Source of the DNA: a virus
Length of the DNA: 64,000 nucleotides
Direction: 5' to 3' (one strand)
IMG/VR virus record: IMGVR_UViG_3300047551_001153
Location: 13,600-77,599 of that record
The translations under genes and the position numbers were made by a program. The number at the start of each line of letters is the position of its first letter. Position 1 is the first letter of the stretch. This document shows, in pieces, positions 1-64,000 of this stretch. The notes below the pieces were generated by a model. The model searched no databases. It was not told the origin of the DNA and saw only the letters and a program-made list of their open reading frames with translations.

Positions 1-167
1 TTCAGATTGCGCCTGACCTCTTCGTAGTCCTTGTCGGCATCCTGAGACTGGTACTCGCCCGTGAGGGCTTTGGGAGGCTCTACGGGGGCGAGTGGCTTCT
101 CCTCAACGACCTCTGGGAGGTTGATGTCGAGAGCCTTCGCAATATTCATATCAGACTTGTTGTTCAT
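1..167 (-). CDS. gp16: Terminase small subunit, N-terminal part (runs off the left end)
   Basis: Not in the ORF track. Manual translation from ATG 167: MNNKSDMNIAKALDINLPEVVEEK...DADKDYEEVRRNL, matching the gp16 'DYEY.R.NL' motif. Lies directly after gp15. Confidence 0.8.
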   Translation of the reverse strand, partial: MNNKSDMNIAKALDINLPEVVEEKPLAPVEPPKALTGEYQSQDADKDYEEVRRNL

Positions 168-173
168 GGTTCA

Positions 174-1001
174 CTATCCGTTCGGGTATTCCGTGATCGT
201 TATGGTAGCCTTGTCGCCTGTTCCGCCTGTTGGCCCCGGCCCTGTCACCGAAATAAAGTAACTTCCCGCCGTAACGCCTGCCTTTGGAACAGCATTGATA
301 TTGGCGTATGTCGGACCAGTCGCATTGAGCCACTTGGTATCGAATATATTGACATTCGATGCCGTAATAACACGCTGAGTTTTCACAGGTCCGTATAGAT
401 AAACTTTAGCGACAAATTGCATATTTGCTAAAGTAACTTTTCTGCTCGCATAATCACCATAACTTCCGTCATCACCATCGTTCAATGTGGCGGATGAAAA
501 TACGATTGGAATATCCACATCTTGATCCGTATTGTCAACCGCCTTTATGGTGAATGTATACTCTGGACCAAAGTAGGGCAAAATCTGCTCCATTATTTGG
601 AGAGCATCATCCATCGTCTTACTCATGACACTGACCGTAAATGTCAAGTTATAGGGAACACGCTCATATCTCTTGTACAACTTATCACGACTGGATGAAT
701 AGTAGGCCGCAGTCTGTTGAATGGTATTTAATTTGCGAGTTGAGTCATATTGAAAATTTGTTATCTCAAATGCGATGCGGGGAAGGTAGGTTTCCAATCG
801 AATTTGATTTTTGTCAAAATCATCACCGATGCGATCTAAGCGACGAAGAAATTTTTGCTGTGGGCCATATGCAACTGGAACCTTAAATCTCTCGATTTCG
901 ACCCCGTTTTCGTCCTTACGAGAGATGTATATCTCGTTGAATAGCGATGCAAACGCTATTACAACTTTTCTGATAGTTCCGTGATAGAAATATTCAAACA
1001 T
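174..1001 (-). CDS. gp15: Tail sheath stabilizer / tail terminator
   Basis: 'YFYHGTIRK..IAF..LFN', 'VPVAYGP.QKFL', 'LPRIAFEIT...YD..RK', 'QI.EQILPYF.P'; synteny gp13-14-15-16. Confidence 0.95.
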   Translation of the reverse strand: MFEYFYHGTIRKVVIAFASLFNEIYISRKDENGVEIERFKVPVAYGPQQKFLRRLDRIGDDFDKNQIRLETYLPRIAFEITNFQYDSTRKLNTIQQTAAYYSSSRDKLYKRYERVPYNLTFTVSVMSKTMDDALQIMEQILPYFGPEYTFTIKAVDNTDQDVDIPIVFSSATLNDGDDGSYGDYASRKVTLANMQFVAKVYLYGPVKTQRVITASNVNIFDTKWLNATGPTYANINAVPKAGVTAGSYFISVTGPGPTGGTGDKATITITEYPNG

Positions 1002-1004
1002 TTA

Positions 1005-1907
1005 TCAGGGGTCTCCAAACGGGTTCTTCTCACTGAAGTTGATGATCTGATCTGCTTCTGATTCAATTTCATCGTTCTTCGACTCGCTAAGTATTCCCAT
1101 CTTGTCATCCGCTGTAGATACACTTGCCCAAATGCTTTGGTCAGATTTAGTTATGTAGGAGGTCGCCGCTCCGCCTGTGACCCAAAGGCCAGATAGGTCG
1201 GCAACAGAAAGTACTTGCGGAGATTGTTTGTTGTCAACCGAGATGACTGTCCCGCTTGCGGTTTTCGTCCTTTGAGTCGCACCCGAAAGTCCTCCCGTAA
1301 ACGATCCATTCTCGTATTGATGTACGATATCACCCTTCGCAAAAGTTCCTGTTCCATATGTTTGCCCCAGAGTAACGAGCAACTTGTAGCCCGTCTCCTG
1401 ATTGATGACATCAATCTCGGGAACGCCCGTAGCGAACTTCTCCTCGCTGTACTGGAAGAGTTCACAGGTCAACTGGTACGAAAACAACTTGCCCAGTTGA
1501 TAGAAGGGGTTCTCATGCTCCACGAACTTGATCTCGAACAATCCTCTATTGAGGGGCAGGTACAACAGGTCTCCTTCCAAGGGTCTCTGTTTTCCTGTCT
1601 CTCGTGTAAACCGCTTGCGGGACACGGTGAACTTCACGCTGTCCCGAATCTCAAATCCGAACTTCGTAAATGTGTCGCCACCCTCGAACGCCGTGGTGGT
1701 GTCCATGTACATCTCGATCATCTTGAACTTGGTGAAACGGGAGTAGCGAGACTCACCGAAGAAATCGTCACGCTTCACCAACTCACGAGGAATGTAAAAC
1801 ATCTCCTGCCCGTGAATCTTGATGGCTTCAATCGTCAAGTCCTCCACCAGATTACGCTCTGGGAAGTAGGTCTTGTCATTCACCCGAATGTATGGATTGA
1901 GTGCCAA
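1005..1907 (-). CDS. gp14: Neck protein
   Basis: 'E.IKIHG...YIPR', 'KFG.EIRD', 'RP.EGDL.Y.PL...LFEIKFVEHE.PFYQLGK', C-terminal 'FSEKNPFG'. Confidence 0.95.
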   Translation of the reverse strand: MALNPYIRVNDKTYFPERNLVEDLTIEAIKIHGQEMFYIPRELVKRDDFFGESRYSRFTKFKMIEMYMDTTTAFEGGDTFTKFGFEIRDSVKFTVSRKRFTRETGKQRPLEGDLLYLPLNRGLFEIKFVEHENPFYQLGKLFSYQLTCELFQYSEEKFATGVPEIDVINQETGYKLLVTLGQTYGTGTFAKGDIVHQYENGSFTGGLSGATQRTKTASGTVISVDNKQSPQVLSVADLSGLWVTGGAATSYITKSDQSIWASVSTADDKMGILSESKNDEIESEADQIINFSEKNPFGDP

Positions 1908-1917
1908 ATGATTCTCC

Positions 1918-2727
1918 TTATCCCATCATGAAGTCGGCGGGAAGTTCATACTTGTTGATAATGTCTTTTTCAATTGTATCAATTTCAGCCACAGCCTCCG
2001 TGTACATAGTCTTGCCATCAAGAGTGATGTCGCCTGGTAGTTTGATTCCCGAATATTTTGACAGATTCTGACCCCACTGTCGCTTGAAAAGGGCAACAGC
2101 ATATTTCTTGAGAAGACGATCCTCATAAATTTCGGGGTAGATACGGGGGTCAAGAATACGATAGCATTCTATGATGAGATACATACCCGCCGAAACACTT
2201 GATGCCCATTGCATATCAATATAGAGCCTGTTTTGAACACGATTGAATCTGACGCTCTTGTCAGGACTCAAATATTGACGAAGCAGAGTAAGGTATTGCT
2301 GAGTGAGGTCATACTGAACAAGGTCAATGGTTCCGAAGGTATACAAGTCGTTCAATGCGTATTGATAGCGAATGTCAAACATACCGACTGATTGCTGAGT
2401 AAACGGGAAGATACGGGTCACGCTTGTGACCAAATCTTCCAAATAAACATTCTCACCGTCAACCGATGTGAACTGTCGCTCGGATGCGGAGAAACCTGTA
2501 TTGTCCGCCTTCATCTCAATGTAGCCGTTTGAGATGTCCTGAGCGGTGACCTGATACTTCAGGTAGACCTTTTCCACGCCGTCGAAGTGATATTCAGAGA
2601 AGAATCGCAGGGCATCATCAAGACGGTCTTCAACCTGTTCATCCGCTATGTTTACTTCGATTACGGGTTCGCCGAGTGCCCTTAGGCAGTACTGTCTCAG
2701 TCCTTCCCTTGACCTTATCTGCGCCAT
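1918..2727 (-). CDS. gp13: Neck protein
   Basis: 'YCLR.LG.PVIEVN...QVEDR.DDAL..F.EYHFDG', 'KRQWGQNL.KY.G..LPG'. Confidence 0.95.
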   Translation of the reverse strand: MAQIRSREGLRQYCLRALGEPVIEVNIADEQVEDRLDDALRFFSEYHFDGVEKVYLKYQVTAQDISNGYIEMKADNTGFSASERQFTSVDGENVYLEDLVTSVTRIFPFTQQSVGMFDIRYQYALNDLYTFGTIDLVQYDLTQQYLTLLRQYLSPDKSVRFNRVQNRLYIDMQWASSVSAGMYLIIECYRILDPRIYPEIYEDRLLKKYAVALFKRQWGQNLSKYSGIKLPGDITLDGKTMYTEAVAEIDTIEKDIINKYELPADFMMG

Positions 2728-3178
2728 CAGTGGTCTCCTTCAGGGGGTATTTATTCTTTATTTCAACCCTCTTGGCCTGAAGGTCCTCCACACCCGAATC
2801 TTTGGGATCTTTACCCTCAACAATGTGTTCCCAAAGGGCTACAATCAAGTCATTATATGATGGATATTCACCCATTCTGCATTCTTCGGGTCTGGCTATT
2901 TTACTGACCTCTTCATTGATCTCTTTGTCTTCTTTCTGCGTCAGCCGAATCAGGGTTGCGAAATCATTCTTTCTGGCGATATATCGGTCGCCATTCGGCC
3001 AGTTTGAGAGGGTGTTTGTGATACCATCAACACGAACTTTTAAAATTCCGTCTTTGTAGATAAGTGACTCCATACCCTTTGCGACTCCGTATTGCGGTTC
3101 CAATACGAGAAAGAGCGAAAGGGGGATTTCCAAATCATCAATATAAATCGTTTCGCCGATGTGTTTGAAAGTTGCCAT
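2639..3178 (-). CDS. Hypothetical fibre-associated protein (possible tail fibre assembly protein)
   Basis: Follows a fibre gene; has the 'EYPS..D..ALW...IKNKYP' pattern typical of such genes; 3' end overlaps gp13 by 89 nt. Confidence 0.55.
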   Translation of the reverse strand: MATFKHIGETIYIDDLEIPLSLFLVLEPQYGVAKGMESLIYKDGILKVRVDGITNTLSNWPNGDRYIARKNDFATLIRLTQKEDKEINEEVSKIARPEECRMGEYPSYNDLIVALWEHIVEGKDPKDSGVEDLQAKRVEIKNKYPLKETTDGADKVKGRTETVLPKGTRRTRNRSKHSG

Positions 3179-6634
<3,456 letters not shown>

Positions 6635-6682
6635 CTTTTATCCTCGAATGATAGGATTATTTAGACAGCATTACACATCCCC

Positions 6683-7846
6683 TTATGCCTTTTCAGACAA
6701 CAAAGCCTCTGAAGCAAACTTGAGGTTTGCCTCAATCCTATCTTTCTGATCGGGTGGGAACTTATTGTCCTTGAGGAGTTGAATGGAAGCCATTCGGGAT
6801 TCGTAGTAATGCTCTGTCCAGTAAGCCGAAATCGCAAATTCATCCAAAATAGCCCAATCGTAAATAGACTGTCCGACAAACAACGCACCTTCGGGGTATC
6901 TGATTTTTAGGGCTTGCTTGGCGAAGCGGTAAGCCTGATCCCAACGGCAGTAGTTTCGGCAGAGACGAGCCGCCGCCCAAAGGCTTTCGGCACGCCACGG
7001 GGCCACCTGATACGCTTGGAAGTACATACGGATGATCTCGTCAAACTCCTTCTTCAGGATTTCCATGATGCGACCCGCTTGGTAGTAGGAGTAGAACACT
7101 TCCTCGTTCCAACCGCCCAGTTCGGCTCGCTTGATATACGCATCAAGTGACTTCTCCCATTGCTGAGAATCACGATAGGACTGGGCGAGGTAGAAGTGAT
7201 AACGATTGAAGTCTTTCTCTTCGACCTTGCCAGAAGCAAGGGCGTTCTCAAAAGTCACGGCATCCTTGGCGTATTTGTCAGCCGACTTGGATCGGTTTCC
7301 GTCCTGAATAGGGGTATTGATGAACCCACGAGCGAAGTCACGAGTCTCGATGGGGTCGTGGCAGTCAACATATTCATGAAGAACACCACGATAGTAGAAC
7401 TTCTTGTGGTTAGAGGTCAACTGAGGGCGGTGATACTTAGTCTGGCCGTATACCGCAAAAACATTGTAAAGGTCGGCGGTGAGACTTTCCTTGAACTTAT
7501 CAGGATCAAATCCCGAATCATACACAAGAATTTCATCAGCATCAATCATCAGACTATAGTCATGTCCCGTCTTTTGGGCATAATTCAGAGCCTCAGAGCG
7601 ATTGGTTCCGAAGTCCGTCCAAGTGGACTGGTGAAGTTCTCCCTTGATGCCGTTACGGTCAAAGAAGTCCTTGATTTTTTGCTGAGTTCCGTCTGTCGAA
7701 CCCGTATCAACAATCACCCAATAATCAATAACTGGAAGAACGGATGAAAGACAACGCTCAATAACATGAGCCTCGTCCTTTACAATCATGCAGAGATTTA
7801 CCGTCTTTTTCTTTCCACTCACATTGATACTAAAATTATCATTCAT
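6683..7846 (-). CDS. Glycosyltransferase family 2 with C-terminal TPR repeats (SunS-like architecture)
   Basis: 'LCMIVKDEA..IERCL.SV', 'IVDTGSTDGT', 'W.DFG.NR..AL', 'IDADE' (DxD), 'Y.GVLHEY', TPR 'RY.FYLAQSYRD'. Start 7846 is preceded by GGAG; 7861 is an alternative. Confidence 0.92.
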   Translation of the reverse strand: MNDNFSINVSGKKKTVNLCMIVKDEAHVIERCLSSVLPVIDYWVIVDTGSTDGTQQKIKDFFDRNGIKGELHQSTWTDFGTNRSEALNYAQKTGHDYSLMIDADEILVYDSGFDPDKFKESLTADLYNVFAVYGQTKYHRPQLTSNHKKFYYRGVLHEYVDCHDPIETRDFARGFINTPIQDGNRSKSADKYAKDAVTFENALASGKVEEKDFNRYHFYLAQSYRDSQQWEKSLDAYIKRAELGGWNEEVFYSYYQAGRIMEILKKEFDEIIRMYFQAYQVAPWRAESLWAAARLCRNYCRWDQAYRFAKQALKIRYPEGALFVGQSIYDWAILDEFAISAYWTEHYYESRMASIQLLKDNKFPPDQKDRIEANLKFASEALLSEKA

Positions 7847-7922
7847 CGCAAATTTCTCCATTTTGTTGTGCGATTGTGCAGATGTATATAGGCGGGAAGA
7901 ATCAAATGACTTTCAATTATCT

Positions 7923-8288
7923 TCAGATTTTTGTAACCTCTGGATAAACCGTAATCATTCCCTGAACCACTCGATATACTTTTGTTGGTGGGATTCCATT
8001 TCCTGCACCATCTTTGGGGGTGATGTGCAATTCAACATCATAAAAATAGACTCCACCTTTCACTCCAGAAGATCCTGTAGCACTCAAAGAAACAAGAATC
8101 TCTCCTGTACTACCTGTAATTGTAGTATTGAAAGTAACTGCTGATGTAGAGGAATAATGCTTCCTCATCTGACAAAAAGCAGTCGCACCGCCTGTAATAG
8201 CAACGGCAAAACCATCGCTGTCTTTGCGAGTTGCAACGAAACTGAAGTCAGTTCCTTGGTCAAGATCGTAGTTGATGCTAATTGCCAT
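7923..8288 (-). CDS. Small virion structural protein (conserved in T4-like fibre regions)
   Basis: 'DQGTDF', 'QMRKHYSS', 'G.YFYDVE', 'RVVQG.ITV.PEVT'. Confidence 0.7.
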   Translation of the reverse strand: MAISINYDLDQGTDFSFVATRKDSDGFAVAITGGATAFCQMRKHYSSTSAVTFNTTITGSTGEILVSLSATGSSGVKGGVYFYDVELHITPKDGAGNGIPPTKVYRVVQGMITVYPEVTKI

Positions 8289-8303
8289 TTTTCCTCTGAT
8301 TAC

Positions 8304-11300
8304 TTAACTGATTCTGCTTATTGTTACAGAGCAACCATTACTCCTAAATCTTCTATTTCCAGTACCACCTGCAATACCCGCAGGAACGCCGTTGGATGCT
8401 TCCCCACGAAGTGCGTAAAGAGTAAATACAACAGGATATCCTTGCCCTTGTAGGGGATCGTTGGCAAGACGAGGAAGAACTTGAATTTCCGTCATATCAA
8501 CCGAACTTGATCCTGGCAAATATCCATAACCTGCACCGCCGAGGTTTTCGTTCATAAATCTCAACTTGAGTTCACCTTGTCCGCTCAAAAGCCCCCCTTC
8601 AGCCGCAACCCATTGTAAATGCTTAACAACACAACTTCTGGCCGAACCACCACCTTGTTGTGGGAAATATTGAACATGGCCCTCCATTTTAATATTATAT
8701 GTCCCTGGATTAAGCGTTATTGTTTTTATAACATCAGCATCAGTTCCCGCATAGAACTGTGTAGTCATCTCTGCTGGGGGTGAACCAAACATATAAATAT
8801 TACTAATTCTCTGATCAACATAATCCTTGTTCGCCGCATCACATCCACTGGATGGTGCAGTCAGACCAGTGATTCTACCTCTGCATCCACCACGATTGTC
8901 AACAAATTCCAAAGTTGGGGCGGGGGTGGCTCTTTCATTTGTGACTGTATATGAACCATTCACATAACCCGCTGTATATCCGCCCAGAATCGTAACTTTA
9001 TTCAAAACTGGATCAACCGCAAAGGACGCACTGCCGTGTGCAGATCGGTTGGAAGATCGACCGTAGGCATCTCCAAATACTGTAAAGTCTCCGTTTACAA
9101 AAATCTCATGAGCAGAATCATAAGAATTTATGGATCTCGGATCAGCATTTGCAAAGGCACTAAGAATTGTGCGAGTGGGTCTTCCCTGTCCAAGCAAATC
9201 TTGATTTGTACTGATGTTGAATCCTCTAACTCCATTAACAGCAGGAATTCTGCCTGTCGGGTATAGAGGCGGTTCTGGAAGGATTGAACCCGTAATAGCG
9301 ACACCAATATCAGTAATTGCACGACTTATGCTGACTCTACCGCTTGAGGAAACTTCAAAATCCTCTGAGTTGAACATCGCCACACCAGTGACGGAGTATC
9401 CAGCCAAAGGTATGATTAGTCTCTTCTTGGCAATTTCCTGATCAACATACCACTTGTTTGTGGCCTTGTCATCTCTATCTGGTGCGGTAAGACCCTCGAT
9501 AATACCGATTGGATCACCGCTTACAAAATCTCCCTGTCTTGGATTGCGATTCAACAAAGAAATGGTGGGAGGCTCAAGGAGATTTATAGCAGAAATATCT
9601 GTATTTGCGGTTCCTCCACCAATAACTCTGAATCGAGAAAGTAGAGTATCAAATGTAAATGTTCCTCTATTATGTGCAGGAAGGATTACATTTCCGTCTG
9701 AACCCGTAAGGCCGTTTCCATAAATGCTCATGTCGCCACGGATGTGGACTTCCGTCTTTGCTCCAACTCCAGACGGTGTACTATCCGCAACAACGCTCAA
9801 TATCGTCTTTTCAGTTGGTGCTATGACTCCCGTTGCGGCGATGACATTAAACTGACCTGTTGGTCGGTTTCTACTTGCAGAAAATTCACCCGCAGGTAAG
9901 GCGTTGTAAATAAACTTGGACGCTGTGTCTGTGTAGAATTTATTTGTAGCGTATGAGTCTTGACCATCTTTAGGAGCGGTTAGACCAATTATTTGACCGA
10001 TTGGGAATGTATCTACATTCGGGGCTTGAATATTGGTAAATTTGAGTTTTGGAGGCTGAAGATTATTGACTGTAGAGCCGTGAATCGAAACTTGAGATAT
10101 CTTTGAATCAAGTTTGAATGCGACACCCGCATAGCCTCCACCCGTAAGGTTGTTTAGTGTAATTCCATCACTAAACACACTCAAATCACCATACATGAAA
10201 TTCTGCAAGACGCTATTAGATTCACTACCAATCAGACCTATATCCCAACGGCTGATAAACATTCCAGTAAATCCACCAGGTCTTCTCATTTGTGGATATG
10301 AGGATGGGATGTCGTGATAGACTCCCCAATCTCCATAGAATCCCGCCGAATATGGACTTACTTTGAAGTTTCCTTGGAGGGGATGGTAGCGATCATCATG
10401 ATTATGACCCGAAAGAATAAGAGCGGATAAACCACGCTTCGCACGGATAATCCAGTTAATCGTGGCATATGGTTGCATTACATCGAATGCTCTTCTGTTT
10501 ACACCACTGGCGAGTTGCGGTCCTAAATCGGTGTAGCGAACGGTTGACAGATTACTGGTTTCGCTGTTAGTAGCATTTCCGATTCCAACTATAGCACCAG
10601 ATCCGACAGAAACACCAGATGCTGTTCTGATTTCGTGTGAGTGGGCTGGGAGTTGATCAGCCGAAATGAACTTCAATCCTGCACCGCCGATGTCTCCCAA
10701 AGAAACATCCACACCAGCAAAAGACGCACCAGAATCCTTGGTTGAACCAATCAGGGTTCTGCTACGGAAATCTGGGAGGAAGAATATCGGATTACCCGTC
10801 TGACCCTGACCGGGAATGCGACCACGAAGTCTCAGAGTTCTTCCTGCGAGGGTTTGTGCGACATTGGAAACTACGATGCTGAATGAATTGACTGTTATGC
10901 GACCGTAGTTCACTCCTGCACCAACAGAGGCTACGATGGTGTTGGCATTGTAATAAATTCCGTTGACATTTACTTCAACCTGCAAGCAATCACCGACCTG
11001 AATATCATACGAATCGGTATTCGTAAGAACGATAGTCACGGGTCCAGTGGTGTAATCATTCGGAATTCGACCTTCAAGGTAGTAATTCTGACCAATGATC
11101 GCATACAACTCCGCCCATTCAGCCTTCAACAGTCTTGTACCGTCACACAACTTCCAACCATACGGTATGTCCGATATAGCACCAGAATATGGCATAACCA
11201 TACCGATTGGTATGACACCTGCCGAATCAACTATATCTGTCTCTTCACCAGAAACGATACCGAGGTAGTTTGCAACATATCCCGTATATGCGCTGAGAGC

Positions 11301-13160
11301 CAAAAGCATCGGCTTTCTAATTTGGCCAAGCGTGATTGGAAGAGGACCATCTGGATCTTTGATTAGAGACCCGTAATCATTTGAACTAAGATAATACACA
11401 TTTCCCGTGACAAGAGGGAACACATCCCAAATGTTAGATGAGGAATTTCCCGTAAGGCTGATGAATCCCTTGGTCACAACACATACTTCATTACCTGTTA
11501 CAGAACTAACAATACCAAGTGCTTCGGCTCTTTCGAATGTGTCCGCTCTTGCGAATGTAAGACTTCCATTGTCTGGATTCACTCGGACAACATCTCCGAT
11601 GACAAGACCGCTTGATGCCTGCGTAAAGCATTTCGTGATCGCTTCTGTTCCTTCGGGGAGCCAATCCCGTGCGATCTTTCCATTGCTCATTGAAATCGGA
11701 ATGGAGAATGGTGTGGCCCATGTTGTTCCATGTGCGCCGTCCAAGAAATCGCTATTGAATCCCTGTGCAAAAGTTGTGGTTGTGTTTGTGCCCTGTCCTG
11801 TCACAAATGCAGAACCAAATGTCTGACCAGACGCACCAGAAGCAATTTTGAAAAGAACCGATTCACTATCCGTAGTGCTTTTCTTGAAAATAAAGTTCAA
11901 AGGTTGGTGAGTAGCACCAGTTATTCCTCTATTATCGTGCTGAATTGCCCAATAACCATGGTGGCCATATTGTTGTTGACCAGTTGATCCACCGATTATG
12001 ATTTTCGGCTTTCCATCATCGAATCCCATGAACTGGAATGTGTTATTGACAGACGAGTCGCTATAACCATACGAGCGGAATTTCGATGCAATTATTGAAT
12101 TGCTACTTCCAGATACACCCAAATTGGATGTGGAAATGAAAGAGTTGTAAATGTCTTGATTGGGTCCCTCTTTGTAAACCCAAACTAACTCTTTGTCTCC
12201 AGACGCACCCTTAATCCTAATACCAGAAAAGTCTAAAAGATCATCGGTAAGGAACGCTGTCGTTGTAGTTGGGCCAGATACAACAGTAAAGTCCCACCTA
12301 CTACCCGGCCCATAAGGTCCAGTTACGCTCAGTTTTCCATCGGGTCTAATATCACCGACTCCGCCCTTCGTAAACTTGTGAAGTCGTATTTCGGTTTGAT
12401 CACCCGCAAAAGTAATCCCTTGAATTCTTGCGATTGATGAAGGAGTTGCAGTTCCACCCGATGTAGTATCATAATAGTAAAGAGTAAGACCGACTGCTGG
12501 AAAACCTAAATTATTTGGGGCAGTAATTCCAGTACAACCCACAGCAACGGTTTGTACATACGCCAACTCAATCAGAGAGTCCTCGACCGCCACCTCTCCT
12601 GAAGCAAGATTAGTTGCGTTTTCAACCGTCAAAGCACCGTTGATATACACATTACCATTAAACTCAAACCCATCTGGAAGGTAAACCTTCGGCGGAAGCA
12701 TTTGCTGTGCTTGTATTTTCTTCGGAGTTCCGCCGCCAACACCGAGAGTTCCATCGCTTACATCACTTACAATAAACCAGTCATTGAGTGCTGGGAAAGA
12801 TGAAGTTGGTCTTGTTCCAATAGCATCATCGTATCCGCTTCCTGCTTCCCAACCACTCAACCCCGTAACATCCAACATAATCGAGTTCAAATAATAGTTT
12901 GGTGTTGAGACACTTCCAAGTCCGATGCCTGGGCCAACCTGAGCCTTTATCGTAAGCAATCCACTATAGTTTCCATTCTGACAGGTGGACACACCAGTCA
13001 GACCACTATTAGTAAGTCCGACTTGGACATCGTAAATGTTGACCTTATTCAGGCTTGTAATGACTTCATTCGTTCTATCGTACCAAGTGTGAAAGGTATC
13101 GGAAAGAGCGAGAGGATTGATATTGATGAGGTCGCAGTTACCTGTGCAGGAACAAGACAT
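8304..13160 (-). CDS. Long tail fibre / baseplate-attached fibre with tail-collar domain
   Basis: N-terminal 'LSDTF..W...TNE', 'VEDSLIELA', collar 'PIG.VMPY.G..IP.GW.LCDG' and 'LPDFRSR', three 'I.GLTAP....A.NK.Y.D' repeats. Confidence 0.8.
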   Translation of the reverse strand: MSCSCTGNCDLININPLALSDTFHTWYDRTNEVITSLNKVNIYDVQVGLTNSGLTGVSTCQNGNYSGLLTIKAQVGPGIGLGSVSTPNYYLNSIMLDVTGLSGWEAGSGYDDAIGTRPTSSFPALNDWFIVSDVSDGTLGVGGGTPKKIQAQQMLPPKVYLPDGFEFNGNVYINGALTVENATNLASGEVAVEDSLIELAYVQTVAVGCTGITAPNNLGFPAVGLTLYYYDTTSGGTATPSSIARIQGITFAGDQTEIRLHKFTKGGVGDIRPDGKLSVTGPYGPGSRWDFTVVSGPTTTTAFLTDDLLDFSGIRIKGASGDKELVWVYKEGPNQDIYNSFISTSNLGVSGSSNSIIASKFRSYGYSDSSVNNTFQFMGFDDGKPKIIIGGSTGQQQYGHHGYWAIQHDNRGITGATHQPLNFIFKKSTTDSESVLFKIASGASGQTFGSAFVTGQGTNTTTTFAQGFNSDFLDGAHGTTWATPFSIPISMSNGKIARDWLPEGTEAITKCFTQASSGLVIGDVVRVNPDNGSLTFARADTFERAEALGIVSSVTGNEVCVVTKGFISLTGNSSSNIWDVFPLVTGNVYYLSSNDYGSLIKDPDGPLPITLGQIRKPMLLALSAYTGYVANYLGIVSGEETDIVDSAGVIPIGMVMPYSGAISDIPYGWKLCDGTRLLKAEWAELYAIIGQNYYLEGRIPNDYTTGPVTIVLTNTDSYDIQVGDCLQVEVNVNGIYYNANTIVASVGAGVNYGRITVNSFSIVVSNVAQTLAGRTLRLRGRIPGQGQTGNPIFFLPDFRSRTLIGSTKDSGASFAGVDVSLGDIGGAGLKFISADQLPAHSHEIRTASGVSVGSGAIVGIGNATNSETSNLSTVRYTDLGPQLASGVNRRAFDVMQPYATINWIIRAKRGLSALILSGHNHDDRYHPLQGNFKVSPYSAGFYGDWGVYHDIPSSYPQMRRPGGFTGMFISRWDIGLIGSESNSVLQNFMYGDLSVFSDGITLNNLTGGGYAGVAFKLDSKISQVSIHGSTVNNLQPPKLKFTNIQAPNVDTFPIGQIIGLTAPKDGQDSYATNKFYTDTASKFIYNALPAGEFSASRNRPTGQFNVIAATGVIAPTEKTILSVVADSTPSGVGAKTEVHIRGDMSIYGNGLTGSDGNVILPAHNRGTFTFDTLLSRFRVIGGGTANTDISAINLLEPPTISLLNRNPRQGDFVSGDPIGIIEGLTAPDRDDKATNKWYVDQEIAKKRLIIPLAGYSVTGVAMFNSEDFEVSSSGRVSISRAITDIGVAITGSILPEPPLYPTGRIPAVNGVRGFNISTNQDLLGQGRPTRTILSAFANADPRSINSYDSAHEIFVNGDFTVFGDAYGRSSNRSAHGSASFAVDPVLNKVTILGGYTAGYVNGSYTVTNERATPAPTLEFVDNRGGCRGRITGLTAPSSGCDAANKDYVDQRISNIYMFGSPPAEMTTQFYAGTDADVIKTITLNPGTYNIKMEGHVQYFPQQGGGSARSCVVKHLQWVAAEGGLLSGQGELKLRFMNENLGGAGYGYLPGSSSVDMTEIQVLPRLANDPLQGQGYPVVFTLYALRGEASNGVPAGIAGGTGNRRFRSNGCSVTISRIS

Positions 13161-13163
13161 GGA

Positions 13164-13367
13164 TTACTTCTTCCTTATTTCTTCTATTAGTAAACGGAGT
13201 TCGGCCAGTTCATTTTCGAGTTTATTTAGTCGTTCTCTATCCGATTCAATCTTTTTTCGCCTGTTTTCATATATGCGTATCGCATCTCTATCAACTGATA
13301 AAATCGCCCCAGTTGACTTATCACGAACGAGTCCAGAGTTGTTTTTTACTGGTATCTTTTCACTCAT
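13164..13367 (-). CDS. Small conserved coiled-coil protein following the VrlC-like gene
   Basis: 'LVRD..TGAI' plus C-terminal coiled coil; typical synteny. Confidence 0.7.
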   Translation of the reverse strand: MSEKIPVKNNSGLVRDKSTGAILSVDRDAIRIYENRRKKIESDRERLNKLENELAELRLLIEEIRKK

Positions 13368-16300
13368 ACGGCGATAATCCTAAGGTTCTTGATTTTCGGA
13401 ATGCTTCTTGGGTCTTTCCCTGTTGTCGTAGCATTTGATGAGTACATTACAATCTTTATCGAGAAGGCACGGAACTTCGAAAGGGATTGCTTTGAGAATG
13501 TTATTTCACGGAAGGTGTCTGGATTTGAAGAATATCCTATTGATGCGGCTGTGGTTGGGGACAATTGTTGATAACTGATATTTGTGAAATCAGACTCACC
13601 GATGGGCATGGGTCTGACAAACACCTGTATTGTGGAATCGGGAGGATTGCTGAGTGCCATCTGGACATAGATGTCTGTGGCTTCAAAACCCTCTTCCAAG
13701 ATAACCTGCTTGGTGATATAACGAGCCGCACTTCTATTGTCAGCGGTCGCCCCAAGATTTGTCGGATTCAACTCATAGTTAAGATTCAAATCAGTATTAT
13801 TGTTTATGTTATTTTTTACGATCAGGAAGTGTGAACTTTCAGAATCCACAACGGGTGACACATAAGCATTACCGTAAAGTTTCATCTTCAGATTTGTAAA
13901 GTTGGTCGATGCGGTTTTCTCTCGTGAGGCGGCGGCGATTGCGGGTCTATCGAAGTTCTTATTCGCCTGAACAAGGGTAGCCGATGTATTCAACAAGCCA
14001 TCTTCCTCAAAGATTATATTCGTGGAGGAGGGCAGAATATGATTGACATTGATTCTACCCACATCGAAGAAGGTGCTTCCCGCATAAGATCCTGCGTCAT
14101 TTCGATATGTACACTCTCCGCTTTGTGGTGAGAATATGCAAACTCCGAGAGAGAATCTCAGGGATTCGTTGTCGTTCTTCTTAAGCGAACCAGTATTTTG
14201 AGGAGTAAACAAACTTCTGATTCCGGGTTGCTTTGTGGCTTTTCTGTCCGCAACGCCAGTTGTCAGGTTTATAATATTACTACCCACAACCGCCTTGTAA
14301 ACGGTAAACTCAGAACTATTCGTAACCAAACAGATTGCGTATTCGTTTCCGGGCAACAGATAGATTGGACTACTAAAGGTGAATGTCGTTTCGGTAGATC
14401 CGTCCGAACTTGTAGTAATATTGTCCGAATAGAGCGTCTTTTCACCGAATGGAATTATCTTCGATGGGTGTGGATATCCAGAAACGGTGGGTCTGATTTG
14501 AGCAGTTATTGGTATATTATTATCCGTACTCTTCGTTGCAAACGCAATACCCACATTCTTAATGAAAACTCCGTTTGGATACTTTACGGGATCAACAAAG
14601 AATGTCTGACTCATCGGCTCGGTAAATCCGAAGAAGTCGGTCGATAAAAGTTCCGAAAGATTCGATTGAATCTTGTTGGACTTCACGGATCTTCTTCTCG
14701 TATGGGTCGGTCTCGTTGAGAGGATTCCGTCCTCGTTGAGGGTGTCAACTGCTCCAATAGAATTATAAGTAGCGTCAGCCGCCATTGTGGACTGAGATAC
14801 GGTATTCGTACTGCTGTCCGTGATTCTGAAATTTCTTCTTCCTGTGAGGAAGTTATTCACTGTATCGCCAGTAGCACCACGATATTGAACCGTGCAATAC
14901 CCCTTAGAATCTGTCTTCTGTGAAGATCCCGTGCAATACGCTGTAATATCAATATTGTCAAGGAACACATAGAAAGTAGTGTTTGGCTTGAGTCCCGATG
15001 CCTCAAGCGTTACATTTTGCTTACGGGCATAAGGAATAATATCCTTCTTGATTGTTTTGGTGACAGATTTTCTCTTGATTCCCTCGGGAACACCTGACTT
15101 GTAGGTATTTCCGAGGCTTACTCCTTTATTCTTCGCAACAACGGAGTTCTGAACTGGGAGATTTGGCTTAGTGGTAGTTTCACTTGGAATGTCTCTACCA
15201 TACCAATTTGACTCCCAGTCATTCCATTGAGAACCGAAACCTCCTCCAGAGAAACCCAGACCCTGACCAGAAGCCCATGCGTTATTTTCACCATCCACAT
15301 TGACACGAACAACTGGATTCAGTGCATTACTGAACCAATAATCACCCGATGGTGTAAGTTTCAAGTTTCCAAGATAGTTGACAATAGATGAAGAGTTTAC
15401 AAATTCAGTATCCGTGGCAAGAACTTGATTGATTTCTGAGCGCAATGTATATGGAAGAGTTATGATTCCGTCTTCGGAAACCGTAAGCGTGTTTGTTCTT
15501 GATCCATATGGACCAGTAAATCCAAATACTCTATGCTCAAATGGCGGACGAAGTTCATTCTTTTCAAAGTCTATCGAGGCGGCATACATTAGATTGGTGA
15601 CATCACCAATGTTGTGTCCTTTGAATTGATCAACCAAAATACCCTTTTTGGGCATTTCGATGCCATCGGAGTCAACAATAGAAAGTGTCTTTGCTTCTTG
15701 TTCAAGCAATGAAAGCGTAGTGTAATATTCAACTGCCTCGATACGCTTTTCCAACTCACCGATGTCACGCATCGTGTATCTACGATTGTCCACATATCTC
15801 AAAGATGTATCGTCTTTATCGTATGTGTATGGATTTAATGTAATATTATAAAGTGTCATCGCATTGGGATCGTCAGGGGGAGTTATTGCATCAAGGCTCG
15901 GAACTCCCTGTATGACCGAGAATGTTCTATCTCTCTTCAATACGATTTTATCTGTTCGTGGTAAATAATGAGTGTAAGAAAACTCATTATCGTTTGCTAC
16001 GGTATTTGTCGGTATCCAAGGAACGCCTGTTGTTCCTGTGCTTCCGCTCGGGCCTCTATCGGGTCTGAAATCAATCACATCCGCCAAGTTATAAGTTTTT
16101 CCTGTAGTTCTGCTTGTGTAGTCTGGTATATCTGAGTAATTTACTCCAGAATATGAATCCACTGTAAATGGGCCGACTCCTGAGTGATTAAATCGCTTAA
16201 TAGTGGCCCAGTAAGGTCCCGTCACCGCAGTAATTCCTGCGTTCAAGACCATTCTCGACCAATCATAAATGTTGTCTCTTTGACCGCTGTCGAATGTAAA

Positions 16301-18379
16301 ATAATTTTTAACCTGTGTGGTGGTAGTGTCGTAAACTCCCGTAAGTGAAATTACCTCATAAACATCAGTTTTTCCACCGAAGTAAAGAACGCTGTTTCCG
16401 TATTGATCACTCGTTAGACCTGAGAAAAATCCAGTAAAACCACCCGCATTTCCAGATAAACTCTCAGTCACGGAACTCTTGGATCGTTTGAATGTGGATA
16501 TATCATTGATGTCTATACTTGTGGTAATGAAAATAGTGTTACTATGAGTCACACCTTTACCTCTAAGGGTGACATTAATTGTTCCATCTGCGGTTCTTAT
16601 AGCGGTTCCGCCGACTGCTCCATTTCTATCAAAAGCCATCAAGTTGTCATCTGAGTTTATGGTCGTTATAACTGAGGGCGAAATAGAGAATCTTGATCCA
16701 GCATTAACCGTATATGTTTGTGCATACAAATCAAAGTTTGCGCTGACTATACCCCCAGATGATGTAAATTGAGAGGATGTTGGTGTTGTATTAAAAAACT
16801 TAAAGTGCCCCGCAACCGCATAATCTGCGCTTGTTATGGTTTTAACTCTACTACCAGATGGGACAATGTATAAAAGGTCTCCATCTTTTGTGTTTTGAAG
16901 TCCGACTGTTCCTGTTATAGAAAATGCGTGAGACGCTCCCGATGGTTCTGTAAAAATTCGTGTTGTGTCGTTGAAGGATGATGGGCCAGTCATTTCAACA
17001 TTGTAAAGATACAAATTAAATATGTTTCCAGTATCCCATTCTATACCACGAACTCTGGCCGTTCCTATTCTTTGTTGTGTGGATGCACTAAGTCCAGAAC
17101 TAAGATAGACTAATTGCTGTTGATCAAATCCAGTAAAACTGTGTATTGATGCGGTAATGCCAGAAAACTCAACTTGACAGTATGGGCCGACACCACGATT
17201 GAAATCAACCGTTGTAAGAGTTCTTTCGTGTGTTGATGTTCTTGCGGCTTCCAATTCAAGTCGAGTGTTTGATTGCGTTTCAAACTCATACCCAAATACA
17301 TAAGCCTTACCCGGCTCAAGATCGGCGAAAATCGAGCCTGTCTCTCCGCTGTTAGTTATACCCACACCGTTCACGAGGTTCACTTCAAAAGGACGAACCG
17401 TGTAGTTTCCAGATTCATCGAATGTTCTTCTGGCAAGAGACTCTTCCAATACGGCATACTCTGGATACTTCTCAATCTTGATTGGAGAGCCATCAACCAA
17501 TCGAATAAATTCAATGAAATCGGTTCTTGAGAAGTTATCGACTGCGCTTGTGTTTGTTGCGGTATACCCAGATTGAGCGATATTCAAATCAATCTGGAAT
17601 CTATCCGCACCCGGTGCATTATAGTTGTATGAGCCATATGCGGGATCTTTGAGGGTGGTATCCGTGTCGGCATCTACAAAACTCTTATCAACCGAGAACC
17701 CAATTCGTGTGTTTGGGCTGTCAAACCATCTGACTTGACTGCCGCCTGGCCCGCTAAGACCATATGCGCCGATCTTTTGAGCCTCATGATAAACAAAGAA
17801 GCCTTCAGCAAAGCGAACGCCCTCATCGACTGAAACAACCAGAGCGTTTCCGACAGGGGGTGGACTTGAATTTACCACAGAAGTTCCCGTTACGCTAAAT
17901 GCAATCAGGGTGTCATTTGCGGCGGTTCCTTCGATTCTACTGCCATAAACGAAACCCGTGCCACCATCAAGGTAGTCAAAAAACACAACGGCAAAATTAT
18001 CAACCGAGGATGTTGTCAACCCGTATTCAGCGTGTACGATTCTTGCTCTGGCGGTCGTAGCACCTCTGGCGACAACGCCGATAAAATCCTTGACATCGGT
18101 TGTTCCCGAGAGGCCCATGACACGGGCATATTTCAAACTGTTTACATTTATTTTTCCGCCACTTACAATACTTCCCTCTTCAAAAACATGGTCGCCGAAT
18201 CGCTCAATTTGATTCTGGAGAATGGTTTGAACCTGAGTAAGTTCACGAGCCTGAACGCCATATCCAGGGCGGAACATGATACGCAGGAATTTCTTCTGTT
18301 CGTTGAAGTCATCGTAATACGGATCGGTATTGAAAAGTTCTGGTATATAAGATGGCATTTTTTCTACCTTATAACTCAA
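13364..18379 (-). CDS. Large virion structural protein, VrlC-like / DUF4815-type
   Basis: 'PYYDDF...K.F.RI.FRPG..VQARELTQ.Q.ILQNQIE.FG.H.F', 'NYNAPGADR', 'LARRTFDESGNY.V.PF', 'RYTMRDIG.LEKRI..VEYYT.LSLLE'. Confidence 0.9.
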   Translation of the reverse strand: MSYKVEKMPSYIPELFNTDPYYDDFNEQKKFLRIMFRPGYGVQARELTQVQTILQNQIERFGDHVFEEGSIVSGGKINVNSLKYARVMGLSGTTDVKDFIGVVARGATTARARIVHAEYGLTTSSVDNFAVVFFDYLDGGTGFVYGSRIEGTAANDTLIAFSVTGTSVVNSSPPPVGNALVVSVDEGVRFAEGFFVYHEAQKIGAYGLSGPGGSQVRWFDSPNTRIGFSVDKSFVDADTDTTLKDPAYGSYNYNAPGADRFQIDLNIAQSGYTATNTSAVDNFSRTDFIEFIRLVDGSPIKIEKYPEYAVLEESLARRTFDESGNYTVRPFEVNLVNGVGITNSGETGSIFADLEPGKAYVFGYEFETQSNTRLELEAARTSTHERTLTTVDFNRGVGPYCQVEFSGITASIHSFTGFDQQQLVYLSSGLSASTQQRIGTARVRGIEWDTGNIFNLYLYNVEMTGPSSFNDTTRIFTEPSGASHAFSITGTVGLQNTKDGDLLYIVPSGSRVKTITSADYAVAGHFKFFNTTPTSSQFTSSGGIVSANFDLYAQTYTVNAGSRFSISPSVITTINSDDNLMAFDRNGAVGGTAIRTADGTINVTLRGKGVTHSNTIFITTSIDINDISTFKRSKSSVTESLSGNAGGFTGFFSGLTSDQYGNSVLYFGGKTDVYEVISLTGVYDTTTTQVKNYFTFDSGQRDNIYDWSRMVLNAGITAVTGPYWATIKRFNHSGVGPFTVDSYSGVNYSDIPDYTSRTTGKTYNLADVIDFRPDRGPSGSTGTTGVPWIPTNTVANDNEFSYTHYLPRTDKIVLKRDRTFSVIQGVPSLDAITPPDDPNAMTLYNITLNPYTYDKDDTSLRYVDNRRYTMRDIGELEKRIEAVEYYTTLSLLEQEAKTLSIVDSDGIEMPKKGILVDQFKGHNIGDVTNLMYAASIDFEKNELRPPFEHRVFGFTGPYGSRTNTLTVSEDGIITLPYTLRSEINQVLATDTEFVNSSSIVNYLGNLKLTPSGDYWFSNALNPVVRVNVDGENNAWASGQGLGFSGGGFGSQWNDWESNWYGRDIPSETTTKPNLPVQNSVVAKNKGVSLGNTYKSGVPEGIKRKSVTKTIKKDIIPYARKQNVTLEASGLKPNTTFYVFLDNIDITAYCTGSSQKTDSKGYCTVQYRGATGDTVNNFLTGRRNFRITDSSTNTVSQSTMAADATYNSIGAVDTLNEDGILSTRPTHTRRRSVKSNKIQSNLSELLSTDFFGFTEPMSQTFFVDPVKYPNGVFIKNVGIAFATKSTDNNIPITAQIRPTVSGYPHPSKIIPFGEKTLYSDNITTSSDGSTETTFTFSSPIYLLPGNEYAICLVTNSSEFTVYKAVVGSNIINLTTGVADRKATKQPGIRSLFTPQNTGSLKKNDNESLRFSLGVCIFSPQSGECTYRNDAGSYAGSTFFDVGRINVNHILPSSTNIIFEEDGLLNTSATLVQANKNFDRPAIAAASREKTASTNFTNLKMKLYGNAYVSPVVDSESSHFLIVKNNINNNTDLNLNYELNPTNLGATADNRSAARYITKQVILEEGFEATDIYVQMALSNPPDSTIQVFVRPMPIGESDFTNISYQQLSPTTAASIGYSSNPDTFREITFSKQSLSKFRAFSIKIVMYSSNATTTGKDPRSIPKIKNLRIIAV

Positions 18380-20711
18380 TTACGAGTTTAATTTCTTCTC
18401 TCTGTTCTAAATCTCTAAGAACTGGATTCATATTTTGTATGTATAGAATATCGCCAGACCTAAATTTCAACTCACCCTTATGGCTGATGGTTGTAATTTG
18501 AGCGTTTGTGGTTGATGTATTTCCTGATGGGCCTATTACGACATAATCAACATTTTGACCAACTGCGACATTTCCCTGCAATCCTGCGAGGCGAATATCG
18601 CCATAAGTTCCACCTGTTGACGGAACCCAGTCAATAATGTATCCATTCGCAATAGTCAATCCCGTTGAGAAATAAACCTGAGAGTCGGCGAGGAATGAAT
18701 CTTCATCAAAATTCGTCCCACTGACTCTAACGGTTGTGGTTAGGTCGTAGACTGAGGGAACATTTTCAAGTTCCGTGGATATAGAGGTTATTCTCCCTGG
18801 CCCAGAAAATCCGTTCCCGACAACTTCAAACTTTGGAGTCATTTGGAGGACTGTTTCGTTGAGATCGAATCTGCCTTTCGGGAACTCCAGTGACAATATT
18901 CCCGATTTTCCAGACTCATCGGGAGACCAACCGCAAATCTGACCACTTGAATATGATTTTCCGACATTTAAAACTGTATTTCCTACGCCATGTGCGTAGT
19001 AATTCTTGCTATAATCTGACCCATCGTCCGCAAAATCCGAGCCGACCGAGGCCAGTCTGAGATTGAGTAAATGCCTTCCCTCTTGTCCAGCCCGAGTTAT
19101 TTCTCTTACATCAAAAATTTTGAAACCGGGGGCAAAGGTTGCACCCATGGCAAATGTGGGTCCAATTATGTTGTTCAAGACAAGTTCACTGGTTCCACTA
19201 ACACCATCCTTACCTTTACACCACTCTAATATTGTACCTATCGCACCCGTGCCTGTATTACCCCCGCCCGCAGTTCCGCCAACTGAGAAAGAACCAGTGA
19301 TACCAGACTGATAGAATTTCAGTCTGAATTGCTTACTTTGCAATAAAGGATTTCTCAATATACCGAACTGCCTAAAGTCATTATCAGTGTCCACTTTACC
19401 CGATTCTTCACGATCATATTCGGCTACAATCATGTAAGCATTTGAACCGAGTTCCTTGACTGGGTTTGCACCGTGGCCACCTGGTGGGGGCATTACGGCA
19501 TGAATCAGATTTGCTATTTTTCGATATGTTGGTGGAGTGTAAGATAGAGCGGTTACGCCCTTGGGCACATCAAGGTTTGCAAACGAATAATCTTTTCCTC
19601 CATTGATTATCTCTATTCCAGAGATCAATCTTGCCTCATAGGTATTGCACACATTTGTCGCCGCCGAATCCGCTGTTGATCCAAATTTCAAGGCTAAATC
19701 GGCTGTGGTAATATATGGATTTACGGTGCTTGTTCCAAATCCATCACCAGAAACCAAAACTCTGGGTTGAATGCTAAACAGGGATACATTACTTCCTGCT
19801 TCGGAACTGGAAAGACCTGTTGTTAATTCGTCTACATTGATTCTTCCATATCCACCGATAGAATTCCAAGTATAAGATTTGATAACTCGTCTTTGGCCCT
19901 GTCCCGCTCCGCTGTCAACACTAAAAATCATGTCCTTGTATTTTTCGGCTGTGGGCACTAAATCAGGAGATGATATGTCGATGTATGTTGCGCCCGCTGG
20001 AACCGTAATAGCAACAAGATTCGTTCCACTTGGGAATATACAGTCGTCCGTGCTTACCCAGTAAATTTTTGCCGCATCGTCTGCGTATGCAAAATCAATT
20101 TTTCCATTTACTGCGTTTTGTTGAACAAGCCATTGCAGTCTTCGCTCATCGTTTGGCTGTAAGTATTCGATATATTCAACTGGCATATAACCGATGGCAC
20201 GAGCATCGGATTTTGTCAAAAATTTTCTTTTGGTTTCAGTTATTTCGTATAAAAATTTCCAACGATATCCATCCGCCAGTTTTCGAACCAATGAATCGGT
20301 ATGGGTGGGTGGATACAGAGATTGGGAATTATTATTGTTGTCAATACAGATGTAAACTCGCTGATCATCAACTAAAGCGTAAAAATCGGCGGGTTTCAGA
20401 TCATCAAATAAGTCAACATCATCCCTATAGGCATCGAATACCTTACCTGGATTCCAATCAATTCTTCGAACAACAAGAGACACATCGTCTCTGTTGATTC
20501 TTTTGGCGGCAATCATGCCCCTCCAAAAATCAGTATCATCTTTGACCGAATCAATTGACGGTATTCTGTTGTCGTTTGTGACACCCCATTGAGTAATTTT
20601 TCCAATAGACAAATAGAGATTTTCTTCCGAAATATCGCTGTATTCGTCTAATAGCGTTTCCATGATGAAACGCTTGTGATTTTGTCGAAATGGGTCGCAA
20701 CTTCTGGGCAT
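18369..20711 (-). CDS. gp8: Baseplate wedge subunit
   Basis: 'MIAAKRI...DV..VVRR.DW', 'VYICIDN', 'DGYRWKFLY', 'PPGGHGANPVKELG', 'NDFRQFGILRNP', 'SGDILYI.N..P..R..EQ.EEIKLVI'. Confidence 0.9.
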   Translation of the reverse strand: MPRSCDPFRQNHKRFIMETLLDEYSDISEENLYLSIGKITQWGVTNDNRIPSIDSVKDDTDFWRGMIAAKRINRDDVSLVVRRIDWNPGKVFDAYRDDVDLFDDLKPADFYALVDDQRVYICIDNNNNSQSLYPPTHTDSLVRKLADGYRWKFLYEITETKRKFLTKSDARAIGYMPVEYIEYLQPNDERRLQWLVQQNAVNGKIDFAYADDAAKIYWVSTDDCIFPSGTNLVAITVPAGATYIDISSPDLVPTAEKYKDMIFSVDSGAGQGQRRVIKSYTWNSIGGYGRINVDELTTGLSSSEAGSNVSLFSIQPRVLVSGDGFGTSTVNPYITTADLALKFGSTADSAATNVCNTYEARLISGIEIINGGKDYSFANLDVPKGVTALSYTPPTYRKIANLIHAVMPPPGGHGANPVKELGSNAYMIVAEYDREESGKVDTDNDFRQFGILRNPLLQSKQFRLKFYQSGITGSFSVGGTAGGGNTGTGAIGTILEWCKGKDGVSGTSELVLNNIIGPTFAMGATFAPGFKIFDVREITRAGQEGRHLLNLRLASVGSDFADDGSDYSKNYYAHGVGNTVLNVGKSYSSGQICGWSPDESGKSGILSLEFPKGRFDLNETVLQMTPKFEVVGNGFSGPGRITSISTELENVPSVYDLTTTVRVSGTNFDEDSFLADSQVYFSTGLTIANGYIIDWVPSTGGTYGDIRLAGLQGNVAVGQNVDYVVIGPSGNTSTTNAQITTISHKGELKFRSGDILYIQNMNPVLRDLEQREEIKLVIEL

Positions 20712-20745
20712 GGGTTTCTACTATTTATAGTGGGTTATGTGACTA

Positions 20746-22914
20746 TTACGGATCGGTATCAATGTAAAGAATCACAATCGAATCAGATGGAACTAAAGGT
20801 GTCTTTTTACCATTTTCTGTCAAAGCATTTATTTGTATTCTATGTAAACCATAACTGGGGCTGGCGAACCTGCCCGTTCTTTGCTCAAGTGTCATTTTGG
20901 GGCCGATATTCGTAGCAGGTCTTCCGTCAACTAAAACTTCAATTTCAACCACTTTATCAGATGCGGGTAAAACCCTATTGTTTTCTCCATTTTCAACCGA
21001 TATGGTCACCACCAAATCGTCCGCAGTTACCACTTCTCCATTTTTGGGACTGGCAATGGATATTGATGGGGGACTGATGTCATTGAAGTCGTATCGGCAA
21101 TCAAAGGGAATACCCACGGGCATCTCAAAGAAACTTCTGGCCGTTATTTTTCTGAATTCGGATGTGGGGGAATACTTCAAGAATGTGTATTTACTATCGA
21201 CAGGTTCGGCGGAATAGAAGTCGGCAGTCCATCCAGTCGCACCGATTCCACCCGTAATCGTGCAGAATTCATCCCATTTCCATCCGAACTCTGGGTTTCC
21301 GACAACCTGATTTTTCCATATTCTGGCCAAAACAGGTTCTGTAATTTTTCGATTTGGGTGTTCATAAATGATCCAGAAAGGATCAGCGTATTTTCTGGCA
21401 GGCTCGCCCAAAGGTCTGAACTGACCTCTGTCTTCGTAAATCGGTTGGCTCGGAATCGAAAAACTTGGTAATGTATTCGTCGGGAGCGAGAACGGTGGAA
21501 CTGAGAGGTATGATGCTCTTGAATCAAATATTCTGAAAGGAACACCGCTCGATATTGGATTTCCCGGTATTGAAATGTTTTGTATCAATTCGTTATGGAA
21601 GAAGGGCATATACCCTTCAGCCGTAAGTGATCCCGGAAGTCCATCGTAAAGTTCATCCTCGTAACGAGTGAACCAATCTTGTAAATTGTCGTATGTCTTG
21701 AATGTATATGGCGCATAGTGTCCGATTATTGGAACTTCGTACCTAATCATTGCGGAGGCGTTACGAATATCGTCCTGAGCGCATCGTTTAATCAAGACTT
21801 GACCGAACATCGCCATTCCTGCTGGGTGTGTAAGTCTTCTTATGATTTCACGATACTGATCAATTATAACCTCTGTTTTCAGAACATATGAATAATCCTG
21901 ATAGTAGTGATTATCCTGCAAGACCTTGTTTGTACTCAGTCTTCCGTCATAATTGAGGTAGTAACCTTCAGATTTGCATAATGAACCAAGAACTGCGGTT
22001 CCAGAAAAACCAGATCCGCCGATAGATTCCACACTAACCGTTGGAGCCAATGAATAATTGATTCCAAAATTTTCAATTCTAATTTTTCTGATTGCGCCCG
22101 TGCTTGATATTGCCGAGACGATTCCTGACGCATCAAAACCAGAATCTCCAGTTGCGGATGTAAATCGAACTGCATCTCCTATCGAATAACCCGATCCTCC
22201 GTTTGTAATACTAACTGAAGACACTACATTATAAATTTTTATTTCGTTGAATGTTTCGCCATCAACATCGAAAGATGCGCCTGAATTTGCAACGAAGTTT
22301 CCGTTTCGATTCGATATCGTGATTTCGGCTACTTCATAAATTCCTTGTTGATATATGTTTACATCAACAACTTTTGCGGATGCTGTAATTTTTCCTGCGG
22401 CGTTTCGTTGATAAACTATCCGTCCGACTGAATCATAGATTCTTTCGCCAAGGGATGTGGTTGTTTTCAGCGCATTCTTTTCATACCATTTACCATCGGA
22501 TGTTCTCAGAATGTCTTTCTTGGGGTAGTAAAACTCCACACCGACATCGTAAAGAATCCTGAACAAGAACTCATATGATTTTTCCGTTCCCTTGCTTCTA
22601 TAGAAAGATTTTATATTCTTTATGAGTCTTTTGATGTCAACAGGCTTTCCTGTCGCATCAGAGATGGCGAGTTTTTCTGGAAAATTGAAGAGATATTCTT
22701 TTTTGAAATGGTCTATGAACTGGTCGATTGTATTATCAACATCTATGACATCACCTAAAGACATCGGACTGAGCAGTTTTCCATCTCTGTCATTGTTCTG
22801 AAGCCACTCGTAATAAGTCTCAAGAAATGAGACAAGAGTTGGATTGTCTACCCGAACAAATTCGGGCAGTTGTGTGCTGACCAACTCTGAAATTTTTCTA
22901 TCTTTGTCAATCAT
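20746..22914 (-). CDS. gp7: Baseplate wedge initiator (gp7-like)
   Basis: 'QLPEFV..D.P..V.FL..YYEW', 'FY.SKGT..SY.FLFRILY', 'LQDN.YYQD.SYVLK', 'HPAGM.MFG'; lies between gp6 and gp8. Confidence 0.8.
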   Translation of the reverse strand: MIDKDRKISELVSTQLPEFVRVDNPTLVSFLETYYEWLQNNDRDGKLLSPMSLGDVIDVDNTIDQFIDHFKKEYLFNFPEKLAISDATGKPVDIKRLIKNIKSFYRSKGTEKSYEFLFRILYDVGVEFYYPKKDILRTSDGKWYEKNALKTTTSLGERIYDSVGRIVYQRNAAGKITASAKVVDVNIYQQGIYEVAEITISNRNGNFVANSGASFDVDGETFNEIKIYNVVSSVSITNGGSGYSIGDAVRFTSATGDSGFDASGIVSAISSTGAIRKIRIENFGINYSLAPTVSVESIGGSGFSGTAVLGSLCKSEGYYLNYDGRLSTNKVLQDNHYYQDYSYVLKTEVIIDQYREIIRRLTHPAGMAMFGQVLIKRCAQDDIRNASAMIRYEVPIIGHYAPYTFKTYDNLQDWFTRYEDELYDGLPGSLTAEGYMPFFHNELIQNISIPGNPISSGVPFRIFDSRASYLSVPPFSLPTNTLPSFSIPSQPIYEDRGQFRPLGEPARKYADPFWIIYEHPNRKITEPVLARIWKNQVVGNPEFGWKWDEFCTITGGIGATGWTADFYSAEPVDSKYTFLKYSPTSEFRKITARSFFEMPVGIPFDCRYDFNDISPPSISIASPKNGEVVTADDLVVTISVENGENNRVLPASDKVVEIEVLVDGRPATNIGPKMTLEQRTGRFASPSYGLHRIQINALTENGKKTPLVPSDSIVILYIDTDP

Positions 22915-22924
22915 GACTTATTAC

Positions 22925-24847
22925 TTATGTGTTGAAAGGAAACCCTCTGTCAGATGCGCCTCTATCAATAACAGTCTTTTCCTCATATACATCTACCTGA
23001 ATCTTGTCATCATTGAATTCCAACACCTGATTTCTTCTCACAAAAATGTCGTTTCTATTTGGAATTACGCTTATTCGAATTTCACTTGAACCATCCAAGA
23101 TTGAAATTGGAGCGAAGTTTTTGAGTGATATTTTTCCAGTTTCATAGTTGATTGTTCCCACATTATCAACCAAATAAACCTTATTTCCATTTACTAACTT
23201 GTATATTCGAACCTTTCCATATCCGTCATCATCAAAATACGCCACAACGCTGGGTTTATTTGCGCTCGTTGAGGCATAGTCTATGTAATAGAAAGCCGTG
23301 GACTCAAGAATAGACGGATATCCATCAATCGGATGTTTAAGTGGATTGTCAAAGTTTATAGTGTATGGAAAACTTTGCCCAAGAACTGGCTCGATTACCT
23401 TTTCAAGAACTAAATCAACATTACTGCTGTTGATTGATGTATCCATTCTATCAATCGTTGCCAAAAACTTGGATGCTCTAAAATTAGATCCAAATTTGTT
23501 CAGATTTTCGTCGCCAAATTCTATCGTTCTATTTCTCAGGCTCGTTGACATTTCCGTGCTTGTTACAAATGTTTTTGAAGAATCAAAATAAACTTTTACT
23601 TTGGGCACGATATATGTTATGTCGGGGTCAACAACCTCTGGGGTTACAGTCAAAATACTTCTGTCTCTTAGGACTGTTCTTGCGATGGACTGCTTCTCGG
23701 TAATTGAAAGTTTCGGAGAATTTTTAGGTTTGATGCTTATGAACACTTTACCATATTGCGGGGGATCGTTTTCCTCTCCGCCCCAAACCAAGAAAGACTC
23801 GGATCTAAGGCTATAATCTCTTGCAAGAAGGGCAAGATAGTCATCTTTTGTCACCGCTCTATCTTGCGCCTGATACGATCTTGGTGCATAATACTTAACT
23901 GATTCGACCTCTTCAGGGCTTTCTCCTCCATAAGATGGCTGAGGTTTTCCTTCATCGTTTACTACAACAGTTGCCTTGTATACCTCATCCACCACGCTAA
24001 ATGTTGGTGTGTTTTCAGAATCGGTTGATCCCACACCATTGCCTAAAGTTCCCTTGGATGAAAGATAAACTATAGTAATCAGATTTCCATTTTCTAATGC
24101 TCTTCCGATGATTCCATCACCAAAATAAATCTCCCATGTTTGATCTTCTGCTTCTTGTAAAAAGAATACAGTCGAATCACCACTTAGTTCCGTGATGTCA
24201 GTTGCCTTTTGCCAGACTTCATCAATGTTTGCTGTGTTTGATACTGATTTTGCAACACGAAGTAAAATAGTGTCCACATCGACATTTTTATCGGTTATTA
24301 AAAATCGTTGATTCGTATCTCGTGTGTTTACGATGTATGACTCTGATTTAAATGCACCCTCATAAATGGTGACATTTCTCGCAACAAACTGATTTCCAAA
24401 CACTTCGACTCTATGGTCACTCAATGTATTGAATGTTACGGTGTCGCCGTTCTGCCCTCTGGTAGTGAACTTAGTTCCACGAGGAATTGTTAGCGAACCA
24501 GACTTTGATCTCAGATTTGCGGTTCGAATATCTTCAGTATTGTTCACCAGATACTCAATATCGACATTTATTCTTGCTGACTTTGTTGATCTGGGGGTAT
24601 AATTTAGGTGCTTGGCGAGAGACACGACCGATGCTCGTTTTCGAGCAGAGTCAAGAAAAGCCTCATTTGCGACCATGTTGGCATAGAAAGCCTGATAGTG
24701 CGTGTTATATGCAAGCAAATCAAGAATGATGTTGAGTGTCGAACCTTCGAAATCGTAATCCTTGAAAGTTTCCTGACCTCTCAAGTAATCCCGAAGACTT
24801 TTCTTGATTAAGTCGAAATCAAGTTGGTCAACTGGTGTGTTAGCCAT
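22925..24847 (-). CDS. gp6: Baseplate wedge subunit
   Basis: 'LDFD.IK..L..YL..Q..F.DYDFEGS', 'LAYNTHY...YANM..NE.FLDSA', 'Q.RAVT..DY', 'WGGEENDPPQYGKVFISIKP'. Confidence 0.95.
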   Translation of the reverse strand: MANTPVDQLDFDLIKKSLRDYLRGQETFKDYDFEGSTLNIILDLLAYNTHYQAFYANMVANEAFLDSARKRASVVSLAKHLNYTPRSTKSARINVDIEYLVNNTEDIRTANLRSKSGSLTIPRGTKFTTRGQNGDTVTFNTLSDHRVEVFGNQFVARNVTIYEGAFKSESYIVNTRDTNQRFLITDKNVDVDTILLRVAKSVSNTANIDEVWQKATDITELSGDSTVFFLQEAEDQTWEIYFGDGIIGRALENGNLITIVYLSSKGTLGNGVGSTDSENTPTFSVVDEVYKATVVVNDEGKPQPSYGGESPEEVESVKYYAPRSYQAQDRAVTKDDYLALLARDYSLRSESFLVWGGEENDPPQYGKVFISIKPKNSPKLSITEKQSIARTVLRDRSILTVTPEVVDPDITYIVPKVKVYFDSSKTFVTSTEMSTSLRNRTIEFGDENLNKFGSNFRASKFLATIDRMDTSINSSNVDLVLEKVIEPVLGQSFPYTINFDNPLKHPIDGYPSILESTAFYYIDYASTSANKPSVVAYFDDDGYGKVRIYKLVNGNKVYLVDNVGTINYETGKISLKNFAPISILDGSSEIRISVIPNRNDIFVRRNQVLEFNDDKIQVDVYEEKTVIDRGASDRGFPFNT

Positions 24848-25239
24848 TAACGAGTCCTTTCAACGGATACTGTTGTGGTGAATACCTTTTGATGGTTATT
24901 CAAGGTGTATGTAACCTGAACTTTTAAACTATTCGTATCTTCGTCAAAAAATACATCAACTTTGCTTGATTTCACTCTTGGTTCATACTGAATAATCATT
25001 CTCTGTATTCTGTTTCTTATTTCACCCACCACAACTGATGTTGATGGTTCAAACAGCAAATCAACAACGCCCGCATTTATTTCGGGGTGAAATGGTTTTT
25101 CATTCTTTTTTAATTGGAGGAGCGATCTTACTGCTCGTCTTATGGCGGCTTCACCTTCAATCAAAGAAACATCATTTGAGAATGGGTTTCTTGAAAAGGC
25201 CATATCGAGGTCGGATGCGAAAACATTAACTTCAGGCAT
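24847..25239 (-). CDS. gp25: Baseplate wedge subunit
   Basis: 'SDLD..F..NP...DV', 'AI.R.V..L.....EKPFHPE', 'YEPRV'. Confidence 0.92.
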   Translation of the reverse strand: MPEVNVFASDLDMAFSRNPFSNDVSLIEGEAAIRRAVRSLLQLKKNEKPFHPEINAGVVDLLFEPSTSVVVGEIRNRIQRMIIQYEPRVKSSKVDVFFDEDTNSLKVQVTYTLNNHQKVFTTTVSVERTR

Positions 25240-25251
25240 ATTACCCCCTTA

Positions 25252-25548
25252 TTAGCCTCCACAGAACACAGTCGGAGAACCCGTACCCGCCGCAGAGCCG
25301 CATGAGACTGGATCTCCAATACGACCTGCATTCTTACTATTTACATACACATTTGATGACCCCATAGCAAGTTTACAGGGCGGATCGCAATGACACGAAT
25401 CGCCACAGCAATGGCTCGCCCACTTATCACCCCTTCGATGCCAACCTTTACTATTAACAATCACATTCGATGAAGCCTGAATGTTCTTTCTGGGTGGGAA
25501 ACATCCATGACCCGTGCAAGCATCGCCTTTTCTATGTACTGCTGGCAT
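25252..25548 (-). CDS. gp5.4: PAAR-domain spike tip protein
   Basis: Start MPAVHRKGD; 'CTGHGCFPP', 'GS.NV.VN.K..GRIGDPV.CG....GS..VF.GG'. Confidence 0.92.
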   Translation of the reverse strand: MPAVHRKGDACTGHGCFPPRKNIQASSNVIVNSKGWHRRGDKWASHCCGDSCHCDPPCKLAMGSSNVYVNSKNAGRIGDPVSCGSAAGTGSPTVFCGG

Positions 25549-25556
25549 ACCGACTC

Positions 25557-26207
25557 CTATAACCGATACGGCGAACATTGACCCGGCCCCGGAAAATAAC
25601 CCTTACGCTTCATACCTTTCAGATAAGTAACATTATCCACAGGTTTCGAATCAAGACTGAATGTATAACCCTCCCCAACAGGATAAGTCAGACCTTCTGG
25701 CGAACCTGTCAGGGGGTACTCGTTCTTTATATTTAGTATGAAATCGTCACGCCTTGAACTCCAATCAGTCAAGACATACATCTGAAATGCGGCATCGTAA
25801 GTGGTTGGAGAACCGACTGATCCAAAATAAGCACGGACTGTAAATACCGCATTCAATCCCAACTTGGCATAATCTAAGTAATTGGTCTGGTCATAAGGAG
25901 TGACTAAAGGGGGGTTTCCCATCTTTGAAGGAGATGTCAATCTGTTGTCTGAAACAACTCCATAGATTGCGCCATCATTCGATATTGTCAATCCCGCTGG
26001 CCACTCCCCAGAAACAACAGCGTATTTGAATGCTTCAGTCGATGTGGGCAAACTGGTTATTGGATCTGTTCCATCCAGATACGCATGGATGGACATTTGC
26101 CCCCGATTCATACACTGATGTTCAAGTATTGGTGTGGGGGAAAATCCAACAGATGGGTAAACTCTATTCGGCGGCTCCCACCGAATCGTAGATGGACTGG
26201 CGGGCAT
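25557..26207 (-). CDS. Hypothetical virion protein with putative Ig-like (He_PIG-type) segment
   Basis: 'YAVVSGEWPAGLTISNDGAIYG...FTVRA'. Confidence 0.55.
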   Translation of the reverse strand: MPASPSTIRWEPPNRVYPSVGFSPTPILEHQCMNRGQMSIHAYLDGTDPITSLPTSTEAFKYAVVSGEWPAGLTISNDGAIYGVVSDNRLTSPSKMGNPPLVTPYDQTNYLDYAKLGLNAVFTVRAYFGSVGSPTTYDAAFQMYVLTDWSSRRDDFILNIKNEYPLTGSPEGLTYPVGEGYTFSLDSKPVDNVTYLKGMKRKGYFPGPGQCSPYRL

Positions 26208-26863
26208 TAAAAATCTCCTCCGTCAAGAAGTCCCACATCGAACGGAGGGGCTTCGCCGAAGTCAGTTGCGGGTTCGGTTTCCTCTGCGGGGACAGCCGCT
26301 TCCTGAGATACTCCTCCGCCTGGTAGTTTTTCACCCAATATCGAACCGATGGGTCTCTCTGTCTGTGAAAGAACTTGTTGCTCCCCATCGGCAAGAGAGG
26401 ATTCGGTTGTTTCTTCGACAACTTTTCCCAGTCCCCCAAAAGCGTTCACATCGGAAGAATTCAAGTCAACCACGCCCACAGCAATATTTGCAATGTTTGA
26501 TGTTTGGGGCAAAACATCCTCAATAGAACTGAATGGAGTGGGTGGTATGGACGAAGCAGAAAGCGTTTCTGGGACTTTAGAACCCAATACCGAACCCTCG
26601 GGAGCGGGTGGATCTTCCACTTTTACTGGAAACTTTTCAATTTCTTTTGTGATAATGTCATCGCTGTCTATTCCAAGTTTATCATTCAGTTCGCTATTTC
26701 TTACCGCATCATCAAACGATGAGGGAACATTTACCACAGGAACTTGTGCGATTCCTATTAGTTCGGGCGGTACAACACCAACCGAAGACACAATCTCGCT
26801 CGGTGCGATTCGTGGTGGTGTCTTTGGTGCTGATATTTTATATGGTGTAGGCCCAAGTCCCAT
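26207..26863 (-). CDS. Acidic, Pro/Ser-rich hypothetical protein ending in DGGDF
   Basis: Fills the gap after gp5; SD GAGGT upstream; TAATG coupling to the next gene. Confidence 0.6.
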   Translation of the reverse strand: MGLGPTPYKISAPKTPPRIAPSEIVSSVGVVPPELIGIAQVPVVNVPSSFDDAVRNSELNDKLGIDSDDIITKEIEKFPVKVEDPPAPEGSVLGSKVPETLSASSIPPTPFSSIEDVLPQTSNIANIAVGVVDLNSSDVNAFGGLGKVVEETTESSLADGEQQVLSQTERPIGSILGEKLPGGGVSQEAAVPAEETEPATDFGEAPPFDVGLLDGGDF

Positions 26864-26877
26864 ATCGTTTGTTTACC

Positions 26878-27978
26878 TCAACCAGATTTATTGGATTTTT
26901 TATTATAGACTTTGCTGACGGTTTTACGAAGAGTCGTAAGAATAGTCTTGATACTCTTAGCGGAAAGCCCGCTCGGATTCAGGTCGATTCTGGGTGCTAC
27001 AAGCAACATATTACCTTCTGACGCAAGCGTCATCTTTCCTTTGACTTTGTGAATCATGTTCCCCAGAGTTTCCATGATAGTGTTTCCTTTCACCAAAACT
27101 CTGAAGTCTCCATCAATTTCAAACTCTAAGTGTTCGCCAGTCTTTATTTTCATTATTTTTCCGACCGTGGTTGACGAGTTGCCTTTGACTAAAATCATAT
27201 TGTCGCTGAGAGTTATGTCCCAAGCGTTTCCGACCACTTTATGCACTTCACTTCCCAAGGGGTGTGTTTCGGTAAAAGAACCAGACTTGTGGTATTCGTG
27301 AATGCGCTCAGAGCCAGGTGTGTCATCTACTTCAAATATGTGTCCAGATTCCGTTTCGACAACATGGTTCTTTGGATATTTCGCCGCATAGGGCGTTTTT
27401 GGCTCTTCCCATGAGCCGTATAAAGCGGTGTCGCACTTGTTTCTGGAATCATCTTTTTTCTTAACAATCGTCCAATCCACATTCTCATTTCTCGCCAAAC
27501 GATTTGTATCTGGCTCACCCATTCTACCCTCTACGGGATAAATCTTTGATGGATCTCGGAAACCCAATTCGTAGTCCATGTAATTATTGGTACTTCTCTT
27601 TTTTCCCATGTCGTTATATGGGACTTTACCCTTTGATTTATCCACGAAGTCTGGCTTCTGTATTCCACCATAGGAGCCAATAACAAGCGGTTGTTGGGCA
27701 TTTGTGCCATCTAAGAAAAATCCGATCACCCAACAGCCTTGCAAAAGTCCCGTGGGCGAGTGTCCTAATCCAGACATGGCAGGGCTTGTGATTGGTTGCA
27801 TCACCTGCGCCCACGGGAGGTCGTTGGTGGGTATACCTTTCTCCGACTTCTCGTCCGTATGCCAACCAAGTATTCGGACCTTGACTCGACCGATTTTCAT
27901 CGGATCGTTGATCTCCTCAACCACCCCAGTCCACCAAACAAATGTATCTAATCCTGCATAATCGGATCTGGTTGTCAT
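26878..27978 (-). CDS. gp5: Baseplate central spike gp5 (OB fold + beta-helix, no lysozyme domain)
   Basis: 'WW.GVVE...DP..IGRV.VR..G.H', 'LPWA', 'GFFLDG..AQQP', 'YP.NHV.ETESGH..E.DDTPG.ERIH..H.SG', 'RIDLN'. Confidence 0.93.
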   Translation of the reverse strand: MTTRSDYAGLDTFVWWTGVVEEINDPMKIGRVKVRILGWHTDEKSEKGIPTNDLPWAQVMQPITSPAMSGLGHSPTGLLQGCWVIGFFLDGTNAQQPLVIGSYGGIQKPDFVDKSKGKVPYNDMGKKRSTNNYMDYELGFRDPSKIYPVEGRMGEPDTNRLARNENVDWTIVKKKDDSRNKCDTALYGSWEEPKTPYAAKYPKNHVVETESGHIFEVDDTPGSERIHEYHKSGSFTETHPLGSEVHKVVGNAWDITLSDNMILVKGNSSTTVGKIMKIKTGEHLEFEIDGDFRVLVKGNTIMETLGNMIHKVKGKMTLASEGNMLLVAPRIDLNPSGLSAKSIKTILTTLRKTVSKVYNKKSNKSG

Positions 27979-29315
27979 AATATTTCCACTTCCTTTGGTT
28001 TCTTGTCAGGTGCGGGTTCGACAAGCGAGTCTTTTGCCAAAGTCACAGTCATTTCATGCAAGCCTGAAGTATATTCATGGGCAATCGCAATCACCATATA
28101 TTTACCTGAGAGATAGCGATCTGTTTCCTCTTTCGACTCGGAAACTTTCTCTGTTGCCATAATTTTAAGCCTGACAGTCTCTCCGACTCTGAGTGTGGAG
28201 TCACCAAAAACACGGATTGACATGATAAAAGAGTTCATCTGGTTCAACAGAGATTGTCGTTCCAGACTTCTATCCACGAAAGAACTATCGGCGATTTTGT
28301 CCCATGTATAATGAGGCTTTATATGATATTTCAGGTAAGCCGTATCGAATTTTGACAGAATATCATTTCGATTTATCAGCGGCTTGGAGTTCATTCCTGG
28401 GTTTCTATCAAAAAGATTATTATACAAATGCGTGTTGGCGTAATAAGATTTGGTGGTCATCTCAAAAACCAACTGACTTGCGCCATACATTCCTTCGGAA
28501 ACCTCTTTCAGGCGGTCGTGGGCATCATTAATGTTGTATCGTGTGATTGTCCGCAACTCAAGGACTGGGAGCCTGTCACCCGACTTTGACCGCTGACCCG
28601 CAGGAATATTGGTGTATTCCCGAACGGCCTCATTCACTTTCATTTTGCTGAGTGAGTGAAAATAGTATCCGTCAATAGTTTGATAAAACAAAAAGTCGCT
28701 CATCCACTCGTTCTGTGAGGCGGTGGAGCGATATGACAACCAGTTCAAAGCATACAGGGGGGACCAATTAGTCAATATCAAATTTGTAGGAGTATTCTGT
28801 GATTCGTGTGTACTCATAAACGGAGCATTGCTCCGAGTAGAGTCGGCAAGTGAAGGTTTGATGTCTTCAAAAACAGAAACCGCCATGTTTGAGTATGTCA
28901 TGTTTTTCAAAACACGATTCATCTTTACCAAACTTGAGATGGTCATGATGGGGGATATGAGTTCAAGGCGAATAACGGTCGTAGCCTGACCCTCCTCACC
29001 ACGAAGTTGGGATGAGACTTTATAAACATCCATCTCAACTTTTCTGAACTTATCGTCAACACCCGGTGTTTTGAACTTTATGAAAACCTTCTCACGACCT
29101 ATTATCGGTATGTGTTTGAGAAGGTTTAGCGAGTCCATAATAAGAATATTTCCAGACAACCCGTTTGAGTATATGTTTTCGAAAATAGTAAACGCACCGA
29201 CCATCTTGGTGATGTTCACCTGAAAACCTGTTTGCGTGGAAACAATAAGAACTTCATCGAGGAGAATGTCTCCTGCGTGATTAAGCGTATCGGATGATGA
29301 TAAAGAATCAGCCAA
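27975..29315 (-). CDS. Baseplate hub protein (gp27-like)
   Basis: 'IFENI....LSG.I...DS.NL....PIIG.E', 'FLFYQT..G..F.SL', 'GD..L.VG..V', 'LSGKY.V..I.H'; lies between gp53 and gp5. Confidence 0.8.
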   Translation of the reverse strand: MADSLSSSDTLNHAGDILLDEVLIVSTQTGFQVNITKMVGAFTIFENIYSNGLSGNILIMDSLNLLKHIPIIGREKVFIKFKTPGVDDKFRKVEMDVYKVSSQLRGEEGQATTVIRLELISPIMTISSLVKMNRVLKNMTYSNMAVSVFEDIKPSLADSTRSNAPFMSTHESQNTPTNLILTNWSPLYALNWLSYRSTASQNEWMSDFLFYQTIDGYYFHSLSKMKVNEAVREYTNIPAGQRSKSGDRLPVLELRTITRYNINDAHDRLKEVSEGMYGASQLVFEMTTKSYYANTHLYNNLFDRNPGMNSKPLINRNDILSKFDTAYLKYHIKPHYTWDKIADSSFVDRSLERQSLLNQMNSFIMSIRVFGDSTLRVGETVRLKIMATEKVSESKEETDRYLSGKYMVIAIAHEYTSGLHEMTVTLAKDSLVEPAPDKKPKEVEIL

Positions 29316-30213
29316 TGAAAATCTTCCTCAATTCCGTTGCGACAAATTCAGTAAATTCTGGGCGCAACATTTTTATAACTCTCTTCTTGTCGTTTTCCCT
29401 GATTTCATAGTCGATGTTAATTATGGGTGTCACAAATGATCCGTCAGGCATTGGACGCAAATCATTTCCACGAATATATCGCTCAAGATTGCTTGACTTA
29501 TTTTTATCGGCGTTTACATATACGGGATTTATACCCAAATCTCTTCTTACCTGCTCTATACTTTCAACAAAATGATGGTCAACTATTTCTTCCGAGTCTA
29601 ACTTTTCGAAATGATGAACTGCGTAGCGATTGTCATCTACGATTCGATAGACTCTTGCGGTAAAGGACTTCCCATCCGATCTTTGATGATAAAGGATGTT
29701 CTGCGATATACCGAAGAAGTCCAAACTTTCAGGTATTGTGCTGACACTTGGTGAATTTTCATCTACTACGACTTTGTATAGGTTCGGTTCCCAAGCCAGA
29801 ATGGTCACATCATATCCATTGATTGTGGTGACGCTTCCTTCGGATGTGGGCTGAATCCAGAAATCGCTTTGGGTGGATGATGCCTCTTCTAAATCTATAA
29901 AGTACGCCCTTCCTGGATACTTTTGGCTCACGGATTTTTCCAACTCAACGCTTGATGATGGCCAATCAAAATATGGATTCAGTATCTCATTGAAAAGCAG
30001 TATCGTCCAATGGAGTGTCGGTTTTCCGTAAACACGATAGGCTAATTGTTCGGGTCTTTCGCCATCTCTGATCGTATAATCCAAATAAGACACTTGAGTG
30101 TTGCTTACATAATCAAGTATTTTTGCACGCACGGTCAAATCGGTCGCCAACATCGGAGGTCTTCCGACATCATCGCTGTAATACGATACTGGGAAATACT
30201 TGAAGTATGACAT
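29308..30213 (-). CDS. gp53: Baseplate wedge protein
   Basis: 'MSYFKYFP', 'Y.I.DGERPE.LA...YG...HW.ILL.N.I..PY.DWP', 'YE..END.KR.IK'. Confidence 0.92.
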   Translation of the reverse strand: MSYFKYFPVSYYSDDVGRPPMLATDLTVRAKILDYVSNTQVSYLDYTIRDGERPEQLAYRVYGKPTLHWTILLFNEILNPYFDWPSSSVELEKSVSQKYPGRAYFIDLEEASSTQSDFWIQPTSEGSVTTINGYDVTILAWEPNLYKVVVDENSPSVSTIPESLDFFGISQNILYHQRSDGKSFTARVYRIVDDNRYAVHHFEKLDSEEIVDHHFVESIEQVRRDLGINPVYVNADKNKSSNLERYIRGNDLRPMPDGSFVTPIINIDYEIRENDKKRVIKMLRPEFTEFVATELRKIFIG

Positions 30214-31481
30214 CAATATCCTCTGTCAATTTCTTCTCTGGTGAGTATTGAGAGTTCTTCGAAATCAAGCGACATTCTTACGAGAGTGGGGTGAACAACG
30301 GTTGACTTTCCGTCAGTGCTTGCAAGTTTGAATCCACTGAAAAATTTTTGCTCTCCATACTTAACATCTATTCCCGTTAGAGCGCACTTTCTGATTTTTG
30401 GTACACGGATAATTTCTTCATTATTGAAAAGAAAGGTTATATCGAACTCTGCGGGAAAGTCAAGAAACCTACCATCTCGTGATCTTTTGGGGTGGCTATA
30501 TTGCCTGAATTTTCTCACAATCATGTCCACGGATTTCGCTTCCTGTGGAGAGCGAGGAGTAAAAGAGAATTCATATTTAAACTTTCTTCTCTGAACACCC
30601 TTGAACAAGTGAACAAGAAAGGGGTTTACAATCTCACGCTTGCTTGCTTTGTTGTAGTTTTGAAACAATTCTTTTCCACCTAAACTATCAGCAACTTCAT
30701 CTGCTACACTTAGCATTTGCAAAGAAAGTTTTTTAGCAATCTCGCCCATCCCGTCTGGGTTGTCAATTCCTCCAAGTGCTTGGAGGGCTTTAACGATGTC
30801 AATAGCACCAAGATCGGCTGATTCATAATCCATTTGAGAATTGAATGAAATATTCGAAGGAAGATACAAGTATATCGACTCTTTCTTCTCCGTCAGACCA
30901 ACTAAACCAGTCACTTCTTCTTCTTTACTATCACGCATGGTTCCTACGCCAGTTACATTTCCATTTGCATCTCTTTGAAAGTCACGCTTTTTGACCTGAC
31001 TTCCCGTGACATTTGTAATCTGACTTATTTGTGTCTGCAAAGCGGCGTTTCCACCTTGCAATAAGGCTTTGCCATATGTTGTGGCCGAAACTCCGTTGCC
31101 TGCCTCTCGTTGTTGTTTTAACTCGGCGTAAGCCTTATCTAAAGATGCCATGGCATCGTTATTTCTTTTTCGGTTTGAGTCGAGAGTAGCACCACCAGTA
31201 TCAAATATATCAAATCTCATTCCAAATGCGTACTCTTTGGTCTGAAATAAATCCCTTGGAAAGTAAAGCAGTCGAGTATCTTTACTTAGATCATCACCAT
31301 AAAGTTTCGATTCAAACTCATTTGAAACTGGTGGATTAGGCTCGGGCGTTGATTGAGTATCGAGCGAGCCTTTGAACACCGATGATTCATTATTAGTCTC
31401 AACTACGGTGGTTCCGTCAGCAAGACGATATTTGTCATCTGCGCCGTTGTCTGATTTACCTAAGTATATTCTGTCTGGCAT
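30213..31481 (-). CDS. gp48: Baseplate tail-tube cap
   Basis: 'IYLYLP', 'NP....LFKGV.RR.F.YEF.F.PRS..EA..V..IV..F', 'FP.EF.I', 'C.LT.I.V.Y', 'F.EL.ILTR'. Start reassigned to MPDRIY, 5 nt after CTAAATA. Confidence 0.88.
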   Translation of the reverse strand: MPDRIYLGKSDNGADDKYRLADGTTVVETNNESSVFKGSLDTQSTPEPNPPVSNEFESKLYGDDLSKDTRLLYFPRDLFQTKEYAFGMRFDIFDTGGATLDSNRKRNNDAMASLDKAYAELKQQREAGNGVSATTYGKALLQGGNAALQTQISQITNVTGSQVKKRDFQRDANGNVTGVGTMRDSKEEEVTGLVGLTEKKESIYLYLPSNISFNSQMDYESADLGAIDIVKALQALGGIDNPDGMGEIAKKLSLQMLSVADEVADSLGGKELFQNYNKASKREIVNPFLVHLFKGVQRRKFKYEFSFTPRSPQEAKSVDMIVRKFRQYSHPKRSRDGRFLDFPAEFDITFLFNNEEIIRVPKIRKCALTGIDVKYGEQKFFSGFKLASTDGKSTVVHPTLVRMSLDFEELSILTREEIDRGY

Positions 31482-31486
31482 AATAC

Positions 31487-31510
31487 TATTTAGTCCCTTT
31501 CCTATAAATA
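31487..31510. promoter_or_regulatory. Back-to-back late (gp55-type) promoters: CTAAATA (-, 31487-31493) for gp48 and TATAAATA (+, 31503-31510) for gp4
   Basis: T4 late consensus TATAAATA in the divergent intergenic gap. Confidence 0.8.
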
Positions 31511-31520
31511 CATCCACATC

Positions 31521-31985
31521 ATGACACGGCGACCCAACGAGAGTTATAAGGGGAAGTACACTCCCCGACACCCCGAGAAGTACAAAGGCAATCCCGACCT
31601 TTGTATCTACCGCTCGCTCTGGGAACGAAAGTTCATGACATTCTGCGATGACACCCCGTCCGTCATTGAGTGGTCATCGGAGGAAATCGTCGTTCCCTAC
31701 ATCTCGCCTCTGGACGGACGCAGACACCGCTACTTCGTGGACTTCTGGGTCAAGGTCAAGTCCAAGGACGAGACCATCAAGGAGTACCTGATTGAGGTCA
31801 AGCCGAAGTCCCAAACCGAGCCTCCCAAGCCCCCCAAAACCAAGCGGGTCTCCAAGTCCAAAATAACGGAAATGCGGAACTGGATGATTAACTCCGCCAA
31901 ATGGAACGCCGCCCGTAAGGTTTGCGAGGATAAGGGTTGGGAGTTCAAGATTCTGACCGAAGATAATCTTTTCTCCACCAGTTGA
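31521..31985 (+). CDS. gp4: Head completion protein
   Basis: 'YKGKY.P..PEKYKG....IYRSLWERKFM..CD....V.EWSSEE..VPY.SP.DG..HRYF.DF', 'IEVKP..QT', 'N.AKW.AA'. Confidence 0.93.
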   Translation: MTRRPNESYKGKYTPRHPEKYKGNPDLCIYRSLWERKFMTFCDDTPSVIEWSSEEIVVPYISPLDGRRHRYFVDFWVKVKSKDETIKEYLIEVKPKSQTEPPKPPKTKRVSKSKITEMRNWMINSAKWNAARKVCEDKGWEFKILTEDNLFSTS

Positions 31986-32009
31986 TTTTTGCCGATTCGG
32001 GAGTATACT
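31982..32009 (+). promoter_or_regulatory. sigma70-like promoter TTGATT-N16-TATACT (primase, probably leaderless)
   Basis: ATG 32016 lies 6 nt after the -10 box. Confidence 0.65.
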
Positions 32010-32015
32010 GACCCC

Positions 32016-33044
32016 ATGGCGATGTACTTAGATGCGAAGTTCATAAACCTGCTCTCCCCGAGGCTTGAGCGGTTCAAGTGGAAGAAGAGCAACCTTGCCA
32101 GTTGCCGTTGCCCCGTCTGTGGCGACTCAATCAAAAACAAGTCCAAGACCCGCTTCTATTTCTATGAAAAGAACGGCGACTATTTCGTCCGTTGCCATAA
32201 CTGCGACTACAGCACCACTCTGGGTGTATTCATTCGTTTCATGGACGAGGGGCTTTACCGACAATATTGTCTGGAAGCCTTTGCCGACAAGAAGGCGGCC
32301 TCGCCTACCCCCGAGCGCAAGCCCGAGCCTATAACGCCTCCTAAGCCAAAGAACGAGGCTTTACAGAGCATCCCGAGACTCGTTGACCTGCCCAAAGACC
32401 ACTGTGCCCTCGCATGGGCGGACACCCGAAGGATTCCCGAACAACGCCGACACCTCCTCTACTACGCCCCAAACTTCTGGGAGTTCGTCAATCAGATTGA
32501 CCCCGAAGCCAAGGTGGGTGATGACGAGCGTATCGTTATCCCTATCTTTGACCTAAAAGGTAATCTCACGGGCGTGCAGGGGCGACTTCTGAAATCGAAT
32601 AACCACAAGTGGAAAGAAATCCGATACATGACTATCAAGGTCAACCCGAACGGAGACCGACTCTGGTATGGTCTGGAGCGAGTCAAGACTGATGAGCCAA
32701 TCGTAGTTACGGAAGGGCCGATTGACAGCCTGTTCCTCCGTAATGGCGTGGCGATGCTTGGCTTGTCCGACCCACTCTATGTCCCCGAGGGTATCCCACC
32801 CGAGCGTCTCATCTACGCTCTGGACAATGAACCCCGTAACGAGCAGGTTGTTGAAGCCATGCTCAAACTTGTCGATGCGGGGCGTAAGGTTTGTGTCTGG
32901 GACAGGAGCGTCAAGTCCATCAAGGACATCAATGATATGGTCATGCGAAACATCCGACCAGTTGAGATTGAGTCCATGATACGCACCTGTTCCTACAACG
33001 GATTGTCTGGAATGTTGGCCGTGAATCGTTGGAAGCGAGTCTAA
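32016..33044 (+). CDS. gp61: DNA primase
   Basis: Zn ribbon 'CRCPVCGDS.KNKSK.R', 'CHNC', TOPRIM 'VTEGPIDSLF', 'DNEPRN', 'KDINDM'. Confidence 0.95.
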   Translation: MAMYLDAKFINLLSPRLERFKWKKSNLASCRCPVCGDSIKNKSKTRFYFYEKNGDYFVRCHNCDYSTTLGVFIRFMDEGLYRQYCLEAFADKKAASPTPERKPEPITPPKPKNEALQSIPRLVDLPKDHCALAWADTRRIPEQRRHLLYYAPNFWEFVNQIDPEAKVGDDERIVIPIFDLKGNLTGVQGRLLKSNNHKWKEIRYMTIKVNPNGDRLWYGLERVKTDEPIVVTEGPIDSLFLRNGVAMLGLSDPLYVPEGIPPERLIYALDNEPRNEQVVEAMLKLVDAGRKVCVWDRSVKSIKDINDMVMRNIRPVEIESMIRTCSYNGLSGMLAVNRWKRV

Positions 33045-33070
33045 ATAGCGTACCTTATAAGGAGTCTTGT

Positions 33071-33370
33071 ATGAATGTGAAGTTAATTGGTTTGCCGAGC
33101 GGTGAGCAGTTGTTGGTGGATGTCGTGGGTGAAGATGGTCAGGGTCTTCATATCAAGTCCCCCGCCGTCCTTCTTCCTGCGGGTCAGGGGCGTTTGGCTC
33201 TTGTTCCGTGGCTCCCGTACGGCGAGACGGACAACATGGTTTTGAAGAATGTGTCGTTCATGATTGCGCCGAAGGTGGAACTCCTGAACGAGTACAACTC
33301 CATGTTCGGTAGTGGTCTGGTGATTCCTCCCAAGGAACTCGCCACGCCGAAACTTGTCCTGACCGAATAG
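33071..33370 (+). CDS. Small conserved T4-like protein (Sm-like fold candidate)
   Basis: 'VKLI.L.SGE.L', 'L.PWLPY', 'EYNSMFGSGLV.P'; SD AAGGAG and CTAAATA (33041-33047) upstream. Confidence 0.7.
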   Translation: MNVKLIGLPSGEQLLVDVVGEDGQGLHIKSPAVLLPAGQGRLALVPWLPYGETDNMVLKNVSFMIAPKVELLNEYNSMFGSGLVIPPKELATPKLVLTE

Positions 33371-33384
33371 TCTTACCTGTTCCA

Positions 33385-33417
33385 AAAGAAAGGCCCCCGA
33401 AAGGGGGCTTTTTCTTT
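33385..33417. terminator. Bidirectional intrinsic terminator
   Basis: AAAGAAAGGCCCCC-GAAA-GGGGGCTTTTTCTTT between convergent genes. Confidence 0.92.
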
Positions 33418-35122
33418 ATGCCATCTTACTGAAGTTGCCCTTCTTGACAACTTGGATATGCCTCTGGAACTTGTCCTGAAGCACTTCCTTGGACTTGTGG
33501 CTGATGACGAAGACATTCACCCCGCCGCCCTTCATGCTGTTGAGAATCTCAAGGAAGGCTTCGGTGGATGTATCATCAAGCGACCCGTCAAGCACCTCGT
33601 CCAGAATGAGAAGGTTCGTGGACAGGCTGTTCTTGACTTCGGCCATAGACCGCCATGCGAAGAGCAGGGCAAGGTCAATCTTACGCTTCTCTCCTTCGCT
33701 GAAGGATGCGTAGGTGAAGATGTCCCGATGGCGGGACTTGATGGTCTCGTTGAACTCATCGTCCAGTTGGAAGTTGACAAAGAAGTTCATCATGCTGAGA
33801 TACTTGTTGATGATGAGATTGATGACTGGGATGTAGTTCTTGATGATTTTTTTCTTGATGCCGCCGTCACGAAGCAGGACGCTTGCGAGATTCATGTAGT
33901 GTTGCTCCTCCACAAGTTCCTTCTTGGAGTCAACCGCTTCGCTCTCCTCGTTGAGATATGTCTGGAGCGTATCCTCTTCCTTGCGAAGTTTCTCCGTGTC
34001 AACGCCACGACTGCGAACCTTGCCGATGTACTCGTTCAGGTTCTCAATGTCATTGGTCTTGTTGGTCACGAGTGCCTGAAGACTGGCGACTTCATGAAGG
34101 ATGTCGGTGATTGCGTCATATCGGTCTTCGGCTTCCTTGAACTTCGCCGTCAGTTCCGACAAGGCGGTCTCTAACTCGTTCTTTCGGTTGGACTTTGACT
34201 CAATCGTCGCCTTCTTAAACTCGTCAGCAATCGCCTGTTGGCAGGAAGGACACTTATCATTCTTAGTGTAAAACTCAACCTCCTTGCGAATGGACGATAT
34301 TTTCTTCTCAATCTGGGCCTTGAGTTCAAAGCACTTCTCCTTCTGCTTCTGGACGGTTTTCTTATCGGACACGGATGAAACCATGGTGTCTATGCGGGTC
34401 ACGAGGTCTGAGATTTCCGTCTGGATTTTGGCGATGGATTCAGAGGTCTTTTGAACTTCCGTCTCCTCCCACTCCCTGTCCTTCTGAGAACGATTGCGCT
34501 CGTCCTCAATGACCTTCTTCTGGCTTCGGACTCGCTCCTTGGCCACGGCGAGTTGGGTGTCCGTTTGGGCCATCTCCTCCTTGGTCTGACTGGCACGCTC
34601 CTTGAGAAGGGTGTTCATGATGGAGAACACGCCGATGTCCAGAACGCTTTCCACGATGGTTCGGCGTTCGGCGGCTGGTAGGCGCATGAACGGGACATAG
34701 TTGGCCGAGCCGAGGATGACCACCTGACAGAACGCACGGAAGTTCATGCGAAGGATTTGCTCCTCCAGAAACTTCTGGCCGTCCTTGGCCTTGGCCTCTT
34801 GGTCAAGGAACTTTCCGTCCTTCCAGATTTCAAAGACCTTGGGAGCCTGCCCACGCACGACCTTGTACTCATGCTTGCCGTCCGAGAACTCAATCTCAAC
34901 CACGCAGTCCTTCTCGTTGACCGTATTGACCAACTGAGGAAGATTGATGGCACGGTAGGGCTTGTTGAACAGGACGAAGGTCAGAGCATCCAATACGGTA
35001 CTCTTACCCGCCCCGTTCTCGCCGCTGATGAGGGTTGTATAGGTGTCGCACAGGGAGACCTCGTTGAAGGTGTTGCCTGTGGACAAGAAGTTTTTCCAAC
35101 GGATTTTTGTGAATGTAATCAT
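33416..35122 (-). CDS. gp46: Recombination endonuclease ATPase subunit (Rad50/SbcC-like)
   Basis: Start MITFTKIRWKNFLSTGN; Walker A 'GENGAGKST', zinc hook 'CPSCQQ', signature 'FSEGEK', Walker B 'LLILDE'. Confidence 0.96.
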   Translation of the reverse strand: MITFTKIRWKNFLSTGNTFNEVSLCDTYTTLISGENGAGKSTVLDALTFVLFNKPYRAINLPQLVNTVNEKDCVVEIEFSDGKHEYKVVRGQAPKVFEIWKDGKFLDQEAKAKDGQKFLEEQILRMNFRAFCQVVILGSANYVPFMRLPAAERRTIVESVLDIGVFSIMNTLLKERASQTKEEMAQTDTQLAVAKERVRSQKKVIEDERNRSQKDREWEETEVQKTSESIAKIQTEISDLVTRIDTMVSSVSDKKTVQKQKEKCFELKAQIEKKISSIRKEVEFYTKNDKCPSCQQAIADEFKKATIESKSNRKNELETALSELTAKFKEAEDRYDAITDILHEVASLQALVTNKTNDIENLNEYIGKVRSRGVDTEKLRKEEDTLQTYLNEESEAVDSKKELVEEQHYMNLASVLLRDGGIKKKIIKNYIPVINLIINKYLSMMNFFVNFQLDDEFNETIKSRHRDIFTYASFSEGEKRKIDLALLFAWRSMAEVKNSLSTNLLILDEVLDGSLDDTSTEAFLEILNSMKGGGVNVFVISHKSKEVLQDKFQRHIQVVKKGNFSKMA

Positions 35123-35129
35123 AATGAAA

Positions 35130-35183
35130 TCGTCCGATGTACACCGATTGGGGTCAGTATACATCGGACGAAATTTTTGTCAA
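35130..35183 (-). promoter_or_regulatory. Promoter TTGACA-N16-TATACT (35183-35156) overlapped by an 18-bp RNA hairpin ending 7 nt before the gp46 AUG
   Basis: UCGUCCGAUGUAUACUGA-CCCCAA-UCGGUGUACAUCGGACGA with two G-U pairs that form only on the minus strand. Confidence 0.8.
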
Positions 35184-35191
35184 GAGGTTCT

Positions 35192-35305
35192 TTACTGCTT
35201 GTTCCAAGGGAGTTTCGCCGATGCCCACTTCCATGCGGGACCGCCGATCAACGCACCTGCGACAAACATGAGAACGCTCCACCAGACTACGCTAAGACCA
35301 AACAT
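35192..35305 (-). CDS. 37-aa single-TM membrane peptide (below the ORF-track cutoff)
   Basis: MFGLSVVWWSVLMFVAGALIGGPAWKWASAKLPWNKQ*; strong SD AAAGGAG 5 nt before the ATG. Confidence 0.8.
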   Translation of the reverse strand: MFGLSVVWWSVLMFVAGALIGGPAWKWASAKLPWNKQ

Positions 35306-35317
35306 AAATGCTCCTTT

Positions 35318-38300
35318 CTATCGAGTTAGAATATTATATGTTATATCTACGGCTGATGTTGGAACATATCTGTGGTTTCTAAAGAACTGATCTGCACCAT
35401 TCATCAACTTGATCTTATTTATAGTGTGAATATCCATTCTTCGATTTATTTCAGGAAATGATGCTCTGTTTATTTGCTGATTGTTTTCATTGTATAAACT
35501 ATTATAATATCTCCAATTTTGTGAAACTTTAGCGAGTGGCCTGATTGGATAGTCATTTCTCGTATAAAAGAATCTTTCAATATCCGCTACGGTTGTGATT
35601 CCTTGCGGGAATTCATTTACACCAAAGAATATATTCATCAATTCACCCTTATCTTGATTCGGAATCTCAGAACTCAGCAAAAACTCGGGAATGGTTCTGG
35701 TAGTGAGACTCATCGAATATTTCGGCCCACTTATATTGTTACTAATCGGAATATCCGTTCCAAATTGCGCCCTACAAGGCATAGGCGAATTTCCTAAACT
35801 TATTCTTCTATATTGACAATTAAGCGGTGGTATAGGTATTCCTGTATTTGAACACACGCAAGCAGTTGCTCCAAATGATCGCTCAAGGTTCGTTATCGTA
35901 TCGTCTGGTATTTCTATACATTTTGATACAAATGAGGTTTCTTGTACATTTACAAGGCCAGCGGCTCCTCTATCACGAACAACCTGAGTTTGCGATACAT
36001 CTCCAATAAAATTTGATCTGGATGAACACCCGCATCTACCGCCACTATACGATATTGCGGAAGGTCTTCTTGATGATGGAACGGGTGGTCCGCCCAATCC
36101 AACTTCACTTCTGAATACACAACCGTTTGAACTTAGGCATTGATCACTACAGCATCCATTAAACATATTTCTTTTGATTTTGTGCGAATAAATCTTGAGG
36201 GGAACACCAACTTGACAAGTACAATCGGAACTCTCCCAAAGTATAGTGTCAATCGAAAAACACTCAAGGTGCGGAATAACTCCGCAATCGGAGCAATTTT
36301 GAGCGCATCTATCAAAATAAATGTCTGAAACAGCCGTAATTTTTATTGAATATAAAACACCGACCACGATAGTTGTGCCGTCATTTTTCACTACTTCTGA
36401 AATTATGAAAAGATCATTTACATTTACATCATTTGTACTTGACACAGAACCTGGTGTGGGAATGACACCATTTACAAACACATTTAGGTGTCCCTCTTGT
36501 ATTGAACCTCTCGGCGGAAGCGGTGAATATCCCGTGGGATGAACTGTGTATATAATTTGAGCCTGAGTTGATGGATCATAAACTTTTATATATTTTACAT
36601 CATCAAAAAAGTCCGAAATGCTTGCTCCTTCAATGCGAAGTCTTAATCTCAATCCAAAATCAGCATACCATTCTCCACCAGCACGAATACAATCGCATTT
36701 TCCAACTATAACGGAAGAGCAGATATTGTTGATATAACAAGAGCCAGCCAAAGTATCATCCGCCAGACACTCCTCGCAAGTAGACACCCGAGTTCCACCC
36801 ATTCTTTCACATTGCGCTCTCTGTACAATTGAGCAAGACCCACGGCACTGGGTTCCCTCTGGAGACGGCAAACAGCAAAGAACGGGGACATAATCACAGC
36901 AATTGTCAGCCAATGGGCTAAAGTCCGATAGTGTTGGAGGTGTGTCTTCCTGTCCTACACATTGGTACGAATTGTTCCAACGATTTGAAAGAACAAGTTC
37001 TGCCCCACTCACTCCCACACAGTTTCCATTAGAATTAAACATCAGAGTTTGATTTGAAGATCCAATCGGAACACTCTCAGAAAGGAATCTCATATAATCA
37101 GAAGCGTAAGTTTTCGAGTAAAATTCGTGTTGTTTATAGAGTTCAGATTCGGTTGGAAATAAATCATTTCCAGTAATAGTCATGGTTCTGATTTTAACAT
37201 TTAATCCAGAAATATCTTCATCAGTGATTCGTGGCGGCTCTTCGAAAACAGTTGGTATATCAAGAAGGCGTGGAACAGATAATTTTGTCAGGCTACTACC
37301 AGTTACGGGCGGATTGTAAAACAAATCAAATTCAGGATTTCTTACTATTGTAAAATCCCATTTACTGTTTGGACCTATCGGACCCGTGATGCTGATTTTA
37401 CCATCCAAAATAATTTGATCACGAATATTCACATCTCGCTTAAACTTGAACAGCGATATGTAAGAAGTTTCTCCACCATATGAAACACCTGCAATTCTTC
37501 CGATATTATCAGGGTTTGCGAATCCGCCAGATGTTGTATTGTAGTAATAAAATGTCAGTCCTACACTTGGGAATCCTTCTCCAGTATTACCTGTCACTCC
37601 AACTACAACACCCTCAGTATATGGACTGATCGTCAAAGTGCCACCCGTGAGTCTTTGATCTGGTTGTTTCCACCTCAATATTTCATAATTTGCCGTTTCT
37701 CCTGATCCTTTGACCATGACATATTTGTGTTCATTGAATGTATCCGTTGTAAGCCCGTTTCCCGAAACTGAAAGGACTACAATCTTATTCTGATCATATT
37801 CGAAAGAAATCGGTTGGTATTGAGCGTATGAATTATTTGACCAAATTGGTAAATTTTCGCTGGGCGGAGTTCCAAAAGACTCTCTTCCTATAAAGTTTCT
37901 CGATCTTCTTTGCAAATACTCCAAATTCCCCGACGATTGATCAGATGAAAATGCCGCAGTCAAAGCGAAAGGAATTTGATCCAAATAAACAAAACCATCG
38001 CAACCGTATATTGTGTTTATGGGAGTATTTGATAAGTACGGGCTTGCCGCAGGTTCAATCATCCCGCCCTTGAACATGGCTTCTGAAATAAACTTGTCTG
38101 TTGCATATGACTTATTACCAGTATAACCATCCAAGAAGGAAACTATGGAAGAGGTTCTGCTGTCCTCTATTTTTTTACCTCTGAGGAATCTTCCCGTTGG
38201 GTCATCATAGAACCCGATAAATCGAGATCGGTACATATTGTTCACAAGGGGAAGAACTTCTTTTCTTTCCGAGCCATTATTGATCACATCATTGTCAGCA

Positions 38301-39169
38301 TATACTTTTGACAACCTGATCAAATCTTCGGTATGATTTCTCTTGCTTTCAATCGAATACCATTCTCTCGATTCTCCCTCATGGTCATACAATGGATTGA
38401 TGTCTGGACAAATCCAACCCGATTTTTCCAAAATTGTAGATACGCTGTCGGTGAAATTGGATAAATGCCAGTCCTTCAAATCCTGCGGAGCGTTTGCCCA
38501 ACTATACATTACCTCATCCAGATTTCCTATCTTGGGATGATTGTTGTCCCAATAGTTTGTGGACCCTACTCCTGTATTTGTTCCATAGCCACCCTCAGAC
38601 ATAACCTGAGAAAATTGCCAAGTGAAAAAATCGTTTGTTTCTGGTGCGTAAATGACTGTCTGAGGAATGTAGGGAAGTCCCGCAAAACTAAATTTGATTT
38701 TTGGGAATGTGTTGTTCAAATGTTCAAGCATCGCTGTGGCGGCTGAGACCGTCTGCGTAAATATAGTCGAACTCTTGTTTGATTGTCCGATAATACCATC
38801 ACCCGTGATGATATTCCATGAGGGAGATCCTCTAAAGTCCAACAATATTTTGCCTGATATCTCATTATCAAAAACATAATTTGTGGCAATATAATCAGAG
38901 AAGTCGGTAAGACCAGTTTCTTCCATTCCCGTCATACTTGGACTTTGCCAAAATACGGGGATATATGCAACCAAGTTATCAGTACCGCTTGAGGGAGTTC
39001 CGTCAGATGGTGTTTCCTGAACTCTGTAATCAAAAATATCGTTCAACTGATCGCCGTGTGTATTTCCATAATTCGGAAACGGATTGGGATATGTATTTCC
39101 ATTCTTTGCCGTATATTCTTCAGTAAAGGATGGGAGTGCATTGAATAATTTGAAATATTTTATTGGCAT
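35318..39169 (-). CDS. Large multidomain protein: possible TIM-barrel (glycoside hydrolase-like) N-domain, fibre-shared module, Cys-rich repeats
   Basis: ~1283-aa ORF; start MPIKYF 8 nt after ATAAATA; shares a ~90-aa module with the 8304-13160 fibre. Function is inferred. Confidence 0.6.
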   Translation of the reverse strand: MPIKYFKLFNALPSFTEEYTAKNGNTYPNPFPNYGNTHGDQLNDIFDYRVQETPSDGTPSSGTDNLVAYIPVFWQSPSMTGMEETGLTDFSDYIATNYVFDNEISGKILLDFRGSPSWNIITGDGIIGQSNKSSTIFTQTVSAATAMLEHLNNTFPKIKFSFAGLPYIPQTVIYAPETNDFFTWQFSQVMSEGGYGTNTGVGSTNYWDNNHPKIGNLDEVMYSWANAPQDLKDWHLSNFTDSVSTILEKSGWICPDINPLYDHEGESREWYSIESKRNHTEDLIRLSKVYADNDVINNGSERKEVLPLVNNMYRSRFIGFYDDPTGRFLRGKKIEDSRTSSIVSFLDGYTGNKSYATDKFISEAMFKGGMIEPAASPYLSNTPINTIYGCDGFVYLDQIPFALTAAFSSDQSSGNLEYLQRRSRNFIGRESFGTPPSENLPIWSNNSYAQYQPISFEYDQNKIVVLSVSGNGLTTDTFNEHKYVMVKGSGETANYEILRWKQPDQRLTGGTLTISPYTEGVVVGVTGNTGEGFPSVGLTFYYYNTTSGGFANPDNIGRIAGVSYGGETSYISLFKFKRDVNIRDQIILDGKISITGPIGPNSKWDFTIVRNPEFDLFYNPPVTGSSLTKLSVPRLLDIPTVFEEPPRITDEDISGLNVKIRTMTITGNDLFPTESELYKQHEFYSKTYASDYMRFLSESVPIGSSNQTLMFNSNGNCVGVSGAELVLSNRWNNSYQCVGQEDTPPTLSDFSPLADNCCDYVPVLCCLPSPEGTQCRGSCSIVQRAQCERMGGTRVSTCEECLADDTLAGSCYINNICSSVIVGKCDCIRAGGEWYADFGLRLRLRIEGASISDFFDDVKYIKVYDPSTQAQIIYTVHPTGYSPLPPRGSIQEGHLNVFVNGVIPTPGSVSSTNDVNVNDLFIISEVVKNDGTTIVVGVLYSIKITAVSDIYFDRCAQNCSDCGVIPHLECFSIDTILWESSDCTCQVGVPLKIYSHKIKRNMFNGCCSDQCLSSNGCVFRSEVGLGGPPVPSSRRPSAISYSGGRCGCSSRSNFIGDVSQTQVVRDRGAAGLVNVQETSFVSKCIEIPDDTITNLERSFGATACVCSNTGIPIPPLNCQYRRISLGNSPMPCRAQFGTDIPISNNISGPKYSMSLTTRTIPEFLLSSEIPNQDKGELMNIFFGVNEFPQGITTVADIERFFYTRNDYPIRPLAKVSQNWRYYNSLYNENNQQINRASFPEINRRMDIHTINKIKLMNGADQFFRNHRYVPTSAVDITYNILTR

Positions 39170-39183
39170 GGCTTGCTTATTTA

Positions 39184-39777
39184 TCAGATACAACCAGAAA
39201 GAATATCTTCAACTGATTTTGGCATGAATTTATGTGATTGCGCTCGGAAAGAGGTGGGCATTTTTCTCAAAACCGAACTCGCATATGGATTCTTGCGAAA
39301 GTTTCTTATTTTTTGCTTTTCCATAAAATGGTACATATAGACATTGCAGTTTGCTTCTTGGGCATACCTTTCCATGTCGAAGTCTATTCCATGTTCAATC
39401 ATGAGTGAAACGGTAATCTTTTCGCACTCCCGTTCCATGGCTCTATATGTCTCAAAGGCCCGTTTGACTTTTGCCGATGAACACTTCTTCCCTCTTGTCC
39501 AGTCCTCAACGACCTCGGCATAATTGTTCAGAGGGCCGAAGCATTTGCGGTACAGGGGAGATCCGACTTTCCATTGAATGAAGTGGGAAAACTCGTGCGC
39601 CAAAACTTCAATCCATCTTGGATTTTTTAATGCTACACATACCTCTTCATCGGTGAAATATCCAAGGCATTTATAACCATCACCAACTAACCAATTTACT
39701 TTTTTCAAACGAAGTCTTATTCCTTCTTCTTTCAAAGAGGATCTGACAAGAGAAATAAATTTCTTCTTATTGTTCAT
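39184..39777 (-). CDS. Hypothetical protein with HExxH zinc-metallopeptidase motif
   Basis: 'EVLAHEFSHFIQW' and a downstream 'MEREC'. Confidence 0.6.
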   Translation of the reverse strand: MNNKKKFISLVRSSLKEEGIRLRLKKVNWLVGDGYKCLGYFTDEEVCVALKNPRWIEVLAHEFSHFIQWKVGSPLYRKCFGPLNNYAEVVEDWTRGKKCSSAKVKRAFETYRAMERECEKITVSLMIEHGIDFDMERYAQEANCNVYMYHFMEKQKIRNFRKNPYASSVLRKMPTSFRAQSHKFMPKSVEDILSGCI

Positions 39778-40073
39778 TTGAGTCTGGCAATTTCGTGTCC
39801 GTCGATCTTAAACACTAAAATTCCATTACCCAACATCTCTTTAATTCTGGTGTAAAGTGGGTCGAATCTGACCTGAGAAGGAAGATTCATATACAACTTC
39901 TTTACAAACTCAACCTCATTTTTGCCTTTTTTACAACTGCATACATTCGGATCTTTTAAGAAGTTGGCTTTTGCATAGAAAACCGCAATAGGCCCGTCTT
40001 TCTCGGGATCAACTGATTGACCAGAAAGACGATAGTACAAATCATCAACGCCTTCAATTACAATTTCAATCAT
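39774..40073 (-). CDS. Hypothetical protein (CxC)
   Basis: Overlap-coupled to both neighbours. Confidence 0.6.
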   Translation of the reverse strand: MIEIVIEGVDDLYYRLSGQSVDPEKDGPIAVFYAKANFLKDPNVCSCKKGKNEVEFVKKLYMNLPSQVRFDPLYTRIKEMLGNGILVFKIDGHEIARLK

Positions 40074-40431
40074 GGCTCACCATCCAGTTGTTGACTTTTT
40101 TGAAACCCGAGCAAATCAATTGCCCGCCAAAATATACTGCGGGCAACCAAAAAATTTCACCAATAATATATGATGAAATAAGTGCCAACCAAAATCCAAA
40201 GCAATATCTACAACTAAACAATTTAACAAAGAAACCGCTATACTTTGTTTCCATGTATTCCGAATATTGAACACTGTATCCATTCTTCAGAGCGTTCTTG
40301 TATTCATCAATTTTTGTAAAATAATTCAGGGGTTTTAAAACAGGGAGACTCAAGTATGAAAAGACGGCACTGGTCTCGTATAGCAGGAAGAGAGCCAGTG
40401 CCGTCCAGATTGTCGCAACGAGAATATCCAT
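40066..40431 (-). CDS. Small membrane protein with CxxC (DUF1360-like)
   Basis: Hydrophobic helices; 'KLFSCRYCFGFW'; SD AAGGAG and CTAAATA (40451-40457) upstream. Confidence 0.6.
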   Translation of the reverse strand: MDILVATIWTALALFLLYETSAVFSYLSLPVLKPLNYFTKIDEYKNALKNGYSVQYSEYMETKYSGFFVKLFSCRYCFGFWLALISSYIIGEIFWLPAVYFGGQLICSGFKKVNNWMVSHD

Positions 40432-40464
40432 GATATAGACTCCTTGCGTGTATTTAGTCGCCTA

Positions 40465-42423
40465 TCAAACCCTTACAGGCGGAGATTTGCGTTCAGGCTC
40501 CGAGGTCAGGTCAACCACCTCACAGACATTACCACTACAGGCATAGGTCTGAGAACCGACAGTCTTGTCCTCCTTCTCATAGTTGGACAGGAGCGACCAG
40601 TCAACCGTCTTGGGCATCTTCTCAAGGAACGCCTCGTACTCCTCTTTCGTGCAGTCCTGATATGGGGCCTGCTTGTAGGTATGGTCCGAATGAGGCAGGA
40701 AGGAAACGCCCGAAACCTCGTCAAAGTGCTTGTAGACCCATGCACCGACCTCCATCCACTCATGCTCCCGAACGGTGATGGTGATGGACGGCTTGTGTTC
40801 GCACCAGTGACGCTGATAGGTCAGCCACAGGTCAAGATGTTGGGTAGCCGTAAGGTCATTACGGGTGATGGCATGGTCAGGGGACTTCATCGGGAACGAG
40901 AAGACCGTGGTATGCTCAGGACGCATGACACACAGTTCGTGGGGGAATCCCGCCTCCTTCATCATCTGGCAGAGAGGGTCTTTGTTATCGGCTCTTACCG
41001 TACGGATGTAGTACGGGTTGTGACGGGCGTGCATACCCGAGGCCGCATCCGTCAACTGGGACACCGTTCCCGAGGGCTTGACACAGGTGATGGCGGCGGC
41101 AGGGTTGATGCCCAAACGCTTCGCCCATTCCTTATTGGTCTCCACGGCATGGGCCTTGAGATGCTCAAGGACATTCGCAAGTTCATGATGTTCCCCGTGA
41201 ATGGTTCGCATCATGGTGTTATCCAACTGGCCTGTCATGGACACGCCGAGCAAAGCCTCCTCGTTGCAGTTCTTAGACCACTCCGATGAGATGTACTGGA
41301 ACTTGGTCAGACTGGCCTGCATCGTTCCAAGGATGGTGGCAAGGCGAACCTTGCGCTTGAGAGTGTCAACATTGTCATCAGGACGAACGACCACTTCGGT
41401 CAGGTTGCAGAACTCACGGTCACGGAGAATAATCTCCGAACAGGGATTACAACCGAAGTCTTGGTTGGGGTCACGGCGGTCACCCAACTTCGCCACGGTC
41501 TTCTTGGCGGCATCACGATTGAAGATGCCACGCTCGCCCGACTTGCTGTCATAGAGCGAGAGCCACTCCTTCATGAACACACCGATGTCGGGCTTTTCAT
41601 GATAAGCCACCGAGTTGTTGGCAAGGGCACGCTGAGGATTGGCCTCCCACCAAGCACCTGACTTGGCATCACGCATCCGAACATCGTTCAGGTCTGACAG
41701 GGAGATGAGAGCCGAGCGACGAACGCCGCCGACCACCACAATCTCAGCCGTCTTACACACGATGTCATGACACTCCACCGTGGTCAGTTTGCGACCTGCG
41801 GCTCTACGGAAGGTTTCAACCGTGAATTTGAACAGGTCATCAAGGGGAGCGGGGCCAGAGGCACGACCGCCGAAGGTCTTCAGGCGTGCGCCTGCGGGAC
41901 GAACCTTGCTCAAGTCCCACTTCGGAATCTGTCCTGCTACCAAAAGGCTAACGAGTTCACGGAAGGCTCTCGCCCAACCCGCCTTGGAGTCGGCAACGAC
42001 GATGACCGTATCGCTGTCGGAGAACTCCTCCGAGATGGTCGGGAGTTTCTCCACGAACTTCTGCTCAACGCTGAAGCCCACGCCCGTGCCACACATGAGG
42101 ATGTAGAGGATTTCGTCAAAGGCACGAAGGCGATTGATGTGGACATAGGCGCAGTTGTAGCCCGCCACATTCTCACGCTCAAGAGCCTCGCCTGCCGTCA
42201 TGAGGCATCGCATGGAAGGAAGAACCTCAAGGTTCAGGACGGCCTGACGGAGTTCCTCACGCTCGCTCGCCTTCAGTTTTGACTTCGTATTCTCACCGAG
42301 GTGTTTATCAAAGAAGTCAAAATAGCGGTTCACGGTCTCTTCCCAAGTTTCTCTGCGACCTTCGTTCTCAAGCCAACGGGAGTAACGGGAGAGGTGAATG
42401 AACTCGCTATAAAGGCTACGCAT
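40465..42423 (-). CDS. nrdJ: Class II (adenosylcobalamin-dependent) ribonucleotide reductase, monomeric RTPR type
   Basis: 'PSMR.LMTAG', 'YNCAY', 'GTGVGFSVE', 'VVVGGVRRSALISL', 'NPCSEI.L...FCNLTE', 'TCVKPSGTVSQL', C-terminal 'ACSGNVCE'; SD AGAAAGGA before ATG 42423. Confidence 0.93.
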   Translation of the reverse strand: MRSLYSEFIHLSRYSRWLENEGRRETWEETVNRYFDFFDKHLGENTKSKLKASEREELRQAVLNLEVLPSMRCLMTAGEALERENVAGYNCAYVHINRLRAFDEILYILMCGTGVGFSVEQKFVEKLPTISEEFSDSDTVIVVADSKAGWARAFRELVSLLVAGQIPKWDLSKVRPAGARLKTFGGRASGPAPLDDLFKFTVETFRRAAGRKLTTVECHDIVCKTAEIVVVGGVRRSALISLSDLNDVRMRDAKSGAWWEANPQRALANNSVAYHEKPDIGVFMKEWLSLYDSKSGERGIFNRDAAKKTVAKLGDRRDPNQDFGCNPCSEIILRDREFCNLTEVVVRPDDNVDTLKRKVRLATILGTMQASLTKFQYISSEWSKNCNEEALLGVSMTGQLDNTMMRTIHGEHHELANVLEHLKAHAVETNKEWAKRLGINPAAAITCVKPSGTVSQLTDAASGMHARHNPYYIRTVRADNKDPLCQMMKEAGFPHELCVMRPEHTTVFSFPMKSPDHAITRNDLTATQHLDLWLTYQRHWCEHKPSITITVREHEWMEVGAWVYKHFDEVSGVSFLPHSDHTYKQAPYQDCTKEEYEAFLEKMPKTVDWSLLSNYEKEDKTVGSQTYACSGNVCEVVDLTSEPERKSPPVRV

Positions 42424-42517
42424 ACAAATCCTTTCTTGTTGTCTAATCGTGGGGTTATTTAGAGGCCATAATACCCATGGGACAGCGAAAAGCAATACGA
42501 TTGTTTGCTATTCGCAA

Positions 42518-43111
42518 TCAGATAAGATTGAGATTCACATAATGGCCATAGAATGCAGGGTTGGTTACGACCGTTGTAGTGACGGGAACCGAAAGAGTGC
42601 TTGGTCTGCCGCCTGTAGTAATGGTTTGAAACACGCCAGACTGTATTTCATCAGCACGACCATAACCATGGAACTGACACATGGTTGATGCGCTCATGCC
42701 GACCGCAACCCAAAGTTGGTCACCAACTTTTATTGACTGGTCGAGCACAACATTTACTTTCTTTCGGTTTGCAATACCTGTTCCAACGCCATACACTTGC
42801 GCCGAAATGTCAGTATATCCGAGTCTCGTCAATGAAGCACCGCCGCCAAGTGTGAAATCTCCTCTGAATATTCCTATTTCAGCCCAACTGATTGATACGG
42901 CGGTTCCTGCATCAACGATGTATTGAACTTCGGCGTTTTCGCTGTTGATTCCTGCAACGCCCATGTAATAGAAATACGGTTGTTTTCCGTCAGCGGTTGT
43001 GGGCGAGCGATATGTTGCGCTACTGCTTGTTCCGTTGAAAACAGCCGTTGGAAAAAGAGCGTTGGTTGTATTATTTACGATATCATGAGGAACTGCGTAA
43101 TTGTGTGACAT
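42518..43111 (-). CDS. Beta-rich virion accessory protein, paralogue 3 of 3
   Basis: Start MSHNY (TAATG coupling); 'SWAEIGIFRG...SLTRLG...GDQLWVAVG'. Confidence 0.65.
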   Translation of the reverse strand: MSHNYAVPHDIVNNTTNALFPTAVFNGTSSSATYRSPTTADGKQPYFYYMGVAGINSENAEVQYIVDAGTAVSISWAEIGIFRGDFTLGGGASLTRLGYTDISAQVYGVGTGIANRKKVNVVLDQSIKVGDQLWVAVGMSASTMCQFHGYGRADEIQSGVFQTITTGGRPSTLSVPVTTTVVTNPAFYGHYVNLNLI

Positions 43112-43779
43112 TATGCTCTCCCTGTATAATATTTCAACGAAAACCAAGGAAAGATGTTTGTCGGTGAATCAGGTATTACGGGGAAATGTGGTCCTGGTCC
43201 CACGGTATTGGATATGGCAAGTGTGGATGCGCCCTGTGCGTTTGAAAGTATACCCGATGCATTTGTGTCAAATCCACCACCAGTTAAAACTGGAGCAACT
43301 GGGCTTGTGCCACCTGTTGCGTTGTATCCGAACACAATCCACAGCGGTGTTCCAACCGATATTGTTGTGCCCGTGATGGGTGACGCTGTATGTCCAAAAA
43401 CGATTCGTTTCAATCCTGCGGTAGCACCGTTAGTGGTGCTGTTGACGATCCCTTGAATGTTCACAGTTGATAAAACAGATAAAGTATTCACGCCGCTCAT
43501 TTGAAAATTATATAATCCTTTACACAAACCGATTTCCATATAGTAGTTTGTGGGAGCGGATGCACCATAACTCGCAGGTGTCTTCAGGTGAAAGTTCATG
43601 GAAACAGCACCGACCGTAATCGGAGCATATCCCACAAACACGGCTCTCCATGTGGAAGACATGGTAAAACTGTTAGATACAATCGTTGCTAAACTTGTTC
43701 CGTCAACGCAAACTCTACCGCTTTGTCCAAAACGGGAGCCTACTACCAAAGGTGTTTTGTTGAGTGAATTATTAGCCAT
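43111..43779 (-). CDS. Beta-rich virion accessory protein, paralogue 2 of 3
   Basis: 'YMEIGLCKG...GTPLWIVFG'. Confidence 0.65.
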   Translation of the reverse strand: MANNSLNKTPLVVGSRFGQSGRVCVDGTSLATIVSNSFTMSSTWRAVFVGYAPITVGAVSMNFHLKTPASYGASAPTNYYMEIGLCKGLYNFQMSGVNTLSVLSTVNIQGIVNSTTNGATAGLKRIVFGHTASPITGTTISVGTPLWIVFGYNATGGTSPVAPVLTGGGFDTNASGILSNAQGASTLAISNTVGPGPHFPVIPDSPTNIFPWFSLKYYTGRA

Positions 43780-44383
43780 TCAATTTCACCGTAATACGAG
43801 GAACATATGTCGCTGTCGCTCCATATGCAAAACTGGTCGCAGGATTGGTCATGTCGGACAATTTTTGATTGCTCAACGCCACGGTCAAATATCTGCCACT
43901 CTGAAGAAACTCGGGACTTGTCGCCCAAAGAGTGCTACAAACACTTGCCGAACAGCCGATGGCCACCCACAATTCCTCTCCCAAATCACAAGTAGAACCG
44001 TTGAATGAGCAATCAAATGCTTTGAATCCTGTGGTTCCGCTGACGATGCTGACGGTTCCCATTCTCGTAAGAGAGGAAGGAAGAGTTTCTACCTGAGCAA
44101 ACGGAGCGGCGGCGGTGGCAGGAACGCCCGCTGTTAATGACTCTGGATAAAAGCCTTTCCAAATACCCACTTCCGCCCATGTAACATTTGTTCCCGTCAC
44201 CGACATATACATCGCAACACCACAACCAGTAAGAGAAGCGGATGGCGATGGGCCAAGATAGAAACAATGTGCGGATTGAGATGTCAGGCTGACCGTGGTG
44301 TTCACAACGCTGGAAAACCAGTTCGTACTAAGAACCGTATCGCCTCGCACAAGATATTCATTTGTTGTATAAGATTGACTCAT
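43772..44383 (-). CDS. Beta-rich virion accessory protein, paralogue 1 of 3
   Basis: 'TWAEVGIWKG...SLTRMG...GEELWVAIG'. Confidence 0.65.
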   Translation of the reverse strand: MSQSYTTNEYLVRGDTVLSTNWFSSVVNTTVSLTSQSAHCFYLGPSPSASLTGCGVAMYMSVTGTNVTWAEVGIWKGFYPESLTAGVPATAAAPFAQVETLPSSLTRMGTVSIVSGTTGFKAFDCSFNGSTCDLGEELWVAIGCSASVCSTLWATSPEFLQSGRYLTVALSNQKLSDMTNPATSFAYGATATYVPRITVKLNG

Positions 44384-44586
44384 ATGGATGCAATGTAATT
44401 ATAAAAATCCTGAAAACTGAAAGTTCTGTCTAAGGTTGATGAACCGTTGAGTTGCACACGAATTTGCCCCGATTCTGTTGCGGTTAGGACAATACTGTCC
44501 AAACCCTCGCTCGCCGAAAGCGTATCCAAAGGAACCGAGATGTTTTCAGTCACTTGGTGGATGACTGTTTTTGCTCCGATTATCAT
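44380..44586 (-). CDS. Hypothetical protein
   Basis: ATGA overlaps on both sides. Confidence 0.65.
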   Translation of the reverse strand: MIIGAKTVIHQVTENISVPLDTLSASEGLDSIVLTATESGQIRVQLNGSSTLDRTFSFQDFYNYIASI

Positions 44587-44912
44587 GTGATTTCCACTCC
44601 AAAAGCGTTGAATGAAAGATTGGCGTTGCCTGCATACACCCGAATCTTGTCGGTTGTTGCAAGGCTGATGCCTATTGTGGCCACGAATGTGTCCATGCCG
44701 CCGATGGTAATATCGTCATACAAGTAGTCTTTGTTTGTAGTAGCCGCACCCGCTTGACTTACCGAGATGCGAAAGGTGGTGCTTGTGGTTCCACGATTGC
44801 ACACGACGATACTGCTCACAACCGCACTTGTGGCGGCGGGAACCGTATACAAGTCGGTTTCGGTTGTGGCGTTTGGAGCCGATTGACCTAAGATTTTTAC
44901 CGTGTCTGGCAT
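44583..44912 (-). CDS. Conserved small phage virion protein
   Basis: 'KILGQSAP.ATT.TDLYTVP..TSAVVS.I.VCN...SFNAFG.EI', a pattern familiar from fibre clusters of aquatic phages. Confidence 0.75.
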   Translation of the reverse strand: MPDTVKILGQSAPNATTETDLYTVPAATSAVVSSIVVCNRGTTSTTFRISVSQAGAATTNKDYLYDDITIGGMDTFVATIGISLATTDKIRVYAGNANLSFNAFGVEIT

Positions 44913-44915
44913 ATA

Positions 44916-45419
44916 TTACATTCCTGAAAACAAGAAAGGTCTTGATAGTGATGTTTGATATGAACCTGTGATGCTGACTGTTCCTGTTGCGCTGACCGAG
45001 AAGTGGTTCGGGTTGAATGACGCTACACCCGTCACGCCTGTGGTTGTTGCAAGGGGTGAAGAGCCACCACCACCTGCCGAGGATGAGATTGTGATTGTGC
45101 TTCCGACCGTGCTTACTGTAACATTTGAACCCTGAGCGATTGTTACTGGGCCAGTTATGCTGTTGACGGAGGTTACATAGTTGCTTGTAAGACTTACGGC
45201 TCCTGCGGCACTTACTACAAACTCATTACCGAACGAAGCAACACCCGTCACACTTGAAGTGGCAAGAGGCGGTGCGTATGTTACAGCACCCGTGGACCCA
45301 TTGAAACTATTGACAACATTGGACGACGAAACCGTGCCAACAATAGCACCGCTGGCGTTCACTACCGTTGTGCCGTTGACCGAGAATCCGTCCGTTGAGT
45401 CAAATTGTGTACCTGCCAT
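44916..45419 (-). CDS. Short fibre-like repeat protein
   Basis: 'VNSFNGSTGAV' and 'A.SSVTGVASF..F.VS..GAVS' repeats; ends 'PFLFSGM'. Confidence 0.7.
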   Translation of the reverse strand: MAGTQFDSTDGFSVNGTTVVNASGAIVGTVSSSNVVNSFNGSTGAVTYAPPLATSSVTGVASFGNEFVVSAAGAVSLTSNYVTSVNSITGPVTIAQGSNVTVSTVGSTITISSSAGGGGSSPLATTTGVTGVASFNPNHFSVSATGTVSITGSYQTSLSRPFLFSGM

Positions 45420-45438
45420 ATCTTACCTTATTTAGAAG

Positions 45439-46314
45439 TTATGCCCCAGCCCCACCGACAATTGGTGACAATACAGCATATACTCTGAATATCGTGCTTG
45501 TTGCTGATGCGGGAGTCGCTCTTAGTCTCCATTCGTCACTCGAATAATCCACCGTAAATGTAGCAACCGTATTACCAACCGATACGGTTCCATATTGAGT
45601 ATGCGTAACCGTTGAGCCGTCAGCAAGAGCGACAATCATGAATCGTGTTGAGAGAACACCCAAAGTTCCCGATACTAAAGTTCCCTGTTCCGCTTGAACT
45701 ATAATATCAGCAGAAGCATATCCTTCTATAAGACTCAATGCCCCGCTACTTGCAAGCGTAAACTGAGATGTGCTTGTAGTGGTGCTTGTGTATGTCTTGA
45801 CAACCTGACCGCTTGGAAGCCTGATTATGTCGGATACAGCATCACCAACTGTCAGGTTTCCGTTGATGGCGACATTTCCGTTGAAGGTCGCACCTTGAGC
45901 AACAAAGAGACTTTGAGTGGTAAGTCCGCTTGTGAAACTCGCTCGGCTGTTGAAGGTCGCACCCTGCGAAACTAACAGACTCTGGGTCGTGAGACCTGCG
46001 TTGAGCGTTTGAAGACCCGTGAAGGTGTTTGCCGAGTTGGTTCGGGCGACATTAGAGAGACTAACAGCACCCGACGAAACCGTGAAGTCGGACGAGTTGA
46101 ACGAGGCGACACCCGTGACGCTTGTGGTGGCGAGGGGTGGAGCATAAGTGACTGCACCCGTGGAACCGTTGAAACTGTTGACGATATTTGGTGCTGAAAT
46201 ATTTCCGCTGAATGTAGCACCCAGACCGACAAAACCTCTTGCCGAGTCTATGACAACCGAGTTGCCCGTTCCTACGGAAAATCCGCCTACTGAATTGTAT
46301 GGTTGGATAGACAT
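45439..46314 (-). CDS. Fibre-like protein
   Basis: Same repeats, plus tandem 'GLTTQSL.V.QGATFN' and a C-terminal 'TQYG.V....VATF' domain. Confidence 0.7.
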   Translation of the reverse strand: MSIQPYNSVGGFSVGTGNSVVIDSARGFVGLGATFSGNISAPNIVNSFNGSTGAVTYAPPLATTSVTGVASFNSSDFTVSSGAVSLSNVARTNSANTFTGLQTLNAGLTTQSLLVSQGATFNSRASFTSGLTTQSLFVAQGATFNGNVAINGNLTVGDAVSDIIRLPSGQVVKTYTSTTTSTSQFTLASSGALSLIEGYASADIIVQAEQGTLVSGTLGVLSTRFMIVALADGSTVTHTQYGTVSVGNTVATFTVDYSSDEWRLRATPASATSTIFRVYAVLSPIVGGAGA

Positions 46315-46325
46315 GGGTTATATCG

Positions 46326-48119
46326 TTAGACTATTTGATTGAGTCCCTTATAGATGATGGTATTGATGTCAAAATATGTTTTTGCCGATGAACTGGGTGT
46401 AACCACCAATCCCCAATAATCATTATAACCTGTCGCTTCAATAGCGAATGTTCCTAACTCCGTTCCTGTAGAAATGTTTGAATATTCCGTGAATTTTGCA
46501 CCAGAGCCGTTTTGATTGCCCAAAATCATGAATTTTCTTATGCTATAGTTAATTTGGTCATCTGTGTAGGCAAAAACCGTGACATCCGCCGCATGGTGAT
46601 ATGATATGGATACGATGGATGCGGTGATTCCGCCCGTTGAACCTGAATCTGGTGTAAACGAATATTCGTTTGGCTCCGCACCCTGAACCAATAAAACTTT
46701 TGTCGTTGAATTAGTTATGACTTGCTTTCCGAGGTTGTCGGATATTGTGGTCGCTCCGCAGTCTGGATAAGAAAGCAGTCTGTACTTGTTTGTTTGGTAC
46801 ATTACTTTCTGACATTCAATGTCGGAGCCATATACTGTTGGAGGTACAAATCCATCGGGCGGAACCGTAACATTATTTGGTCTAAACAGATTAACTTGAC
46901 CGACATTTGTTACAAAAAACTGAACAGGATTGTAACTGTTAACACCCGTAATTGAAGTGGTTCCAAGCGGAACAGCATTTTCAATGCGAGCCAGATTTCC
47001 AGTTTTGGTTATGACTATCCTATTTCCCGCTGTAACCGAATCACCTGTCACCTGATATGATGGAGCAAGAGAGACAGCACCAAGACCACTTACTGAAAAA
47101 TAAGTTGAATCGAAAGATGCTACGCCCGTCAAACTTTGAGTCGCAACAGATGGAGCATATACTACTGATCCTGTAAAACCGTTGAAACTCTTGACATAAT
47201 TTGCAGTAAGGCTCACACTGCCTAAATTACTGACCACAAACTCATCAGTAAAAGATGCTACACCCGTAACAGAACTTGTAGCCACAGGACTATTACTTCC
47301 AATTGTTACAGTATTACCCGATCTTGATACTGAAATCCTTGAACCCGCTACAACTGTATCACCTGTTACTTGATATGTCGATGCTAAAGAAACAGCACCC
47401 AAGCCACTAACGGTAAAGTATGATGAGTTAAAGGATGCTACACCTGTCAAACTTTGTGTGGCAACGGGTGTGGCATACAAAACAGATCCTGTAAGGCCAT
47501 TGAAACTCTTGACATGGTTGCTTGTTATACTTACTGCACCCAAAGCACTTACAATAAATTCGTTACCAAAAGATGCCACGCCTGTGACACTGGAGGAAGC
47601 GATAGGAATTACTGCGGGGAGGCTACTAAGAGTAACATTACCTGTCTGTCCATTTATTGATTTTACAATACCTGCTGTTAGACTTACAGCACCGAGTGCC
47701 GACACATTAAAATCAGTTGCATTAAAAGATGCCGCACCAGTAATACTGGATGATGCAATTGGAATATTGACAGAACCAGAACCAACAGGGACACCATTAG
47801 AATATATGGTTCCCTGAACATATAAATCTTCTTGAATTCCAACACCACCATAAACAACTAAAGCACCAGTTGATACACTATTTGACGGGGTGGTGTTTTC
47901 AATATTAACTACACCCTGAAATATATTTGTATCTGTAAATGTGTTGGGTAATGCGAGCAAAGCCGCACCAACTGGTGTTGAGCCTAATTCAACGATGCTT
48001 CCCGTGCTACCAACAAACAATCTTCCATCAGCCACATTTACAGCAAGTTCACCCAATGTCAAACCTGTGGGTTGAAAACCCGCAGTAAGACCACGCTTGA
48101 TTTTGATGATATTCGCCAT
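46326..48119 (-). CDS. Fibre protein with 'IKIKRG...GELAVN..DG.LFVG' N-terminus and repeated TGVASF modules
   Basis: About six 'A..S.TGVASF...F.VS.LGAVSL' modules. Confidence 0.75.
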   Translation of the reverse strand: MANIIKIKRGLTAGFQPTGLTLGELAVNVADGRLFVGSTGSIVELGSTPVGAALLALPNTFTDTNIFQGVVNIENTTPSNSVSTGALVVYGGVGIQEDLYVQGTIYSNGVPVGSGSVNIPIASSSITGAASFNATDFNVSALGAVSLTAGIVKSINGQTGNVTLSSLPAVIPIASSSVTGVASFGNEFIVSALGAVSITSNHVKSFNGLTGSVLYATPVATQSLTGVASFNSSYFTVSGLGAVSLASTYQVTGDTVVAGSRISVSRSGNTVTIGSNSPVATSSVTGVASFTDEFVVSNLGSVSLTANYVKSFNGFTGSVVYAPSVATQSLTGVASFDSTYFSVSGLGAVSLAPSYQVTGDSVTAGNRIVITKTGNLARIENAVPLGTTSITGVNSYNPVQFFVTNVGQVNLFRPNNVTVPPDGFVPPTVYGSDIECQKVMYQTNKYRLLSYPDCGATTISDNLGKQVITNSTTKVLLVQGAEPNEYSFTPDSGSTGGITASIVSISYHHAADVTVFAYTDDQINYSIRKFMILGNQNGSGAKFTEYSNISTGTELGTFAIEATGYNDYWGLVVTPSSSAKTYFDINTIIYKGLNQIV

Positions 48120-48278
48120 TTAGAAGTTTCCGCCGTCAATATTTATAGAGAAAAGGTCATCTATGCTGATGGTGGTTACGGGGTACACCTGCCAAGCCTC
48201 TCCGTCCCAACGCCAACTGGAGTAATCATATGTATAGATTTGATTCAACGAAGGATTTGCAGGAAATGCGAGTGCCAT
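48120..48278 (-). CDS. 52-aa virion peptide (below the ORF-track cutoff)
   Basis: MALAFPANPSLNQIYTYDYSSWRWDGEAWQVYPVTTISIDDLFSINIDGGNF*; SD AAGGA; 'FP.NP...Y.....W.WDG.AW' is a common fibre N-terminal motif. Confidence 0.8.
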   Translation of the reverse strand: MALAFPANPSLNQIYTYDYSSWRWDGEAWQVYPVTTISIDDLFSINIDGGNF

Positions 48279-48287
48279 GGTTGTTCC

Positions 48288-49571
48288 TTAGATGATATCA
48301 AACCAACTCAAATCAATAGAAATGTTTGTGCTTGCCGCAAAAGCCCGAGCCGCAATCGTAACCGTATCACTTTTTCCAGTTGCGCCTGTTATGCTCGTTT
48401 GAGTGCGTCCAAGTTGAAAGTTAAAGTCGTTGATGGATGATATGTCAAGCACACCGCTCTCATCAAAGAAGCCGCCAATAATATCGGTTCCTGTGACCTC
48501 AATGTGTGTGGGGGTAAAAGTATAATCAACATTTCCGTTTACATGGGTCGTCCATACCACATTTGGGCTACCTTGAGCCGACAAACCAGCATTAAGCAAC
48601 ACACGATATTCAACGGCTCGTGTGCCTGCGGCTTGATTGCTTGTGGTAACTAATCCGTTTAGATTGGAGGGAACCACCACACTATCCAAACGATTTTCAT
48701 TTAGTCGTATTGATACAAGCGGACGCAGGCGGTCGGTGGGTAAATTGGTTATAGGACTTCCGTCAGTACCAACATTCGCACGGCGACTGAAACCTTCGTA
48801 TCCACCTTCGCTAATTATGCTACTGCAAATCTGCTTCATGGTTGCGCCCGTGATACTCTGTCCGTTCAGTGTTCCAGTCACGCCAGTTCCGATGGACTCA
48901 ATCTCGTAACGAACAGGAAGCACCGCCGTGGTCATGTATGTGGTGGAATTGATGTTGTCGTTGTGAAATATGTGGGCAATCACAGGCTTGCCGTCTATGA
49001 AGAAACCCGTTCGCACATCGCCCACGCCAAGCCATTCAATGTCCGTCCAGAAAATGTTTGCGCCTGTGACACTCAACACACGACCGCTTGGTCCGTTGCC
49101 ATCGTATGTGTCATCGCTCCAACTTGATTGTGGAATGCGGCGAGTGGTGCTGTCCACGGTTCCAGTAACATTTGAGCGCAGAACCATGTATGCGGTCAAA
49201 CCATCTTGTTCAAAATACACGCCGTTTTTTTCGCCGAAGTATCCGACTCGTTGACGCAGATTTTGGTGCGGTTGGTTCATCACGAATGTGTTGAGACTCA
49301 ACAGCGACTTGCCGGGTTGATACGGAAACACACGCTTGGTTTCACGATACACTTTTGACCCCGTGGTCAAGCCGATGGTCATGTGAATCGTGCTTTCGTT
49401 GGGCATGTGATGGTGGGTTCCGCCAGTTGCGGTGATGGTACTCCACTTGTCGTTTTCTTGATAGCGGTGTTGCGAGTCGAACAGAGTGAAAGGATTGGCC
49501 ACACGCAGACGATTGAAAGCGTCAACCGTATCCTCTTTGAAACCCACCAAATCGTTGAACAAGTAACTCAT
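48288..49571 (-). CDS. Conserved phage virion protein (beta-sandwich / lectin-like candidate)
   Basis: 'DAF.RLRV.NPFTLFDS', 'YQPGKS', 'QRVGYF...NG.YFE', 'DIEWLGVG.VR.GF', 'YMTTA.LP.RYEI'. Confidence 0.75.
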   Translation of the reverse strand: MSYLFNDLVGFKEDTVDAFNRLRVANPFTLFDSQHRYQENDKWSTITATGGTHHHMPNESTIHMTIGLTTGSKVYRETKRVFPYQPGKSLLSLNTFVMNQPHQNLRQRVGYFGEKNGVYFEQDGLTAYMVLRSNVTGTVDSTTRRIPQSSWSDDTYDGNGPSGRVLSVTGANIFWTDIEWLGVGDVRTGFFIDGKPVIAHIFHNDNINSTTYMTTAVLPVRYEIESIGTGVTGTLNGQSITGATMKQICSSIISEGGYEGFSRRANVGTDGSPITNLPTDRLRPLVSIRLNENRLDSVVVPSNLNGLVTTSNQAAGTRAVEYRVLLNAGLSAQGSPNVVWTTHVNGNVDYTFTPTHIEVTGTDIIGGFFDESGVLDISSINDFNFQLGRTQTSITGATGKSDTVTIAARAFAASTNISIDLSWFDII

Positions 49572-51262
49572 ATGATTCTCCACCCCGCACGATAAATGAA
49601 CTGCAATGCACCATTATCTATCGCCAACACCGCTGAGTCTTGGTTGTCTATCTTATGGGACGCACTACCACCCACAATCGTGATTCGGTGGTTTACGCCC
49701 TTTCCACAGTTTCCAGACTCGTCCTTGATGGTGATTTGCCTACCCGTCTCTGGGCTTACAGGGAGAGTAATCGTCACGGGGCCGTCATAGTTCACGCCGA
49801 CATAGTAATCGCTGTCCGTAACCTGATAGGATGAGGCGGTCACCGATGCGGTCGCCAAAATGGAGACCGTCATGTTGGGCATACTGGGCTGAAGCCAGAC
49901 ATAGGCTCCACCCGCACCCGCAGGCGCATAGACATACTCAATACCCGTATCCGAGTCCATCCAACGGCTACCTGCCGTTATGCCTGTTGTTGGGGCAGTC
50001 GCCCTGTAGTTGTAGTCGCTTGAGCGAATCTTGAGGGTGTTCGTGGCGGAGTCTGTCGTGAGAAAGACATGATATCCCGCTTCAACGGTCAGGGTTTCTT
50101 TATCGTACTGAACCGAAGTCAGGTCAGATTGACCCGAAACGCTGATGACCTTGAACGCTGTGTCCAGACCACCACCGCCGTCATACAGGACGGGCTTACC
50201 ACCACCGCTACCAGACCCGATAACCTTTTGAAGTTTCTTCAGGTCGATGCTGATGCGTTGGTCTTTGAGAACCAAGGGAGCCTGAGCCGACACGATGCCC
50301 ATCGGACCCGTATCGCCCTTCTCACCCCTATCGCCCTGAGGCCCTGCTAATCCTTGCTCTCCTTGTGGTCCTCGTAACCCAACAGGGCCTTGATTTCCTT
50401 GAGGGCCTTGCTCGCCTCTCTCGCCCTTTTCGCCTCTTTCACCTTGCGGGCCTTGAGGTCCCTGACTTCCTTCAGTACCTGCTTCACCCTTTTCTCCACG
50501 CTCTCCCCGAGGCCCCGCATCGCCCTTAACGCCCTGCGGCCCATCTTGTCCTTGCGGGCCAACAGAACCGGGTGGTCCGGGTTCTCCTCTCTCACCCTTC
50601 TCTCCCGCTTGCCCTTGAAGACCTTGAAGTCCTCGCTCGCCTTGGATTCCCTGCGGTCCCTGCTCTCCCTGCTCACCCTTGTCGCCCTTGAGTCCTTTCT
50701 CACCCTTCTCTCCTTTCGGCCCTTGAGGGCCTTGGGGTCCCATCGGTCCTTCTGGACCCTGTTCGCCTATGTCGCCTCTATCGCCTTTGTCGCCTTTGAG
50801 TCCTTGCAGACCCTGTTTACCTCTCGGGCCACGGATTCCGTGTTCACCCGCAGGCCCCTGTGGGCCTCTTTCAACAATAACGACTTTCTTCGTCCTTGTG
50901 GGGACGATAGGCTCTTCGGCAACATACTCGGAGGACTCAGCAACCTGTTGAGGTTCGGTCTCCTCGGCGAGAAGCACAAATGAAGAGTTGAGAATTTCGG
51001 TTCCTGCTTTGAGGATGTGGGCATTGCCTTCTTCATCCAGAAGATAGGCTTCTCCGATGCCCTTATATCGGTGTATATCCCCGCCCTCGCAATCCACTCG
51101 GGTTGAGACACGGAATACTGAACCCGCACCAAACCCCATAAGCCCGTCATTGACGAGTCGGAGTTTGGTTCCTTTTGGGGGGCCAAGGCCAGAGAGTGAA
51201 GCATAGGTGATGCTTTCCTCTTCTTCACCACCAGAAAAGAATTCATTGAACTTTATAGGCAT
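49568..51262 (-). CDS. Collagen-like protein
   Basis: ~64 uninterrupted G-X-Y triplets; C-terminal 'ITLP.....G..I.IKDESG' domain. Confidence 0.85.
   Translation of the reverse strand: MPIKFNEFFSGGEEEESITYASLSGLGPPKGTKLRLVNDGLMGFGAGSVFRVSTRVDCEGGDIHRYKGIGEAYLLDEEGNAHILKAGTEILNSSFVLLAEETEPQQVAESSEYVAEEPIVPTRTKKVVIVERGPQGPAGEHGIRGPRGKQGLQGLKGDKGDRGDIGEQGPEGPMGPQGPQGPKGEKGEKGLKGDKGEQGEQGPQGIQGERGLQGLQGQAGEKGERGEPGPPGSVGPQGQDGPQGVKGDAGPRGERGEKGEAGTEGSQGPQGPQGERGEKGERGEQGPQGNQGPVGLRGPQGEQGLAGPQGDRGEKGDTGPMGIVSAQAPLVLKDQRISIDLKKLQKVIGSGSGGGKPVLYDGGGGLDTAFKVISVSGQSDLTSVQYDKETLTVEAGYHVFLTTDSATNTLKIRSSDYNYRATAPTTGITAGSRWMDSDTGIEYVYAPAGAGGAYVWLQPSMPNMTVSILATASVTASSYQVTDSDYYVGVNYDGPVTITLPVSPETGRQITIKDESGNCGKGVNHRITIVGGSASHKIDNQDSAVLAIDNGALQFIYRAGWRII
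50291..50866 (-). repeat. Collagen G-X-Y x64 (GPQ/GEK/GDK/GER-rich)
   Basis: Counted from the translation. Confidence 0.95.
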
Positions 51263-51284
51263 TCAGTCTCTCGGGATACGAGAG

Positions 51285-51968
51285 TTATTTATTCATTAGA
51301 GCGGCCCATGAAATGGGGAATAAAGGTTGAATCAGTTTTTCAAAGGCATGGGCATACTCCCGAATCTCCCATTGAGCATGGGGGTCGGAACGAAGGCCGA
51401 CCACACGGGCGAAAGCGGCGAGGGAACCCGTCCACCACCACTCCGTATACACCCCCTGAGGAATGATGAAACGGGCCTGTTCTGGAGCCACGCCCTGTTT
51501 CAGGAGTTCCTCATATGCTAATTTAGCCTGTTCCACAATCCCGATGTAGAGAGTATTGAAGTCATGTAAAGACTCGTCCCGAATGAAGTCCGAACTGCCC
51601 TGCTTGGCCCCGTCTGTCGGCTTGGAACGCCATTTGGGGACATAGAAGTCGGGTTCATCAACGACATACCTGCGTGAGACCTCGTTCATCACGAGTCCGA
51701 CCGTATGCTTGGCGAACTGGGCACGAATGGGAATCGGAGCCTTGATTTGAAGCGAGACCGTGGCATGAGCAAAGGGTGTCCAATGCTTATGCTTGGCGAG
51801 ATAGTGAATGAGTTTCCTGTCCCTTTCGGTAGGCTCACCGTTCTCGTCCCCTTCACTATGTTTCTGGAAAGAGACACGGGCGGCGTTGACAACCGTCAGG
51901 TCATCACCCATCCAATCAACAAGACGAACGAAACCCTTATCCAACACTTGGACTTCACTCTGGCTCAT
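51285..51968 (-). CDS. thyX: Flavin-dependent thymidylate synthase
   Basis: 'VVNAARVSF', 'H.HWTPF.H', 'NEVSRRYV', 'APEQARF..PQ', 'HAQWEIREYA'. Confidence 0.95.
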   Translation of the reverse strand: MSQSEVQVLDKGFVRLVDWMGDDLTVVNAARVSFQKHSEGDENGEPTERDRKLIHYLAKHKHWTPFAHATVSLQIKAPIPIRAQFAKHTVGLVMNEVSRRYVVDEPDFYVPKWRSKPTDGAKQGSSDFIRDESLHDFNTLYIGIVEQAKLAYEELLKQGVAPEQARFIIPQGVYTEWWWTGSLAAFARVVGLRSDPHAQWEIREYAHAFEKLIQPLFPISWAALMNK

Positions 51969-51983
51969 AATAAAAACCTCACT

Positions 51984-52268
51984 TTACTGCTCAGTCGGGA
52001 ATGCGCTCTGGCGTGTCTCTGCCTTCATAGCATCTAAACGCTCTCCGACCTTGGAGTAGAGTGCCTGATAAATGTGTTGCTTTGCTTCGGCGGCTTTTTC
52101 GTTGGCGATGAGGTCAATGATGTCGGCGGGACTCGCCTCTACTTGCTGACCATCCTCGGAAGACTCGTCAGCAACAGCATCATCGTCTGTGTCATCAAAT
52201 TCAAATCCGTCTGCATCATTGCTGAAGTCGCTTTCATCATCGTCATAGTAAGGTTGTTCGGACTGCAT
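51984..52268 (-). CDS. Acidic small protein, prohead-core-like
   Basis: Very acidic N-half; 'DIIDLIA....AEAK..I..ALY.KV.ERLD' resembles the small gene normally found after the portal gene in T4-like phages. Confidence 0.5.
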   Translation of the reverse strand: MQSEQPYYDDDESDFSNDADGFEFDDTDDDAVADESSEDGQQVEASPADIIDLIANEKAAEAKQHIYQALYSKVGERLDAMKAETRQSAFPTEQ

Positions 52269-52277
52269 ATCATACTC

Positions 52278-52499
52278 CTAAACCAATGTGGGGTCATTCA
52301 AAGTAAAACCATGTATGCCTCGCTTGAGTCTTTCCTTGCGGCTGAACTGCTTCTTTTGGAGTTGCATCACACTCGGCCTCTTGGCTGTGGAAGCCTTGTC
52401 CGTCCGAACGGACATTCGGTCTGTGGTGTGTGCCGTGTGTGCGGTCGGAGCCGTCCACTCGCCCAAGTCCTGACGCAGTTGTTCAAACGATTTAGACAT
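52278..52499 (-). CDS. Hypothetical protein
   Basis: ATG 6 nt after CTAAATA (52506-52512); 'MSKSFEQLR..L.E' N-terminus resembles T4-like internal head proteins. Confidence 0.6.
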   Translation of the reverse strand: MSKSFEQLRQDLGEWTAPTAHTAHTTDRMSVRTDKASTAKRPSVMQLQKKQFSRKERLKRGIHGFTLNDPTLV

Positions 52500-52508
52500 A
52501 CACTATAT

Positions 52509-53564
52509 TTAGGCGTGCAATGCTTCCATGTACAGGTCACGCAGGAGGTTCTTCAGGCGGGCGGCATCCTCCACCCCCTCCATTCCGTCAACCTCATCGC
52601 ATATCAAAGTCAGGGTATCCTTGGTCAGGTCAACGACCTTGGATGACTTGGAGTTCTTGTCCTGAATCGCCCGCTCGTCCACCGAATAGGAATAGCACCC
52701 CGCATCGTTCAACGACTCAAGAAGCCGTTCAAACATCATCGGGTTGGACTTCTCCTCCACCACGACCTTCACGAATGTATTCTTATACTCCGTCAGGTTG
52801 AGCATGGGCGAGCAGTAGTCCGTGGTCTTGTCGTTGTAGGTCAGTTTGGTGAAGATTCGGTGGGGATTACGGATGTACTCAATCTCACGGGTCTCTGTGT
52901 CAAACACATGGAAACCCTTGGTCTCGTTGAGGTCGCTGAAGGTGATTTGGTACTGGGTTCCGAGATAGTGGATATTACCCTTACTGTGCTTACAATGGAA
53001 GTGCCCGCTGTAAACGGCTTCATAGGCTGACAACAGACCCGCATCCATGCCGTCATGATGTTCAACACCCCGAAGCACTTCGTAGCCATTGAGTTCAAGG
53101 TGGCCCATGAGTACGGAGGCGGGCTTGGAGGCGATGAAGTCCAAACAGTCCTTTTCGTTGTCCTTGGTAATCCACGGAACAAGAGCGATGTCGCCATCAA
53201 TCACGGTGGGCGTGTGATGGATGTACCAGTTTTGGCAATGATTAGCCGAGGAAAACAACTCCCGAACAGAGTTGATATTGTTAGTGTTTTTATAGTACAC
53301 ATCGTGGTTGCCAAGAATGGCATCCACTCGCACACCCATGTGGTAAAGCGGCTTCATGAACCGCTCGTTCACGACATTCAGGGTCTGAAAGTTGACATAC
53401 TTGCGGCGGTCCATGAGGTCGCCCAAGTGAATGACCCTGCGAATCTTGTGTTCCTTGAGATAGGGAAAGAACTCCTCCTCCCAGAACTTCATGAAGTGTT
53501 CAAGGAATACGGGGTTGTCGTTTCTGGCTCCAAAATGTGTGTCGTTAATGATGGCAATCTTCAT
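52509..53564 (-). CDS. gp47: Recombination endonuclease nuclease subunit (Mre11/SbcD-like)
   Basis: 'DTHFG', 'HLGDLMDRRK', 'GNHD', 'GHLEL.G', 'SGHFH'. Confidence 0.96.
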   Translation of the reverse strand: MKIAIINDTHFGARNDNPVFLEHFMKFWEEEFFPYLKEHKIRRVIHLGDLMDRRKYVNFQTLNVVNERFMKPLYHMGVRVDAILGNHDVYYKNTNNINSVRELFSSANHCQNWYIHHTPTVIDGDIALVPWITKDNEKDCLDFIASKPASVLMGHLELNGYEVLRGVEHHDGMDAGLLSAYEAVYSGHFHCKHSKGNIHYLGTQYQITFSDLNETKGFHVFDTETREIEYIRNPHRIFTKLTYNDKTTDYCSPMLNLTEYKNTFVKVVVEEKSNPMMFERLLESLNDAGCYSYSVDERAIQDKNSKSSKVVDLTKDTLTLICDEVDGMEGVEDAARLKNLLRDLYMEALHA

Positions 53565-54151
53565 TCAAAAACATCCTCAAGAGAACGCTTGGATTTCTTC
53601 TTGCTGACACGCTTTTTCTTGACTTTCTTCTTGGGCTTGTCTTCCTTCTGAAAGTTCTTGAGGTCATTGTCGCTGAGAGAGACGAAGTGGGCGTATGCGT
53701 TCTCGCTCTTCAGGTTCTCGTCGCTGTATCTGTTGTCCTCAAATATCTGGTTCTTGAAGCGACCCGTCTTGTCGTTGTTCTCTATGCACTTCATCTTGAT
53801 GAAGAGTTGCTTCTTCTCCTTGCTGATGCGACGAAGGAACGCATAGTAGATGATTTGGGTGAAGAAGGCAAACGGATTTCTGGATTTCTTCTCGTCAAAG
53901 TTCGCCGTGTACATGATGCAGTTCTCAATCCCGTCCGACACCATTTCCTCTTTGAAGATGTAGTTGGCGAAGTTGGGCTTCTTGGCGAGATTGTTGGCGA
54001 TGTCAAGGAAACATTGCCCGATGTAGTTTGATACACCAGGCGGCTTAGTACCCTCCTTCTTGGCCTTACGGACAGCCTTCTTGTACTCTATGAGTTCGTT
54101 GAGAAATCTCTCGTTGTCAATATAGTGGTTCTCTTTTGACCGTTTAGCCAT
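53561..54151 (-). CDS. gp55: Late transcription sigma factor
   Basis: 'HYIDN..FL', 'YIG.CFL.IA..L..KPNF.NY.F.EEM.SDGIENC', 'NPFA.FTQIIYYAFLRRI.KEKKQ'; SD AAGGA before MAKRSK. Confidence 0.96.
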   Translation of the reverse strand: MAKRSKENHYIDNERFLNELIEYKKAVRKAKKEGTKPPGVSNYIGQCFLDIANNLAKKPNFANYIFKEEMVSDGIENCIMYTANFDEKKSRNPFAFFTQIIYYAFLRRISKEKKQLFIKMKCIENNDKTGRFKNQIFEDNRYSDENLKSENAYAHFVSLSDNDLKNFQKEDKPKKKVKKKRVSKKKSKRSLEDVFE

Positions 54152-54160
54152 ATGGGTTCC

Positions 54161-54206
54161 TTCCTTATCATGTCGCACATCATATAAGGAAATCGGGATT
54201 TGTAAA
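54161..54206 (-). promoter_or_regulatory. Promoter TTTACA-N16-TATGAT for gp55, with an inverted repeat covering the SD
   Basis: -35 at 54206-54201, -10 at 54184-54179; arms TTCCTTAT/ATAAGGAA at 54161-54168 and 54184-54191. Confidence 0.65.
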
Positions 54207-54277
54207 GGGGTTTATAAAAAATCTTCTAAGATTTTATAATCAAATATTAGAAACACATTTTCAGACCTACATACCCT

Positions 54278-54376
54278 TGTCCTATAAGGGACATATAGTC
54301 TCTATAGAGATTAAATATACTCTTTTTATAATACAAGATAGTCTATTAAGTCTCAATAGAGACTATAGGTAGACTA
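54278..54376. repeat. Cluster of inverted repeats in an AT-rich intergenic region
   Basis: TGTCC..GGACA (54278-54293), TCTCTATAGAGA (54299-54310), nested TAGTCTA..AGTCTC-AATA-GAGACT..TAGACTA (54339-54376). Confidence 0.8.
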
Positions 54377-54385
54377 AAGGGCGGT

Positions 54386-54799
54386 TCACTCAAAAGGCGG
54401 AGGTGGATGGTCATCATCTTCCCCACCTTCCCCATCACCGAACTCATCATCCTGCCTTCGCTCGTTTTCGTCCTGAACATCATCAAGTTCATAGTCAAAG
54501 TTCGCTTTTGCCGAGTGGTAGTCCCTCACCATCGTTGAATCTGGCATGGAGATGCAGATGACAGCGGACTTCGGAACGATATACATTTCATCTTGGGAGA
54601 ACTCCATCCAGTTTTTCATGAAGATAGTCGTTTCCATGATGGTCTTGCTCCCCTTCTTCTTCCGAGTGGGAAGGTGCATGATGGTCATGGGACACTCAAG
54701 CGTGTAGATGCCGCCGTTCTCATGGGGATTGGTGGTGTCGGCGATTCCCGCAATCAACACCTCTCCCGTCACCAACTTGACCAAACGAACTGGATACAT
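54386..54799 (-). CDS. Conserved T4-like hypothetical protein between uvsW and gp55 (Sm-like fold candidate)
   Basis: 'VRLVKLVTGE.LIA', 'W..FS.D..Y.V'; acidic tail; SD AGGAG. Confidence 0.7.
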   Translation of the reverse strand: MYPVRLVKLVTGEVLIAGIADTTNPHENGGIYTLECPMTIMHLPTRKKKGSKTIMETTIFMKNWMEFSQDEMYIVPKSAVICISMPDSTMVRDYHSAKANFDYELDDVQDENERRQDDEFGDGEGGEDDDHPPPPFE

Positions 54800-54809
54800 G
54801 ATTATCTCC

Positions 54810-56309
54810 TTACATAGCCAAAGGTATTTTTACAATCTTGTGTGGGAACTTTTCCTCATCATACAACTTCAATCTTGAGATGAAGTGCATCATGGTGTAG
54901 TTAGGGTGGTCTTTCCAATGCAAATCGTCGGCGATGTCATAGAGTTTCGCTGAGTCCTTGTTCTCACTCTTTCTCAACTGCCGACCGATGGACTGAAGCA
55001 CACGAATGCGACTCTTGGACGGACTGGCGAAAATGAGGTTCTTCAGACTTCTTATACTCACGCCAGTAGAAAAAGTTCCATAGGATGCCACGATAATGGC
55101 ATCGGTCTCCTTCTCCACAATCTTTCGGATGGACTCTCGGTCATCCGCTTCGGTCTCTCCCGCCACAAAGAACACCTTGCGACCCTGTGCCACCCGTTCT
55201 ATCATCTCGTGCAGGGGTTTGCCGTGCTTGTCAACGAACTGAAAAAGGACAAGCGTGTTCCCCTTCACCGATGACGCTAAGTTGGCGATGAACTTGTTGC
55301 GTGGTTCACATTGAACTATCCAGTCAATCTCATCGTGATAGGTCAGGCCCTTGATGACCTGTCTGACCTCTGGGGGATATTTCAGTAGAATACACTCAAT
55401 GTTCAACGAGGAAATCAGTTTCCTCTCAATCAGTTCATGTGTGGAAATCATCCTGCGAGACGGCCCAAACAGACCCTCAATACAGAGTTTGTGAATCTTG
55501 GTTCCGTCAAGCGTTCCCGTGAGTGCGATGCGGTAGGGGCAGTCCACCAACTTGTTCATCAGAGTCGTGAGCGACTGGGCCTTGAAAAGGTGCGCCTCGT
55601 CCCCGATGACCACTTCAAAGTTATCAAACCATGCCCGTGGCATCTTGTATACGGACTGCCATGTCGTGATGACCACTTGGCGGTCTGTCAACTTCGGAAC
55701 ACCGCCATGTATCTTGTGGCAGTTCTTGTGCGCCGACCATTTCGTCTTCTCCGAATATTCATCAAAGTCCGAATACATTTGCGTGACGAGCGAGATGGTG
55801 GGAACAACAATGAGTATCTTGCGTGCGGGCGAGATGACATTCTGGTAATAGCGGACAAGGCTGTAGATGATGAGGCTCTTACCGCTTGCTGTGGGAGACA
55901 GAATCACGCATCGTGACTGGTTCACGGCGTGACAGAAAGCATCAACCTGATGGTCATGCGGTTCAATCTCTTCGCCGTGTGAGGTCGGATGGAGTGCCTT
56001 GATGAAGTCTTTCGCCTTGTCGCAGTCCACCTTGACTTCGGGTGTCGCAATCTGGCTGTCAACCTCCATCACATACTTGCGCTCTTGGGCGAAGGTTGCG
56101 AGGTAGTCCAACAGACCTGCGGGAAGAATGCCCGAGTAGGCATTAAACAACCGCACTTTTCCGTCCCACACCCTACGCTTGTATGCGGGCGTGTACTTGG
56201 CTCCAGGCACTTCAAAGGTGAAAAAACTCTGAAGTTCTGTGGCAACATCCTTGTCCGCAATGACACGGACATGGGCCGAATTCACATGACGAACCTCTAT
56301 CACACCCAT
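54810..56309 (-). CDS. uvsW: SF2 DNA helicase
   Basis: 'FTFEVPGA...P.Y...WDGK.RLF', 'SPTASGKS', 'GDEAH.FKA', 'TGTLDG', 'ASYGTFSTG', 'LQSIGR.LR'. Confidence 0.96.
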   Translation of the reverse strand: MGVIEVRHVNSAHVRVIADKDVATELQSFFTFEVPGAKYTPAYKRRVWDGKVRLFNAYSGILPAGLLDYLATFAQERKYVMEVDSQIATPEVKVDCDKAKDFIKALHPTSHGEEIEPHDHQVDAFCHAVNQSRCVILSPTASGKSLIIYSLVRYYQNVISPARKILIVVPTISLVTQMYSDFDEYSEKTKWSAHKNCHKIHGGVPKLTDRQVVITTWQSVYKMPRAWFDNFEVVIGDEAHLFKAQSLTTLMNKLVDCPYRIALTGTLDGTKIHKLCIEGLFGPSRRMISTHELIERKLISSLNIECILLKYPPEVRQVIKGLTYHDEIDWIVQCEPRNKFIANLASSVKGNTLVLFQFVDKHGKPLHEMIERVAQGRKVFFVAGETEADDRESIRKIVEKETDAIIVASYGTFSTGVSIRSLKNLIFASPSKSRIRVLQSIGRQLRKSENKDSAKLYDIADDLHWKDHPNYTMMHFISRLKLYDEEKFPHKIVKIPLAM

Positions 56310-56334
56310 TCACGGGTATTTAGGGGTTCTTAAT

Positions 56335-57042
56335 TTAGTTGCTGAATGCGTATGTTCGAACCTGCTCAAGCATTTTCGCTTTGTTTTCCACACCCACCAC
56401 AAAATTGGCGTGCCAGAGATATTGTGCTGATAATTGCTTTCCGTGTTTGATAAAAATGTCGTTGTTTGGTTCCCAAATCACACCGAACTGAATATGACTA
56501 AGATTTCCGAATCCGTTTCTGGCATCTAAGAGTGCGACTTTAGGACGCTCAATTTCTTTTCGAGAGTCAGACGCATAGAATTCATTGAAAGCAACTTGAT
56601 CGTGGTAGTTTATATCTTTCTTGATTCGCTCCCTACTTTCGGGAAGATTCATCAAATCTACTACCGCCTGAAAAAACATTTCAGTTTTTCTATTTGGTCT
56701 AATTATCATAAAACCCGTACAAACATTTCGCCCATCTCTTTGGGCAAGTATATCATAATCGCTTTGAAGTAATGTATTTACAGCACCGAGCATATCTGAA
56801 TTTTTATTGAATACAATGTCACAATCAGCATATACAAATGGTTCTGCACTCTCTTTTATTTTCCTAACGATGTTTGATAGTTTTTTGATTGTTGTTAGAC
56901 GAAACCCGTCTTCGTCATACAAACCAGAACCAATTTGTTCTTCATATGCGACATCGGGAATAAAACCCTTTGGAACAGAAGGAAGAAAGTAGTCGTTCAA
57001 TAATTTTTTGTGTGATTCAGTACAAACAGTCAAAAGTTTCAT
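56335..57042 (-). CDS. Nucleotide-diphospho-sugar transferase (GT77-like, GT-A fold)
   Basis: 'FVYADCDIVF' (DxD), 'DILAQ.D...CTGFM.IR.N', 'DQ.AFN', 'HANF.VG.ENK...L'. Confidence 0.8.
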   Translation of the reverse strand: MKLLTVCTESHKKLLNDYFLPSVPKGFIPDVAYEEQIGSGLYDEDGFRLTTIKKLSNIVRKIKESAEPFVYADCDIVFNKNSDMLGAVNTLLQSDYDILAQRDGRNVCTGFMIIRPNRKTEMFFQAVVDLMNLPESRERIKKDINYHDQVAFNEFYASDSRKEIERPKVALLDARNGFGNLSHIQFGVIWEPNNDIFIKHGKQLSAQYLWHANFVVGVENKAKMLEQVRTYAFSN

Positions 57043-57476
57043 GACACCCCCGATTTAAATTTCAAAAAGTCGATTGCATTTCGAATAATCCATTGGCGAT
57101 TATTTATACCCTTGATGAGCGAATCCAGATAATCAACCTTGGCTTTTTGCGCTCCGAGTTTGGACTGAAGTTTCATGAGTTCGGCATCGGACTCAAGGTA
57201 GTAGTCCAAGTCGTTGCGAAGGATTCGGTGGTCAAACGGCTCCCACCCGAGTTCCTTGAGTTCGTCCTGAGACATCTTGCCTGTGTAATACTCCCACTTC
57301 TGCTTCCTTAAGACCTGAAAGTCCATTTCGTATTTTCTCAAAATCAGGGTCTCATCGTGATAAATACTAAGATATTTACCGTGAAGTTGGGGAATGCGGA
57401 TAGACTCATCGGCCAGTTCCGTGCCGTCAATCTTCAAGTCTATGTCCGCCATCTCTCTGATTTGCTGAATGTTCAT
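57039..57476 (-). CDS. uvsY: Recombination mediator
   Basis: 'DLKID...L..ES.RIPQLH.KYL', 'KWEYYTGK', 'YLESD', 'I.NR.W.I.NAIDF.KF'. Confidence 0.92.
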   Translation of the reverse strand: MNIQQIREMADIDLKIDGTELADESIRIPQLHGKYLSIYHDETLILRKYEMDFQVLRKQKWEYYTGKMSQDELKELGWEPFDHRILRNDLDYYLESDAELMKLQSKLGAQKAKVDYLDSLIKGINNRQWIIRNAIDFLKFKSGVS

Positions 57477-57483
57477 GGGCATG

Positions 57484-57511
57484 AGTATACCGACCGAAAA
57501 TCCTTTGTCAA
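57484..57511 (-). promoter_or_regulatory. Promoter TTGACA-N16-TATACT (uvsY, leaderless)
   Basis: Perfect -35 box; ATG 57476 lies 7 nt after the -10 box. Confidence 0.8.
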
Positions 57512-57525
57512 TAGATACTGATGAC

Positions 57526-58068
57526 ATGAAGGTGTACGGGGTGGACTATTCCATGACCTCGCCTGCCGTCTGTTCAGTCATTGACGGCGTGTACACTATC
57601 CGCTTCCTAACAGACACCCAACGCCACCTTCAGACCCACGAGTACGACTCCAAGGTGGGCCATATAACCGTCATAGGCGACCCCTATCCCGAGTATCAGT
57701 CTCAGGAGGAACGCTTCGATAGAATCGCTTCCTGGGCCATTAGAAGCCTTGGGAAGGGTCGCATCATCATAGAGGACTATGCGATGGGGGCCAAGGGTCG
57801 GGTCTTCCACATCGCCGAGAACTGCGGCCTCCTAAAACATAAGATATGGAACCTTGGGTACGGATACGAGACCGTCCCCCCGACCACCCTGAAGAAGTTC
57901 GCCTCTGGAAAGGGCAACTCCGACAAGAACGCCATGCACCAAGCATTTACCGAACTGACAGGGGTTGACCTTATGAAGGAGATGACCCCGAATATGAAAA
58001 ATTGTGGTAACCCCGTGTCAGATGTGGTAGACGCTTTTTTCCTCGCCCGATTTGGACTCAGCGGCTGA
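57526..58068 (+). CDS. RuvC-like (RNase H fold) nuclease, putative Holliday junction resolvase
   Basis: 'GVDYSMTSP', 'IEDYAMG.KGRVFHIAEN.GLLK', 'P...KKFA.GKGN.DK..M', 'SDVVDAFF'. Confidence 0.8.
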   Translation: MKVYGVDYSMTSPAVCSVIDGVYTIRFLTDTQRHLQTHEYDSKVGHITVIGDPYPEYQSQEERFDRIASWAIRSLGKGRIIIEDYAMGAKGRVFHIAENCGLLKHKIWNLGYGYETVPPTTLKKFASGKGNSDKNAMHQAFTELTGVDLMKEMTPNMKNCGNPVSDVVDAFFLARFGLSG

Positions 58069-58486
58069 CAACTTTAGAGAACAAGTCGGGGAATGCTTTC
58101 ATGGCGATGTCCCGACTGATGCCGTAAGTCTCCGCAAAGGTTCCCTCAAACAGAGAACGAATGAGTGTCACTTCCTTGCTGTTTACGGACTCAAGAATCT
58201 GAGTGAGAATTTCATCCTTGCGTTGAATGTTGAGGTTGTAATCTTTTCTGAAAAGATAGAACCGCTTGATTTCGGAATAGATACTTGTCGGAGCAAGACC
58301 TTCGGGACTGCCGTCTGCTGTAAACGGTGGGAGGTCATTGCGGTACAAAGGCGATTCATCAAACGCCAAGATAATGACCGCTCGCATACCCGCCGTGTTA
58401 TTCATCCGAAGACCACGAACAAAATCATCAGGACCATTTGCGTCTTTCTTGATGTTTTCCAGAATTTCGGGAATCGTCAGCGTCAT
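58058..58486 (-). CDS. Conserved T4-like hypothetical protein
   Basis: 'I.EIL', 'L..AFD', 'P.G...TS.Y.E..R.Y.F', 'QILES....E'; SD AAAGGAG and CTAAATA (58510-58516). Confidence 0.75.
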   Translation of the reverse strand: MTLTIPEILENIKKDANGPDDFVRGLRMNNTAGMRAVIILAFDESPLYRNDLPPFTADGSPEGLAPTSIYSEIKRFYLFRKDYNLNIQRKDEILTQILESVNSKEVTLIRSLFEGTFAETYGISRDIAMKAFPDLFSKVVSR

Positions 58487-58524
58487 GATAAACTCCTTTT
58501 ATGTGATTCTATTTAGGCGACCAC

Positions 58525-58552
58525 TTGACAAAGTTTTAGGACATGGTACATT
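58525..58552 (+). promoter_or_regulatory. Promoter TTGACA-N16-TACATT (extended TG)
   Basis: Followed by SD AGAAAGGA and ATG 58576. Confidence 0.75.
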
Positions 58553-58575
58553 CTGACCCAAGAAAGGATTTGTGT

Positions 58576-58797
58576 ATGAAGAACAATCAGAGTAATCAAG
58601 AGCGTGAACGCATGAAGGTGTATGTTCGTTCTCTGGGCAAGGTTGCCACCGTTCGTCGTATTGAAGATGACCCCGTACACGGCAAGCAGTACTTGGTCAG
58701 CACATACTCACCTATCTGGGGACCTGACTATCAATGGGTCAAGGAGAATGATGTTGAAGTCGTGAAGAGCGTAAGACACAGCAACAAGCCCACCTAA
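58576..58797 (+). CDS. Hypothetical small beta protein
   Basis: Promoter plus SD; MKNNQSNQ... Confidence 0.7.
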   Translation: MKNNQSNQERERMKVYVRSLGKVATVRRIEDDPVHGKQYLVSTYSPIWGPDYQWVKENDVEVVKSVRHSNKPT

Positions 58798-58805
58798 ATA
58801 TCACC

Positions 58806-59075
58806 ATGCCGAATTACGAATATTTTTGTAATGCCTGCGACCACAAGTTTGAGCAGTTTCAAAGGGTCAACGACCGTGCGAAGCCGACGAAGAAACCTTG
58901 TCCTGCGTGTGGTAAGAAGAAGGTTGAACAATATTTCGGCACGGCTCCTGCGGCTTGCGACCCAATCCGCTTGGGCACGGGTGGTGGGCGTGGGATGAAA
59001 GTGGACAAGGGCTTCAAGGAAGTCATTTCCAAAATCAAGAAGGCGCATCCTCGCAACACGATGCCTGACTATTAA
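58806..59075 (+). CDS. FmdB-family zinc-ribbon protein
   Basis: 'MPNYEY.C..C...FE', 'CPACG'; ATG 5 nt after CTAAATA. Confidence 0.85.
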   Translation: MPNYEYFCNACDHKFEQFQRVNDRAKPTKKPCPACGKKKVEQYFGTAPAACDPIRLGTGGGRGMKVDKGFKEVISKIKKAHPRNTMPDY

Positions 59076-59077
59076 TC

Positions 59078-59749
59078 ATGACACACAAACTTGAATCGGT
59101 ACAAACAGAGTCGGGCAGATACTATCGTTCGCCAAACACGGGTAAGTGGTATCCGTCCGTAACGACCGTGGTCAACCATGAGACGGAGGAGTTTTGGGCC
59201 AACTGGCGCAAAGACCCCAAGAACGCCGAAATCTCAAGGCGTGCGTGCGCCCGTGGGAACGCTCTTCATACGAACATTGAAGAGTATCTCAAGGAGGGAA
59301 CACTTCCCGAGATTCCTCTCGCACGGGCGAGATTTCAGGAAATCCGTCCCTACCTTGACCGCATCACGAAGATTCATGCCATTGAACAGACGCTCTTCTC
59401 CGACCAGATTCTCATGGCGGGTCGGGTGGACTGCGTGGGTGATTATGACGGCGAGATTGCCATCATTGACTTCAAGTCCTCGTCCAAAGAGAAGACCGAA
59501 TCGCAAATCAAGAACTACTTCCATCAAACCACGGCCTACTCAATGATGTGGGAGGAGATATACGGACAGCCCGTGAACAAGGTTGTCATCCTGATGTTGA
59601 CGGATGACGGCGTGCTTCAGGAGTTCGTCCGCAACCCCAAGCAGTATCGCAAGTCCATGCTCAAGGTGGCGAAGGGATATTGGGAGAAGAACTCATTCAA
59701 GGCCGTACAGGAGAAAGCAAATGAACTTTTTGAAAAGACTGTTCGCTAA
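59078..59749 (+). CDS. PD-(D/E)XK exonuclease (conserved in T4-like phages)
   Basis: 'YPSVTTV', 'RG..LH..IE.YL', 'AGRVDCV', 'IIDFKSS.K.K', 'YF.Q..AY'. Confidence 0.88.
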   Translation: MTHKLESVQTESGRYYRSPNTGKWYPSVTTVVNHETEEFWANWRKDPKNAEISRRACARGNALHTNIEEYLKEGTLPEIPLARARFQEIRPYLDRITKIHAIEQTLFSDQILMAGRVDCVGDYDGEIAIIDFKSSSKEKTESQIKNYFHQTTAYSMMWEEIYGQPVNKVVILMLTDDGVLQEFVRNPKQYRKSMLKVAKGYWEKNSFKAVQEKANELFEKTVR

Positions 59750-59945
59750 GGCCGAGGAGGAAGCACCTCCCGCCGAAGTCAAGCCGCAGAAGTACCATTG
59801 TATTCGCTTCATGACCGACAGAGGCGAGCAGGTGGGAATGTTGCTCACGCACGACGAGTTTGAAACCGCCGTGAATCGTTGGGTCAGTCAGATTTCATCT
59901 ATGCCCGTCCAAGAGGAACTGGACGAAGAACAAGGAGTGCTGTAA
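59721..59945 (+). CDS. Hypothetical protein
   Basis: Start MNFLKRLF after SD AGGAG; TAATG coupling to gp33. Confidence 0.65.
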   Translation: MNFLKRLFAKAEEEAPPAEVKPQKYHCIRFMTDRGEQVGMLLTHDEFETAVNRWVSQISSMPVQEELDEEQGVL

Positions 59946-60184
59946 TGGGTTCAGTCGTAAATTTGTTTCACGATTTCTCAAAGGAGGTGGAGGAAATCGC
60001 CAAGAACAAGAAGGAAGGCGGTTATTTGGAAGCCATCATGGAACTCTGTGAGAAGTATGAGATAGAGCCTCAGTCGGCGGCCAAGTTGCTGTCCAAGCCT
60101 ATCCGTGAAAAACTGAAGAATGAATTTGAATCGTTGAATATGATTCGGGGCAAAAGAAAATCAAACAAGTTGCCTCTTGACTAA
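59945..60184 (+). CDS. gp33: Late promoter transcription co-activator
   Basis: 'FS.EVE.I......YLEAI..CE...IE....AKL.SKP..EKL..E...LN'...'KLPL'. Confidence 0.9.
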   Translation: MGSVVNLFHDFSKEVEEIAKNKKEGGYLEAIMELCEKYEIEPQSAAKLLSKPIREKLKNEFESLNMIRGKRKSNKLPLD

Positions 60185-60204
60185 ATCGTGAACTCGTATA
60201 CTAT
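60177..60204 (+). promoter_or_regulatory. Promoter TTGACT-N16-TACTAT for gp32
   Basis: Same spacer as the five other promoters; SD AAAGGAG downstream. Confidence 0.65.
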
Positions 60205-60255
60205 GTGCCAAAGCCAATTTCGGCAGACAAGGCAGACATAAAAGGAGCAAAAGAT

Positions 60256-61212
60256 ATGTCATCGTTCGCAGATATGAAGAAGAATACGGCATCGGATTTT
60301 GAGCGTCTCCAGAAGAGTTTGGAGAAGCAGGGCGGCAAGCGAGAGTCATATGATGACCCCCGCTTCTGGTCTCTGGAGCGTGATAAGACTGGCAACGGTT
60401 CAGCCATCATCCGCTTCCTTCAGGTTGACGGCAAGAGCGACCCCGCAGTTCGCATCTACACCCACCACTTTCAAGGCAAAGGCGGTTGGCTGATTGAGAA
60501 CTGCCCCACAACCATCGGACAGAAGTGTCCCGTGTGCGAGGCCAACAACGAACTCTGGGAGGAGTCGCACGGCGACGACAGCCACCCGAGCCGCAAGATT
60601 GCCCGTGACCGCAAGCGCAAGGTGAACTACATCAGCAACATCTATGTGGTCAGCGACCCCTCCAATCGTGACAACGAGGGTAAGGTGTTCCTGTATAAGT
60701 ACGGCAAGATGGTCTATGACAAGATTCTCGCCGTCATCAACCCAAGCGACCCAGATGACCCCAAGTTCAATCCGTTCAACCTCTTCACGGGTGCGAACTT
60801 CAAGTTGAAGGCGCATATTGACAACGGCTATGTGACCTACAAGGACTCACGCTTTACCGCTCAGGCTCCCCTGCTTGAGGACGAGGCCAAGATGGAGAAG
60901 ATTTGGAAGTCGCAGTACCCGCTTGGCGAGTTCACCGACCCCAAGTTGTTCAAGTCGTATGAGGAACTTCAGGCCAAGTTGGACAAGGTTCTCAAGAACT
61001 CCAACGCCACGGCCAAGGCCGAATCAGCGGAACCCAATGACTTCCGCTCCAAGATGAATGTGGACGAGGACATTGACAAGCGTTTCGGTCCTTCCTCCAA
61101 GAAGGACGAGAAGCCTCCGTTCACCCCGACCAAGAAGGCGGCGCAACAGGATACTGACGAGGAAGAAGAGGACGCAATGTCCTACTTCAAGAAACTCGCC
61201 CAAGAGGACTGA
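60256..61212 (+). CDS. gp32: Single-stranded DNA-binding protein
   Basis: 'SFADMKK', 'DDPRFW....DKTGNG.A.IRFL', 'H.FQG.GGW.IENCPTT.G.KCPVCE.N', 'GKVFLYKYGK', acidic tail 'DAMSYFKKLA'. Confidence 0.96.
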   Translation: MSSFADMKKNTASDFERLQKSLEKQGGKRESYDDPRFWSLERDKTGNGSAIIRFLQVDGKSDPAVRIYTHHFQGKGGWLIENCPTTIGQKCPVCEANNELWEESHGDDSHPSRKIARDRKRKVNYISNIYVVSDPSNRDNEGKVFLYKYGKMVYDKILAVINPSDPDDPKFNPFNLFTGANFKLKAHIDNGYVTYKDSRFTAQAPLLEDEAKMEKIWKSQYPLGEFTDPKLFKSYEELQAKLDKVLKNSNATAKAESAEPNDFRSKMNVDEDIDKRFGPSSKKDEKPPFTPTKKAAQQDTDEEEEDAMSYFKKLAQED

Positions 61213-61236
61213 GAAGAGTGGGATGATGGAAGGAAG

Positions 61237-61268
61237 ACGGGGGCTTTTCGGCCCCCGTTTTCGTTTTT
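61237..61268. terminator. Intrinsic terminator after gp32
   Basis: ACGGGGGC-TTTTCG-GCCCCCGT followed by TTTCGTTTTT; lies between convergent genes. Confidence 0.9.
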
Positions 61269-63999
61269 AGAATTTCGCCATCGGGAATTCTCTGTATTGA
61301 CTTGATCGGTATGTCAAATCGGGATTCGTTCTGTGATTCACTCCCATGACGGTAGTGTCTTGTCTTGTTTGGCTGTTTTGTATCACAGCCTGCTGAACGA
61401 CTGGCTTTTGAGATGTTGCAAGTTTATTAGCCTGAGCATCCGACAAAGCCTGAGCCGCAGGAGAGATTCCGCTTGCATAATTTGGAATGGTCGGGGGAAC
61501 AAGTTGAGAACCAGGCATATTACCCCGACCCATTGTCTGCATTTCATATCCAGATGTTGCACTTACACGAAGTCGCTTCTTTATATCGCTCATGACTTCC
61601 AATACGCCACCTGCGTTTGTGAAATCTTTCGAAACCATAAGCCCGTCCATATCATTCATCAGGGCTTTTCTTTCTGGAGAAGAAAGTTTATCAATCATCT
61701 CTGGATTATTTTTCAGTTGCAACAAATAACTCAAAAACTCTTTTTGTCCTTTAGGATTATATGGACTTGGCCAACTACGGACTGATTTCTCACCCGTCAT
61801 TATTTGCGAAAGGCTTTGTCTTTCCTCATCAGACCTAAAGTCGCCCGCATCCAACGCTTCCGCCGCACGAGCAGATGCCAAACCCTGTCTAAATTTTTCA
61901 GCGGATTTCAAATCGCCAGAATCAACCGCCGCCCGTTGCGCTCTTTCCATGTCGGATATGGCACTCGCTCTTTGTTCCTTTGACATCTTTGAAAAATCAG
62001 CACCAGCAAATTCTTCTGATTTTCCAGAAATAAAATCCTTAATATTCTGTCTTGCCTTTTCCTGCCGCTCTTCTTTTTCGGACTTAAACCAGTCAGACAC
62101 ATCAATTCCAAAATCACTAAGGAAATCTTTGAGTTCCGTCCACAATTCTCCCATATTGTCTTTGAACACACGCCAACCCTCACCAAACCAACCGAGCCAT
62201 TCGTTTATATTGTGTGCAAATTTATCCAAAGTATCTTGGTTGTCTCGGAACCAATTTGCTATTGGTTTCAATAAAAACCCAAACGGACCCAAGAGCGGAA
62301 TCAGGAATTCAAGCCACGCTCGCATGGCCTGAACTATGACTTTACCGAAGTTTCCACCCTTCCATGCGTCAAACACAGGTTTTAGTGCTTCTATGAAAGG
62401 CTTGAACATCACTTTTATCATTGTTACGATAAAACTAATTGCGGGTCCAATTACCTCGTCCACAAATTTATACATTTTCTTGAAGTCGATAAAACCAAAT
62501 GTTAAAACCTGCAAGACACCTGCAATAGCACCTTTGACCGCTCCCGCTATTCCGTCTTTTTGGAATCCCTTGAAAGCACCAACAAAAATAGTTATGAGAT
62601 CCAATATGATTCCGATAGGCTTAAATAATTTCAAGGCGGTTTTAAACACGCCTACCAAACTCGGTATAAACTTGAAAAATCCCATGATGGAAGAACCAAA
62701 TGAACCAAACGAACCCAAAAGTCTTCCCAAGGAACTTCCGATTGTTTTTATTGGTGCAAAAAACGCACCGAGTTTGGTTATGATTTTTCCTATAAAAGAT
62801 CCTTCACCGAACAAAGCACCTAAAATTTTTCCACCGAAACCGCTCAAAAATGTTTTTACTTTTTGAACCAATCCCGATATGAATCCAATTTTACCAAATG
62901 TCAGGTTGAATACAGTAGAAATCATCGCAATTTTACCTTGAATCCACCCCACAAACGCACCCAAAGTAAACGCTCCAACTATCAAAATCTTCTTAATCAA
63001 TCCAAGAATTCCGCCGCCTTTAGTTTCGGCAAAATACCCCTTCATCTCTTTTATGCCATCTGTGATATTATCAATTCCACCTGCGATTAATTCCGCAAAA
63101 TTCTTTTTCTTAGCCCCTTCTTCAGCACCCGCCTCGGAAGCGGCTAATGCTTGTTTTCTTTGGACTTCAGTTTGATTCGCCTGTTGCTCGATACTCTTTT
63201 TATTATATTCTTTCTGGCTCTGAGCATCACCTTTGAGTTGACTTGCGATCTCCTTGAGTTCTTTGTTTTCTGGATCTTTTGCCAAAGCCTCTTCAATCAC
63301 ACCCAGTTGCTTATTGGTGAGTTCTTTCAGTTTATTTTCGTCTTCCAACGCCACATTCAAGTTTTCGAGAATCTTTTTAGTCTTATCGGCTTCATTCATT
63401 TCCGCAGTAACACCCTCACTGAGCAAACTTTCAATACTCAGCACAGCCGCTTTCATCTTAGCGTCCGAAGCGGCTTTTGCAGGATCTACTTTTTCCTCTG
63501 GCTTCGGAGGACCCATTATTCCGTCCTCTTTATCTTTTTTCTTTACAAATTTACCAGAAGCATCACGAAGTTTTTCGGAAACCTTAGCCGCCGCAATATT
63601 TTCTTTTCCAATTTTAACACCTTCAGAGGTCAGATTCAGGGCATCCTTAAATTTTTCACTCATATTTTTTGCGGATTTGGCACTCTCATTTCTTGACAGC
63701 ACCTCTTTCATTACCGCATCGGAACTCTCTCCGAAAGAACCAGCGACCTTCATGATCTCTTTTTCTATACTGGAGAAAGCATCAATATGCTTTTTTCCTA
63801 TATCTCTTTCAGTATCCGCATATTTTTCAATTTCACCCTTGAGTTTCGTGAAGTTAGACGATAACTCATTGAAAAGTGAGTTTTCCGCCTCACTTCTTTC
63901 CTCGACCTTTTTCTTCTCGATTTCCGCTGTTTTGACTTGTATATCAGATAATTGTTTTTCCGCTTCGATTCTTTTTGTAACAACAGAAACGAGTTCGTC
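61267..63999 (-). CDS. Tape-measure-like protein (gp29-like); 5' end outside the window
   Basis: Frame stays open upstream of the track start 63753 to the window edge (DELVSVVTKRIEAEK...). Coiled-coil region followed by long Gly/hydrophobic amphipathic repeats. Confidence 0.7.
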   Translation of the reverse strand, partial: DELVSVVTKRIEAEKQLSDIQVKTAEIEKKKVEERSEAENSLFNELSSNFTKLKGEIEKYADTERDIGKKHIDAFSSIEKEIMKVAGSFGESSDAVMKEVLSRNESAKSAKNMSEKFKDALNLTSEGVKIGKENIAAAKVSEKLRDASGKFVKKKDKEDGIMGPPKPEEKVDPAKAASDAKMKAAVLSIESLLSEGVTAEMNEADKTKKILENLNVALEDENKLKELTNKQLGVIEEALAKDPENKELKEIASQLKGDAQSQKEYNKKSIEQQANQTEVQRKQALAASEAGAEEGAKKKNFAELIAGGIDNITDGIKEMKGYFAETKGGGILGLIKKILIVGAFTLGAFVGWIQGKIAMISTVFNLTFGKIGFISGLVQKVKTFLSGFGGKILGALFGEGSFIGKIITKLGAFFAPIKTIGSSLGRLLGSFGSFGSSIMGFFKFIPSLVGVFKTALKLFKPIGIILDLITIFVGAFKGFQKDGIAGAVKGAIAGVLQVLTFGFIDFKKMYKFVDEVIGPAISFIVTMIKVMFKPFIEALKPVFDAWKGGNFGKVIVQAMRAWLEFLIPLLGPFGFLLKPIANWFRDNQDTLDKFAHNINEWLGWFGEGWRVFKDNMGELWTELKDFLSDFGIDVSDWFKSEKEERQEKARQNIKDFISGKSEEFAGADFSKMSKEQRASAISDMERAQRAAVDSGDLKSAEKFRQGLASARAAEALDAGDFRSDEERQSLSQIMTGEKSVRSWPSPYNPKGQKEFLSYLLQLKNNPEMIDKLSSPERKALMNDMDGLMVSKDFTNAGGVLEVMSDIKKRLRVSATSGYEMQTMGRGNMPGSQLVPPTIPNYASGISPAAQALSDAQANKLATSQKPVVQQAVIQNSQTRQDTTVMGVNHRTNPDLTYRSSQYREFPMAKF

Positions 64000-64000
64000 C

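Follow-up and report, generated by a model that had tools for sequence, protein, structure and literature searches.

Only a few cases are described in which phage enzymes glycosylate phage particles, and we know of no short acceptor motif defined for any of them. In Bacillus, the BclA-type GPT repeats of the exosporium are O-glycosylated, and such collagen-like repeats resemble the motif analysed here, found in a 64,000-nucleotide stretch of a T4-like virus (the window), in that G-x-T-G amounts to one triplet and the next Gly. The closest enzymes described combine a glycosyltransferase domain with a TPR or TPR-like domain. GmaR of Listeria monocytogenes, in which an N-terminal glycosyltransferase of about 180 residues is followed by TPR, adds GlcNAc to flagellin, a filament protein that is thereby O-glycosylated while still in the cytoplasm and unassembled (PMC9638930). 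SunS and ThuS glycosylate Cys in a Gly-Cys-Gly-Gly/Ser loop (PMC6405829) and, like PalS, each serve one small secreted peptide, mostly at Cys. For mycobacteriophages, whose hosts and phage families are unrelated to this lineage, a review summarises a phage enzyme that glycosylates the phage's own virion proteins (Freeman et al. 2023, cited in PMC12619734), with glycans reported at the C-termini of capsid and tail tube subunits. The locus analysed here resembles GmaR in its domain order and SunS, ThuS and PalS in its GT2 plus TPR-like two-domain architecture; it differs in that GmaR carries an additional antirepressor domain and has a single substrate, and in that many large structural proteins, modified at Thr, are the proposed targets here. 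Set against the mycobacteriophage case as summarised there, the tube is here without the motif, and the proposed targets are fibres, baseplate periphery, neck and sheath, carrying a short internal motif.

The candidate modifying enzyme is a GT2 (GT-A) + TPR glycosyltransferase encoded on the minus strand at 6683-7861, with a Pfam PF00535 match at residues 24-111 that lies above the Pfam cut-off (E 1.9e-8) and weak TPR matches at 221-249 that lie below theirs. In the AlphaFold model (pLDDT 91.8) residues 189-391 are all predicted as helical hairpins with pLDDT >90, and this TPR region has Foldseek matches to OGT and to designed TPR proteins. The closest PDB sequence match is GmaR (E 2.5e-8), followed by SunS, and the acidic metal/nucleotide-sugar motif of the enzyme, a DADE stretch, aligns with that of GmaR, its D107 and D109 being invariant in 25 orthologues. 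At the level of fold, SunS (7msn) and ThuS (7msk) lead the Foldseek matches over the full length (388-396 aligned columns, E about 1e-13, the top match at E 1.6e-13 and TM 0.61), with the next family (RmlT, TarS, TarP) at 4e-6 or worse, seven orders of magnitude behind. Identity to SunS, ThuS and PalS is only 14-16%, and the enzyme, a distant relative and no equivalog, scores 23 bits against the 350-bit cut-off of the SunS-family equivalog model (NCBIfam TIGR04195), so that its acceptor cannot be read off SunS; no glycocin precursor, transporter or thioredoxin gene lies near it. Judged by this kinship in sequence and modelled fold, the enzyme is of the protein- or peptide-glycosylating kind. 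Its family has thousands of relatives in metagenomes, and 77 viral contigs encode orthologues at 54-88% identity. Across relatives the enzyme is 55-88% identical and the fibres that flank it 27-53%, making the enzyme more conserved than its neighbours; the order of enzyme and then fibre is kept in most related loci. A second glycosyltransferase (56335-57042, minus strand; PF03407, Nucleotid_trans, E 3.4e-12) was not found in five large related contigs, two of them 93-98% complete, and was ruled out as a conserved partner; it probably stands outside any core system.

The first-pass annotation had reported a short motif recurring across the proteins of the window, and every example string that we checked was found: AGVTAG and GPTGGTG in gp15, GGATA and TITGSTG in a 121-aa protein, and GITAVTG and GSTGTTG in a VrlC-like protein. 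With collagen tracts masked and residues shuffled within 15-residue blocks, the pooled proteins hold 98 instances of G-x-[TS]-[GA] where 35.3 are expected (z 10.9) and 66 of G-x-T-[GA] where 17.5 are expected, while under the same masked, local shuffles the controls G-T-x-G, G-[TS]-x-[GA], G-x-x-T-G, A-x-T-G and G-x-T-[not G/A] have no excess, and reversed and shifted versions of the motif occur as expected. The enrichment thus persists after both global and local control for Gly and Thr content. An unbiased scan of all 8000 a-x-b-c patterns places G-x-T-G at rank 2 (49 against 10.8 expected), after the collagen pattern G-x-Q-G, with G-x-T-A (28 against 6.6) and S-x-T-G (34 against 10.1) next. 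Thr is preferred to Ser, at about fourfold against about twofold; [GS]xT[GA] is seen 99 times in the window against 31.8 expected, a ratio of 3.1, and the sharper form is [GS]-[LVIA]-T-[GA], flanked by alternating hydrophobic preferences at -6, -4, +3 and +5. Codons at the motif are diverse, with every synonymous codon in use, so the excess is a signal at the protein level. Runs of at least four G-X-Y triplets cover only 300 residues in three proteins, and more than 90% of the counted matches are isolated from such runs, unlike those of GPT-type tracts, which makes a collagen helix impossible for them. Recognisable repeats hold at most about one tenth of the matches, some five of which belong to the single repeat SFNGxTGxVxY; shared homology was ruled out as the main cause for most matches in the window.

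Whole-protein shuffles give z = 5-8 for G-x-[TS]-[GA] in five proteins, all encoded, like the further carriers below, gp14 and gp15, on the minus strand. The fibre directly downstream of the enzyme gene (3179-6634; Pfam Collar, Collagen and Gp10_C) has 22 matches against 5.2 expected (z 7.8); it combines dispersed motifs with a collagen tract at residues 446-508, where Thr takes 8 of 21 Y positions. The remaining four are the 1618-aa long tail fibre (8304-13160; 21 against 6.6, z 5.8), the VrlC-like (DUF4815) baseplate or fibre protein (13364-18379; 17 against 3.9), an enlarged gp8-like baseplate wedge protein with Phage-Gp8 at its C-terminus (18369-20711; 9 against 1.8, z 5.6) and a gp7-like wedge protein matching Baseplate_wedge (20746-22914; 6 against 1.0). 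Upstream of the enzyme gene, the LtfC-like 121-aa protein (7923-8288) has 3 matches against 0.5, and further carriers are a 597-aa G/T/S-rich protein with SFNGxTGxVxY repeats (46326-48119; 7 against 3.0), a 431-aa, probably structural protein with no Pfam match (48288-49583; 5 against 1.1, z 4.0) and, weakly enriched, a 1291-aa protein (35318-39193; 6 against 1.9, z 2.9). The description of these carriers as unrelated needs one correction, as several fibre and repeat proteins share sequence: 441 aligned residues are common to the products of 3179-6634 and 8304-13160, a 99-residue module that is 51% identical joins the latter to the product of 35318-39193, and the 597-aa protein is related to those at 44916-46314, the proteins at 44916-48119 forming one family. 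A scarcity of the motif had also been noted in gp5, gp25, gp53, the hub and the replication enzymes; the remaining 27 proteins of the window (inner baseplate, hub, replication; 7 matches against 7.6) have no excess but are neutral rather than depleted.

In gp15, the tail sheath stabiliser (174-1001; T4-gp15_tss at residues 4-223), the matches at 242, 256 and 259 all lie in the C-terminal part, and the 23 motif columns of its orthologues are all found from residue 197 onwards, up to the C-terminus of the alignment; in the gp14 neck protein (1005-1907; T4_neck-protein) the motifs occupy the C-terminal third, and the motif columns of the alignment span residue 183 to its C-terminus. Among close relatives the ratio of observed to expected matches is 5.2 for gp13, 5.2 for gp14, 7.1 for gp15 and 4.1 for the sheath, in which about 70 motif columns from 36 sequences lie nearly all inside T4 gp18 residues 87-350 (the outer domains), whereas terminase (1.0), tube (0) and portal (0) have no excess there, and tube orthologues have 5 matches against 13.6 expected. 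A scan of the whole genome of a 98%-complete relative flagged almost only structural proteins, the capsid protein included (4 against 0.9). The excess is limited to the outer proteins of the virion and to this lineage. Individual sites are less constant: VrlC orthologues carry 11-21 matches each over 67 columns, only 8 of which are common to half of them, and in the 121-aa protein at least half of 24 orthologues share four motif columns. The AlphaFold model of VrlC residues 1-800 (mean pLDDT 44.6) is too poor as a fold, but in its segments with pLDDT >60 the motif is placed directly after a strand, in loops, in 5 of 5 cases; like the outer-domain location in the sheath, this bears on surface exposure only indirectly.

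A nucleotide search against phage isolates returned no match to the window, the nearest isolate being HTVC008M with 38% identity in gp6. By a sequencing-run search the window is represented, at shares of at least 0.4, in metagenomes that several studies took from freshwater, lagoons, reservoirs and wastewater, and the label freshwater for this T4-like lineage serves as context only. The enzyme is absent from the four complete isolates T4, S-PM2, HTVC008M and Melnitz, and [GS]xT[GA] is observed there at 22 against 24.6 expected, 10 against 11.5, 74 against 56.6 and 38 against 36.2, respectively (ratios of 0.9-1.3), so that the phages without the enzyme do not reach the density of the window. 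In the 77 enzyme-bearing loci the motif occurs 2003 times against 702 expected (2.9-fold; reversed motif 871), and 684 times against 433 (reversed motif 513) in 67 loci that are more distantly related and show no enzyme in the part at hand. At homologous VrlC motif columns the Thr is often still present in HTVC008M, Melnitz and S-PM2, but the flanking residues are missing; where the flanks are kept, the motif position is Thr in 88%, and half of the replacements are Ser. In one related contig (G012) the gp8-like (9 against 1.7), gp7-like (10 against 2.7) and 431-aa (7 against 1.2) orthologues are enriched, and most of the 80 matches in its giant 2832-aa protein belong to the tandem unit GGLSVTGGIAGTL, for which, unlike most matches in the window, homology does hold as the cause. 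Exceptions run both ways: a 63-kb contig that is 35% complete (G001) is enriched with no enzyme in view, whereas large fibre-like proteins of another (G005) are unenriched despite a 41%-identical enzyme homologue on the contig, the long-fibre orthologue of a third locus (L008) is likewise unenriched (4 against 4.2), and a fibre of a fourth (L057) is depleted (7 against 16.4), the last two loci being close relatives. Most of the related IMG/VR contigs are fragments (14-50% complete) and the position of the enzyme gene varies by sublineage, so the correlation of enzyme and motif on contigs is not decisive. Nor is their adjacency in the window independent evidence, since the motif was picked in the first-pass annotation with the enzyme already in view. 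Further afield, the unrelated jumbo phage Tunturi_5 has a 37%-identical homologue 3.7 kb from a fibre in which (G-[PA]-T)n, the motif in tandem, extends over 330 residues; of three megaphage homologues, two lack a neighbour of this kind within 20 kb.

The reading that we favour, at a probability of roughly one in two, is that [G/S]-[L/V/I/A]-T-[G/A] marks the sites at which the GT2-TPR enzyme of the phage itself attaches O-linked sugar. The motif exceeds composition, is directional and sits on outer proteins, as looked for in a sequon. Its hydrophobic residue before Thr and its modelled position after a strand would also fit a plain turn motif, and the possible but doubtful alternative is an unmodified turn at the strand end, in which the hydrophobic residue would pack inward, Thr would cap and the small residues would allow the bend. 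On this alternative the motif would have spread in the lineage because its outer domains and fibres share a style of beta-rich repeats, and the role of the enzyme would lie elsewhere. The alternating hydrophobic preferences and the five modelled strand ends speak for such a turn, as do the giant G012 protein, with the motif inside its tandem unit, and the recurrence of SFNGxTGxVxY and GLTAP in the window; retention of Thr or Ser is likewise expected where a side chain caps a turn, and a Rossmann-type DNA methylase with 2 matches against 0.1 expected shows that the motif can be purely structural. Yet orthologues share the fold without having the motif at the corresponding columns, the beta-rich fibres of T4, S-PM2, HTVC008M and Melnitz have no excess, and sites move among close relatives with density held, which is unusual for a fold requirement; repeats account for too few matches, and a conserved glycosyltransferase of the protein type in the fibre block would be left unexplained.

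It is improbable that the enzyme acts only on the collagen-like G-x-T tract of the neighbouring fibre, with the dispersed motifs unrelated to it. A collagen-bearing fibre does follow the enzyme gene in most related loci, the Tunturi_5 and G005 homologues are paired with the (G-[PA]-T)n fibre and with a collagen-like protein, respectively, and collagen-like exosporium proteins of Bacillus offer a parallel; but among relatives Thr fills as few as 0 of 13 and as many as 18 of 23 Y positions of the tract, which argues against a constant target, about a dozen enzyme loci have no adjoining collagen fibre, and the dispersed, lineage-specific excess would need another cause. More improbable still is that the motif is there for some other modification, for a fibre chaperone to recognise or for contact with a host surface component, with the enzyme acting on host envelope or DNA. 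DNA and host surface polysaccharide are common substrates of phage glycosyltransferases (review PMC12619734), a precedent with no direct support here, and both the fold relatives of the enzyme, which are peptide and protein glycosyltransferases rather than DNA or lipid-carrier enzymes, and its location and conservation in the fibre block argue otherwise. An artefact of composition, collagen tracts, DNA-level bias or post hoc choice of motif we consider highly improbable: Gly, Thr and Ser are indeed abundant in the proteins, and eight matches in one fibre come from a collagen tract, but composition, local composition and collagen were rejected as causes by the masked block shuffles and DNA-level bias by the codon diversity, the unbiased scan ranks the motif second, and the excess is replicated in 77 further loci and in a near-complete relative outside the data of the first-pass annotation.

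We therefore return to O-glycosylation at the motif and propose the following model. The enzyme would be made late, alongside the structural proteins, from inside the fibre gene block. Its N-terminal GT-A domain would draw a nucleotide sugar from the host pool and attach the sugar through the hydroxyl group of a Thr that closes a beta-strand and that the small flanks (G/S at -2, G/A at +1) would leave accessible, while the TPR domain may help to grip the protein substrates. Putative targets are the fibres, the VrlC-like protein, gp8, the gp7-like wedge protein, gp13-15, the outer domains of the sheath and, perhaps, the capsid protein. We infer from sequence statistics and homology that these proteins are substrates of the enzyme, at this motif and on Thr. 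In its fullest form, which we advance only tentatively, one SunS/GmaR-like enzyme of a widespread T4-like lineage would sugar-coat the whole exterior of the virion (fibres, baseplate rim, neck, sheath and perhaps capsid) at [G/S]-hydrophobic-T-[G/A], with sites turning over quickly and density maintained; sites that shift between relatives at constant density are expected of a surface coat and not of a fold requirement. The first-pass annotation had preferred a shared modifying enzyme over fold, a preference made reasonable by the kind of enzyme and the lineage specificity and left unsettled by the exceptions and the turn character of the motif.

Were the motif purely structural, the beta-rich virion proteins of this lineage would still share an unusual habit of sequence. 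If O-glycosylation at the motif is correct, it would amount to the first glycosylation code, as far as we know, to be defined by sequence for a phage particle, and its enzyme and tag would make a compact pair for protein decoration. A true sequon would also allow glycosylated phages and their targets to be predicted from metagenome sequence alone. Finally, the turnover of sites at constant density would resemble the glycan shields of animal viruses, and the candidate roles of such a sugar coat on an aquatic phage would be protection from proteases or grazers, altered adsorption and masking from host defences.

The recurrence of one short motif, G-x-[TS]-[GA], across the outer virion proteins of the window, which the first-pass annotation had put forward, is confirmed by our analysis and extends to relatives of the phage. 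We propose that a shared modifying enzyme acting at this motif as a sequon would be the best single explanation, a reading drawn from sequence to which we give a probability of about one half. The window encodes a T4-like myovirus, with nearly all genes on the minus strand, and belongs to a 77.6-kb IMG/VR viral contig that is ~43% complete. It carries the neck genes (gp15, gp14 and gp13), a fibre block in which a glycosyltransferase and a 121-aa protein lie between two long fibres, the gene for a VrlC-like (DUF4815) protein, the baseplate-region genes (gp8, a gp7-like wedge protein, gp6, gp25, PAAR, gp5 and gp53) and, for the remainder, genes of replication and nucleotide metabolism, while the sheath, tube, portal and terminase genes lie just upstream. 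The major capsid gene of T4-like phages usually sits beyond the scaffold gene; at genome positions 1-2975, upstream of the window and beyond the scaffold gene (locus L166), there are two frames that lack a Pfam match, one of 501 aa on the plus strand and one of 489 aa, and the contig does not carry the capsid gene. There is no close isolate: gp6 shares 38% identity with its counterpart in Pelagibacter phage HTVC008M, and a nucleotide search with the window gave no match. A run search points to metagenomes of several studies, sampled from freshwater, lagoon, reservoir and wastewater sites, and the freshwater label serves as context only.

Every example string that we checked from the first-pass annotation is present in the proteins. 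With whole-protein shuffles, five large outer proteins show an over-representation of G-x-[TS]-[GA] (z = 5-8), and in an unbiased a-x-b-c scan G-x-T-G (49 observed, 10.8 expected) ranks 2 of 8000, with G-x-T-A and S-x-T-G ranking after it. The excess outlasts local composition control: with collagen runs of at least 4 triplets removed and shuffle blocks down to 15 residues, 98 motifs are counted in the pooled proteins where 35 are expected (z ~11), and the count of G-x-T-[GA] is 66 against 17, with the reversed motif, the motif with its gap moved, A at -2 and residues other than G/A at +1 all at expectation in the same shuffles. The motif is best described as [G/S]-[L/V/I/A]-T-[G/A], and at its hydroxyl position Thr is enriched ~fourfold and Ser ~twofold. 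As all synonymous codons occur at motif positions, the signal is at the level of protein. The remaining 27 window proteins show no excess (7 motifs, 7.6 expected). The idea that the motif-bearing proteins are unrelated holds in part: some have modules in common, and ~5 of the matches are one repeat, SFNGxTGxVxY, but gp15, gp14, gp8, the gp7-like protein, VrlC and the sheath, all six enriched, are mutually without BLAST match or of distinct families. A module of ~99 residues (51% identity) is common to the 1291-aa protein of unknown function (35318-39193) and the long fibre (8304-13160).

The structural regions of four T4-like isolates without the enzyme, counted as the window was, give observed/expected ratios close to 1, and the window gives 3.1 (99 observed, 31.8 expected, reversed motif 26). 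The counts are 22 observed, 24.6 expected and 28 reversed in T4; 10, 11.5 and 15 in S-PM2; 74, 56.6 and 65 in HTVC008M; and 38, 36.2 and 36 in Melnitz. Orthologues from phages without the enzyme thus do not reach the motif density of the window, and a general trait of phage fibres is ruled out as the source of the excess. A protein search with the glycosyltransferase gave 0 matches among ~2500 T4-like records of a phage collection.

The motif excess belongs to the lineage and not to the window alone. In 77 IMG/VR contigs an orthologue of the enzyme (54-88% identity) lies amid structural genes, with fibre genes adjoining in most, and the ORFs of at least 200 aa at these loci contain 2003 motifs where 702 are expected (reversed motif 871). 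By orthologue class, observed/expected in close relatives is 5.2 for gp13, 5.2 for gp14, 7.1 for gp15 and 4.1 for the sheath; it is 1.0 for terminase, and tube and portal have 0 matches. In a whole-genome scan of G012, a 177-kb, 98%-complete relative, nearly all flagged proteins are structural, among them gp7-like, gp8, VrlC, gp14 and gp15, and the major capsid protein has 4 motifs against 0.9 expected. At more distant loci where no enzyme is in view, 684 motifs stand against 433 expected (reversed motif 513; median per-locus ratio 1.3). The contig G001 (35% complete) is motif-enriched with no enzyme in view on that contig portion, and certain fibres of enzyme-bearing relatives show no enrichment. 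At L057 321-4040, in an enzyme-bearing relative, a 1239-aa protein of 19% Thr is depleted in the motif (7, 16.4 expected) and has the reversed motif in excess (24), the opposite of its neighbours.

The candidate enzyme, at 6683-7861 (-), is a protein of 392 aa in which a GT2 domain spans residues 24-111 and TPR hits are weak. Its top solved-structure match is GmaR of Listeria (E 2.5e-8), which adds GlcNAc to flagellin and shares its layout, with TPR after an N-terminal GT domain (PMC9638930); SunS and ThuS come next. For a confident structure model built from 25 orthologues (pLDDT 91.8), the closest folds along the full chain are SunS and ThuS, ahead by seven orders of magnitude in E-value, and the small residues around the modified residue of the SunS/ThuS acceptor (PMC6405829) resemble those that flank the motif Thr here. 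The enzyme is not a SunS equivalog (23 bits, cut-off 350). Among relatives (L007-L083) the enzyme is 55-88% identical and the fibres beside it 27-53%; at about a dozen of these loci a downstream gene of 195-268 aa replaces the collagen-bearing fibre. Homologues at 41-43% identity occur at other loci in two contigs of more distant relatives, one adjoining a collagen-like protein. A 43%-identical homologue (G002:C1:6120-7262; L162/L173) has one in-frame TAG inside the match, which may reflect gene disruption, an error in sequencing or stop-codon recoding. Two of three homologues in megaphages lack a suggestive neighbour. In Tunturi_5, an unrelated jumbo phage of Tunturiibacter, a homologue of 37% identity is separated by 3.7 kb from a 1469-aa tail fibre in which 330 residues are collagen-like (G-[PA]-T)n repeats, a pairing that favours the sequon reading; the homologue also adjoins four paralogous proteins of ~285 aa (L167 11995-21216). 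The window has a second glycosyltransferase at 56335-57042 (-), between uvsY and uvsW (PF03407 Nucleotid_trans, E 3.4e-12); five large relatives, including two that are 93-98% complete, gave no match to it, and it is therefore taken as a recent or strain-specific addition.

The main rival, that the motif is purely a structural turn, we regard as possible though rather unlikely. It is favoured by the hydrophobic residue preceding the Thr and the strand-like alternation of flanking positions, by the better parts of an overall poor VrlC model, in which the motif directly follows a strand in 5 of 5 cases, and by a Rossmann-fold methylase that scores for the motif too. Other observations favour the sequon. 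In the VrlC motif columns, HTVC008M, Melnitz and S-PM2 often retain the Thr without G/S at -2 or G/A at +1 (YLDGGTG in the lineage against YTASGTD in isolates; SGITA against TPDIGT), so the VrlC fold does not require the motif. Sites also turn over: VrlC orthologues carry 11-21 motifs each (~4 expected) in 67 columns, only 8 of which are common to half of the sequences; gp15 and gp14 motifs are confined to the C-terminal parts, at positions that shift among orthologues; and those of the sheath occupy ~70 columns, nearly all inside T4 gp18 residues 87-350, which we take to be the outer domains. Where the flanks are retained, Thr is present in 88% of cases, and Ser makes up half of its replacements, whereas it makes up a quarter of those at the remaining Thr columns. 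A turn is further favoured by a 2832-aa giant of G012 (165726-174224; 80 motifs, 27.6 expected, reversed motif only 11), in which most matches come from a unit of the form GGLSVTGGIAGTL repeated dozens of times in tandem and which resembles an extended beta-solenoid or beta-roll fibre. Its N-terminal part is homologous to window 44916-45419, and the window holds only short members of this family. The sequon and turn readings are compatible, since a Thr placed between small residues at the end of a strand would be a turn and an accessible acceptor at once.

Phage-encoded virion glycosylation occurs in mycobacteriophages, as cited in PMC12619734. The system proposed here would differ from it in both enzyme type and targets. 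A defined motif for phage virion glycosylation would, to our knowledge, be the first. If the sequon reading is true, this lineage would have a virion glycosylation with a different type of enzyme, different targets and a defined motif.
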